This document shows, one piece after another, positions 1 through 41,739 of a stretch of 41,739 nucleotides of DNA. Each line of letters starts with the position of its first letter. Position 1 is the stretch's first letter. The DNA comes from an uncultured bacterium (GTDB lineage: Bacteria; B130-G9), in the NCBI GenBank assembly GCA_965372715.1, contig CBDVDH010000033.1:1-41739 (forward strand). The letters run 5' to 3'. The translations under genes and the position numbers were made by a program. Under the pieces are notes generated by a model. The model searched no databases, had not been told where the DNA came from, and was given only the letters and a program-made list of their open reading frames with translations.

Positions 1-14
1 GACGACGCGAGCAA

Positions 15-797
15 ATGGAGCTTTTGGGTTTCAGTTTAAGGGAAGTCCAGCTTTTCTTTCTGGTGCTCTTCCGAACGCTGGGAGTTGTCGCGATCGCGCC
101 GATATTAGGCGGTCCGTTGGTTCATCGCTCGGTCAAGATCGGGCTTTCGATACTCATTGCCGTGCTTCTGTTCCCAGTAATCCCAATTGATGCGGTTGTA
201 ATACCCAGGAGTCTGATACAGCTCAGTATAGGTCTTTTGGGCGAGCTTGCCGTTGGGATAATAATAGGGTTTATTGCCCGGGCGGCTCTCACGGCGGTTG
301 AGATAGGGGCCCAGGTTGTCGCGATGCAGATGGGCCTTACCATGGCGAACGTCCTCGATCCGCAATCTGGGGCGCAGATGTCCGTTCTTGCTCTCTTCCA
401 GAGCATGCTCACGGTGCTCATCTTTGTTACGATCAACGCGCATCACTGGCTGCTCGAGGCGCTGGCTGAGAGCTTCCAAGTGGTGCAGCCGCTTGCGGTC
501 GTGGTACCGAAAGGCGTCGGGCTGATGGGCGTTAACATTATGCAGGGACTGTTCGTTGCGGCGATGAAGATCGCAGCGCCTGGCATCGTCATCCTTCTTA
601 TGGTTAGCATCCTCATGGGCGTCATCGCAAGGACGGTGCCGCAGATCAACATCCTCATCGTCGGGTTTCCCCTGAAGATCGGCGTGGGGCTCGTTGTGAT
701 TGGCGCCTCAATGATATACTTCACGGACGAGGTCGTTAAGCTTCTCGAGGCGATGCGGGGCGACCTGTCCGCGGCGATTTCACTATTTGGAGGATAG
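15..797 (+). CDS. fliR: Flagellar export protein FliR
   Basis: 260 aa polytopic membrane ORF with QMGLTMANVLDP and PQINILIVGFPLKI motifs; directly upstream of flhB. Confidence 0.95.
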   Translation: MELLGFSLREVQLFFLVLFRTLGVVAIAPILGGPLVHRSVKIGLSILIAVLLFPVIPIDAVVIPRSLIQLSIGLLGELAVGIIIGFIARAALTAVEIGAQVVAMQMGLTMANVLDPQSGAQMSVLALFQSMLTVLIFVTINAHHWLLEALAESFQVVQPLAVVVPKGVGLMGVNIMQGLFVAAMKIAAPGIVILLMVSILMGVIARTVPQINILIVGFPLKIGVGLVVIGASMIYFTDEVVKLLEAMRGDLSAAISLFGG

Positions 798-800
798 TGT

Positions 801-1910
801 TTGTCCAGCCCGAAAGGCGAAAAGACAGAGGAAGCGACCCCCAGGCGTCTGAAGAAGGCGAAAGAACGGGGCCAGGTCGCGAAGAGCAAGGAGTTCGCGT
901 CGGCACTTGTCCTTGGCACAGCGCTGCTCTATTTCTGGGTGATGGGCACGAGTTTCCTGTCGGTAGTCTCTAGGAACGTCAAGACCGGCCTTCTTTCGGT
1001 GTCCGGTCCCGGTGAATTCACGCTTTCGACAGTGCAGGTGCTCTTCAAAGGTATGGTCTCCTTGTTCGCCAGGGCCACATTGCCGTTTATGTTCTGTATA
1101 GTGATAATAGTGGTTATGGCAAACCTCCTCCAAGGCGGCTTTATCTTGACGGCCAAACCTCTGAAGCCGAAGCTCACTCGGCTCAATCCCATAAGCGGTC
1201 TGAAGAGGGTCTTTGGCTCGTTCAGGGCAGTTGCCGAGACCGCCACTAGCTCAATGAAGCTAATAGTCGTTGCGCTCATCGGCTATGTGACAATAGGGCC
1301 GGAGCTTCAGAAGATACCGGTGCTCTTCAACCAGTCGGTGCTGGGAACGCTTGTCTATTTGGGCCAGCTGGCTTTCACGCTCCTGGTTCGGGTCTTCATA
1401 TTTCTGATGATTCTGGCACTTTTTGATTTCTTCTATCGCAAATACGAGCACAAGAAGAGCCTCAAGATGACCAAGCAGGAGGTGAAGGATGAGTTCAAGG
1501 AGATCGAGGGCGATCCACTGGTCAGGAGACGAATAAGGCAGAGGCAGTACGAGATGGCGCGACGCCGCATGATGAGTGATGTGCCAAAGGCGGACATCGT
1601 GATTACGAATCCAACGAGAATCGCTGTCGCGCTCAACTACATGGAGGCGGATGTTCCGGCGCCGGTTGTGGTTGCCAAAGGCGCCGGCGCAATGGCGCAA
1701 AGGATCATCTCGATTGCTGTTGACAATGACGTGCCGGTCGTTGATAACAGGCCCTTGGCGCAGGTTCTGTTCAACACCGTTGAGGTTGGCGAGATCATTC
1801 CTGAATCGCTCTACAAAGCGGTTGCAGAGGTGCTCGCTTATGTTTATAGACTTAAGAGTAGGTCGAGGCAGGCGGCGCAACGTGAGCAATCGGCGGCTCG
1901 CGCCTCATAA
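801..1910 (+). CDS. flhB: Flagellar export protein FlhB
   Basis: EKTEEATPRRL N-terminus, KMTKQEVKDEFKEIEGDP, NPT autocleavage site; GGAGG at 789-793 before TTG. Confidence 0.96.
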   Translation: MSSPKGEKTEEATPRRLKKAKERGQVAKSKEFASALVLGTALLYFWVMGTSFLSVVSRNVKTGLLSVSGPGEFTLSTVQVLFKGMVSLFARATLPFMFCIVIIVVMANLLQGGFILTAKPLKPKLTRLNPISGLKRVFGSFRAVAETATSSMKLIVVALIGYVTIGPELQKIPVLFNQSVLGTLVYLGQLAFTLLVRVFIFLMILALFDFFYRKYEHKKSLKMTKQEVKDEFKEIEGDPLVRRRIRQRQYEMARRRMMSDVPKADIVITNPTRIAVALNYMEADVPAPVVVAKGAGAMAQRIISIAVDNDVPVVDNRPLAQVLFNTVEVGEIIPESLYKAVAEVLAYVYRLKSRSRQAAQREQSAARAS

Positions 1911-1955
1911 GCGGTGGCTGGACGAGGAATTGAACGAGGCTCGCGGGGGGTCTTA

Positions 1956-4034
1956 ATGCAGTTTCTGGAATCTTTAATCGGCAAATACTATACGAGGATA
2001 GTCAGGGCCCACAGTCACCTGGTTCTGCCGCTTGGCGTCATTGTGGGGATCGTCACCGTAGTTGTCCCGCTTCCGACCCCTGTTCTCGACCTTCTGATCA
2101 CGCTCAACATCACGCTATCCATAGTTATCCTGCTCGTCTCAATGTACATCGAGCACCCGACGAACTTCTCGGTCTTTCCGTCGATCCTTCTCCTCTCGAG
2201 CTTCTTCCGCTTGACGTTGAATATCGCCTCAACAAGGCTGATCCTGACCCAAGGGCACACGGGCGAAGCGGCCGCCGGACAAGTAATCAAGGCGTTTGGC
2301 CAGTTCGTGGCCCAGGGCGGTTTCGGGGTCGGGATCGTTCTGTTTCTGATCATAATCGCGGTCCAGTTTGTCGTTATCAACCACGGCGCGGTGCGGACCT
2401 CGGAGGTAACCGCCAGGTTCACGCTTGATGCGCTGCCGGGCAAGCAGATGAGCATAGACGCGGACCTTTCGGCCGGCATCATCGACGAGCGGGAGGCAAA
2501 GCAACGGAGGCAGGACCTGTCGGACGAGGCGGAGTTCTATGGCGCGATGGACGGCGCGATCCGGTTTACGGCCCGGGACGCCTTGGCGGCGCTGATGATC
2601 ACGATCATCGACATCGTCGCTGGGCTCATAATCGGGGTCGCTTCCAAGGGGAAGCCAATCGGCTGGGCGGCCGAGAACTACACCATCTTGACGGTGGGCG
2701 ACGGCTTGGTCAGCGCGATTCCCGCGCTTTTTATCTCGATCGCCGGTGGCATAATAGCGACGCGGGCGGCGGCCAAGGCCAACTTGGGCGAGGAGATCAC
2801 CACTCAGGTATTGTATGACCATAGGCCCTGGTTCATATCGTCGGCGGCGCTTGTTGGCTTTGCGTTGGTGCCAGGCTTGCCGGGCATACCTTTTGCCACG
2901 TTCGGCCTCCTGGCCGGGGGATTGGCATACGTGATATACCGTCAGAAGGCGATTGAGGCCAGACGGATTGAGGAGAGAACCCCTGAGGTGAAGCCACCCG
3001 AACGGATCGAGACGCTGATGCGCCTAGACCCGTTGGAGCTCGAGGTCGGCTACGGTTTGATACGGCTGGTTGACGAAGCTCAGGGCGGCGATCTGCTGTC
3101 TCGGATCAAGGCCATTCGGCGACAGTTCGCCCTTGATCTTGGCCTGGTCGTTCCTCCGGTGAGGATAAGGGACAACCTGGAGCTTGCGCCGAACGAGTAT
3201 AGTATCCTTCTCAGGGGGAGCGATGTCGGCGGTTCAAAGGTGCTGATCGACCATTATTTGGCGATGAACCCGGGCACCGTAGTCGAGGAGATCGAGGGGA
3301 TGGAGACAGTCGAGCCCACTTTCGGCCTTCCGGCCCTCTGGATAGCCGAGGAGCAGCGCGAAGGCGCGCAACTGTCGGGTTATACGGTGGTCGATACCTC
3401 CACCATCATAGCGACGCACATCTCTGAGATAATAAAGTCCCACGCCGACGAGCTCCTGACGCGACAGGATGTTCAGAACCTACTCGACCAGGTCACCGAG
3501 ACGCATCCGAAACTTGTTGAAGAGATAGGCGCAAGTAACGCTGGCCTGGGACTTCTTCTGACGGTCTTGAAGGGCCTCTTGAGGGAGCGAGTCTCGATAC
3601 GCGATAGGGTTTCCATTCTTGAGGGAATCGCCGACGCGCTCACTATGACAAGAGATGCCGCCATGATAGTTGAGCTGGTCAGGGTCAAGCTGGGTAGAAT
3701 GATCTGCATGCGGTATCGCACGCCCGAGGGCGAGCTGCCAGTGGTCGCCGTCTCGCCGGAGATCGAGCAGGTTATCAGCGATGCCGTGCATAAAGGTGAG
3801 CAGACGTCGTTCCTTGCCCTTGAGCCGACGGTTGCGGAGCAGCTGATCGCAAAGGTCCGTGAAACGATCGATGGCATCTCAGGCGACCTCGTTCCTGTCG
3901 TGTTGTGCTCAACGAGTGTCAGACGGCATCTACGGTATCTTATTGAGCGCTTCGTACCAAACGTTGTAGTATTATCTCACAATGAGATACCGACCGATCT
4001 CAAGATACAGTCTCTGGGCATTATCTCTTTGTAG
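1956..4034 (+). CDS. flhA: Flagellar export gate protein FlhA (alternative GTG start at 1914)
   Basis: FHIPEP motifs EVTARFTLDALPGKQMSIDADL and FYGAMDGA, then LEVGYGLI. Confidence 0.96.
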   Translation: MQFLESLIGKYYTRIVRAHSHLVLPLGVIVGIVTVVVPLPTPVLDLLITLNITLSIVILLVSMYIEHPTNFSVFPSILLLSSFFRLTLNIASTRLILTQGHTGEAAAGQVIKAFGQFVAQGGFGVGIVLFLIIIAVQFVVINHGAVRTSEVTARFTLDALPGKQMSIDADLSAGIIDEREAKQRRQDLSDEAEFYGAMDGAIRFTARDALAALMITIIDIVAGLIIGVASKGKPIGWAAENYTILTVGDGLVSAIPALFISIAGGIIATRAAAKANLGEEITTQVLYDHRPWFISSAALVGFALVPGLPGIPFATFGLLAGGLAYVIYRQKAIEARRIEERTPEVKPPERIETLMRLDPLELEVGYGLIRLVDEAQGGDLLSRIKAIRRQFALDLGLVVPPVRIRDNLELAPNEYSILLRGSDVGGSKVLIDHYLAMNPGTVVEEIEGMETVEPTFGLPALWIAEEQREGAQLSGYTVVDTSTIIATHISEIIKSHADELLTRQDVQNLLDQVTETHPKLVEEIGASNAGLGLLLTVLKGLLRERVSIRDRVSILEGIADALTMTRDAAMIVELVRVKLGRMICMRYRTPEGELPVVAVSPEIEQVISDAVHKGEQTSFLALEPTVAEQLIAKVRETIDGISGDLVPVVLCSTSVRRHLRYLIERFVPNVVVLSHNEIPTDLKIQSLGIISL

Positions 4035-4043
4035 ATGCAACCA

Positions 4044-4099
4044 TCGCCATAGTAGCCTGCTTGTCCGCCATAACCCTGGCGGCGGCTACGTCGGCTGAA
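4044..4099 (+). repeat. Palindromic repeat family A with a family C copy (4060-4086) nested in its loop
   Basis: Arms TCGCCATAGTAGC (4044-4056) and GCTACGTCGGCTGAA (4085-4099) match 11305-11340; the loop contains CTTGTCCGCCATAACCCTGGCGGCGGC. Confidence 0.8.
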
Positions 4100-4113
4100 A
4101 GGGAGCGACTATT

Positions 4114-5424
4114 TTGCGCGTCAGGCGATACGAGGCCGAGAACATGAAAACGGCCCTCAGGAATATCCGGGACGAGCTCGGGCCCAACGCTTTCGTTCTC
4201 TCGACACGTCGCATCAATAGAAAGGACAAGTTCGGCAGACTGAAGACACTCATTGAGGTGAGCGCAGCCTCCGACGTGGTGCAGGTGAGTAACTCCAAGC
4301 AAGATGCGGCGCCCGTCGGGGCGGGTTCAGCCGACGGAGCCAGGGCTTTCAGCCGCCGTAGCTCTTCGAGCTACTATGGCGAAGGAGGCGCTATGGCGAA
4401 GTCCGCTCGAGACTCCGACATGGTCGGCTCGCTCCAGAGTCAGGTCGATCAGCTCAAAAGCGAGCTTGCGTTATTGGGGGGACAACATCCGGCGCAGGCG
4501 ATCGAGAGTATCAAGGAAGAGATAGTTGAACTAAAGGATTTGGTTGAGTTCGCAACGGATCAATGGGCAGAGCAGACCGTCAATGACTATGGCCCGATTT
4601 TGGGCGCGCTGTTTCGCCGGTTGAAGCGCTCGGATGTCGATCACAGGTTGGCGACGAAACTGATTGCGATAACGTCAAGGGAGCTTGCGAAGTGCCCAAA
4701 GATCGACGAAAAGGAATCGCTCAAGGTGCTCTTTGACGTGATGAAGCGCCAGACGCTGGTATCGGGGTCGATAGAGCTTCTAGAATCAGGTCCTAAAACC
4801 GTTGTCCTTATCGGCCCGACCGGTGTTGGCAAGACGACTACGCTTGCCAAAATCGCCGCCCAATACTCTATGTTCAGAAAGAAGAAGGTCGGTCTCTTAA
4901 CGATAGACACGTTCCGAATAGGGGCAGTAGAGCAGCTCAGGACCTACGCGAACATCCTCGAGCTGCCCCTCAAGGTCGCCAACACCCCGGAACAGATGCG
5001 GAAGTTCGTTTCGGATTACAGCGGCATGGACCTTGTGCTCATCGACACGGGTGGGAGAAGCCAAAAGGACAAGGCTAAGATGGCGGAGCTATTAAACTTC
5101 GTCGGTGGGCGCGACGATATGTATTACCAAGTGCATCTGCTCTTGAGCGGCGCAACGAAGAATAGGGACTTGGTGGAAATCACTCGAGAGTTTGGAAAGG
5201 TGCCTACGGATTATGTCATCTTCACCAAGCTCGACGAGTGCAATAGCTTCGGTGGGATACTAAATGAGATTCTGTGGACGCAGAAGCCGGCCAGTTATCT
5301 CACGACAGGCCAGAGCGTCCCCGATGATATTGAGGTGGCTGAGGCGGGTCGTATTGTGGAACTCATTCTGACAAGTACTTTCCAAAAGAAGGTGTCCGGC
5401 GCCTTGGGTAAGAGGGCCAAGTGA
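4114..5424 (+). CDS. flhF: Flagellar SRP-family GTPase FlhF
   Basis: GPTGVGKTTTLAK, DTFRIGAVEQL, DTGG, TKLDE, GQSVPDDI. Confidence 0.96.
   Translation: MRVRRYEAENMKTALRNIRDELGPNAFVLSTRRINRKDKFGRLKTLIEVSAASDVVQVSNSKQDAAPVGAGSADGARAFSRRSSSSYYGEGGAMAKSARDSDMVGSLQSQVDQLKSELALLGGQHPAQAIESIKEEIVELKDLVEFATDQWAEQTVNDYGPILGALFRRLKRSDVDHRLATKLIAITSRELAKCPKIDEKESLKVLFDVMKRQTLVSGSIELLESGPKTVVLIGPTGVGKTTTLAKIAAQYSMFRKKKVGLLTIDTFRIGAVEQLRTYANILELPLKVANTPEQMRKFVSDYSGMDLVLIDTGGRSQKDKAKMAELLNFVGGRDDMYYQVHLLLSGATKNRDLVEITREFGKVPTDYVIFTKLDECNSFGGILNEILWTQKPASYLTTGQSVPDDIEVAEAGRIVELILTSTFQKKVSGALGKRAK
4326..4403 (-). repeat. Nested pair of family A repeats in frame inside flhF
   Basis: Outer arms TTCAGCCGACGGAGC ... 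CTATGGCGAAGTC enclose inner TTCAGCCGCCGTAGC-TCTTCGA-GCTACTATGGCGAAG; reverse complement of the 11305-11340 element. Confidence 0.8.
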
Positions 5425-6374
5425 CGAACGACCAGGCCCTCAAGCTGCGTCAACTTGTGGCGCACGAGCGTCGAAAGTCCGCGGCGCACGACACGAGCTT
5501 AGCCATCGGGCCTATTGCCGGAGCGCTTGTGGCGGAGCGGGCAGAACGCCCCGGCGCAAGGGTGATAGCGGTAACAAGCGGGAAGGGCGGCGTCGGCAAG
5601 ACAGTTATTACGGCGAATCTGGCGGTTTCGTACGCAATTTCTGGCAAGCGAGTGATGCTGCTTGATGCGGATTTCGGTCTGGCGAATCTCGACGTTGTGT
5701 TAGGGCTCTCGGCCGAGAGAAACATCCGCGACGTCGTTTCTGGGGAAGCCACCATCGGGGATATTATCATTGAAGGCCCGGAAGGACTGAGGCTGGTTCC
5801 GGCGGGGTCTGGGATACGCGAGCTAGCCGACCTCACACAATCGCAGGTCACGGGCCTTTTGGATGAGGTGCTCGGCTATGATGAGCAAGTTGATGTGTTC
5901 TTAATAGACACTGCGGCGGGGATAGCCGCGGGCGTCGCAGGCATTCTTCTGTCGGCTGGCGAAGTTATCATCGTGGCTGAACCAGAACCGACTGCGGTGC
6001 TCGACGCTTACGCGGTCATCAAGACCCTTGTGTCCCGTCGGCCCGACGCAAGCGTTTACGTGGTGGCCAACTGTGTCGTTTCCGATGAGCAGGGACTGAC
6101 TGTTTTCAAGAATCTGCAGACGGTTGCAGAGAGGTTCCTGGACAAACAGCTCGTTTACTTAGGGTCGGTCCCGCTTGATCCGCGTCTCAAAGATGCGGTT
6201 AAGATCCGCAAGCCGAGCCTGACTGAGTTTCCCAACTCCCAATTCAGCATCGCGATACGCAAACTGGCACGGACGATCGACCGTCTTGACAACAATGAAG
6301 ACCAGCTCAGAGGCGGGATATCGGGCTTTTTCAGTCGTATGCTTAGTGGAGGCGCCGATGAGTGCACCCGATAA
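5421..6374 (+). CDS. flhG: MinD/ParA-family flagellar ATPase FlhG (FleN)
   Basis: SGKGGVGKT deviant Walker A, DADFGLANLD, DTAAGI, PEPTAVLDAYA; overlaps the flhF stop. Confidence 0.93.
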   Translation: MTNDQALKLRQLVAHERRKSAAHDTSLAIGPIAGALVAERAERPGARVIAVTSGKGGVGKTVITANLAVSYAISGKRVMLLDADFGLANLDVVLGLSAERNIRDVVSGEATIGDIIIEGPEGLRLVPAGSGIRELADLTQSQVTGLLDEVLGYDEQVDVFLIDTAAGIAAGVAGILLSAGEVIIVAEPEPTAVLDAYAVIKTLVSRRPDASVYVVANCVVSDEQGLTVFKNLQTVAERFLDKQLVYLGSVPLDPRLKDAVKIRKPSLTEFPNSQFSIAIRKLARTIDRLDNNEDQLRGGISGFFSRMLSGGADECTR

Positions 6375-6732
6375 TGAGAGGCTGGAAACTGAAGGACCGC
6401 GGGATTGGTCGCGCGGGAGGCCGCCGATTAGGCTAGCTCAGGGCAGGATGGGTGCACTGTTGGCGGCGGTTGCGGGGCTGATCGTTCTTGTGTTTTCCAT
6501 CTCCCAGCAAAGAAGCGTTATCGAGCTCTGCCGTTCGCTGGTAACGTCGATTCTGATCTTTTGGCTCCTTGGATGGTGCTGTGCATTTGCCATGAACTGG
6601 CATTTTCGCTCAGCTTACAGACGGCTGGCGGCAATTGAGCGAAAGAAGGTTGCCGAAGCGGAAGATGCGAAGGCTAACCACGCGCGCTCTGAAGACAACG
6701 TGGTTGACGAAAACCAGACTAGTCCTGCATAG
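6358..6732 (+). CDS. Small two-TM protein, FlgV-like by position
   Basis: ATG 6358 with GGAGG at 6348-6352; two hydrophobic helices and a charged tail; lies between flhG and fliM. Confidence 0.7.
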   Translation: MSAPDNERLETEGPRDWSRGRPPIRLAQGRMGALLAAVAGLIVLVFSISQQRSVIELCRSLVTSILIFWLLGWCCAFAMNWHFRSAYRRLAAIERKKVAEAEDAKANHARSEDNVVDENQTSPA

Positions 6733-6769
6733 TGTTGCGCAAGAGCACGAAACATAGGGATATTTAAGA

Positions 6770-7837
6770 ATGCCTCGGTTGTTGTCGCAGGAAGAGATTG
6801 ATGCGCTTCTTACGCAGGCCCCGGAAGATCTAGCGGGGGACCAAGCCGGGCTACAGGGCGCGGATGGGAAGTCCGGCAAAAAAGCGCAGCTTTACGACTT
6901 CAAGCGCCCCGATCGGCTTTCAAAGGATAACATCCGTTCGCTGCACCTCATCCACGATAGGTTTGCGAGAAGCTGCTCCGCGTCATTTTCGGCCTATCTG
7001 AGGACGATGTCCGAGGTCAACTTGGTCTCCGTTGACCAGTTCACGTATTTTGAGTTCTTGATGTCTCTGCCTGACCCCACGTGCCTGAGTGTGCTTAGCA
7101 TGGCGCCTCTTGAGGGTAACGCGGCGCTCGAGATCAACCCCTCAATCGTCTTTCCCATAATAGATAAGCTCCTGGGTGGGCCCGGGCAGCCACTTGCTGA
7201 GATACGCGAGATAAGTGACATCGAATACAGGATAATAGATGGCGTGATCAAGCGCGCGCTACAAGACCTGCAAGAGGCGTGGGCTCAGGCAATTGACGTT
7301 AAGATAGTAGTGGTTGAAAGCGAGACTAGCCCACAGATGATTCAGATAGCCGCTCCTAATGAGCCGGTAGTCTTGGTGACGTTCGAGATCAAGTTCTCTG
7401 AACTGTCGGGGATGATGAACCTTTGCGTCCCATCTAGGATGCTTGAGCCAGAGATCCATCGATTCACGCAGGATTGGTATTCTGTCTCTGCCTCAAGTCG
7501 TCCGGAGGAGGTCGGACTATGGATTGATGAGCTGCTGAATGAAATCCTTCTGCCGGTTACGGTTTCCTTGGGTAAGAGCAAGCTCGTAGTCAAGGACGTG
7601 GTCGATCTTGAGGAGGGGGACGTTGTGATTCTTGAGAACCGCACATATACTCCTTTGACAGTTGAGGTCAACGGGGTGCCGAAGTTCATTGCGTCGGTTG
7701 GGGAGCATGCCCACAAGAGAGCGGTTAAGATAGTCTCGAGAATCGAGAGGCGCAGATTGCCCCCGTCTGAGGCCTCGGGAATGGCGAAATCGGGGACGTC
7801 GGCAAAGAGCAAGGAACAGCCTGAATCCGCCGATTGA
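6770..7837 (+). CDS. fliM: Flagellar motor switch protein FliM
   Basis: LSQEEIDALL CheY-binding peptide, YDFKRPDRLSK, DKLLGGPG, C-terminal SpoA domain. Confidence 0.96.
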   Translation: MPRLLSQEEIDALLTQAPEDLAGDQAGLQGADGKSGKKAQLYDFKRPDRLSKDNIRSLHLIHDRFARSCSASFSAYLRTMSEVNLVSVDQFTYFEFLMSLPDPTCLSVLSMAPLEGNAALEINPSIVFPIIDKLLGGPGQPLAEIREISDIEYRIIDGVIKRALQDLQEAWAQAIDVKIVVVESETSPQMIQIAAPNEPVVLVTFEIKFSELSGMMNLCVPSRMLEPEIHRFTQDWYSVSASSRPEEVGLWIDELLNEILLPVTVSLGKSKLVVKDVVDLEEGDVVILENRTYTPLTVEVNGVPKFIASVGEHAHKRAVKIVSRIERRRLPPSEASGMAKSGTSAKSKEQPESAD

Positions 7838-7906
7838 AAGACACTTGACGAGAATGTCGAGAATGTGATGATCAATGGGAGCAAAGATAGCAGGCTCTGT
7901 TTGAGA

Positions 7907-7946
7907 GCAGACTTCGTTCGCCGCCTGGCGAACTATGTCGGCTGAA
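7907..7946 (+). repeat. Palindromic repeat family B (40 bp)
   Basis: GCAGACTTC-GTTCGCC-GCCT-GGCGAAC-TATGTCGGCTGAA; matches copies at 17317, 22173 and 32365. Confidence 0.85.
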
Positions 7947-7978
7947 CTGGAGCAGCGGAAGGGCGCCTCGCGGCGCCG

Positions 7979-9013
7979 ATGGGACTTGAAATGACCGAAG
8001 ATGCAGCGTTCTTGACGTTGCCATTAGCGCCGGAAGGAGAGCTTGGGCCACAGTATAATGTGATTTCTGGCGTCTTCCAGAAGCTGCCGGATGTGCTCAA
8101 GGAGACGCTTGGCATAATACTGGGCGCAGAGATAGAGGTCTCGGAGCCCAAGATGGCTTCTTTCTCGAAGGAAGAATTCGCTGCCGCCATCGACCCGGCG
8201 GCCATGTGCCTCGTCCATACAACCTTCTCCGAGGGGATTGAAGGGGCTTCGTTCTTAATTGCCAAGAATGACACAGCAAAAGTTCTGGTCGAGATCATTC
8301 TTGGCGCGCCTTTAGAGGGTGAGGACGAAGGGCTTTCTGCCGATTCGATGGACGCATTTCTTAAGCTGGTCAACCAGATATGCGGGAAGGTGAACCTGAG
8401 CTTCTCGGAGGTTGTGGGAAGCACAGTCAGCACGGGCACGTTCACCGCATTTGACAAGGAATCTCAAGAGCTATCGGAGTTGATTCCTGATGGTGACGCG
8501 TTCTGCGCGGAGCTCGGAGTCTCCGCGGCCGATAAGCTTGAAGGGGCCGTTTTCTTTCTCTATTCAGCGTCCGCTGTTGAACAGCTCGCCGCCGCTTCTG
8601 AGGCGCCTGAAGGACCTTCGATGGACGATACAATCGTCGAGAGCCAGGCCGAGGAACCGGAGGCCCCAGCGCCCAGGCTAGAGTCGGAACCCTCCGAGGT
8701 CGCGGCAGAGGCCGACTTGTCCGCCCTAGCGTCAGCGGAGGCGGAGACGGATGAGCGGCTCAAGGTCATCATGGATATGGAGATGCCTGTCCACGTCAGA
8801 TTCGGCGAGACGCAGATGCACATAAAGGACCTTCTCCAGCTCGGCGCCGGCTCGATCATAGAGCTTAACAAGTCCGTCGATGCACCGGTCGAACTCGTCG
8901 TGAACGAGGACCTCGTCATCGCCGAGGGCGAGGTCGTTGTGGTCGAATCGAACTTCGCTATTCGCATAACTGGGGTTAAGAGTAAGGCCTATCGCATCAA
9001 GGGCCTCGGGTAG
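7979..9013 (+). CDS. fliY: FliY-like switch protein (CheC-like domain plus FliN/SpoA domain); start may be 7991
   Basis: C-terminal FliN domain (VRFGETQMHIKDLLQLGAGSIIEL, IAEGEVVVV), N-terminal CheC-like region and acidic linker; follows fliM. Confidence 0.85.
   Translation: MGLEMTEDAAFLTLPLAPEGELGPQYNVISGVFQKLPDVLKETLGIILGAEIEVSEPKMASFSKEEFAAAIDPAAMCLVHTTFSEGIEGASFLIAKNDTAKVLVEIILGAPLEGEDEGLSADSMDAFLKLVNQICGKVNLSFSEVVGSTVSTGTFTAFDKESQELSELIPDGDAFCAELGVSAADKLEGAVFFLYSASAVEQLAAASEAPEGPSMDDTIVESQAEEPEAPAPRLESEPSEVAAEADLSALASAEAETDERLKVIMDMEMPVHVRFGETQMHIKDLLQLGAGSIIELNKSVDAPVELVVNEDLVIAEGEVVVVESNFAIRITGVKSKAYRIKGLG
8716..8750 (+). repeat. Palindromic repeat family C in frame inside the fliY linker
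   Basis: CTTGTCCGCCCTAGCGTCAGCGGAGGCGGAGACGG; 31/35 identical to 9016-9050. Confidence 0.8.
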
Positions 9014-9015
9014 GG

Positions 9016-9050
9016 CTTGTCCGCCATAGCTTCAGCGGAGGTGGAGATGG
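9016..9050 (+). repeat. Palindromic repeat family C overlapping the helicase start
   Basis: CTTGTCCGCCATAGCTTCAGCGGAGGTGGAGATGG; contains GGAGG (9037-9041) and ATG (9047). Confidence 0.8.
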
Positions 9051-10957
9051 CTGACGTAGCCTCGATTTTTGGCAAGGGCGGCCCGCTGGCGAGGACCATC
9101 AAGAACTTCGAGCAGCGCCCTGACCAAGCGCAGATGGCAAGGCTCGTGTGGGAAGCGATTCAGACCAAGCGCCACCTAATCGTCGAAGCTGGTACCGGAA
9201 TCGGCAAGAGCCTCGCCTACTTAATCCCGGTCATCGCAAGCCGCAAGAAGGCGATCGTCTCAACCAAAACCAAGACGCTTCAGGAGCAGCTCCTCAACCA
9301 CGATCTGCCGCTGCTCCGGAAAGCTTCAGGGACTCGTTTTACCGCAACCTGCTTGAAAGGAAGGGGCAATTACCTCTGCCTGAAGAGGTTTAGGGACTTC
9401 GAGTCGCAGCCGCTGTTCGTTTTCCCTCGTGAGATCAAATACTTCCGCCAGATACAGAACTGGGCGAAGCGAACGGGAGTTGGCGACCGTTCGGAGCTGC
9501 ACGCCTTGCCCGAGAAGCTAGCGGTTTGGACTGACATCTGCTCGCAAGGGGACCTCTGCACAGGTCCGAAATGTCAGTTCGTGAGGGACTGTTTCTTAGC
9601 TAAGGCGCGTGAGGCGGCAGACCGGGCTGACATCGTCGTCATTAATCACCACTTGTTCTTCGCGAATCTTGCCAATCGGTTGTGGACGGATACGTCGATG
9701 TTGCCGGAATGCGAATTGCTAGTCTTTGATGAGGCGCATGATATCGAGGAGGTTGCATCACAGTTTCTGGGTGTCTCCGTTGGGCCTGGGCAGATCGGCG
9801 ATCTCGTGAACCGAATTGGCCGGCAGATCAGCCTCGAGAAAGTCGAGGTCGAAGGATTGGCCTCGAGGCTCAATAACGTTCAGAAGGCAAGCAGAGATTT
9901 CTTCGGGCGTTTTACGGCGCTGCGTGATGGGACTTTCAAGCTGATGGATGACATGTTCGATGCCGCATCCCTTGATGCACGGGACCAGCTCTGCAAGCAG
10001 CTTATGGCGCTTGCCAAGTCGCTTGCCAACATTGCATCAGGTGGGCTCGACGTTTTTGAGCCCCTTTCTCGCCGATCCCGCGAAACGGCTCATTCCATAA
10101 CCGCTGCGTGCGACCTCAAAGATGAACGCCTCGTTCATTGGGCGGAAGCGAGAGATGGAAGCATACAGCTCAAGGGGACCCCGATCAGCCTTGCTGGAAC
10201 GTTTGCAGAGCATGTATTCGCAAAGGTCCCGACCGTGATATTGACCTCCGCCACCCTCTCCTCGGAGCGATCGTTCAATTATATCAAGAGCCGCCTCGGC
10301 ACGCCGGATCCGCACGAATTGATGGTCAGCTCTAGTTTCGACTTCAGGAAGCAAGCGCTGCTCTACATCCCGAGGCGCCTGCCACTGCCCGACGATCCTC
10401 TGTTTGTCAAAATGGCGGCAGCCGAGATTGTCAAGATACTCAAGAGAAGCAGCGGCAAGGCCTTCGTTCTCTGCACCAGCAACGCCAACATGAGTGCGTT
10501 GCACGAGATTGTGAGCGGCAAGATCGAGCAGCGCTGCTTCATCCAAGGCGAGATGCCCAACGCGGCGTTGCTCGAGAAGTTCCGCCGCGACGTTGGCTCG
10601 GTCCTTTTCGCGACCGCGAGCTTCTGGCAGGGCGTTGACGTCCAGGGCGAGGCGCTGAGCTGCGTCATAGTCGATAAGCTGCCGTTCGCCGTTCCGAGCG
10701 ACCCCATTATTGAGGCGCGTATCGAGCGGATACGGTCCGAAAATGGCAATCCGTTCTATGAGTTTCAGGTTCCGCAGGCGGTAATCGCGTTGAAGCAGGG
10801 CTTTGGTCGGCTGATAAGAACTAAGACCGACCGCGGCGTCCTCTCGATACTTGATAAGCGGATACTGGACAAGGCCTACGGGCGCAAGTTCCTTGAGAGC
10901 CTGCCGCCCTGCCCCATCACCCACGACATCGAGGCCCTCGATCGATTCTTCAGGTAG
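9047..10957 (+). CDS. ATP-dependent DNA helicase, DinG/YoaA family with Fe-S cluster
   Basis: Q motif FEQRPDQ, EAGTGIGKSLAYL, FDEAH, LTSATL, FWQGVD, QGFGRLIR; Cys cluster. Confidence 0.94.
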   Translation: MADVASIFGKGGPLARTIKNFEQRPDQAQMARLVWEAIQTKRHLIVEAGTGIGKSLAYLIPVIASRKKAIVSTKTKTLQEQLLNHDLPLLRKASGTRFTATCLKGRGNYLCLKRFRDFESQPLFVFPREIKYFRQIQNWAKRTGVGDRSELHALPEKLAVWTDICSQGDLCTGPKCQFVRDCFLAKAREAADRADIVVINHHLFFANLANRLWTDTSMLPECELLVFDEAHDIEEVASQFLGVSVGPGQIGDLVNRIGRQISLEKVEVEGLASRLNNVQKASRDFFGRFTALRDGTFKLMDDMFDAASLDARDQLCKQLMALAKSLANIASGGLDVFEPLSRRSRETAHSITAACDLKDERLVHWAEARDGSIQLKGTPISLAGTFAEHVFAKVPTVILTSATLSSERSFNYIKSRLGTPDPHELMVSSSFDFRKQALLYIPRRLPLPDDPLFVKMAAAEIVKILKRSSGKAFVLCTSNANMSALHEIVSGKIEQRCFIQGEMPNAALLEKFRRDVGSVLFATASFWQGVDVQGEALSCVIVDKLPFAVPSDPIIEARIERIRSENGNPFYEFQVPQAVIALKQGFGRLIRTKTDRGVLSILDKRILDKAYGRKFLESLPPCPITHDIEALDRFFR

Positions 10958-11015
10958 GTCGGGCAGGAGCAGTGGGATGAGCAATGATGATCCCAACTTG
11001 CGGCCGCACAGTCCG

Positions 11016-11045
11016 TTGACCAATGCCGGGTTGCCGTGATAGGCT
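11016..11045 (+). promoter_or_regulatory. Possible sigma70 promoter for tatA
   Basis: TTGACC-18 nt-TAGGCT with extended -10 TG. Confidence 0.35.
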
Positions 11046-11098
11046 CTGAACTAGAGATAAGAAGACTCGCAAAGGGATTAACGTAGAGGAGAGAAGCG

Positions 11099-11299
11099 AT
11101 GTGGACGCCGGGGCCGACTGAGCTTATCATCATTCTCGTTATCGTCCTGATCATTTTCGGCGCCGGGAAGCTACCCGGCATCGGAAAGGCCCTTGGCAAG
11201 GGGATCAAGGAGTTCAAAGACGGCTCGACCGGCAAGGACGAGAAGACCGAGAAGGAGGACGACGAGAAAGAACCTGAAGAACCTGAGAAGACTGAGTAA
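11099..11299 (+). CDS. tatA: Twin-arginine translocase TatA/E subunit
   Basis: [36 protein letters not shown] with acidic tail; AGGAG upstream. Confidence 0.95.
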
Positions 11300-11304
11300 C
11301 GGCT

Positions 11305-11340
11305 GACTTCGCCATAGTAGCCCCGGCTACGTCGGCTGAA
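11305..11340 (+). repeat. Palindromic repeat family A (minimal copy)
   Basis: GACTTCGCCATAGTAGC-CCCG-GCTACGTCGGCTGAA, an imperfect hairpin between convergent genes. Confidence 0.85.
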
Positions 11341-11367
11341 AAGGCTCCGGTCATTTTATCGAGGCAG

Positions 11368-12486
11368 TCAGCCTTGATCGCAGAGCTCGCGGAACAGCCG
11401 CTCAATCTCGTCGATGTTCCGCTTTAGGGTGAAGTTCTGAAGGGCCGTCTCTCTAGCGTGCTCGCAAAGCCTCGTCCTGGCCACTTCGTCGTCGAGCACA
11501 TTCCTTAAGGCGTTGGCCAACGCTTCGTGCGAGCCGGGCTCGAAGAGCATCCCGTCCCGCCCGTTTGTTATAATCTCACTTGATGCGCCAGAGCACGTTG
11601 CCACAACTGCACACCCGCAAGCCATCGCCTCAACTGTTACAAGGCCAAATGGCTCCGCCTCGGAAGCTAGCGCCATAACGTCGAGCGAGCGCATCGCGTC
11701 CGGCATGTCCGAGATGCGGCCAACAAAAAGTATCTCGGATGACCGACCTGAATCCCTCACCATTGAACGGAGGCGCCGCAGGTATGGCCTGTTCTTGGGT
11801 CTCGTTGGGCCAGCCACCACGAACTTCGCCTCGTGTCCGCCTTGCAGAAGCAAAAGCGCCGCCTTCACGAAGACCTCCTGTCCCTTGTGCGGCGATACCT
11901 CGCCCAGGATTCCGACTAGACGTTCGTTTTCTCCAACGGCAAGCTGCTCGCGAAGCGACCTCGTGCCGTGGGGGACGAACTTCTCGACGTCGATGCCGTT
12001 CCTGACCGTTCGCACCCTGCTCGCGTCGATGAATGGGTGCTTGGTGAGCGTCTCCTTGACGGCGTCGGACACGGCAATGAATGCGTCAGCTGAGCTGAGC
12101 GTCCACTTGTGGAAGAGCGAGTTACCCAGCGGCAGCAGGATGTGGCGGGTAAGCACCAGCTTGGGCTTCGACGACGATAGGCGCCTGGCCAGCGCTGCGA
12201 ACATGTAGTCCGGCGGAGTATGTGCGTTGACTAGCTGCCAGCCATCTGCATCAATTATGCTGGCCAGTCTTCTGGCCGAGAACAGGCCCGCACCGCCGCG
12301 TTTTCTAGACATCGCGGCCTCTATGTTCGCGTTGCGAAGAGCACTCTGGAGCGAGCTGCCTCTCCTGACAACCGCGCCGATCAGGTGACCTCGAGCCTTG
12401 AGCCCTCGACACAGATCGATGAACACTCGCTCGCCGCCTCCGAAACCGGCCGCCGAATCTATCTGGAGGATCGATAACGGATTCAA
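11368..12486 (-). CDS. Glycosyltransferase family 4 (GT-B)
   Basis: GGGER N-terminus, NGID, KGQ, EPFGLVTVEAMACG. Confidence 0.93.
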   Translation of the reverse strand: MNPLSILQIDSAAGFGGGERVFIDLCRGLKARGHLIGAVVRRGSSLQSALRNANIEAAMSRKRGGAGLFSARRLASIIDADGWQLVNAHTPPDYMFAALARRLSSSKPKLVLTRHILLPLGNSLFHKWTLSSADAFIAVSDAVKETLTKHPFIDASRVRTVRNGIDVEKFVPHGTRSLREQLAVGENERLVGILGEVSPHKGQEVFVKAALLLLQGGHEAKFVVAGPTRPKNRPYLRRLRSMVRDSGRSSEILFVGRISDMPDAMRSLDVMALASEAEPFGLVTVEAMACGCAVVATCSGASSEIITNGRDGMLFEPGSHEALANALRNVLDDEVARTRLCEHARETALQNFTLKRNIDEIERLFRELCDQG

Positions 12487-13319
12487 TGTTTCAAGAGGTC
12501 TTTCGAGAGTGGGTCATGATTCGGTGCTGCGTTTCGTAGGGCGGTGCTTGCCCGATTCATTAGCCATGCCTTCACATATTTGCTGAACGTATAACACGAC
12601 GAGGCCGAACTGAGAATGAAGCCGTGGATGCCATCTAGGAAGCCCGCCTGAAGAAAATACATCTTCAGAAAGGTCATTGGCGGTCTGAAAACTAGGTCAA
12701 GGATGCTCACACCCTTTCCAGTGTTCACAAGGTCCTTCGCAGCCCAAGTGGTGTAGCGGTTCATTTTAGAGATGTATTGCTCAAACGTGCGGAAGCTGTG
12801 ATGCACAAGGGGCGAATTGAGGCGGCCAACGGAACCTCCGCAGATCACGTCGGCGTGAACCTCCTTGTCCTCATATCTGCTATTGTCACGCATAAAAAGC
12901 CGAACGTTCCTGTCCCGCTCGGGCGACCATCCGCAGTGACGGATGCGCTTTCCTAAAAAGTAGTTCGCCCTGGGCATCGAGTAGCCGACGTGTTTTGCCC
13001 CACCGGAAAGCACTCCCTTCACCTCGCGCTTCAGCTCGTCCGTCACGCGCTCATCGGCGTCACAGAGAAGTATCCATTCGTGTCTCGCCTGTGGGATGGC
13101 CCAGTTCTTCTGAGACGCGGAGTAGTTGTATCCCCTCTGAATGATTCTTGCGTTGAACCCGCGGGCGATCTCGAGCGTCCTGTCCGTGCTAAAGCTATCA
13201 GCAACGAGTATCTCATCGGCAAACGTCAAGCGTTCCAGGCAATCCCGGATATTGGCCTCCTCGTTGAACGTTGGGACGATTGTAGTAAGTCTTGCATTTG
13301 GCATAGCAATATCATACAT
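12483..13319 (-). CDS. Glycosyltransferase family 2, WaaE/KdtX-like (start may be 13304)
   Basis: PTFNEE, DSFSTDRT, QKNWAI, DADER, GFLDG. Confidence 0.92.
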   Translation of the reverse strand: MYDIAMPNARLTTIVPTFNEEANIRDCLERLTFADEILVADSFSTDRTLEIARGFNARIIQRGYNYSASQKNWAIPQARHEWILLCDADERVTDELKREVKGVLSGGAKHVGYSMPRANYFLGKRIRHCGWSPERDRNVRLFMRDNSRYEDKEVHADVICGGSVGRLNSPLVHHSFRTFEQYISKMNRYTTWAAKDLVNTGKGVSILDLVFRPPMTFLKMYFLQAGFLDGIHGFILSSASSCYTFSKYVKAWLMNRASTALRNAAPNHDPLSKDLLKH

Positions 13320-13515
13320 AAGGAGATGCTATTCTCTCAACCTAATTGCGTTGGGGGTCGTCTGGCAAATGAACCGTTTAGAGAATCGCGGGGCATACGA
13401 AGAGTCAAAGGACTTGGGCAAGGCCGCCGTTTGGGGCCAGCCAAAGCTCTGTGGGATACCGATGGACTTGCTGTTTCGCGTTGCGCATATATGTTAGTCA
13501 AGTGAGGGCGCTAGG

Positions 13516-14043
13516 ATGATCTTTTCCGGCTTTTGGCGCCGTTTTGTCGCGGTGATCATCGATGGATTCGTTCTGACGGTCCCGCTTTACGCTCTGGTGT
13601 TCTTGTTTATCTTTCCGACAATGTTCAGCGACTTCTTCACCATATTCTCGCCTGAGAGCATCCAGAACATGGATGAGAAGGAGGCTGCCCGGGCCATGGC
13701 GGAGCTGCTGTCTTCTTTCATGCCTCGGATTCTCCTGTCCAATCTACTCTTCGTTCTCGTCAGCTGGCTGTATTATGCTTTGATGGAGAGCTCTTCGCTT
13801 CAGGCTACGCTTGGCAAATTGGCCATGGGCAGCATCGTTACCGATTTGGATGGTGACAGGGTCTCATTTCTCCGTGCTACCGGCAGGTATTTCGGGAAAA
13901 TAATCTCCAACATAATCCTCATGATCGGATTCCTGATGGGGGGATTCACTGAGCGCAAGCAGGCCCTTCACGATATGATGGCGGGCTGCCTTGTCATCCA
14001 GAAAGAGAGCGATATCAAGCCGCTATACGACCTGCCGGAATAG
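13516..14043 (+). CDS. RDD family membrane protein
   Basis: GFWRRFVAVIID, QATLGK, KQALHDMMAG. Confidence 0.92.
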   Translation: MIFSGFWRRFVAVIIDGFVLTVPLYALVFLFIFPTMFSDFFTIFSPESIQNMDEKEAARAMAELLSSFMPRILLSNLLFVLVSWLYYALMESSSLQATLGKLAMGSIVTDLDGDRVSFLRATGRYFGKIISNIILMIGFLMGGFTERKQALHDMMAGCLVIQKESDIKPLYDLPE

Positions 14044-14107
14044 GGCTTCACAACGGGGATTGCTCACTCCCCCTTTCCCATTCTCGTCCGCCGAAGTTCC
14101 CGGTGAT

Positions 14108-14132
14108 GGGAGGATTCTCCCGTTTTTGTTTT
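14108..14132 (+). terminator. Probable intrinsic terminator
   Basis: GGGAG-GATT-CTCCC followed by GTTTTTGTTTT. Confidence 0.5.
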
Positions 14133-14317
14133 GTCGAAGAGCCCGCCCCACGGCGACTCGCAGACTCGACGAACGGCGAGCGGAGACTCCTCGCCGATAG
14201 GGTCTTGACAATTGGAGGCGCAAAGCTATCAAATACAGTACGAAGGTGGCGGATTTGTGCATTTCACTTCAGTGGTGGTATTGGGACAGAGCCTACAACT
14301 TAGGGAGGAGCAAGGAA

Positions 14318-16414
14318 ATGGGACACTTGTGCAGATGCTTTTTTTGCGTGGGCTTGACAGTTGTCATGCTCGGCCTGTGGGGCATTGCAGTCGCCCAGCA
14401 GGGACCGGACATCTTTATAACCATAGTGAGCCCGGTAAGCTCGAGGGAGTGGCCGGACCCGGACGGGACATTCACCATCCAATGGTTCGACGGCGATTTC
14501 GGCTATATCAGCCTCTTTTACGACGCGGACAACGAGGAGGGCGGAGATGTTTTGATAAATCCGCTGCCGCTAATTGCGTCCGAGTTCTCGGAGTATTCGT
14601 GGGATACCAACGACATGCCGAATCTGACGGAGTGGTACATTGTTGGTAAGATCAAGATGTCGCCGGATGAGAACGAGCCCTGGATCGATACTAGCTACAG
14701 CCTGGGCACGGTTTACGTAAACCGTATGATGGAGCCAGTGATAAGGGTTGGGCCGGGAGCGGATGTGATCGCGGACCGGGCCATCACGCTCTTCTTCGAC
14801 TTGAGAGGCGCCGGCTACTATTGGCTGTTTTATGACGTCGATAGGGAGCCTGGCGGCGAGGGGCAGATCATGGGGCCCTCTGACCTCTTCGGGTATCCAG
14901 AGTTTACGCCGGGCAGTTTTGAGTGGGAGACGAAAGACCTTCCCCAGGGCGAGAGTTACTACATAATCGGTAAGACGAAGATGAGTCCGAACGCCCCCGA
15001 TTGGTCGTACTCCGAGGCCTCGCTAGGTCGGGTGATGATTGACCACACCCAGCAATATCAGATCAACGTTCAGGAGCCGTCGGGAACAGAGTATGTTCCG
15101 GTTGGTGATTCATTTACGGTGGCATGGGAGGACCTCGATCCCAACGTGCTGGCTTACGTGATTATCTATACCGATACGGACATCGATGGCGACCCGTCGG
15201 ACGACGTCAGGCGCAGTCTGCTTCCAATTATGGTGAGAGATCAGCTAAACCAGTTTCCGATCGTGTTCGATGATTCGAGCGACCGAGCGGGCAACATCTA
15301 CTACGTCATCGGCAGGATCAAGGAGAGTAGGGAAGGCGACGGTGGGGAAACGCTGGCCGAGGCCTACGCCGATGGCAGCATCATCCTCTATAGTGCACAG
15401 GGGCAAGACAGGACTCCTCCGGCTGCGGTTCAGGACCTAAAAGCCTATCCAAGGGGAGAGGGCTCCACTATCACCCTCTGGTGGACGGCGCCGGGCGACG
15501 ACGGCAACTACGGAAGAGCTGCGTCCTACGATATCCGCTATTCCACAACGATATTTGAAAGCGACGCGGATTTTGGGAGCGGGACGAATGTGCCCTATAT
15601 TGATAGATTAACGGGTAATAGCCCACTCTCGTCCGGGAGCCGTCAGAGGGTGGACGTAGAGGGGCTTGACGCCTCAACCGTCTATTACTTCGCGCTCAAG
15701 ACCACCGACGACACTGGCAATACTTCGCCCATGTCCAATATCGCCTGGACGGATTCGATGCCGGTTGAGCTGTCATCGTTCGAGGCGGTGCCCGGCTTCG
15801 GGAGGATAACACTTAATTGGACGACGGCCTCCGAGAAAGACGCCTTGGGCTGGCACGTCGCACGGTGCGAGCGCGCAAACGGTGATTTCGGCATCATTAC
15901 AGGCGAGTTGATACCGGCGGCCGGGACGAGCTCGGAGCCGCACAGCTACAGCTACACTGACAATGACGTTGCGATTGGGATCACCTACTACTACAAGTTG
16001 GTGCTCTATAATCTTGATGGCAGCCAAGAGGAGAGCCTAGTGGTCAGCGCCTCAGCGCTTGCGCCTCCCGCGGACCCAATTTCCGACCGGTATCCGTTGA
16101 TCCTGGCCGGTGGCTTCATGGGCTCGGTGGTTAGCTCCACTATGGGTGGCGAGCTCACGATCATGGCGGTCGTGGACCCATACACGGGTTCGGGCGAGAT
16201 CGAGAGGGTGGAGCTCTACTACATGGGCATTTCCGCCGGGATACTCCTTTACGATGACGGGACGCATGGCGACGACGTGGCTGGCGACAATATGTTCCAC
16301 ACCACAATAGGCGTTGAGCCAGGGCTTGCGACTGGCAGCTACGTCCTTGAAATTGTTGCGACCGACACCGACGGCAACCAAAGCCCCGTGTTCCCATACG
16401 TTACGGTGAGATAG
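14318..16414 (+). CDS. Secreted multi-domain beta-sandwich protein (FN3-like module, C-terminal choice-of-anchor-X-like domain)
   Basis: ATG 14318 after GGAGG; signal peptide ending AVA; three related acidic N-terminal domains; WTAPGDDG...SYDIRYS, PVELSSF, LYDDGTHGDDVAGD. Confidence 0.8.
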   Translation: MGHLCRCFFCVGLTVVMLGLWGIAVAQQGPDIFITIVSPVSSREWPDPDGTFTIQWFDGDFGYISLFYDADNEEGGDVLINPLPLIASEFSEYSWDTNDMPNLTEWYIVGKIKMSPDENEPWIDTSYSLGTVYVNRMMEPVIRVGPGADVIADRAITLFFDLRGAGYYWLFYDVDREPGGEGQIMGPSDLFGYPEFTPGSFEWETKDLPQGESYYIIGKTKMSPNAPDWSYSEASLGRVMIDHTQQYQINVQEPSGTEYVPVGDSFTVAWEDLDPNVLAYVIIYTDTDIDGDPSDDVRRSLLPIMVRDQLNQFPIVFDDSSDRAGNIYYVIGRIKESREGDGGETLAEAYADGSIILYSAQGQDRTPPAAVQDLKAYPRGEGSTITLWWTAPGDDGNYGRAASYDIRYSTTIFESDADFGSGTNVPYIDRLTGNSPLSSGSRQRVDVEGLDASTVYYFALKTTDDTGNTSPMSNIAWTDSMPVELSSFEAVPGFGRITLNWTTASEKDALGWHVARCERANGDFGIITGELIPAAGTSSEPHSYSYTDNDVAIGITYYYKLVLYNLDGSQEESLVVSASALAPPADPISDRYPLILAGGFMGSVVSSTMGGELTIMAVVDPYTGSGEIERVELYYMGISAGILLYDDGTHGDDVAGDNMFHTTIGVEPGLATGSYVLEIVATDTDGNQSPVFPYVTVR

Positions 16415-16438
16415 GCGCACACAAATACGAAGCGAACG

Positions 16439-16475
16439 CACGGCCGGGTGGTGAGAGCTGCTCGGCCGTGTTTTT
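16439..16475 (+). terminator. Intrinsic terminator
   Basis: CACGGCCGGGTGGT-GAGA-GCTGCTCGGCCGTG followed by TTTTT. Confidence 0.8.
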
Positions 16476-16576
16476 GGCTGGGGCGCTTTGAGCAGCCCGT
16501 TTGAGACTGTGAGTTGAAACCGACATAAGTCGTCTAGCACCATTGCATGCTGCGTGCTTAGTTTAATTGTAGGTCA

Positions 16577-17281
16577 ATGAAGGTCGAGAGCCTACATCCG
16601 TGGCACGTCTCCTATGCTGAGGCAATCAGGCTTCAGCGCGATCTCGCCAAGATGGTCATTCGACGCTCAACCTTCAGAATTGATGACTTGAGGCACGTTG
16701 CCGGATGTGACGTTTCGTATTCCAGCGGCACGAACCGATGCTACTGCGCGGTCGTCGTTCTGAGTTTCCCCGGGCTCAGGCCGGTGCGTCAAGAGACGGC
16801 CATAATCGACGCCGGATTCCCATACATTCCGGGGCTTCTGTCATTTCGTGAGATACCGGGGCTGGTTCGGGCGTTCGAGGCGCTCGACATGGTTCCTGAC
16901 GTTGTGATAGTCGATGGTCAGGGGCTCGCCCACCCCAGGCGCTTGGGCCTGGGCTGTCATTTGGGTCTCATATTGGACGTCCCGACGATAGGCTGTGCTA
17001 AATCGCGGCTTGTTGGTGAATACGACACGCCCGGGACAGAGAGGGGCGCGACCACCGACCTTGTGAGCAGAGATGAGCTCGTGGGCGCCGTTTTAAGAAC
17101 GCGGGCCAACGTGTCGCCTGTCTTCGTCTCGATTGGCCACAAGACCGATCTTAAAACAGCAGTGGAGCTTGTGCTTTCATGCTCGCCGAAGTTCCGGCTG
17201 CCCGAAACGACGAGGGCCGCACACCGGCTCGTAAATCAAATGATGAGAGAGAATCAGAACGCGAACCGGATAATGGAATAG
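16577..17281 (+). CDS. nfi: Endonuclease V
   Basis: AGCDVSY, FPYIPGLLSFRE, VDGQGLAHPRRLG, IGCAKS, RLPETTRAAH. Confidence 0.96.
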   Translation: MKVESLHPWHVSYAEAIRLQRDLAKMVIRRSTFRIDDLRHVAGCDVSYSSGTNRCYCAVVVLSFPGLRPVRQETAIIDAGFPYIPGLLSFREIPGLVRAFEALDMVPDVVIVDGQGLAHPRRLGLGCHLGLILDVPTIGCAKSRLVGEYDTPGTERGATTDLVSRDELVGAVLRTRANVSPVFVSIGHKTDLKTAVELVLSCSPKFRLPETTRAAHRLVNQMMRENQNANRIME

Positions 17282-17316
17282 GCTGGAGTCGCGTTTGAGC
17301 GATGATAATCGTAACC

Positions 17317-17356
17317 GCAGACTTCGTTCGCCGCGCGACGAACTACGTCGGCTGAA
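17317..17356 (+). repeat. Palindromic repeat family B (40 bp)
   Basis: GCAGACTTCGTTCGCCGCGCGACGAACTACGTCGGCTGAA between convergent genes. Confidence 0.85.
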
Positions 17357-17480
17357 ACGGACGCAATTGACGGAAATAAGATAGTCAAGACGCTCGGCAT
17401 CGTCAAGGATAACACGATGAAGGAGTTTTCCCCGTTGGGGAAACGGGCGAGCGACCCGAACTTGAAACACAAAGTCGGCA

Positions 17481-18200
17481 CTACGGCTTATGTATCTCGA
17501 TCCAGACCTGGCAGGGGCAGGTCAAATGGGGAGGCGCGTCGCGAAGGATTGCGTAGTCCTCGATACCGGCCTTGTGCAGTATCTTCGCGATCTTGAGCCT
17601 CGGTATGTGGCCGACGTCAAGCCCTGGGACCCGTTTGCGCAGGGCCTGGACTATTCGGGCACGCTGCTGCACGGGAAGATAGCGCCCAAAGCCGCCGCCG
17701 ATGAACCCGATGCCGCCGGGCTTGAGCACGCGATAGACCTCCCCGAATGCTGCAATCTTGTTCTCCCAAAACGGAAATGACCCACGGCTTACGACCAGCT
17801 CAAATGAACTGTCGGCGAAAGGCATGTTAGCGGCGTCAGCGACAACGGTGTCTATTTTATCGGTGAGGTTTGCCCCCTCAATGTTGCGTCTCGCAAGCGC
17901 TATCGCCTCAGGATCAATGTCCAGCACAGTTGCCGTTAGCCCCGAACGCTGCACAAGCTCGATCGCCAAGTACCCAGCGCCCCCACCTACGTCGAGGCAC
18001 TTGCCGAAGACAATCCGATAATCGCTGAGTATCTGCTGCGCAAGCAGCGGATAGACGGGCTTCAGGACGTCCCGCGCGATCTCATCGAACTGCTGCGCCG
18101 ACATATAGTCGGGGTTGTACATGGGTCGGTTAGCACACCCGAGAAATGAGGCGCAAAGAACGATGCAGATTGTCACGCAGGAATTAGATCGGACGCACAT
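17481..18200 (-). CDS. Class I SAM-dependent methyltransferase (start uncertain)
   Basis: CLDVGGGAG motif I, ADAANMPF, VYRVLKPGG. Confidence 0.9.
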   Translation of the reverse strand: MCVRSNSCVTICIVLCASFLGCANRPMYNPDYMSAQQFDEIARDVLKPVYPLLAQQILSDYRIVFGKCLDVGGGAGYLAIELVQRSGLTATVLDIDPEAIALARRNIEGANLTDKIDTVVADAANMPFADSSFELVVSRGSFPFWENKIAAFGEVYRVLKPGGIGFIGGGFGRYLPVQQRARIVQALRKRVPGLDVGHIPRLKIAKILHKAGIEDYAILRDAPPHLTCPCQVWIEIHKP

Positions 18201-18239
18201 AGCCGTGCAGGAACCTCCGTTATTAGGCGAGTAGCCAAC

Positions 18240-20126
18240 TTACTGCGTGTCAACTCTGAATAGACAAGACGAGACCTCACCAATCAAATCGAGTTCGCCC
18301 GGCTTGGTAAAGGCGGCGGCGTAGATGTAATCACCGGACGATATGTTTGCCGGTACGATGAGCTCGAGTATCACGGCCGGGCCATAATGGAAACCGTGCG
18401 GCACGAAAAACCAAGAAACGAAGGGATGCAAGCCAGCCTCAAGTCTGCCATCGGTAATGGAGATGATCGAACCATCCGGCATGATAAGGCCGACATAAAG
18501 ATCAACGGCAATAGATGCTGCTTGGTTATCGGCTTCGATCGACGCTATGAACACGTCGCCAGGCGAGAAGCTACTGCCGTTCAATGAGCATTCGATCGTT
18601 GGCGCCTGTGCCGTATATGTGCTGTCATAGACAACTATTGAGCCTTCTCCAATGGCCGCAACGTCGCTATCACCGTCGCCGTCCACGTCCCCAAGCTCAG
18701 TAACCGAAAGGCCCAGGTAATCGTAACACTCAGAGCCTTTGCCCGTGTAAACGGCTTCGGAAGCGAGCATGAACGTCTTTGAGGCCGTCCTAGCGAAGAC
18801 GTAGAACGCTCCTTTGCCGTTGTCGGCTCCGGGGGCGCCGATCATGAGGGCGTCGGACGCGGAAGAGGCGTCGCAGAACCTCCCGGCCGAGGAGACAGCG
18901 CTGCCCAAGAGGTCTCCGGCCTCATTCCCCTCGATGATGACGTCCGCTTGCGAGGCGTCAACGAGGCCGTCCGCATCTGCGGTAAGCGAGCTGGCCAAGA
19001 AGAGGTAGGCCCGGCCCTTTTGGTTGTCATAACCATACGCGCCAACTATTACGTCGTCTCGGTCGTCGCCGTCGAAATCGCCTGTGCCAATCGCGGAGCC
19101 GAAGAAGCTGTCCGCACACTCGCCCGTTATTATTATGTTGGCATCCGTGGCGTGTGTGGCTGTGATCGTTGAGTCAGCGCCCAAGAAGATATAGACGCGC
19201 CCTGCGTTATCGACGATTGTTGCGCCATCCGACTTGTCAAACCACGGCGCTCCGATTGCGAAGTCAACGAACTTATTGGCTGTCATGGGGTTGTCGTCGA
19301 GGTAGCCCGCCGAGCCAACAGCCGTGCCAAAGTGATCGTTTCGATTTTCACCCGTCAGCACGACTGTAGTGGCCGCGGTGGTTCCGGTATCCCCAAACGT
19401 GTCGCTTCCGTAGAAGAGATATGCCCTACCGCAGTTGTAGCGCTGGCGCCTGCCGGTCGCACTGGCAGGGCTCCAGCCGCTCTCACCGATGAGAATGTCC
19501 TCGTATCCGTCGCCGTCAACGTCGCCGATTATCTCGCAGCAGCAGCCGAACCGCGACTGCGCCTGGTCCGCCGTTATCGTTGCTACCGTGGCCATCGAGC
19601 CGGGGTTAGCCAAATCGAGCTCGGTGCGGGCGCCCGAGGCCGGTTCGACAATGTTGTATAGGACATAGCAGACGCCGAAGTTCTCGTTCCAGCCCTCGTG
19701 CTCGAAGTTGAAATGCCTCGTGTCGGCAACCAGGACGTCAGAATCGCCGTCGTCGTTGATGTCGCCGTTGCCTGCGACCCAGATGCCCATCCACCAAGAG
19801 CAATAGTCCATCTTGAGCTTATAGTGTTTGACCTGGTTGGGCCAGTCGCCCCACTCGCGCTCATTATAGCTGCCGCCGAATATCAGGTAACTAAACGGGT
19901 GCGACGTGAAGATGAAATCGGGGTAGCTCACGCCTGGCACGAAAGGCACGCACACGTCGCCCAGTCCCCAGATGTTGTTGGTGTAGCCGTAGCCTTCTTC
20001 GGCATCAAGATCAAGCGAACCAACCATCCCGCAGAATGCCGGGACGGGCAAGAACAGAATCAGTGCACATACGGCCAAGGGCCCCCAGTAATCAGATTGA
20101 TTTGGTATCGCGAATCGTAGGATCAT
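18240..20126 (-). CDS. Secreted integrin-alpha-like FG-GAP repeat protein with a C-terminal beta-sandwich domain
   Basis: Signal peptide; repeated GDVDGDG, IGAP, GRxY and FG motifs. Confidence 0.88.
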   Translation of the reverse strand: MILRFAIPNQSDYWGPLAVCALILFLPVPAFCGMVGSLDLDAEEGYGYTNNIWGLGDVCVPFVPGVSYPDFIFTSHPFSYLIFGGSYNEREWGDWPNQVKHYKLKMDYCSWWMGIWVAGNGDINDDGDSDVLVADTRHFNFEHEGWNENFGVCYVLYNIVEPASGARTELDLANPGSMATVATITADQAQSRFGCCCEIIGDVDGDGYEDILIGESGWSPASATGRRQRYNCGRAYLFYGSDTFGDTGTTAATTVVLTGENRNDHFGTAVGSAGYLDDNPMTANKFVDFAIGAPWFDKSDGATIVDNAGRVYIFLGADSTITATHATDANIIITGECADSFFGSAIGTGDFDGDDRDDVIVGAYGYDNQKGRAYLFLASSLTADADGLVDASQADVIIEGNEAGDLLGSAVSSAGRFCDASSASDALMIGAPGADNGKGAFYVFARTASKTFMLASEAVYTGKGSECYDYLGLSVTELGDVDGDGDSDVAAIGEGSIVVYDSTYTAQAPTIECSLNGSSFSPGDVFIASIEADNQAASIAVDLYVGLIMPDGSIISITDGRLEAGLHPFVSWFFVPHGFHYGPAVILELIVPANISSGDYIYAAAFTKPGELDLIGEVSSCLFRVDTQ

Positions 20127-20194
20127 CTGAATCGGGCACTTGAAAGGTCAGTTGTCGGGCCATAGTTGGTTTTGGTCTTGCACCCGTTGGGTGC

Positions 20195-20370
20195 TTTGGA
20201 CTGCGGTGGCTTGACACCGCTTTGGCTCGCCGCGGCTTGACGCGGCACTAGCTCTGACTGAGAACGGTCTATTCTCTGGATCGCCTCCTGCAAGGTCAAA
20301 AGAGCCAGTTATGAGAGGGTGGTGTCAAGCCGCCACCAATGAAAGCGGCGTCGGGCCGCCGCACTCCAAA
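20195..20370. repeat. REPIN/MITE-like element with 29 bp terminal inverted repeats and two inner hairpins
   Basis: TTTGGACTGCGGTGGCTTGACACCGCTTT (20195-20223) is inverted at 20342-20370 (24/29 match); inner hairpins with GGCTTGAC at 20229-20246 and 20318-20337. Confidence 0.75.
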
Positions 20371-20384
20371 TGGTCGCCCCTGGG

Positions 20385-22136
20385 TCAATCGGCGCAATGG
20401 GTCCTTGCAGCGTCTCTGCCCATACATGGCCATCCCTTCGAATTGATGGCCGCGTTGTAGGTCGAATCGTCGAACTCGAAACAGTAGATCATCCCACCAG
20501 TCAGCGGTTGAACGATCAGGTCGGTTTTGTTGTCGGCATCGATGTCGCCGAGGGCCGGGGCCATAGTGATTTTGTCGGAGAAGGGTCCAATATCGTAGAG
20601 CTTGCTCAGGCCGAGTCCCTGGCGGTACTTGTAAACGAAGATGTATCCGGGCGCGCGGTCTATGTCTGGGGAGGTCCCCACGATTACTTCCATATCCGTG
20701 TGCGTTTTGTCGATGTCGAAGACCAGCGGGGACGAGGCGCGGAAATGGGGTAAGCCGCACGTAGCGGTTGTCGCCGCGGCTACGGCAATCATGGGGCCGA
20801 CGAAGTCAACAACGTATAGCGTGCCCTGGTCCGAAAGCGCCACGATCTCGTTTTGGCCATCGTTGTCCAGGTCCGCGATGGCAGGATCGGCCGTGAACCC
20901 GTCCGGGACTTCATTGCCGCCATTCTGGCACTGCTGAACACTCGCCTCAACAGACCAATCTAATACGATCGTTGCCCGTGTACCGTTGGGCGCTAGGTGC
21001 ATTACGCAGACCTTCCCATCGGCAACCGGACTGCACAGAGTGCCTGGACCCGAGCACACGACGATATTGCTGATTATGTTCTCATCCTGATACTGCACGA
21101 TCTTGCCGATCGCCGGCGAGGACATCGAGGCAATTGTCGGATCAGCCACGTCGCCGAGGTCATAAGTCGCGAGCTGTGTGCCGTCGCGCTTGAAGACGAT
21201 GACCCGGCTCTCGTACCTGTATCCCTCGACGGTCTGATAGAACCGGTCGACGTAGAACACCACCTCATTCCCGGGGAAGTTCTGCCCTCCCAACAGGTCA
21301 CCAACTGCTGGCGAGTTTGACACGTAGTAGTCATCCGGAGCCTTGTCCCAGGCAGCGATGTAGCTCCCGTCGGCATTGAGGGCTGTGATCTTTCCCGCCT
21401 CTGGCGCTTGGCTGAGGTCGTCCCAACCCCTGGTCCCAAAAAGCACTTCCGGATAATTATCCCCGCCTACCTTCCAGCCATCCAGATCAACCAGGCATAT
21501 CCCGCCCGAGATAGGTCCCCGATTAACATCCTTCGGGAAGCCGGAGACTTCCGTCCCATCCGAGTTGAACGCGTAAACCCTGGAGTCAGGGTTCTTTGGG
21601 CCGTAGGCCGGATTGATGTCCGAACCGATAACGATTTCCGGCTTGCTGTCGCCGTCGATGTCAGCAATGGCCATACAGGAGCACGGATGACCGGTCATCG
21701 TGACAGGGAAGTTACGGGCGTTTAAGCCGGCCGACTTGATGACCCAGATAGAATCGTAACACCTGTGTATCTGGGGGGAGCCGTAAACGAGGCATTCCGC
21801 CGTGCATGGCATCAGCGCCTCCTGGGTGCTGTCCGCATCGTCCACGTCGTAGTAGAGCGCGGCCCCGCAGCACCACGTGGCCGAGGCTCTCGGGAAACCC
21901 GGCATCATGCTTACGCCAGCAGGCAGTAAGACACCAGAAGTACCAACCACCGGCTGGGGCGCGGCGCTCCTGGTCTTAAACTTGGCGTTGACAGGGACCA
22001 GCTTCTTCAACGCGCCTTTCGGCGGCGGACACGCACGGACTTCCTGAAACTCCGAAGCGGCAAATCCGAGCGCCAGGACCAAAGCAACTGCCAGCCCAAA
22101 CCTGGGCGTTGCTCGAACACTCTTGACTCGCTTCAT
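20385..22136 (-). CDS. Secreted FG-GAP/VCBS repeat protein
   Basis: Signal peptide; repeated ADIDGD/ADLDND/GDIDAD, GFP motifs, terminal WPxxGRDAART. Confidence 0.85.
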   Translation of the reverse strand: MKRVKSVRATPRFGLAVALVLALGFAASEFQEVRACPPPKGALKKLVPVNAKFKTRSAAPQPVVGTSGVLLPAGVSMMPGFPRASATWCCGAALYYDVDDADSTQEALMPCTAECLVYGSPQIHRCYDSIWVIKSAGLNARNFPVTMTGHPCSCMAIADIDGDSKPEIVIGSDINPAYGPKNPDSRVYAFNSDGTEVSGFPKDVNRGPISGGICLVDLDGWKVGGDNYPEVLFGTRGWDDLSQAPEAGKITALNADGSYIAAWDKAPDDYYVSNSPAVGDLLGGQNFPGNEVVFYVDRFYQTVEGYRYESRVIVFKRDGTQLATYDLGDVADPTIASMSSPAIGKIVQYQDENIISNIVVCSGPGTLCSPVADGKVCVMHLAPNGTRATIVLDWSVEASVQQCQNGGNEVPDGFTADPAIADLDNDGQNEIVALSDQGTLYVVDFVGPMIAVAAATTATCGLPHFRASSPLVFDIDKTHTDMEVIVGTSPDIDRAPGYIFVYKYRQGLGLSKLYDIGPFSDKITMAPALGDIDADNKTDLIVQPLTGGMIYCFEFDDSTYNAAINSKGWPCMGRDAARTHCAD

Positions 22137-22172
22137 CGTACATCCCTCTCTTTCCTGCTATTGCTGATCCTA

Positions 22173-22235
22173 TTCAGCCGACATAGTTCGCCTCTTTATT
22201 CGGCGAGTCTTCGACGCGCGGGGAACGAAGTCTGC
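22173..22235 (-). repeat. Palindromic repeat family B with expanded loop (63 bp)
   Basis: Minus strand GCAGACTTCGTTC ... GGCGAACTATGTCGGCTGAA, with 23 extra bases relative to the 40 bp copies. Confidence 0.8.
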
Positions 22236-22238
22236 CGA

Positions 22239-25200
22239 TTACTCCACAAAGCTCCACGGCGCCATGGCGATGCTACTTTCAAAACCCGTGGTTCCCGGCG
22301 TCGTGAAGGCGGCATACCAGATGTAGGTGCCCGGCGCAAGCGCCGGCAGCTCCTGCTTGACGAGCTCGTAGCTGGGCATGGAGAAGCCTGCGCGTAGCTC
22401 GAATGAACTCAGGAACGGAGCGGCCGTGTCTGAGAAGGACGGATAATACAGCCACAAGCCGCCTGGGCAGTACAAAGCAACGTAGAGGTCTGCGGTTGTC
22501 GTTTCGCCTTGATTGCTGCAGCTGATCCAAAGGATGTGCCACCCGCCTCTGCTGTAAGTATTGCTGTTCAGACTGAGGTCCAAAGTGAGAGGTCTGTCGC
22601 TATAGACGTTTGGCCCTGTGTTTGCCCCGCTCACTGGGTCGCGCACCTGCCCGCCCACGCCATCAAAGAAGTAGAAGTAGTAGATGTGCGAACCCTGGCC
22701 AAGCGTTGTCGAATACCGATACGTGCCATTAGCAGGCGCTCCTTCTCCGAGCGTCATAGAGTGGTGGACGGCGTCAATATAGACGATGCCTGTGATGGGT
22801 TGGTCGCCGTCCGCGTCGTAATAGTGGACGCTGTAAACGAAATCCTCACTAATGTTCCCGGACGCGGGGTCCACGGTACCATCGGTGAGGACAGGAGGCG
22901 TGTTTCCGGCGCCGACCTCAACGGAATAGCTTCCGCCCTCAGGCGCCCGGGCAGAGGCCCCCGCGGGGTCCTCGAAATAGAAGTAGTATGAGTGAGAGCC
23001 TTGCTCAAGCCGCGTGCTGTACGCGTAGGTACCGTTGTCCGGCTGACCCGACGTGAGAGCCATGCCTTTCGGCTCATCATCAATGACGACGAGGCCTGTC
23101 GCCGGCGTATCCCCGTCGCCGTCGAAATAAGTGACGGTGAAAACGAATGTAGTATCCGTCGTCCCACTCTCGGGCGCAACGGCCGGGCCCGAAAGCGTTG
23201 GCGTGATATTGCCTTCCTGCACTGACGGACCGGTATAGGTTCCCGATTCTGGAAGGCGATCGTCGCCCCCCGAACCGTCGTTGCAGTAGAAGTAGTAGGT
23301 GTGAGTGCCGATCGAAAGCCCGTTTGTCTGGAATCTGTAATAGCCGAGGTAAGGCGCACCATCAAAGAGCTCCATCGACACTGGGATGCCGTCGATAACG
23401 ACGTTTATCTCGGCTGGCGCATCGGCATTGGCGTCGTTGTAGTGAACGGTGTAGGCGAAGGTCGCGCCCGGTCGTGCGGCGCTCGGCCATACTTCGCCCT
23501 CCGAGAGAACGGGCGCGATGTTGGCGCCTCCGATTGTCGGACCCAGGCTGGTTCCCTGCGCCGGGTATCTCGCGGAGAGGGAATCGGCATCCTCGAAGTA
23601 GAAATAGTAGTTGTGGCTTCCCGAGCTCAGCGTCGTTGAATACTCGTAGTCCCCGTCGGCGGCTACCCCGGAGCTCAGGCGCATCGCGTGAGGCTCACCG
23701 TCGATAACGACATTCTTAACCGTTGGGGCCGTCTCGTCCGGGTCTTGGTAATGCACAGAATACGTAAACGTTGTTGAGATGGAGCCCGCAAATGGGGAGA
23801 CATTTCCGTTCGAGAGGGTCGGGGCCTTGGCCCCACTTTCTTCCGCTCCGGTAACAACGAGCGAGTACGGCTGCGGACCTTGCGGGGTATTGTATCCCTC
23901 AATCCTGATTGTGTAATCCCCAATCATTGGGTTCCTGATATAGACGCACTCTACGACGTTAAGCCGGTCGTAATCGCCGCCTGGAACCGATAGCCCGTAG
24001 CTGAACCAGTTGCCTCGATACTCGCCGCCCGACGGCGGAACGACCAGGAGATCAAGGTCGTTGACCAGATTCGTCTGAGCCGCCTCAGAGGAGGGATAAT
24101 CAGTCCAAACCAACGTAACCTTCAGCATGTCGGCCGTTGAGACCGAGATCACGTATTCGTCGGAGCTTCCGGTCTGAAGCCCCGGACTTACGTCCCAAAC
24201 GGTGAGGCGCCGGCTGTCTCCGGCGAAATAGAGCGTGTCGTCCAGCTTTATTCGGCCCCATCCTTGACCGTTGGCGGGTATTGCGCCTCCCGTGTCGCTC
24301 CCCGTCATGTCAGCCGCTCCGTTAATCAACACAGCTTTCAGCAGTGAGGCGCTCGGGGCAAGTGCGTCGGCGGCGTTTCGGGCGCCCGTTGGACAGAAAC
24401 CTTCCAGGAAGTATTGTCTTGCGAGTGCGGCCGTTGCCGCAGCCGCCGGGCATGCCATCGAAGTGCCCTGCATTGTCGCAGTCCCGCAGTTGTAGGACGA
24501 GATGTTGGCGTCGCCTTGCGCCGAAACGAGATACTCCCCTGGAGCAACAATGGTGGGCTTGATTCTGCCATCCCGCGCCGGGCCATGACTGCTGGATGAG
24601 GCCATGTCGTTCTGCGACAATGGGGCATGAGGGTTCTTGCACGAGCCTACGCTCACGCAGTTCTTGGCGGTCGCGGGCGGGTTGACCGTGTTGTCGGCAG
24701 GGCCGTCGTTGCCGCTGGCGAAGAAGATAAGGAAATCAGGATAGTCCCACATGAAATCGTCAACGTCCCGGCTGCGGAAAGTGTAGGAATTGTCGCCAGC
24801 GCCACCCACTTGCGTGCCCCAGCTGTTCGAGTGTATCCTTGCCCCAGCGTTGTAGGCCTGCCGGAAATAGCTGTCAAGCCCGAACGGAATCGACGAAAGG
24901 CTGTCTCTATCGCCGATGTCCTGGACGACTAGCTTAGCCCGATACGCTATGCCATCGTTCGTGTCGTATTCCTCCGGGTTCGCGTGGTTGTCGCCTGCCA
25001 GTGTGCCTGCGATGTGAGTGCCATGTCCGTCCTCGTCCCAGCCTGTTTCGCCAGTATAATCGTAATAGGCGATGATCTTGCGCTGCCAGTTGTTGACTGT
25101 CGAACTCGGGAGGCCCTGAGAGCCGTCGTAGAAAAAGCAGCTGTCAGCGTCAACACCGGTGTCCCCGACGCCGATAATCACGTCCTCCCCGTGAATCCCA

Positions 25201-25952
25201 TGATCCCAGACGGAGCAGCTGTTCTGCACGTCCGACTGAACGACCCATCTGGCCACATCGTTCAAAAGAACCGGGATGCGATGATAGTCGATCCAGGCAA
25301 CGTCGGGCTGCGAGGCGATATCGGGCAGCAGCTGCCCGAGGTCCTGCGCAGATACCGAGAAGACTATCCGCGGCCGCGCGGGGTCGTGCGAAACGCCGAC
25401 TATTTTCACCCTCGCGCCGGAATTTGAGAGCATCTGCTCGAGGTCTGTCAGACGGTCAAGCCTCGAATGCTTCGGAAAGAGCTGAACCATGATCGTCGGC
25501 GTTTCCCACTTCAATATGCGTCCGCCTTTCTCCACAAACTCGCATAGACCGCGGGATAGCTTGTACGCGGGTTGATACACGCCGACCCACTCGATCGGCA
25601 GGGCGGTCGTGCTCTCGAGTCTCTCGGCCGCCTTGGGCGCCATCCTGACAACAAATGCAAAATCAGGAATATAACTTACCAAACACGCGCCCTTCTCCTC
25701 GAGCCCTGATCTCATCTCTTTTGTGATCGGGCACGAGAACTGCACGATGTAATAGGCATAGTCGGCGTCCAGGCAAAACGGGGCCCAGTATTCGGGCCAG
25801 ATGTCCGGCTCGCCGTCCGATTTTCCGTCAAACTGAGCGTATTCCAGCTTGATCAACGGCCCGGCGCCAGAATCGGACGCAAAACCCCAAACGGCGAAAA
25901 ACGTCAACAACATGAGTCCCGAGAAGATAGACCTTCTGTAAAAGCCTTGCAT
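22239..25952 (-). CDS. Secreted S8 subtilisin-family protease (KP-43-like) with C-terminal repeats
   Basis: Triad GDTG / HGTHIAGT / GTSMACP; HSNSWG, DGRIKP, QGWGR; signal peptide. Confidence 0.94.
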   Translation of the reverse strand: MQGFYRRSIFSGLMLLTFFAVWGFASDSGAGPLIKLEYAQFDGKSDGEPDIWPEYWAPFCLDADYAYYIVQFSCPITKEMRSGLEEKGACLVSYIPDFAFVVRMAPKAAERLESTTALPIEWVGVYQPAYKLSRGLCEFVEKGGRILKWETPTIMVQLFPKHSRLDRLTDLEQMLSNSGARVKIVGVSHDPARPRIVFSVSAQDLGQLLPDIASQPDVAWIDYHRIPVLLNDVARWVVQSDVQNSCSVWDHGIHGEDVIIGVGDTGVDADSCFFYDGSQGLPSSTVNNWQRKIIAYYDYTGETGWDEDGHGTHIAGTLAGDNHANPEEYDTNDGIAYRAKLVVQDIGDRDSLSSIPFGLDSYFRQAYNAGARIHSNSWGTQVGGAGDNSYTFRSRDVDDFMWDYPDFLIFFASGNDGPADNTVNPPATAKNCVSVGSCKNPHAPLSQNDMASSSSHGPARDGRIKPTIVAPGEYLVSAQGDANISSYNCGTATMQGTSMACPAAAATAALARQYFLEGFCPTGARNAADALAPSASLLKAVLINGAADMTGSDTGGAIPANGQGWGRIKLDDTLYFAGDSRRLTVWDVSPGLQTGSSDEYVISVSTADMLKVTLVWTDYPSSEAAQTNLVNDLDLLVVPPSGGEYRGNWFSYGLSVPGGDYDRLNVVECVYIRNPMIGDYTIRIEGYNTPQGPQPYSLVVTGAEESGAKAPTLSNGNVSPFAGSISTTFTYSVHYQDPDETAPTVKNVVIDGEPHAMRLSSGVAADGDYEYSTTLSSGSHNYYFYFEDADSLSARYPAQGTSLGPTIGGANIAPVLSEGEVWPSAARPGATFAYTVHYNDANADAPAEINVVIDGIPVSMELFDGAPYLGYYRFQTNGLSIGTHTYYFYCNDGSGGDDRLPESGTYTGPSVQEGNITPTLSGPAVAPESGTTDTTFVFTVTYFDGDGDTPATGLVVIDDEPKGMALTSGQPDNGTYAYSTRLEQGSHSYYFYFEDPAGASARAPEGGSYSVEVGAGNTPPVLTDGTVDPASGNISEDFVYSVHYYDADGDQPITGIVYIDAVHHSMTLGEGAPANGTYRYSTTLGQGSHIYYFYFFDGVGGQVRDPVSGANTGPNVYSDRPLTLDLSLNSNTYSRGGWHILWISCSNQGETTTADLYVALYCPGGLWLYYPSFSDTAAPFLSSFELRAGFSMPSYELVKQELPALAPGTYIWYAAFTTPGTTGFESSIAMAPWSFVE
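22605..23825 (-). repeat. Four tandem ~100 aa repeat domains within the S8 protease (approximate bounds)
   Basis: PxLS...VxP..G.....F.Y.V.Y.D.D...P....V.ID.....M.L..G....G.Y.Y.T.L..G.H.YYFY occurs four times. Confidence 0.85.
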
Positions 25953-26043
25953 ACTAACCTCCGGCTAAGTTGCTAAAGATGCGGTTAAGGGTGGACCCAC
26001 TATATTGGCAGATTCCACCAGAATGCCCCGAAATATGTCCGCA

Positions 26044-26072
26044 ATACTAGCCAAGTCCGCTAGGCGAGTCAA
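26044..26072 (-). promoter_or_regulatory. Probable sigma70 promoter for the S8 protease gene
   Basis: Minus strand TTGACT-17 nt-TAGTAT. Confidence 0.5.
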
Positions 26073-26081
26073 CCTCGCGGC

Positions 26082-27473
26082 CTACTTCACGACTTGTGAG
26101 GCGAATAGGAAGCGATGGCCGTCCTTCCTCAAGAGCGGGAGTTGTTCCTCTAGAACCGCGACGGTTGTCCGCCTCAGGTGGCAGATGCCGATAACAGGCT
26201 GCTTGAGCCTTATCGAGAGCGCCACCAGCTTCTCAAGCTGAGCCTCGATCGCCTTTTTTTCGTTTTCGTTGTCGAGGAAGACATCTCGGTTTGCGACCTT
26301 CAGGTTCATGCTTCTCGCCACCTTAAACGCCACGGTGTCCGCGGTCGTTCTGCTATCGATGAAATAAAGCCGCTTTCTCTTCAAGTGACTCATGACGGCG
26401 GCCATAGCTGTTAGGTCCGTGCAAGCCCTGGACCCCTCGTGGTTGTTCACGCCCGAAACATGCGGCATGCTCGTCAGAGCCTCGTCAATCAGCATCTCTA
26501 TCTCTGCCTCGTTCTGCCCGCATCGAATCTCAAGTTCTGGGAAGCCGGGGCCCAGGTACCGAACAGGCTCCATCGGAAGATGTAACATGACCTCCCGTCC
26601 GCTTGTGTGCGCCGCCTCAGCCGTCTCGCTCGCGAACGTCGTCTTCGGCAAGACCGAGAACGTCAGCGGACAGTCTATATCGACAAGCCGCTCTGCTAGA
26701 GAAAGGTCATAGCCGCAGTCATCGACTACGATCGCAATCTCCGCACTCTCATGCGACCCGATAGCCTCGCTCGGCTCGAACTGAAACGTTTGTGGCGGAG
26801 TCATCGGTGGAGTCGGTTTCGTCTGGGCGATTCTTACATCTTGAATCGGCTGGACGAAAAGGAGGCATTGGCGCTTGACTCGGCCGAAGCCCAGGTCAAT
26901 CGCAAGCATTTCCCTGTCGCGCTGGGAGCTTCTCTTAACCGCCGCAACCCCGGCGCCCTCCCTCGAAGCCTTCTTGACGAGCAGTGCACGAAGCGAATCA
27001 AACTTGACGGAAGGTGAAATCCTAAACTCGCGGTATTCATACTCGTCCGGCGTGCCGTTTGCGACGTTCTTCTGGAACGTCAAGTCGCTCTTGTGAACGC
27101 CTGACTCTATCAGCGCCTCGTTGACGGCCTTGCGCAGCGCCTCGGACCTGAGCTGCCGCTCTCCGGGCGAGAACAGGCCCTTGTCTTGTGCCCAGGTGAA
27201 CAGCTCCACGGTGACCGAAGACTGACCATACCGCGTCTGGAGGAAATCAAGCCCGAATATCGCCACCGCAAATCCGAATAGCCCTGCGATTATGAATACG
27301 AACGGCGAGATGGCGCGGGCCGTGCGTCTCTTTCGCGGCTTGTGGGGAGCTCTTTGCTTCTTGGTGGTGGACGCGCCGCGACTCTTCGGCCTCGAGGCGG
27401 AGGATGACGACGCCTTCCGTTTTCCGGTCTGGGCGCTTCTTGGGCGCTTGCCCTTGGGCACGCGAGATGACAT
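26082..27473 (-). CDS. Divergent polysaccharide deacetylase family protein (YibQ-like), membrane anchored
   Basis: IAIVVDDCG, EVMLHLPMEP, GVNNHEGS, FIDSRT, RDVFLDN; basic N-terminus then a TM helix. Confidence 0.92.
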   Translation of the reverse strand: MSSRVPKGKRPRSAQTGKRKASSSSASRPKSRGASTTKKQRAPHKPRKRRTARAISPFVFIIAGLFGFAVAIFGLDFLQTRYGQSSVTVELFTWAQDKGLFSPGERQLRSEALRKAVNEALIESGVHKSDLTFQKNVANGTPDEYEYREFRISPSVKFDSLRALLVKKASREGAGVAAVKRSSQRDREMLAIDLGFGRVKRQCLLFVQPIQDVRIAQTKPTPPMTPPQTFQFEPSEAIGSHESAEIAIVVDDCGYDLSLAERLVDIDCPLTFSVLPKTTFASETAEAAHTSGREVMLHLPMEPVRYLGPGFPELEIRCGQNEAEIEMLIDEALTSMPHVSGVNNHEGSRACTDLTAMAAVMSHLKRKRLYFIDSRTTADTVAFKVARSMNLKVANRDVFLDNENEKKAIEAQLEKLVALSIRLKQPVIGICHLRRTTVAVLEEQLPLLRKDGHRFLFASQVVK

Positions 27474-27886
27474 AGCTGTCCTTCTGTTGATTCGGATTGC
27501 TCTCTATCTTGTTCTCGTCATGGAACTGCTGAAGTATCCTAGCGCATAGTGGGGATAATCAAAAGCAGGAATTAGGGGTTCTTGGCAATGCGGCTACTGG
27601 AGATAGGACGGAATCCACGGCCATGACTAGTGCTCCTAACGGGGAGTTGGGCCGGCAGATCGAACCAGCCTTCGTGATTGCGATTGAGGTTAAACCTATG
27701 TCCCGCTTGACACGAAAAGGAATGATGACCTGAAATTTCTTGCTTTTTGAGTAGCTTGGATGTTTATATTGAAGAGTTAGGGTATGTGTAGCGGCAGTTG
27801 GCGACTTGAGCTGAGATCATGTTTCAGCTGGGCAATTTGCGCGTCCAAGCCTGGGGCTAATTTGTTTTTTAAGGGGAACAAGGACG

Positions 27887-28555
27887 ATGCCGGCCGAGGT
27901 TGAGCTATCTAGAAACCTGTTTTACATAGTGATCACTGGCCAGTTCAATCCGGCCATTCTCAATCATCAGTTCCTCGTGGAAAAGGCCAAGGCAATACCC
28001 CCAGGCTGGGATGAACCTGAGGTTGTTATCCTGCCAGTCATGGCCGCCTTGGATTACAAGAAGAAAGGCCTGAAGGTCCTAGTCGAGCTAACCTCGTTTG
28101 TCGTGTCGCATGAATTGATACGCGCTGACGTTCCCAGAGTGCTCCGCGTGGCTAGATCTTACATGAAAAGACTAGATGATACACCTGTGTCCAGGATATC
28201 ACTGCATTCACGGGGACAGGTGTGTTTTCCAACACCTGAGAACGTTGCCGATTTCGAAGGTTGGATACTCAGGGACAAGAGGGCATTGGTTTCCTGCCTC
28301 GATACAGATACTCTTGACGTGTCTGTCAAACTCTCCTATGGTCTTCGCGATTTTAGCGCGACGATGAACTTGGGGCCATTAGATAGCCAACAGAACCATG
28401 TAGAATACTGGCTGCATTACGATAAGGAAGTTTGTGACGCACGAGAGATCATCAGAGTAATGTCAGATAAGAATCAAATCACGGAGCTTCTCGTCACCGG
28501 CGACAGGAAGTTAAAGAACCTGTCGATGGGAGGACCAACGTTTGCCTACCACTAG
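27887..28555 (+). CDS. Hypothetical protein resembling TIGR04255-like proteins
   Basis: 222 aa with purine-rich RBS; IVITGQFNPAIL N-terminal motif; family call from memory only. Confidence 0.55.
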   Translation: MPAEVELSRNLFYIVITGQFNPAILNHQFLVEKAKAIPPGWDEPEVVILPVMAALDYKKKGLKVLVELTSFVVSHELIRADVPRVLRVARSYMKRLDDTPVSRISLHSRGQVCFPTPENVADFEGWILRDKRALVSCLDTDTLDVSVKLSYGLRDFSATMNLGPLDSQQNHVEYWLHYDKEVCDAREIIRVMSDKNQITELLVTGDRKLKNLSMGGPTFAYH

Positions 28556-29105
28556 CGATGTGGCTGACTTAAAAAGAACAGAGGGGTTTATCCTCTCCAG
28601 CACCGTTCGAGATCGCTTGGAATCCACGATCGCGGCACTGACGTATGCAGCGCACCTGGGTCGCGCATTTCCGCAGCGAGGGATCGCGGTTGCCCTGAGT
28701 GGCATGCTTATTCACGCTGCGCAGAGATTCTCTCCTGTGGATACGTGGCTGCCGGGAGCGCTCGTCGGAAACGGTAAGGCGGCGGCACTGACTACATGGG
28801 GTTCTCACTCTCTTCCAGAATGGGTTGCCATTGCTGACGAAGAGGCTGAGGAGGATCGGCGTCGCCAGACTCAGGAGAAGAACTTCAATGCGTTCCTTGG
28901 GCTGCTTCCGCGACTTCTAGAAGACCATGCAGGAGAATACGCCCTTATCGTTCATGCGGAACTCCGGAAGGTGGATGGAGATTTGGAGGCTTTGATTCAC
29001 CATGCCTACTCGAAGTTCCCCGGCGCCATAGCTTTGATCCAACCTATACAGAAGGAACTTCCTAAGTCCTACGTTGGTGGCCCGCGGTCAGGTTCCGGTC
29101 GGTGA
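28542..29105 (+). CDS. Hypothetical protein with DUF5678-like C-terminal domain
   Basis: TTG with GGAGG at 28529-28533, overlapping the upstream gene; NFNAF...LL..HAGEYALI...AYSKFP. Confidence 0.6.
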   Translation: MPTTSDVADLKRTEGFILSSTVRDRLESTIAALTYAAHLGRAFPQRGIAVALSGMLIHAAQRFSPVDTWLPGALVGNGKAAALTTWGSHSLPEWVAIADEEAEEDRRRQTQEKNFNAFLGLLPRLLEDHAGEYALIVHAELRKVDGDLEALIHHAYSKFPGAIALIQPIQKELPKSYVGGPRSGSGR

Positions 29106-29112
29106 TCAATGA

Positions 29113-29520
29113 ATGGCACACGGTTGCGACTACGAAGGCAGCGAGATGGGGCTCCGGCCTTATCCAGTGGCGGTGGCAACGGTAAAGACCCCAGATCCCC
29201 AGGACCCGCGGCGAACGCGTGCGGACATCAAGTGCCTTGTGGACAGTGGAGCGGACAGGAGCGCGATGCCGGCACGGTTTCTCAGGCGACTGGGAGTGAC
29301 CAGCGGTTGGGAGGAGGATATCAAGGACTTCTCCGGGGAAACTAAGAGAATAGAAGCCTCCCACGTCCGGATAAGTCTGTGCGGCCGGAAGTGCGGATTG
29401 GTGGCCGTTGTCCGATTGAAAAACGGGTCCCTCGGGATTCTTGGAAGGGATGTCCTCAACCACTTCAAAGTCGTGCTAGACCCTCAGAAGTCGCCTAAAG
29501 GGCGCTGCGAGATCGAATAG
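29113..29520 (+). CDS. Clan AA (retropepsin-like) aspartic protease
   Basis: CLVDSGADRS catalytic motif and ILGRDVL; single 135 aa domain. Confidence 0.88.
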   Translation: MAHGCDYEGSEMGLRPYPVAVATVKTPDPQDPRRTRADIKCLVDSGADRSAMPARFLRRLGVTSGWEEDIKDFSGETKRIEASHVRISLCGRKCGLVAVVRLKNGSLGILGRDVLNHFKVVLDPQKSPKGRCEIE

Positions 29521-29572
29521 CGCAAGACGCATAGCCCGGGGCATGGTCTCGTGCACGTAACGGCCTCTTGTC

Positions 29573-30766
29573 CTACGGCTTTAAGTTGTCTGCCGGTGGC
29601 GCCTCCTCGATGGGGGTCCAATTCAGGATCGCATCGCGTGCCTTTTGAAGCTGGAGGTCGTCGTCCGCATCCCCTTTCGACGGGGCGGTGATGTCGGGCT
29701 CGAGGCCCAGGTTGTGCACTTTCTGACCGAAGGGGCCCAAATACTCCGACGTTGAGAGAATCACCCTCGTACCGTCTGTAGTGGCGATGCAGTCCGTGCC
29801 GAGGGCAAATCCGAATGTTTTTTCCCCCACGAGCCTTGCGATCCTATGCCCGCGCAAGCAAGCGGCAAGTACTTCCGCCTCGCCGACGGTGCGCTCGTTG
29901 ACAATAACGACGACAGGAACGACCTCGCGCATAGCGACAACGCTGCTATCTCTCGCGACCTTTTTCATGTTCGCCGCGCGGCGAATCGATTGGACGAAGA
30001 TGGGTCCTGACCTCACAAAGCGGCTGCAAATGTCCTTGACCTCTTCAATCGAGCCGCCGATGTTGTCTCTGACATCTATTATGATCCCCTTTAATCGAGA
30101 GGCTCCGATTAAAGATAGAGCCTCCTTGAACGTCTTGAACACGCCATCGGCGAACCTGCGAACCCTGAAGTGGAGGATACCGTCCTCGCCCACGGCATAA
30201 TCCGCCGGAAAAGAGGCGTAAATCTGGCGGTGGAGCTTTGCATGTTTCATCTTGAAGTCATTGGGGCCATAGACCGTCAACGTAACCTCGCTCTGTGGGT
30301 CGCCTTGCAGATTCCGCCGAAGCTCATCTAGCGTCAAGCCTCGAACTGAATGGCCATCAATCGCCGCTATCCTGTCGCCAGGCGCTATCTGAGAGCCAGC
30401 TGACGGTGAGTCGCTCTCACAAGAGATCACAATAAAAGCCCCGCCCTTCAACATGATGTTCAAGCCCAGGTCCGCCTGCGGTTGACGCCCCTCGTCGGCA
30501 AATACTACCGTTGAGCGAGCATCGAGGCTCGAGACGAGTCGCTTGGTCCCGTGTCTGAGCAGCTTGCCCATATCCACCTCATCAACGTAGAACTCGTCTA
30601 TCGTCCGAAGTGTCCGGACAAGCGTTGAGAGATAGGGGAAACAGGCCTCGAGCTCGCTTATCTTCGCCGCGCGGCGAACTCGCTCAGCTTGAGAAAGGCA
30701 AAATGTGAGGACCCCCAGTCCCGCAACAACGGCGATTGCCCACCGGACGAAGGGCTTGACACGCAT
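29573..30766 (-). CDS. S41/CtpA-like PDZ protein, probably catalytically degenerate
   Basis: ATG 30766 after AGGAGG; PDZ (GDRIAAIDG), IIDVRDNIGG, LVGEKTFG, GLEPDI. Confidence 0.85.
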   Translation of the reverse strand: MRVKPFVRWAIAVVAGLGVLTFCLSQAERVRRAAKISELEACFPYLSTLVRTLRTIDEFYVDEVDMGKLLRHGTKRLVSSLDARSTVVFADEGRQPQADLGLNIMLKGGAFIVISCESDSPSAGSQIAPGDRIAAIDGHSVRGLTLDELRRNLQGDPQSEVTLTVYGPNDFKMKHAKLHRQIYASFPADYAVGEDGILHFRVRRFADGVFKTFKEALSLIGASRLKGIIIDVRDNIGGSIEEVKDICSRFVRSGPIFVQSIRRAANMKKVARDSSVVAMREVVPVVVIVNERTVGEAEVLAACLRGHRIARLVGEKTFGFALGTDCIATTDGTRVILSTSEYLGPFGQKVHNLGLEPDITAPSKGDADDDLQLQKARDAILNWTPIEEAPPADNLKP

Positions 30767-30920
30767 CACTGCCCTCCTTTCGTTGCCTGTGAGAGTCCTG
30801 CTTGAAAACATGCGATAATCAGTCACGGACACGACCTGACAGTTTGGCGACTCTTCGCCTTTCGGCGGATCGGCAGCGTTGCGCTTCAGCCGAGAGGTCA
30901 GTCCGCCGGAAGCCGTCCGG

Positions 30921-31670
30921 CTAGAAGTATATCTTGAGCCCTGCCGTTGCGCTGATTCCCCCCAGATCGAGATCGTCAGGCATGTCCCTAAGCTCGGTCG
31001 TCTTGTAAGTGTTCCTCTTGAGCCGTTCAGACTCGCTTATCGAGTAATACTCTTCAGACATTGATGTATAGCCAAGCCCAAAATCGGCCTTGCCCCAACG
31101 ATACCGGAAATCCATCACCAGGGCCAAATCTGCCCTGTCCTCAAATAGCTTGGCAAGGAAGAGCTCCGCCCCAATCCCACCGTTGAATCCCCAGGTCGTG
31201 TCGTTCATCTTTGGAAGCTCATCGACGCGAGCCGAGAAATAGGTGCCGCCAAGCGAAATGTAAGGGTTGATCTTCTTATCGTTTAGAAAGGAAAACCCCA
31301 CGTTGAGGTCAACCGGTATTATCTTTGTGATGACGTTCTCGTAGTCGGCCTCAACCTCACTCGAACTCTGACCGGCCGGGTATTTGACGCCGTCAATGAT
31401 CCGACAGTAGTAGCTTTCCCTATATTCGGTCTTGGTGAATTCCGGGATGCGATCGTAGAACATCGAGGCCTTGATCTCACCGAAGAGCCAGGGCAGGAAA
31501 TGATACGTAAATGTGCCGCCATACATGAAATCGTCGTGCAATTCTCCGAGCTCCGGCAGGTAGATGCCGCCCTCCAAACTGATCCCAAACTTGCCCGACG
31601 TATCCTCCGAAAACGCAAAACTAGCGAGCAGCACGCTCAATAGCAACCCCAATATAAAAGCACTTCTCAT
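30921..31670 (-). CDS. Outer-membrane beta-barrel protein (OmpW/OmpA-like)
   Basis: ATG 31670 after GGAGG; signal peptide ending AFS; PYISLGG, GFNGGIGAE; C-terminal GLKIYF beta-signal. Confidence 0.85.
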   Translation of the reverse strand: MRSAFILGLLLSVLLASFAFSEDTSGKFGISLEGGIYLPELGELHDDFMYGGTFTYHFLPWLFGEIKASMFYDRIPEFTKTEYRESYYCRIIDGVKYPAGQSSSEVEADYENVITKIIPVDLNVGFSFLNDKKINPYISLGGTYFSARVDELPKMNDTTWGFNGGIGAELFLAKLFEDRADLALVMDFRYRWGKADFGLGYTSMSEEYYSISESERLKRNTYKTTELRDMPDDLDLGGISATAGLKIYF

Positions 31671-31745
31671 CCTTGTTACCTCCGGTGAAATCGAAGATTG
31701 ATTGCATCCATGGAGGGCCATAGCCCTCTTGTAATTAGTCCTGTC

Positions 31746-31774
31746 TTTATAATAAGGCACGTATGGGATGTCAA
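31746..31774 (-). promoter_or_regulatory. Sigma70 promoter for the beta-barrel gene
   Basis: Minus strand TTGACA-17 nt-TATAAA. Confidence 0.65.
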
Positions 31775-31820
31775 GCACTCTCTTTAAGTCCAAAGCCCAG
31801 GGTGCAAAGCCGGGTCTTTG

Positions 31821-31850
31821 CGGAGGTTCGCCGACCGGCGAATCCGAAGT
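31821..31850 (-). repeat. Hairpin, possibly a degenerate family B repeat
   Basis: Minus strand ACTTCGGATTCGCC-GGTC-GGCGAACCTCCG shares the TTCGCC/GGCGAA stem. Confidence 0.35.
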
Positions 31851-31896
31851 TGAGGGGTGGCTGTCCCAAGTCCGGGCTTCTTCTGATCGCTGACTC

Positions 31897-34041
31897 TCAA
31901 AGCATAGAGGCGGGATCGACATCGACCGTCACGCGGATGTCAGAAGGCCCCATTTTGGCTCTTTGACCTCCGCTCACGCCATGGCGGACAAGCTTGAGGG
32001 CTTTGAGCCTTTCCAAGAGGAAACTGTGCAGCCGCGTGGAGCTATAGGAGCGCACAAAGGCCTGGAACCGATACCTGTCCTTGAGCTTCGCTATCGGCGC
32101 CTCGGCCGGCCCGAGTATGTGGATGTTATCGGACTGACCTGCCCGCAGGACCTCCCCTACACATTCAGCGGCCCTTGAAGTCCTCTTGTAATCCTTGCCG
32201 GACACCAAGAGGGACGCCAACCTCGTCAATGGCGGCAAACCCAATCTCGTCCGGAACTTCATCTCCTGCTCAAAGAACGATGTATAATCCTGCGCCGCGG
32301 CCGCCTTGATGGCGTAATGCTCGGGCGAATACGTCTGGAGAAGGACGGTTCCCCGCTTGGCGTGGCAGACCTCGTTCGCCGCTTTGCAGCTACGTCGGCT
32401 GAACCTGCCTGGCCGACCGCTGACCTGTGTCAGAAGCTGAAAAGTCCGCTCCGCAGCTCGAAAATCAGGCAGGTTGAGAATTGTGTCAGCGAGCACGACA
32501 ACTACCAGCGTCAGGTGCGGGAAATTGTGCCCTTTGGCGACGATCTGGGTGCCGACAATGATGTCAACCTCGCCTCTCGTAACGGCCGACAAGGCCCTCT
32601 CATATTTGCGCCTCGTCGAGATGGCGTCGCTGTCCATTCTCAGGATGCGTGCGTCGGGAAAAAGCCGAGCCGCCTCCTCTTGAACCTTCTCTGTTCCGAA
32701 ACCGATGAACTTGATCTGGTCCGAACGACATGCGTCGCACTGGGTCGGCACGGGTCGTCTTGTCCCACACAAATGGCAGACTAATGAGCTTCTAGCACTG
32801 TGGTATGTGAGCGTAATGTCGCAATGGTCGCACCGAAAGACGTGGCCGCACTTGCTGCAAATCAAGAACGGTGAAAACCCCCTTCGATTCATGAAGAGAA
32901 GCGCCTGCTCGCCGGCCGCAAGGGTTCTCCCCACGGCGTCAGAGGCCTCGTCGGCAAGGATCGACGAGCTCTTTTGCGCTTCCTGTCGCATATCGATCAC
33001 TTTCACGTCAGCCAATGGCCGTGAATCGACCCTTTGGCTCAGGAAGATGTATTGGTATTTCCCCCTGACAGAATTGTGAAACGTCTCAAGCGACGGGGTC
33101 GCGCCGCACAAGACCACGGGACACTTGAAGATTGAGCCTGAGACCACAGCAACGTCTCTTGCGTTGAAATGAGGCGCGCGCTCCTGCTTGTAGGTCGCCT
33201 CGTGCTCCTCATCGACGACGATGAGGCCCAGACGCGCAAGTGGTGCAAATACCGCCGAGCGGACGCCGATCATCACGTCAACCTCCCCGCGATAGGCCCG
33301 CTCCCACTGGTCCCGACGCTGCGCTGGCGTGAGTTTGCTGTGAAATATCCCTGCCCTGTCGCCGAATCTGCGAGCGAAAAGCGAAAGCAGCGCTGGCGTG
33401 AGGGATATCTCCGGGACCAGAATCAGCGCTTTCTTGCCTTTTTTCAGCACGTGTTCGGTCGCGCGAAGGAAAACCTCCGTCTTGCCGCTGCCCGTCACGC
33501 CGTGAAGCAGAATCGGTTTCGTATCCTTTGCGTCCGCCGCGGCGATTATCCTCGAAAGCGCATCGCGCTGCTCACTAGTGAGCTCGAGGTTCTCTGTCGC
33601 TTCGTCACTGTCGGTCCACAGGTCGGCCGGCAGCGAGGATATGATATCAATCGGCCGTCTCCCCCGCCTGCTGGTTCGCTCGACTCCGCCCGTGCTGATT
33701 TGCCCCTTAACTTCGCCAAGACCGTGTGGGACCGCCGCCTCAACTACCGTGCCAAGAGGCGCGAGATAATAGGACGCAACCCACTCAATGAGCTTCAGCA
33801 TTCTGCGCGACAGGACGGGCAAACTATCGACGACCGATATCAACTCCTTGACAGATGAGAGGCTGCAACTTGGGATGAGGCGTATGACGACGCCGATGCG
33901 CTGTCGGGTCCTCAGCTCGACTATCACTCGTTTGCCGACGGCTACGTCCCGGCTGAGATGCTGCGGAACGGCGTAAGTGAAGCACTTTTCTGCGCCGATG
34001 CCCAGGGAGACCTCGGCGAACTGTTTGTATGGATGATTCAT
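31897..34041 (-). CDS. priA: Primosomal protein N' (start uncertain: 34041, 34104 or 34110)
   Basis: GVTGSGKTEVF, LVPEISLT, DEEH, four CxxC motifs, PDFRAAER, C-terminal VDVDP. Confidence 0.96.
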   Translation of the reverse strand: MNHPYKQFAEVSLGIGAEKCFTYAVPQHLSRDVAVGKRVIVELRTRQRIGVVIRLIPSCSLSSVKELISVVDSLPVLSRRMLKLIEWVASYYLAPLGTVVEAAVPHGLGEVKGQISTGGVERTSRRGRRPIDIISSLPADLWTDSDEATENLELTSEQRDALSRIIAAADAKDTKPILLHGVTGSGKTEVFLRATEHVLKKGKKALILVPEISLTPALLSLFARRFGDRAGIFHSKLTPAQRRDQWERAYRGEVDVMIGVRSAVFAPLARLGLIVVDEEHEATYKQERAPHFNARDVAVVSGSIFKCPVVLCGATPSLETFHNSVRGKYQYIFLSQRVDSRPLADVKVIDMRQEAQKSSSILADEASDAVGRTLAAGEQALLFMNRRGFSPFLICSKCGHVFRCDHCDITLTYHSARSSLVCHLCGTRRPVPTQCDACRSDQIKFIGFGTEKVQEEAARLFPDARILRMDSDAISTRRKYERALSAVTRGEVDIIVGTQIVAKGHNFPHLTLVVVVLADTILNLPDFRAAERTFQLLTQVSGRPGRFSRRSCKAANEVCHAKRGTVLLQTYSPEHYAIKAAAAQDYTSFFEQEMKFRTRLGLPPLTRLASLLVSGKDYKRTSRAAECVGEVLRAGQSDNIHILGPAEAPIAKLKDRYRFQAFVRSYSSTRLHSFLLERLKALKLVRHGVSGGQRAKMGPSDIRVTVDVDPASML
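31965..31992 (-). repeat. Family C repeat in frame in the priA C-terminal domain
   Basis: Minus strand CTTGTCCGCCATGGCGTGAGCGGAGGT; 24/27 identical to 9016-9042. Confidence 0.75.
32365..32403 (+). repeat. Family B repeat (39 bp) in frame in priA
   Basis: GCAGACCTCGTTCGCCGCTTTGCAGCTACGTCGGCTGAA; encodes FSRRSCKAANEVC on the minus strand. Confidence 0.88.
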
Positions 34042-34114
34042 TTGAGCCGATGAGTTTGATTGAGGCTTGCACATAAGTCCGTTAGTTTCGGTCCCGTTGT
34101 TCATTTGCACAGCA

Positions 34115-34143
34115 AGAATACATCACATTGAATTGGCTGTCAA
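34115..34143 (-). promoter_or_regulatory. Probable sigma70 promoter for priA
   Basis: Minus strand TTGACA-17 nt-TATTCT. Confidence 0.6.
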
Positions 34144-34190
34144 GACCAACGGGGCCGTGTTCATTTGCGACAAGATCGTCGGAATTAGCC

Positions 34191-34301
34191 TGCAGGGGCG
34201 GTGTCTTAGACCCGCCCGCCTATGTGAATACAATCAAATACACTACCCTGGATAAGGCAAATCAATTAGAACGGGCGTGGTCTTAAGACCTCGCCCCTAC
34301 A
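34191..34301. repeat. Inverted pair of GTAG-type REP hairpins (REPIN-like)
   Basis: TGCAGGGGCGGTGTCTTAGACCCGCCCG (+) and TGTAGGGGCGAGGTCTTAAGACCACGCCCGT (-) around an AT-rich spacer. Confidence 0.75.
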
Positions 34302-34326
34302 CACCGGCAACGAGGAGGGAGTAGGT

Positions 34327-34368
34327 AAAAAGAAGGAAGGCTGGCCCCGGGGGAGAGGACCAGCCTTC
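34327..34368 (-). terminator. Intrinsic terminator of the adhesin gene
   Basis: Minus strand GAAGGCTGGTCC...GGGCCAGCCTTC followed by CTTCTTTTT. Confidence 0.7.
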
Positions 34369-34394
34369 GTGTCTAAGATAAGGAGAAAACCTCC

Positions 34395-37300
34395 CTATGG
34401 GGTTAAAATCATGTCGTCCATGTTCATTTCGAGGCCCGTAGCTGTGTCGTGGCTTGAGTCCAGGCCGCGCCAGGCCGACGGAGGTAGGACCGTTGCCCGC
34501 CTTGTCAGAACCAATGAGGTCACCTCGTAGCTCACGATGCTGCCGTTCTCGCTGTCTGTGATCATGCAGGTGATTAGGTATTCACCCGATGCGTCACGCC
34601 TGGAGAACGTGTAGTTTAGAAGGTCAGCAACTACCGACACTCCGCCGTCGAGGAACGCTGAATCGACCGCTAGCAGCTCGAAGCTGCGACCGCTGGGCAG
34701 TGTGACCCAAATCCGCGCATCAATCACAACGGTTTCACCGCGGTTTGAGGCGCCAATCGCTACGACCAACTCATCGCCGGGTATGAACCGTGACTTGTTG
34801 GTGGAGACATCGACGGAAATTGCCCAATTGCCCTCAAACGGCGTTGCGGCAACCAGCTCAGAACGCTGCTCAACACCAAAGTAATCAACCGCAACGAGGC
34901 AATAGTAGTAGGTTACGCCGTTGATAACGCTCTCGTCGGTGTAGCTGTAGAACTGAGGCTCAACCGTCGTCCCGGCGCCCTCAATCAGCCCGCGATTCAA
35001 TCTAGCGAAACGACCGTTCAGGTCCGTGCTGCGCACCAAGTAGAAGCCGAGGTTCTCCATCTCGGAAACCGTCTGCCAGGTCAGGACAACTCTGCCGTCC
35101 CCAGCGGAGGCCTTGAACCAGGAAAGCTCTACTGCCAGCGAAACCGCATTGGTCGTGTTCGACAGACCCGAAACGTTGCCGCGATCGTCCGTGCTCGTCA
35201 TCGCAAACCAGTATTCCACGCTCTCCTCGGGCATCTCGAACTCGTAGATCTCGAGCGTGCCCGGAGTCGCGGGAATAATCTCGCTCGTGTCGAGCGGCGT
35301 CGCCGCATCGAAGTCATCCATCGTGTTGATCGGGCCAGTGTCGCTGTAACGGATGTCGTAGCTCACGCAAGGCCCTGAAGTCGCATCCGTCGCGTCGTCC
35401 GCGGGCGCCGTCCAACTCAGTACAACGCCGGCTGTCGCAACTGCGCCAGTCTGCGCCTCAAGCGTGCTGATCGTCCCAGGTGGGATAAGATCGTCGTATC
35501 CGATGCCAAACAGCGACACCTCAACGTTCGGCGTCTCGGGATCGTCAGTCGAGACCGTTACGATGCCAGTAATCGTCCCAATTGTGCTCGGTGTGAACTC
35601 AACCGTTACCTCTACCGGCGAGATTGTGGCAATAGTCACCGGGAGCTCCGTGTCAACTGTAACCACGTAATCGGCTGTGTCAGACGTTATGCCAGTGAGA
35701 TTGAGCGCCACCAACTGGCTCGTGTTGGAAATCGTGAACGTCAACTGCGCTGCGTCGCCAACGAAGAGCATTCCGAAATCAAGCGAAGTCGGCTCGACAA
35801 CCACATTCGGTGCGGCCTGGGCGGTGCCGGTCAAAGTAATCTCATAGGTCGGTTCGACAGGATCGTTGCTCAAAATGGTCAGAACGCCGGTCGTAGCACC
35901 GATCTCAACCGGGTGGAAGGACACGTCAACGAACAGAACGTAGCCTGGCTCAATCGTCCACTGCGTTCCTATGCCGGCGCCCGTGGTGCCAAGCGTGCCG
36001 AGGGTCGCGAAGTCGAGCGAGAAGCTCTCAGCGTTCTCTGTGATATCGATATTCGTTATCTCAAGATTGGCCTCGCCCATGTTGGCGATCTCGAGCGTCC
36101 CTGTTGTAACTTCGCCTACGCGAAGCGTGCCAAAGTTCACAACCGCCTCGAGATTCGGGAACTGCATGAACGGCGCCTCGAGGCCAACGCCCGAAACGTC
36201 GATGTCCCACACGGGGGTGTCGGGATCGTCGCTATAGACCGTGATCACGCCCGAAATCGTCCCTATCGTGCTTGGGCAGAAGCGAATCGTGAACGACTTG
36301 GTCTCGCCGGTCGCGATCGTCGCGTTCGTTACGCCGACAATCGTGAAGTCAGTCGCGTTCGATGTGATGTTCGTCACGCTCAAGAGAACGGCCGTGGCGT
36401 CCGTTGCGATGTTTGTTACATCGAGCGAATAGTCGCTAATGCCGCGCTTCGGCGTGTCGGGGAATTGATACTCAGTGATCGTGTCGATGTCCGGCGCAAC
36501 GCCAAATCCGGCCAAGTCGAACACTACGTTGGCGCCGAAGTCCGGATTGGCACTAGAGAGCACCAGCGTTCCGGTCGTCGCGCCAAGCTCCGTCGGATGG
36601 AACGTCACCGTAACTGTTGCCAGGCTCCCGATTCCGAGGGTCCCTGTCGTCGGCAGAACCGTGAACGGAAGCGCCGTCGCGAAGTCATACCCGAAATCTG
36701 CGGTCGCGCTCGTCGCGTTCTTCATCACAAATATCCACTCGACGGTGTTGCACAGGCGAACCGCGCCGAAGTCATGGCCGTCAACCGCAGCCGCCGGGTC
36801 GAACGATATATCCGCCTCGACCGCGGTTCCTGACAAGTTCACGACGAAGTCGCCGTCAGGGTCGTTGCTCACGAACGTTACTGTGCCCTCATAGTCGGTC
36901 TGCGCTTGGGGACAGAACGCGATCACCATCCCAATCGTTGCACCCGAACCGATTGTGGCTGGAGTCGAGAGAGTAAACTCGAATACAACGGGATCGCTGC
37001 TTATAACATCTGTAATCTCCAGGTCGCCATGGCCGTCGTTGCCTATGACGAAGTCGCCGGGCAGACATGCGCCAACGACCCCGTAGCCGAAGTCAAGAGT
37101 GTCCGGCGTCACAGCAATATCGGGCGGGACCCCGGTCCCCGTAACGTTCACGACGAAATCGCCGTCTGGATCGTTGCTCACGAACGTTACTGTGCCCGCA
37201 TAGTCCATTGCTGCCGGGGGGTAAAATGCTATGACGACCCCAATCGTGGCGCCTAAGTCGATTGTGGCGGGAGTCGAGAAAACGACCTCGAATACCGAAG

Positions 37301-37820
37301 GATCGCTGCTTGTCACATTCGTAACCACCAAGTCCCCATGTCCGAGGTTGGCGAGTATGAAGTCCGCTGGCAAGCACGAGCCAGGGGGCGCATAGTCGAA
37401 GTCGTAAGTGTCCGGCGTCACAGAAATACGTGGCGGGACGCCGGTTCCCGAGACGTTGACGACGAAGTCGCCGCCGGGATCATTGCTCACGAACGTTACC
37501 GTGCCCGCGTAGTCGGTCTGAGCTTGGGGACAGAATGCTATGACGACGTTCTGTGTGGCAGCCGACGCGACCGTGGCAGGTGTTGAGAAGATAACCTCGA
37601 ATACTACGGGATCGCTGCTTATCACATTCAAGACTGACAGCGTTGCGTTGCCGTTGTTGGCGAGCGTGAAGTCCGCCGGCAAGCACGAGCCAATGTCCCC
37701 GTAGCCGAAGTCGTACGTGTCCGGCGTCACAGAAATATCAGGCTCAGCGGCCAGCAAACCTTGCGCGGCAACGACCATCACAAAAGCCGCAAGAACAACT
37801 GTGAGCTTCCTCATACTCAT
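34395..37820 (-). CDS. Large secreted Ig-like protein with seven choice-of-anchor-D/ASPM-SPD-2-Hydin-like domains and an FN3-like module
   Basis: GGAGG RBS, signal peptide; repeated P.I.V.P...DFG...N.G...L.....F.P......G......SNDP; WTAPADD...SYDIRYS; AVELSWF. Confidence 0.88.
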   Translation of the reverse strand: MSMRKLTVVLAAFVMVVAAQGLLAAEPDISVTPDTYDFGYGDIGSCLPADFTLANNGNATLSVLNVISSDPVVFEVIFSTPATVASAATQNVVIAFCPQAQTDYAGTVTFVSNDPGGDFVVNVSGTGVPPRISVTPDTYDFDYAPPGSCLPADFILANLGHGDLVVTNVTSSDPSVFEVVFSTPATIDLGATIGVVIAFYPPAAMDYAGTVTFVSNDPDGDFVVNVTGTGVPPDIAVTPDTLDFGYGVVGACLPGDFVIGNDGHGDLEITDVISSDPVVFEFTLSTPATIGSGATIGMVIAFCPQAQTDYEGTVTFVSNDPDGDFVVNLSGTAVEADISFDPAAAVDGHDFGAVRLCNTVEWIFVMKNATSATADFGYDFATALPFTVLPTTGTLGIGSLATVTVTFHPTELGATTGTLVLSSANPDFGANVVFDLAGFGVAPDIDTITEYQFPDTPKRGISDYSLDVTNIATDATAVLLSVTNITSNATDFTIVGVTNATIATGETKSFTIRFCPSTIGTISGVITVYSDDPDTPVWDIDVSGVGLEAPFMQFPNLEAVVNFGTLRVGEVTTGTLEIANMGEANLEITNIDITENAESFSLDFATLGTLGTTGAGIGTQWTIEPGYVLFVDVSFHPVEIGATTGVLTILSNDPVEPTYEITLTGTAQAAPNVVVEPTSLDFGMLFVGDAAQLTFTISNTSQLVALNLTGITSDTADYVVTVDTELPVTIATISPVEVTVEFTPSTIGTITGIVTVSTDDPETPNVEVSLFGIGYDDLIPPGTISTLEAQTGAVATAGVVLSWTAPADDATDATSGPCVSYDIRYSDTGPINTMDDFDAATPLDTSEIIPATPGTLEIYEFEMPEESVEYWFAMTSTDDRGNVSGLSNTTNAVSLAVELSWFKASAGDGRVVLTWQTVSEMENLGFYLVRSTDLNGRFARLNRGLIEGAGTTVEPQFYSYTDESVINGVTYYYCLVAVDYFGVEQRSELVAATPFEGNWAISVDVSTNKSRFIPGDELVVAIGASNRGETVVIDARIWVTLPSGRSFELLAVDSAFLDGGVSVVADLLNYTFSRRDASGEYLITCMITDSENGSIVSYEVTSLVLTRRATVLPPSAWRGLDSSHDTATGLEMNMDDMILTP
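36816..37742 (-). repeat. Three tandem 309 bp (103 aa) repeats
   Basis: GTCCGGCGTCACAG recurs at 37101, 37410 and 37719 (period 309). Confidence 0.92.
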
Positions 37821-37985
37821 CTCACTCCTCCAATCAGAGTTAGTAAATGGTTATCGACTTTGCCAGATGGGCTGTAAAGCCTTAATCTAGCACAAATCAA
37901 ATTGACGAAAGACCTGTCACGTTTCGCCTGCATTGATACTATTTGCTTAGATCCCAAACGAACTAGAGAACCAGATCGAGAGGAG

Positions 37986-38014
37986 ATAATAATCATCCCT
38001 CGAACGTAAGTCAA
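37986..38014 (-). promoter_or_regulatory. Probable sigma70 promoter for the adhesin gene
   Basis: Minus strand TTGACT-17 nt-TATTAT. Confidence 0.6.
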
Positions 38015-38109
38015 GTGTTTCTCGATTGACCACTGACGCGCGTCAATCTCAAACATTTCGGGGCAGGGAATATACACCCCTTGACTGAATAGATCAAGCG
38101 AAAAATGAG

Positions 38110-38136
38110 AAGTCGAAAGTCGAAGGTCGAAAGTCG
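38110..38136 (+). repeat. Heptamer tandem repeat (AAGTCGA) x ~4
   Basis: AAGTCGA AAGTCGA AGGTCGA AAGTCG. Confidence 0.8.
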
Positions 38137-38225
38137 CCGAGGCAGGTTGCAGGCTCGCCGGAATGCGGTAGTTCGCGCAGTTTCGCTCAACTCGCTTCCC
38201 TTACTAGTCAAACAGATTGTCTGCA

Positions 38226-39884
38226 CTAGTCGAACAGGTTGCTCGATTCTGTGCCGTCCTCTCGCTTAACTCGTGGGGCCTTCTTGAACGTAACGTTGAC
38301 GTGTCTTTCTGGCGGGTATTCAATTCCCTTGCCTGCCATTATGTTCTCAACCGTGAGAATCTGGATGCGAGGATAGTGCTTGTCCCACCCGGGCGAGTAG
38401 TAAGGCTCCGCGCCCGCAGCCTCAATTCGCATCGGCTTCGTCGGCGGCAGCATCGTTATCAGGACGCCTATTGCGGCCTTTTCACGCTCCACAACGCCTC
38501 GCAGGTCCCGGAGGTGCGATACGCCCACGTGGCCTGCCTTGACGGACAGGACTATCTGCTTCGTCTCGCCGCCCTCGCCCTCATCGTGAAAATACAACCG
38601 GCCATCGATCCCCCTGTCGGCCCCCTTCCTCTGTTCGACCGGCCTTGCCCCAACTAAGCCCAGCGCCCACCACTGGAACTGATATGGGTTCTGCTTCGCC
38701 AGGGCCATCGCGCCGGAGACGGACACCGGCTCACCGACGACCTCAAACTCCTCCTTAATGCTTTCACCGAAGGCGTTCTCAAGCCGGTGCTTCATGAGAG
38801 TTACGGCAAGGTGTGTTATGTCAATCCCGATCCACCGGCGCTTGAGCCGCTGTGCCACGGCGGTCGTCGTCCCGCATCCGCAGAATGGATCAAGTACCAG
38901 GTCGCCCTCGCTGCTGCTCGCCTCGATGATGCGCTCAAGGAGCGCCTCTGGCTTCTGCGTCGGGTAGCCCAGCCGCTCCCTAGAAGCTGCACTCAGCGCC
39001 TTGATGTCATCCCAAAGCGATTGGACAGGCACGCCTTTACCGTCTTCCAGATATTGCTTTCGCTGCGGAACGGAACCGGGCTTAACTTGGACAATCAGGC
39101 CTTGGTCATAGAACTCCTGCATACGCTTTCTTGAATACCTCCAGAAGCGCCGAACCCCAAGGAACTCGTATTCTGGATTGCCCTTCGATGCTCCTCCGGG
39201 CCCGATCATGCTGATGAGCCTGTAACGTCTCCCATTTTGATCTGTGTATCTGAAGAATTGGCCAACATACTTCTTGCTGTATTCCTTAAAAACCGGAGCA
39301 AAAGCATATCGTTCTGTCTTGCTGTAGAAGAAGATGGTGTCGGTGTTGCGCCCAAAGAACTTGCTTCCCTGACCGACGTTTCCCTTAACCGTATGGGCAC
39401 GCTTCCAGGTGATCTCATTGCGGAAGTTCCGCGGGCCAAATACAGCGTCCATGAGCAGCTTCAGGTAGTGGCTCGCAGTTGGGTCGCAGTGCAGGTAGAT
39501 GCTGCCGGTTGGTTTGAGGACGCGCTTCAGCTCGACGAGGCGCGGGGCCATCATCGAGAGATAGGCCAGCATGTCGTTGTCGCCCAGGAGCTTCCTGAAG
39601 CCCTGCATCGTCTCTGAGACGCGGCCTCCAGCCTCGACGACCTGGCGATAGGCCATCGCCGCCTCTTGGTCCCAGCGCCACGTGTCCTTGAACGCCTTTA
39701 TCTGGGCCGAGGAGCGAGTCCCGTTCCTCTCCGTGAAGAGGACGTTGTAGTTCTGGTTGCTCTTGAACGGCGGGTCAAGGTAGATGAGGTCAACGGATTC
39801 GTCCTTCACGTGCAGTTTCAGGACTTCAAGGTTGTCGCCGTAGTAGAGAGTGTTTCTCATTTGAGGTGGCATATGTCTTGTCAT
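38226..39884 (-). CDS. Beta-class N6/N4 DNA methyltransferase fused to an Mrr-like restriction-endonuclease-fold domain (start may be 39860)
   Basis: [29 protein letters not shown]-terminal GADRGIDG...SVKAG. Confidence 0.9.
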
Positions 39885-39951
39885 ATCTGAACACGGCTCA
39901 CATTGCGCTTCCCGATTCGGTCATGGGATTCAATCTCGCCTAGGACTTACC

Positions 39952-40015
39952 GCCTAAGTAGGCCGCGTTCAACTGTGGCGCCGGAGACGACGACAGCTGC
40001 AACGTCTGGTTATAG
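39952..40015 (-). mobile_element. Degenerate integron attC-like site
   Basis: Minus strand CTATAAC-5 nt-GTTGCAGC-hairpin-GTTGAAC-8 nt-CTTAGGC; the upstream gene's TAA lies within R''. Confidence 0.55.
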
Positions 40016-41140
40016 CGGGGCTTCATCGTCGACCGGGTGTATCGACTGAAGCATAAGGCGCTGACCTTTGCGCTGCGCTACGACTATAACACACTGTTCG
40101 AACATAGGCCTAACAATGTCGCTCATCATTCCCCGGGGAACAAAGAACTTACGAGACTTGCCCGTTTTCTCATCAACTACTTGGATTTGCCCTAGGTCTG
40201 ATTTCCTGGCGTCGGCTTCCAACAGAATTCCTAGTTCCTCGAATGGTTGGTCAGGCTCGGCTCGCGCGGGCTCGATCGCAGCTACCCGGATGCGTTCGCG
40301 CGTCCGGGAAAGTGCGACGCGACGTTCGCCCTTAGCGGTTATTGCTGTAAAGCCGACGCGCCGGATGTTTTCGCCATCCGGCGCGATTTTCTCGGACAGA
40401 CCGACGAAGTTCCGGAAATACGACTCGTCCTGAATGTGCTCCTCAAGCTTCTGAAGATCGCCTGCGTCGAGAAGCTCAAAACAATCCAACAGATCGTCGA
40501 TCACATCGCGGGGGAACTCCATTCCCGGAAGGCTTTGCTGGGGGCCTCCGATGCGCAAGGACAGTGCAAAGCTTGCCGCGCGCGGCGCAGACACGTAGAG
40601 CTTCATCTTCTTGGCCAACTCTTTCGATCGCGGCCCCCTCTCACCGAACTGGAGGCCGCTCTTGCGCTCGGCAGTGCGATAAACCAGCGGCTCTATGTCC
40701 CGCACTCGTGACCAGAAAACGCTCGCCGGGGTGATGCCGAAACCCACGGCCGGCCCTTCCAGTGAGATCTGGAACTCCCCCGGCTGCAGCACTATGCCTC
40801 GGAGCGACAGATGCCGTTGGAAATAAACATCTTCTAAAAGATCTCGCAGTTCTTCAGCGATCTCTTCCGGGGGATTCCCAGCAAGGGCACGCCCGATCAG
40901 ACGCTCGGCCTCCCGGAATTCTCTGCACTCCAGCGCAAGCGAGGCAGCGCTTCGGTGAAGAACGGACCTCGTGGGCTCTAGCTCGGACTGGTCTTCGGTT
41001 CCATGAGCAGCATCGCGCTCTAGCTCAAAGGCCCTGCGCATAAGCTCCAAAGCACGGTCGGGATAGCCGCGCCTCCGTTCGGCGCTGGCCTCCTCTGCAA
41101 GCGTCATTGCTTCCCGGTGAAGCCGGGCTATCTCGTTCAT
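40010..41140 (-). CDS. Hypothetical protein: TPR-like helical N-terminus, central alpha/beta region, possible OB-like C-terminus
   Basis: 376 aa; EPTRSVLHRSAASLALEC; ATGA overlap with the upstream gene. Confidence 0.75.
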   Translation of the reverse strand: MNEIARLHREAMTLAEEASAERRRGYPDRALELMRRAFELERDAAHGTEDQSELEPTRSVLHRSAASLALECREFREAERLIGRALAGNPPEEIAEELRDLLEDVYFQRHLSLRGIVLQPGEFQISLEGPAVGFGITPASVFWSRVRDIEPLVYRTAERKSGLQFGERGPRSKELAKKMKLYVSAPRAASFALSLRIGGPQQSLPGMEFPRDVIDDLLDCFELLDAGDLQKLEEHIQDESYFRNFVGLSEKIAPDGENIRRVGFTAITAKGERRVALSRTRERIRVAAIEPARAEPDQPFEELGILLEADARKSDLGQIQVVDEKTGKSRKFFVPRGMMSDIVRPMFEQCVIVVAQRKGQRLMLQSIHPVDDEAPL

Positions 41141-41664
41141 CGTTTCGCTACCCGGCTCTCAGGCTGGCTGAACTCGACAATCACAACGACGGCGGGTAGC
41201 AGGCTACTATCCGAGCGCTCTGTCTGTCTCAGCTTTTTCCGCACCCGGCTGGCTATTGCAGCTTTGGCTCCGGCCCGAATACCTGACACCTCAAGGCGCG
41301 CCCGACTCTGAAACAGCGAGTCCGAGTCGTCGGTGGGTCCCAGCCAGTAATCAAACCCAGTGCCCTTTTTGGCTCGCTCAACCACCTGTAATCCCGACAG
41401 TTCTGGCGCCAGAAGGCTTGCAATGGCACAGGCACCGTACTCGGTCGCTTCGTCGTCGTTATTCCAACACCGTCGAATCTGATCGGACGTAGGATCCCAT
41501 TCCAATGTTGCGCTTCCCGTCACTTCTCCGGAGATTAGCATAGGAGTAGGGCTTGAGTGTCCTTGATCCTCTAGGCAGACACTGGCCGCCTGAGCAAGGG
41601 CTTCCCCGACTCCCGAGGTCAACCCTGGGGCGCCTGACTTCAGGTCTCTGAGTCTGAGCGGCAA
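41137..41664 (-). CDS. Hypothetical protein, possible PD-(D/E)xK-fold nuclease
   Basis: 175 aa; EATEYGA...GFDYWL...LEVSG spacing; GAGGGG upstream of TTG. Confidence 0.7.
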   Translation of the reverse strand: MPLRLRDLKSGAPGLTSGVGEALAQAASVCLEDQGHSSPTPMLISGEVTGSATLEWDPTSDQIRRCWNNDDEATEYGACAIASLLAPELSGLQVVERAKKGTGFDYWLGPTDDSDSLFQSRARLEVSGIRAGAKAAIASRVRKKLRQTERSDSSLLPAVVVIVEFSQPESRVAKR

Positions 41665-41739
41665 CTCACGCCCCTCGGGAACGACTAGTGTAGTGTATCT
41701 TATTTACCTTTCACATACGAGGTTGTAGAGCGGGGCCAG

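Follow-up and report, generated by a model that had tools for sequence, protein, structure and literature searches.

A new REP-like family of short palindromic units between and within genes of an uncultured bacterium

Results

Palindromic units in the window

The window (the whole stretch of DNA analysed, 41,739 nucleotides of a draft genome) contains short palindromic units both between and inside genes, among them flhF, a fliN-like gene and priA (Table 1). All 12 units described in an earlier, sequence-only reading lie where it had placed them, and its two left arms (A and B) and its type C copies (4060, 8716, 9016 and 31966–31993) were found as described. The shared arm, RCTAYGTCGGCTGAA, gave eight matches in the window with up to two mismatches (at 4085, 4326, 4348, 7932, 11326, 17342, 22173 and 32389), against 0.27 expected, and none of 100 shuffles reached eight. 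Type A units measure 39 or 42 nt, type B units 39–40 nt and type C units about 30 nt, with composites of 69 and 81 nt representing one unit nested within another. Loci consist of single units or nested composites; direct tandem copies occur solely in the phage described below.

Table 1. Repeat units of the window and the sites at which a unit is present in relatives and absent here.
Position	Strand	Feature	Context or reading
4037–4099	+	Composite, type C nested in type A loop	Between flhA stop (4034) and flhF start (4114)
4326–4406	−	81-nt composite in flhF, antisense to the gene	Read as SADGARAFSRRSSSSYYGEGGAMAKSA
7907–7946	+	Type B, 40 nt, between fliM and fliN-like gene	Motif and fold
8716–8745	+	Type C, 30 nt, linker of fliN-like gene, sense	Read as LSALASAEAE
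9016–9045	+	Type C, 30 nt, intergenic, between fliN-like stop and dinG start (ATG 9047)	Carries the dinG GGAGG
11302–11340	+	Type A, 39 nt	3 nt past the stop of a small acidic-protein ORF; convergent genes either side
17317–17356	+	Type B, 40 nt, downstream of endonuclease V gene	Motif
22173–22235	−	Type B with extra inner sequence, 63 nt	Upstream of FG-GAP gene starting at 22136
29665–29668		Empty site in S41 peptidase gene	30-nt type C in G001, X1 and X2 contigs
31963–31993	−	Type C, 30 nt, PriA C-terminal domain, sense	Read as LVRHGVSGGQ; boundaries shift 1–2 nt
32130–32137		Empty site in priA	G001 carries an 81-nt in-frame composite (pairwise alignment)
32365–32403	+	Type B, 39 nt, in priA, antisense	Read as FSRRSCKAANEVC, right after helicase motif VI (GRPGR)

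The composite upstream of flhF ends directly 5′ of AGGGAG, matches the covariance model with E=3.6e-7 and folds as a nested hairpin (z=−2.3). The composite inside flhF comprises a 42-nt A′ unit within a 39-nt A unit, inserted at GT^AG, and recurs at another site, in priA, in the congener G001 (DNA ∼96% identical). The type C copy in the fliN-like gene is 87% identical to that upstream of dinG; in the stretch around the latter, a stop codon precedes the dinG ATG in relatives G002 and G006, and G001 carries an additional, related insertion of 71 nt just upstream. The type A copy at 11302 is probably old, since a model match (C56:6143–6181) lies in the syntenic block of G006 that matches window positions 8075–12480. 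G001 and the contigs of runs X1–X3 are without a stretch of 135–138 nt containing the unit downstream of the endonuclease V gene, and because this indel exceeds the unit it is not a precise empty site. The type C insert of G001 in the S41 peptidase gene is read as ..LVRHSLSGG.. and is absent from the X3 contig.

Fold of the units

The sequence-only reading described hairpins closed by the shared arm. This simple closure gives way to a two-stem minimum-energy fold: type A DNA has a 6-nt 5′ tail (GCNGAC) followed by a hairpin laid out as TTCGCC / ATA / GTAGCY-loop-RGCTAC / GTC / GGC(T)GAA. The hairpin is modestly stable, with z=−1.7 to −2.0 on the two strands of the 42-nt type A unit and z=−0.9 for the 39-nt A copy of the window. 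Of all units, the type B unit between fliM and the fliN-like gene folds best, with −11.1 kcal/mol (z=−3.9), and the hairpin of the type B copy in priA is decayed (z=+0.5). Covariation is thin, being limited to one pair (UA/CG/GC, 9/20 distinct rows) with 95% of cells paired.

Copy number and reading frames

Far from being few, as they would be if the sequence-only reading were wrong, additional copies are numerous genome-wide. A covariance model gave 38 matches in this genome at E≤0.01 (39 at E≤0.1), to which four type B copies, missed by the model, are to be added; the same model found 43 copies in G001 and 0–6 in each of five sister genomes. That the family is non-random is also supported by reversed-motif controls, which gave 0–32. 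The assemblies are drafts (96% complete, 112 contigs); in that of G001, contig breaks fall at two of the repeat units. The four type B copies of the whole genome all lie in this window, within a span of 25 kb.

Five units at four coding sites keep their frames open, as previously noted: flhF and priA have two each and the fliN-like gene has one. Lengths that are multiples of three (3n) were found for 8/8 loci in called genes (seven with Pfam or orthologue support) and for 21/29 other loci, genes having been called by an in-house program based on codon usage, which chooses the longest ORF and leaves four loci near 5′ ends ambiguous; a difference in length modulo 3 inside and outside coding sequences had been proposed for examination. 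The type A consensus is free of stops in three of six frames, one forward and two reverse. In-gene frames thus stay open because the units are 3n long and stop-free in half of the frames. Most in-gene copies lie antisense to the gene, and two different reading frames are used in their translation, yielding peptides of the form FSRRS..YYGEV or SADVA..ATMAKSA, and the inserts amount to 10, 13 or 14 residues, or to 23 or 27 for composites. Examples of host genes are priA, flhF and an M28 peptidase gene and, in G001, also metG and the S41 peptidase gene.

Empty orthologous sites

Orthologues from sister genera do not carry the same peptides at these positions, which had been the other outcome that would count against the sequence-only reading; instead they show exact gaps of 39, 30 and 42 nt. 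In priA, a gap of exactly 39 nt coincides with the ends of the type B unit in G002, G004 and G006, and a gap of exactly 30 nt (10 residues) marks the type C site in the same three genomes, both sites being filled in G001 and both units absent from 3/3 aligned relatives outside the genus. Likewise, the solved structure of Klebsiella PriA (4NL4) has a 13-residue gap at the insert point of the type B unit. The M28 peptidase insert (14 residues, 42 nt) is absent from 5/5 relatives, 24–27 residues are missing at the flhF composite site in 4/4 (G002, G003, G004 and G006), and a transglutaminase-like protein is 10–18 residues shorter in 4/4, in a variable region. For the fliN-like gene, the linker is 9–14 residues longer than in four relatives, but the alignment with them placed no gap at the element; an insertion there is no more than plausible.

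Recent movement and insertion signature

Copies of G001 were systematically placed into this genome. For 22 of the 31 copies examined both flanks could be placed; 17 of these sites are filled and five are exactly empty, one of them in metG. Moreover, PriA of G001 is 27 residues longer. Since such presence/absence differences separate genomes with ∼96% identical DNA, units of the family continued to move once the two sampled species had diverged.

Neither the five polymorphic sites nor the priA sites show a target duplication. Junctions are clean at three of the five (two of these sharing paralogous flanks) and ambiguous by 1–3 nt at the other two. The GCTGAA end is placed directly 5′ of NNGG: among 55 right-end matches, chance matches counted in, the 3′ flank has G at +3 in 32 and at +4 in 40. 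This target is often the AAGGAG of a ribosome-binding site, and therefore many copies stand just upstream of start codons in the direction of the gene (10 sense against 2 antisense between co-directional genes). Lagging-strand targeting is typical of IS608-type elements. Here, element strand showed no tie to local GC skew (10/11 versus 10/6, Fisher p=0.5), in what is a weak test in a draft assembly.

Search for the mobiliser

The earlier statement that the window holds no mobiliser agrees with our scan, in which no ORF of at least 100 aa matches a Pfam transposase family. A RAYT or other Y1 transposase flanked by the A, B or C arms, which had been suggested as something to look for, was not found: none of 24 Y1_Tnp loci (4 here, 11 in five relatives and 9 in the unrelated genome G041) has an A, B or C motif within 1.5 kb. 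The Y1 genes examined have other repeats on their flanks, GTAG-type REPs among them, and classical GTAG REPs flanking RAYT genes are also present in this genome. Furthermore, Y1 types do not follow copy number, the type of both high-copy genomes also occurring in G003, which has no copies, and no Y1 protein of G041 exceeds 33% identity to those of this genome. A transposase lying in a collapsed repeat of the draft assembly could be missing.

Spread beyond the lineage

The family is not private to this lineage. An exact 30-base pattern was found in 34 metagenome stretches, nine of which have no blastn similarity to this genome (0.45–0.66 GC). The 4.5-Mb genome G041, whose gatB is 47% identical, has eight model matches. 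In a Mu-like phage, represented by three near-identical viral contigs, two tandem copies lie in gemA, beside an endolysin gene, and are read through in the GemA protein. That a Mu-like phage and unrelated bacteria have almost the same core points to horizontal spread, with phages as possible carriers.

Discussion

Relation to known repeats

The repeats constitute a new REP-like family; REPs inside genes are already known. REP/BIME elements and REPtrons (RAYT=TnpA_REP, a Y1 HUH enzyme) appear in the available text of PMC6006769 as imperfect palindromes of 21–65 nt in tens to hundreds of copies, mostly intergenic, with several families per genome, a hairpin with a short single-stranded 5′ tail and in-frame copies in genes. 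The present family is alike in these respects, its 39–42-nt units with 38 model matches falling within the ∼20–65 nt of high-copy imperfect palindromes by which REPs are recognised. It differs in several others. The canonical REP has a free 5′ GT[AG]G at the hairpin foot, whereas here GTAG is paired with CTAC in the inner stem; the 5′ tail is GCNGAC rather than GCCAAC or CCTAC; canonical copies flank a cognate RAYT and commonly form inverted dimers (BIME/REPIN), whereas these units flank none and occur as singletons or nested; and the main units are, unlike REPs, 3n long. With regard to the double-foot GTAG REPs of RAYT subclass 2.4 (5′ GT[AG]G and 3′ C[TC]AC round a long hairpin), GTAG..CTAC here enclose only 2–3 further base pairs and no RAYT is adjacent.

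The CGTC-tagged REPs (Di Nocera et al., 2013; PMC3733652) are a class for which, in the available portion of that paper, no dedicated transposase was found, and in this the present family resembles them. Their layout as given there (CGTC tag, 8–9-bp stem, 4–5-nt loop, CCA tail) is not seen here, CGTC lying 3′ of the inner stem with no stem after it. The same portion describes REPs that lie wholly within ORFs and code for short peptides, those in DNA synthesis/repair genes being shown in a panel of their own, and REP families that insert into other palindromes. In-frame REP-like repeats inside genes, those of DNA synthesis and repair included, are thus already in print, as far as the available parts of PMC3733652 and PMC6006769 go.

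A MITE was considered and rejected, as its two ends, GCAGAC.. and ..GCTGAA, do not form an inverted repeat and target-site duplications are absent. Elements of the RPE-1 type, of Rickettsia, are ∼100–150 bp long. The present units set themselves apart from Rickettsia palindromic elements by description (30–42 nt, a free-living uncultured lineage, unrelated hosts and phage); they share with them, as named in the available text of PMC3733652, in-frame insertion in functional genes, with peptide segments added to the proteins (here priA, flhF and the M28 peptidase gene). Non-autonomous elements derived from IS200/IS605, as treated in the available part of PMC6006769, resemble the family in leaving no target duplication, in having hairpin ends that are not inverted repeats and in their short specific flank. 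They differ in that here a single hairpin of ∼40 nt has no distinct left and right ends, the flank is degenerate (NNGG), a GC-skew strand bias is not seen (in the weak test above) and no cognate TnpA was found.

Origin of the copies

Copy number and empty sites support the earlier proposal, in which small, non-autonomous mobile hairpins give rise to peptide loops, and we hold it probable (roughly 0.85) that the repeats belong to a REP-type selfish element that is small and non-autonomous. Units have reached ∼40 copies in the genus, also inserting into one another; insertion is exact, without duplication of target bases, just 5′ of NNGG, and copies in tolerant loops or linkers of proteins persist as short in-frame inserts. 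The unit presumably moves as single-stranded, folded DNA on which a structure-specific enzyme acts in trans. Our best guess for that enzyme, a tentative one, is a Y1/HUH (RAYT or IS200-like) transposase, since enzymes of this kind cause no target duplication and recognise hairpins that carry a short 5′ tail. We regard as unlikely the bolder proposition that the A core (TTCGCC-ATA-GTAGC..GCTAC-GNC-GGCTGAA) is a cross-phylum, phage-carried unit that moves without Y1/RAYT through a host or phage function new to repeat mobility, and that a length of 3n and frames free of stops adapt it to a coding habitat, with replication genes, such as priA, as preferred sites.

Copies could also be generated with no dedicated transposase, existing ones serving as templates for repair or gene conversion through strand invasion or through template switching at stalled forks. 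Consistent with such copying are the lack of target duplication and of an associated transposase, the confinement of all type B copies to 25 kb, as local copying would give, and three independent priA insertions across two genomes where ∼0.03–0.1 are expected (Poisson P 4e-6 to 2e-4). The inserts are, however, full-length units with fixed ends, identical in unrelated genomes and phage; their clean junctions lack microhomology to the unit, and the consistent NNGG flank fits enzymatic target choice better. We therefore consider such an origin improbable.

Slightly less probable still is a functional cis element kept by selection, with spread secondary, such as an mRNA-stabilising or translation-modulating hairpin or a protein-binding site. 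The core is near-identical in unrelated organisms, sense copies prevail between co-directional genes, many copies lie within ∼50 nt of the downstream start, directly 5′ of a Shine-Dalgarno-like AAGGAG, and REPs act on mRNA according to the available text of PMC3733652. Against this, gene context is not conserved (the gatB neighbour in G041 is not repeated in this genome), in-gene copies are mostly antisense and read in two frames, the fold of the priA copy is lost, closely related genomes differ in presence and absence, and no Rfam family matched the repeats at gathering or permissive thresholds. Moreover, the orientation bias is accounted for by the NNGG target, which is itself oriented. That the in-gene copies are a selected peptide module, as the recurrence of FSRRS..YYGEV in several proteins might suggest, or an assembly or binning artefact is hardly credible, given that the same, mostly non-coding, DNA is read in two frames whose openness arises only from 3n length and stop-free frames, that the inserts are present in the separately assembled genomes of this organism and G001, and that X1–X3 contigs span the priA copy with no joint or indel there among those listed.

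Significance

How REP-like repeats move, and why a transposase is missing from some families, is still unclear, and on this question the present family is unusually clean material: its units have fixed ends, two close genomes provide filled and empty alleles that are exact, the flank follows a simple rule (5′ of NNGG), units nest, and copies occur in unrelated hosts and a phage. In the annotation of metagenome-assembled genomes, odd in-frame insertions and contig breaks find an explanation in such units. The family likewise illustrates how loops of 10–27 residues are gained in a single step by essential proteins (PriA beside helicase motif VI, MetRS and FlhF).

Anatomy and copy number of the hairpin family

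The arm shared by the elements matched the window eight times at up to two mismatches, with 0.27 matches expected, and left arm A gave 36 matches genome-wide versus none for a reversed control. Left arms A and B, as well as the type C copies located by the sequence-only reading, were confirmed by reading of the sites and with a repeat finder. Using a covariance model built from 25 units, 38 copies were counted in the genome at E ≤ 0.01 and 39 at E ≤ 0.1; type B escapes this model, and all four of its copies in the genome fall within the window.

Type A units are 39 or 42 nt long, with a few copies of 40 nt, and consist, in order, of GCNGAC, TTCGCC, ATA, GTAGC(Y), a loop region of 3–7 nt, (R)GCTAC, GTC and GGCTGAA. 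As single-stranded DNA the unit folds into a 6-nt 5′ tail and a two-stem hairpin with a 3 × 3 internal loop and one bulged T, the two strands of the 42-nt form having fold energies of −8.4 and −9.1 kcal/mol (z of −1.7 and −2.0). Pairing occurs in 95% of cells, with covariation at one pair only and an invariant outer stem. Type B combines the ends of A with a core of the 16-nt palindrome motif TTCGCC..GGCGAA. Type C (∼30 nt) has the layout of A in miniature (CTTG, TCCGCC, ATA, GCC-TT-GGC, GAC, GGCGGA) and is more variable, at 27–31 nt with a mode of 30 nt (14 of 43 pattern matches, some arising by chance). Units are also nested: 69-nt composites carry C inside the loop of A, and in flhF the 81-nt composite consists of an A′ variant of 42 nt (GCCTCC..GGCGGCTGAA) placed in a 39-nt A at GT^AG. 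Rfam gave no match at the gathering threshold; at E values up to 10 there were only weak matches far under the gathering score, the best being to a snoRNA family (E = 0.027, 15 bits against a cut-off of 38 bits).

Insertion sites, orientation and length

No target duplication was seen at the junctions, three of the five polymorphic sites being clean and two ambiguous by 1–3 nt. The base 5′ of the unit is usually G, and GCTGAA is followed by NNGG, with G at +3 in 32 and at +4 in 40 of 55 right-end matches, chance matches included. Since NNGG is seen in empty sites, it is part of the target; and because many targets are AAGGAG-like, units lie directly 5′ of ribosome-binding sites.

Between co-directional genes, ten units are oriented with the genes and two against. 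Inside genes ten are antisense and two sense, with no clear departure from the 2:1 ratio expected from open frames. No lagging-strand bias was seen, orientation being unrelated to GC skew or gene-strand bias in what is a weak test on a draft assembly. Lengths that are multiples of three were found at all eight loci inside called genes, where they are obligatory, and at 21 of 29 elsewhere; they are common outside genes too, because the main variants measure 39 and 42 nt and C mostly 30 nt. Three subfamilies would all have such lengths by chance in about one case in 27, which is no more than suggestive.

In three metagenome contigs (L135, L137 and L142) single A units lie within an outer palindrome (CACGA..TCGTG, CCCGGTCG..CGACCGGG), as though the unit had entered another hairpin at its loop. 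A targeting of hairpin feet already present, hinted at by these contigs and by priA, was rejected, as the 3′ flanks did not outdo random 36-mers in folding (p = 0.53).

Copies inside genes

According to a crude gene caller, 12 of the 37 pattern-defined A/B loci genome-wide lie inside called genes. Seven are well inside genes supported by Pfam or by orthologues (flhF, priA and the genes of an Ig-repeat protein, a DEAD-box helicase, a transglutaminase-like protein, an M28 peptidase and a lipoate-protein ligase), and the remaining loci are one degenerate sense copy and four ambiguous 5′ cases. Orthologues were compared at four of the seven, namely flhF, priA and the M28 peptidase and transglutaminase-like genes.

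Copies within coding sequences had been read as insertions that left the frame intact, and for priA the empty orthologous sites bear this out. Three relatives outside the genus (G002, G004 and G006) have a gap of exactly 39 nt, spanning GCAGAC to GCTGAA, and likewise one of exactly 30 nt in the C-terminal domain. The 39-nt unit encodes 13 residues directly after GRPGR (motif VI), where Klebsiella PriA (4NL4) has a gap of 13 residues. In the variable N-terminal region of FlhF, 24–27 residues are missing in four relatives; the 14-residue insert of the M28 peptidase is missing in all five relatives outside the genus; and the transglutaminase-like protein is 10–18 residues shorter in four of four relatives. 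The copy in the fliN-like gene is plausibly an insertion: the linker is 9–14 residues longer in the host, but the alignment has no gap at the element.

Recent movement

The congener G001 shares 85–98% DNA identity, mostly ∼96%, with the aligned blocks of the window. Of 31 of its copies that were examined, both flanks could be located in the host genome for 22; 17 of these sites were filled at equal length and five were exactly empty, each short of precisely 42 nt. One of the empty sites falls in the gene for methionyl-tRNA synthetase, at a point separating the catalytic domain from the anticodon-binding domain. Two of the five may reflect one shared event, their independence being doubtful because their common paralogous flanks belong to another repeat. 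The S41 peptidase gene of G001 holds a 30-nt type C unit that is also present in matching contigs of sequencing runs X1 and X2 and missing from X3. These runs, seen through Logan contigs holding no more than 0.25 of the sampled words, contain a G001-like strain; they are possibly the source of G001 and so may not be independent of it.

The 2.2-kb replication-restart gene priA has received three independent insertions over the two congeners, two of them common and one, an 81-nt composite, restricted to G001, against an expectation of 0.03–0.1 (Poisson P of 4e-6 to 2e-4). As the window was picked for its repeats, this excess is a lead and not a test. Genes of DNA synthesis and repair also figure among those reported to bear REPs in an earlier survey (Di Nocera et al., 2013; PMC3733652).

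Distribution beyond the genome

Over seven genomes of the phylum, all of one family, the model matched 38, 43, 5, 6, 1, 1 and 0 times, and in 34 unrelated genomes of the same domain a search with the 17-nt arm yielded a single forward match, the control likewise yielding one. An exact 30-base pattern was present in 3 of 185,579 species representatives. One is a 4.5-Mb genome (G041) that is unrelated to the host, having no nucleotide similarity to it and a gatB only 47% identical; it has eight model matches, chiefly of the A′ variant. A conserved gene context at gatB was not reproduced.

In metagenome contigs the exact pattern occurred in 34 stretches, nine of them without similarity to the host genome, with GC fractions of 0.45–0.66 and varying 5′ tails. 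A relaxed pattern matched four viral contigs, corresponding to two viruses, one of which (L173, with L174 and L175; 99.9% identical) has two tandem units in gemA (Mu gp16-like), beside an endolysin gene. The tandem units of this Mu-like phage are 53 nt apart and are translated in two frames of one open 238-residue ORF. By the genome, metagenome and viral counts, the core has a wide distribution at low copy number and has been amplified in the host genus.

Search for a mobilizing enzyme

The sequence-only reading looked to a RAYT/HUH (Y1) transposase flanked by the arms. Y1_Tnp genes were found, but not with A/B/C motifs flanking them: none lay within 1.5 kb of such a gene at the four loci of the host, at 11 loci of five relatives or at nine of G041. 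Neither did any Y1 type co-occur with copy number. No mobilizer of the units was found among these Y1_Tnp loci.

Four apparent links were discounted. The RAYT gene of G002 has an A copy 1.6 kb away, with two genes in between, and GTAG REPs of its own. A 9-mer in common with a RAYT-adjacent repeat (the CCGGCTTCAGCCGAGG family, 37 copies) is coincidental, because the neighbouring GCAGAC is a mere variant of that family's consensus. The ‘CnGA foot’ of class 3 Y1 structures, as described in PMC6006769, fits GC[N]GAC here and was dropped because tails elsewhere are GCCAAC or CCTAC. A multi-copy gene 3′ of three near-identical copies (C38, C48 and C107) is tgt-like on reading of its translation and encodes no transposase.

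Genomic setting

The window comes from a draft genome of 3.56 Mb in 112 contigs, with 56.7% GC and many other short repeat families, some of ∼100 copies. The 14-mer inside the palindromes of the S41 peptidase gene occurs 94 times genome-wide and is the type B core too.

Features of the window, of other contigs of the genome and of one viral contig
Location	Feature	Remarks
Window 4060; 8716; 31966–31993	Type C copies	
Window 9016	Type C copy	Intergenic
Window	Flagellar export and switch cluster	fliR, flhB, flhA, flhF, flhG, fliM, fliN-like gene
Window	Other genes	dinG, glycosyltransferases, endonuclease V; S41 peptidase, outer-membrane beta-barrel protein
Window	Genes of large proteins	FG-GAP, subtilase, Ig-repeat proteins
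Window 10960–11060	dinG to small acidic-protein ORF	100 nt here, ∼2 kb in G001
Window 20195–20370	47-nt inverted repeat pair	Another abundant family (TTTGGAGTGCGGCGGCTTGAC..-like); strain-variable length; many foreign contigs stack there
Window 27532–29592	2.06-kb block	Three small genes, including retropepsin-like aspartyl protease; ∼195 nt in its place in G001 and X1–X3 contigs
Window 29971–29986; 30663–30678	16-nt perfect palindrome TTCGCCGCGCGGCGAA, twice	Within S41 peptidase gene; translated IRRAAN and VRRAAK; gene longer than in G001 by 6 and 9 nt here
Window 31897–34110	priA	
Window 32130–32137	Site of G001 priA composite	
Window 36808–37725	300-nt repeats	Three in tandem (72–74% identical), in gene of 1141-residue Ig-repeat protein
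C15:38747–39091	Y1 transposase gene	IS200-like, then arrays of three other hairpin repeats
C2:94653–94997	Y1 transposase gene	As C15; with in-frame TAG
C41:34607–34951	Y1 transposase gene	RAYT-like, GTAG REPs on either side
C28:21312–21656	Y1 transposase gene	RAYT-like, GTAG REPs on either side
L173 4694–5410	gemA	

Relation to known elements

The family fails each of the canonical GTAG, CGTC, MITE and REPtron definitions. The literature describes REPs of 21–65 nt that carry a guide tetranucleotide on their 5′ side, as well as REPtrons, REPs of the double-foot type and REPs lying in frame (PMC6006769). For several species it also reports REPs wholly within ORFs, with one panel given over to genes of DNA synthesis and repair, along with REPs that are nested in palindromes and a CGTC class lacking a dedicated transposase (PMC3733652). 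The family is therefore of a known kind but lies outside the canonical definitions. No paper carries the 14-base core in its text; supplementary lists may already catalogue the family.

Both the original observation and its interpretation as a small, non-autonomous mobile hairpin family hold, and the analysis has defined the unit together with its boundaries, target preference and recent activity. The family is a clean and unusually informative case of a known phenomenon, with an unexpected host range.

Follow-up and report, generated by a model that had tools for sequence, protein, structure and literature searches.

The closest described systems are, on the one hand, the intragenic GTAG/CGTC REPs and the Rickettsia palindromic elements (RPE) treated in Di Nocera et al. 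2013 (PMC3733652), whose text also lists repair genes with double repeat inserts, and, on the other, the Ssn enzymes with their NTS/SRM hairpins, for which the main text of Chenal et al. 2025 (PMC11893778) raises, without testing it, the idea that the enzymes spread their repeats. Other Bradyrhizobium repeats are the subject of the text of PMC5082802. Our literature search, which for these two papers covered the text of PMC3733652 and the main text of PMC11893778, found no paper on the repeat family described below, or on in-frame repeats with GIY-YIG genes. Further, the term "priA" is absent from the main text of PMC3733652, and "primosom" and the insert peptide are absent from its text supplements.

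The locus compared with these systems lies in a 41,739-nt stretch of DNA from an uncultured bacterium (hereafter the window), in a gene for the primosomal helicase PriA in which the 3'BD, the SF2 helicase core, the Cys-rich region and the C-terminal domain are all present. Specifically, the 39 nt at 32365-32403 translate on the minus strand, on codon boundaries, into FSRRSCKAANEVC (PriA residues 570-582), which sits between QVSGRPGR, helicase motif VI, and HAKRGTVLLQTY. The original prediction, that an exact 39-bp copy of a repeat lies in frame directly after motif VI, is borne out by this translation, as is its observation that the copies at 7907 and 17317 measure 40 nt, against 39 nt in priA. 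The features involved are as follows.

31897-34110, minus strand: priA, 737 aa, complete, with 3'BD, helicase, Cys-rich region and C-terminal domain, and a structural match to solved PriA.
32404-32427, minus strand: QVSGRPGR (helicase motif VI), residues 562-569, the last codons of which are the target flank.
32365-32403, minus strand: 39-nt hairpin element, a decayed "family B" copy, residues 570-582, at a 13-residue gap in orthologues.
31963-31992, minus strand: second in-frame priA insert, a 30-nt "Y" hairpin element, residues 707-716 (LVRHGVSGGQ).
32137-32138, minus strand: site empty in the priA of this genome and filled in the sister species.
7907-7946, minus strand: family B copy, 40 nt, intergenic, with an intact hairpin.
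17317-17356, minus strand: family B copy, 40 nt, intergenic.
22173-22235, plus strand: composite family B copy, 63 nt, intergenic.
11302-11340, minus strand: main-family copy, 39 nt, intergenic.
4326-4406, plus strand: nested element, 81 nt, in frame in an SRP54-type GTPase gene (4114-5424).
8716-8745, plus strand: Y element, 30 nt, in frame in a FliM/FliN-domain gene (7979-9013).
9016-9045, plus strand: Y element, 30 nt, at the start of a helicase frame (9017-10957).

Among 26 PriA frames extracted from 30 priA loci (the other four gave no frame under the filter used), the 13-residue insert occurs only in this genome (G000) and its sister species (G001), and 24 frames are without it. In three insert-free members of the family, the Arg codon is followed directly by the His codon at this site, and the two solved PriA chains that were compared show a 13-residue gap there, so that removing the element restores the canonical spacing, as had been predicted. 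More broadly, a pattern-based parse gave a loop of 3-4 residues after motif VI in 145 of the 150 best library homologues, and of the remaining five, four were short by eye and one was unparsed; the PriA studied here scores 17. Hence, the predicted 13-aa gap appears in genome frames, library homologues and solved chains alike, and no orthologue with a long loop was found among them. Comparison with the insert-free family members revealed no target duplication at 32365-32403. We conclude that this segment is a precise in-frame insertion of a repeat and not a product of chance. The alignments trace it to a single event in the ancestor of the genus, which placed it after the final Arg codon of motif VI and before the His codon that follows, with the target bases neither duplicated nor deleted.

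The precision of insertion is a property of the family as well as of the one site. Our survey of filled and empty sites covered 30 loci derived from 32 matches in the sister species, plus 25 loci of the related Y unit, and found four sites that are filled in the sister species and empty in this genome (by 42, 42, 81 and 39 nt), together with a fifth, 30-nt Y site, the one clean pair among the 25 Y loci, several Y loci of the sister species without a clean orthologue alignment being left uncounted. All five pairs have sharp ends and no target duplication, which, with the insert-free relatives, supports the earlier claim of a precise insertion without such duplication. The ends defined by these pairs are TTCA and GTCTGC, and GTAG lies 10 nt inside. 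The priA gene itself illustrates the process, in that the sister species has a third insert, an 81-nt nested element at the site matching 32137/32138, where sequencing run X4 carries a simpler unit, while the Y insert at 31963-31992 is common to both species and missing from three other family members. The second insert, the third insert of the sister species and the decayed state of the priA copy had all been absent from the original prediction. Of the five pairs, one lies in the methionyl-tRNA synthetase of the sister species (L049:284-2332), which contains a 42-nt in-frame element where this genome's counterpart is empty, and the Y pair lies in the S41 peptidase gene, downstream of priA, where the sister species has 30 nt in frame at what is here an empty site (29665-29666). 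At locus L047 of the sister species, a 40-nt element interrupts a frame that, by its motif, resembles a group II intron reverse transcriptase.

The same comparison exposed a target preference. Read in the priA sense direction, 35 of the 39 elements have a C at the fourth base 5' of their junction (p 1.6e-15); with identical flanks counted once, the share is 33 of 37. The opposite flank shows no motif. At the motif VI insert this base is window position 32407 (G on the plus strand), and all three priA insertion sites fit the preference. It recurs in 55 of 69 unique flanks of a genome-collection scan, which come for the most part from Desulfobacterales records, with a few belonging to copies of the type found in this lineage. 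Among Y elements, 21 of 31 rows show it, some rows having repeated flanks or being false matches. Exceptions are the Y pair at the S41 peptidase (L252), nested insertions and four of five unique viral flanks. The family thus prefers targets with a C four bases 5' of the junction. Guidance of the target by pairing of the element's 5' bases, suggested by a fold computed with flanks, was rejected for lack of covariation between base 3 of the element and base +3 of the target. Within the window, whose copies point both ways, a replication-strand bias was likewise unsupported.

The repeat itself is numerous. A search of this genome with its right-end pattern gave 35 exact matches, against 0 with the pattern reversed as a control, and 39 complete elements with both ends were counted. 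Written on the priA sense strand, a unit consists of a 4-nt tail, a 6-bp stem, GTAG, a variable inner hairpin, CGAA and the closing stem; the priA copy reads TTCA, GCCGAC, GTAG, inner hairpin, CGAG (consensus CGAA) and GTCTGC. This layout fits 24 of 30 short elements, the priA copy failing the pattern, and the minimum-energy fold of the main 42-nt family uses a different pairing, so the layout is a sequence grammar rather than a proven structure. The change from CGAA to CGAG occurs in the priA copy of this genome only, with the sister species and all four sequencing runs keeping the consensus base, and the inner right arm of the copy has one base fewer than the 40-nt copies. Because of these two changes the priA copy folds no better than shuffles (z of +0.5 on one strand and -0.9 on the other; the copy at 7907 has -3.9). 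The insert differs by one residue between the two species. The proposal that the 39-bp copy combines a B left arm with an A-like right arm is unneeded, since the sister species' orthologue of the copy at 7907 already ends ...GCGAG-CTA; judged by its sequence, the priA copy is probably a 40-nt B unit that lacks one base of the inner right arm.

The inner hairpin of family B exists separately as a perfect 16-bp palindrome, with 65 copies in this genome at up to one mismatch, and the same nested composite is found at three places; the 81-nt element at 4326-4406, in a GTPase gene that is probably FlhF-like, is the composite that forms the third priA insert of the sister species. The 16-bp palindrome lies at 29970-29985 and 30663-30678, and it is found alone, in GTAG-type stems and in degenerate tRNA-Asn copies. 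The repeat family is abundant in other phyla, in Desulfobacterales and other records, often nested in itself and in either orientation. Rfam returned no match on the window. Two further repeats were observed in the window, namely three tandem 309-nt copies, 72-74% alike, at 36808-37725 inside a 1141-aa frame (34395-37820), and a 47-nt imperfect inverted repeat in the intergenic stretch 20195-20370.

Insertion into coding genes is a recurrent outcome. By our own gene calls, 10 of the 39 elements lie inside coding frames, all of them multiples of three in length and all in one orientation, and an eleventh falls at codon 10 of a frame with a probably miscalled start. Orthologue gaps confirm three of the in-gene elements besides that of priA, and one of the ten hosts has no Pfam match. 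The original prediction had attributed the survival of the priA insert to its length being a multiple of three; the frame does stay open, but length is a weak filter, because 20 of 28 intergenic copies are multiples of three as well. The one-way orientation is not explained by stop codons and target supply, which together predict a sense share of 0.55-0.60 (10 of 10 observed, about 0.006 by hand), and nor is the opposite bias of copies between co-directional genes (10 vs 3 in a manual tally), several of which lie just before ribosome-binding-like sequences.

These properties place the elements beside the intragenic REPs and RPE as far as these are described in the text of PMC3733652. In both cases the repeats are short and palindromic, mostly intergenic, in frame in a minority of copies, including within DNA replication and repair genes, and sometimes present twice in one gene. 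Here, the dispersed palindromic character is seen in 39 elements, of which intact copies fold and the priA copy is decayed, and in-frame insertion into a conserved gene, missing from orthologues, is seen in priA and three further genes. The priA insert is an instance of a known habit, that of palindromic repeats being translated inside housekeeping genes. The elements differ from the GTAG REPs as presented in that paper, in that GTAG is internal, a 4-nt tail precedes an outer stem, GTAG and CGAA are paired and no RAYT gene is a neighbour. Assignment to the GTAG-tagged REP/RAYT system was rejected, with no unpaired terminal GTAG and no pairing of a Y1 gene with the repeat at any of four Y1 loci or 94 element loci. 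So was assignment to MITEs, given that one end is a 4-nt unpaired tail and that five filled/empty pairs lack target duplication.

The insert-bearing PriA still looks functional, to judge from its sequence and its modelled structure. The 95.9% complete assembly has a single priA, with no second intact copy and no decay signal, so that neither of the circumstances named beforehand as counting against the insertion was encountered. The two carriers are separated by 35 synonymous and 26 non-synonymous changes, for a dN/dS of 0.23, near the 0.17 of a pair of non-carriers, and the Walker A Lys, the DE and the Gln/Arg/Arg of motif VI, all invariant columns, are kept. AlphaFold, run with a 117-sequence alignment (the single-sequence model, at pLDDT 36.5, being unusable), gave the insert-bearing protein a mean pLDDT of 92.4 and a pTM of 0.93. 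The block with the 13-residue insert drops to pLDDT 66, the next strand resumes immediately, and the Y insert is disordered (pLDDT <50 at model residues 540-546). The expected surface loop is thus seen in the model, with the insert looped out and the motor fold kept. Against canonical PriA (PDB 8FAK, 6DCR, 4NL4, 6DGD), the protein is alike in its full domain set, its fold (TM about 0.8 to solved PriA) and its catalytic motifs, and differs in two repeat-derived loops (13 + 10 residues) and in family-wide substitutions in motifs III and VI. As for retention in mRNA, one metatranscriptome contig covers 32213-32481 without a gap, and hence spans the insert, although it is a single unstranded contig of depth 3.7 from a related strain and may be DNA; no joint skipping the insert was found in the 4 runs examined of 19 listed sequencing runs.

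The family-wide substitutions give some substance to a different reading, in which the insert impairs the motor and is tolerated since this family's PriA depends little on its helicase and acts mainly as a primosome scaffold, though we consider it unlikely. Of 117 conserved columns, 10 are not kept by the protein, where the median is 3 and the maximum 12, and insert-free relatives deviate at nearly all of those 10. Further, every family member, insert or not, has a Pro in motif VI, a residue seen in 2 of the 146 PriA that were parsed, this protein among them, and a Gly for Ser in motif III (about 33100), found in 4 of 139; these substitutions predate the insert. A relaxed motor could help the insert to be tolerated, because ATPase-dead E. 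coli priA alleles are viable according to the text of PMC4504706. However, the catalytic Lys, the DE, the Gln and both Arg are kept, unlike in the pseudohelicases described there, purifying selection continues and the AlphaFold model keeps the fold. The best reading remains that the element is selfish and non-autonomous, a hairpin that a working PriA tolerates as a surface loop in the manner of intragenic REP and RPE elements.

What moves such a hairpin can be approached through the enzymes that accompany it. Besides four genes for Y1 transposases, this genome carries a pair of small GIY-YIG genes. The first of the GIY-YIG genes, at 52075-52317 of contig C8, encodes a single-domain protein of 80 aa, stands behind tmRNA and is preceded by a hairpin with the elements' stem-GTAG...CGAA-stem layout. 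With the layout pattern fixed on this genome before its relatives were scanned, it was found within 150 nt upstream, on the sense strand, in 46 of 66 distinct GIY-YIG relatives taken from the best 80 of 343 loci, against 0.1 in shuffles, 6 of 1000 random windows and 4 of 66 downstream of the gene. The hairpin is thus one-sided relative to the gene, no IS-like unit having been found, and a tRNA lies upstream in 19 of 60 loci of this kind. Within the family, a literal Y element stands before a shortened remnant of the gene in G002; at tmRNA, the gene is absent from G003 and G006; and the two genomes with an intact gene, this one and the sister species, have 35 and 32 element copies against 0-6 in other members, a comparison of few, related and incomplete genomes. 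The best solved relatives of the protein are UPF0213 and SLX1, NCBIfam returned no family for it, and cd10449 would be a possible label. The second small GIY-YIG gene (contig C5, 49200-49900) has an intact tRNA-Asn as its neighbour and is bracketed by two broken copies of tRNA-Asn, in which the 16-bp palindrome takes the place of the middle part.

The arrangement recalls the Ssn system as far as the main text of PMC11893778 describes it, since in both a small single-domain GIY-YIG gene stands next to one copy of a dispersed hairpin whose 5' tail is short and unpaired, and in both the informative flank is 5' of the hairpin, where SsnA cuts. The tie to a hairpin here is one of shared layout, not of end sequence, for the priA element family; that hairpin stands on the upstream side only, in many cases after a tRNA or tmRNA, and the protein is nearer to UPF0213/SLX1, with a 29-residue local match to an Ssn-type protein flanked by NTS-like repeats. 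The weakness of that match and the closer UPF0213/SLX1 hits tend to speak against a cd10448-type protein. The elements are not SRM repeats, as none of the 39 matches the SRM pattern and the hairpin before the GIY-YIG gene also fails it. Two other genomes (G041, G045) combine the present repeat family with Ssn-type genes that have NTS-like repeats on their flanks.

That the 80-aa protein mobilises the elements is plausible, if somewhat short of probable. We infer this link rather than observe it, because no relative has the exact ends and no nuclease gene accompanies 94 element loci elsewhere. Specifically, the exact TTCA-GCCGAC end of the priA element family occurs in none of the 66 distinct relatives; no autonomous unit with the family's ends was found among the best 80 of 343 metagenome GIY-YIG loci; and neither a GIY-YIG nor a Y1 gene was found in 88 complete-element loci of the genome scan (flanks of up to 800 nt, 33 of 113 loci being shorter) or in 6 viral loci. 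More tentative still is the general proposal that a non-Ssn, UPF0213/SLX1-like clade of 80-aa GIY-YIG proteins, encoded behind tRNA or tmRNA, recognises the stem-GTAG...CGAA-stem DNA hairpin and drives the precise insertion of hairpins of 30-90 nt, without target duplication, where a C stands at minus 4.

Enzymes of the IS200/IS605 type insert without target duplication beside a one-sided target motif. That habit, the four Y1 genes in the genome and the GTAG within the element would suit movement by one of the Y1 (RAYT-type) HUH transposases instead of the GIY-YIG protein. We find this improbable, as none of the four Y1 loci has an X or Y element, other palindromes being found there, as the 88 genomic and 6 viral element loci contain no Y1 gene, and as GTAG is internal, after the stem, and not terminal as defined in the text of PMC3733652. 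It is also doubtful that no dedicated enzyme is involved and that spread and module exchange were the work of host recombination, repair or reverse transcription, the GIY-YIG tie reflecting shared ancestry only. The nested composite at three places, with a simpler unit at one of them in run X4, fits gene conversion, and two fragmentary, repeat-rich genomes of other lineages (G041, G043) yielded no gene of this GIY-YIG clade. Yet the sharp, constant ends in five filled/empty pairs and a target base at a fixed distance point to an enzyme that measures from the hairpin. Finally, removal of the insert from the transcript, or its adoption for regulation or a new contact, is highly improbable, for although both species, and the strains behind four runs, retain the insert, and all ten coding copies share one orientation against an expected 0.55-0.60, the RNA-library contig keeps it and no skipping joint was found, it has already undergone a residue change between the two species and lost its hairpin, and similar inserts occur in unrelated proteins.

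Taken as a whole, the account of a non-autonomous mobile hairpin, inserted precisely, tolerated as a loop in a working PriA and moved most likely by the GIY-YIG protein, is one that we hold to be likely. Under it, the 80-aa protein would recognise the stem-GTAG...CGAA-stem hairpin in single-stranded DNA and, by analogy with SsnA and its own repeat, may cut 5' of it. The priA insert would have persisted because it is stop-free and in frame, and because, in the structural model, it falls in the short turn after motif VI, from which it can loop out with the following strand and the motor fold kept. Later it presumably decayed as a hairpin and became a near-neutral passenger.

The priA insert is thus a tolerated passenger of a known kind, and what merits attention is the clean insertion rule of the family, together with its testable, probably non-Ssn GIY-YIG candidate. 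Immediately after SF2 motif VI lies a turn whose length is constant in about 170 examined PriA and which, as the insert shows, can accept 13 residues. With filled and empty pairs, a target preference and a candidate enzyme in the same genome, the mover of transposase-less, REP-like repeats becomes testable in vitro. If the proposal for the GIY-YIG clade is true, its members would mobilise, across several phyla, some of the smallest mobile elements known, and would keep supplying proteins with new loops, even next to the arginine finger of a helicase.
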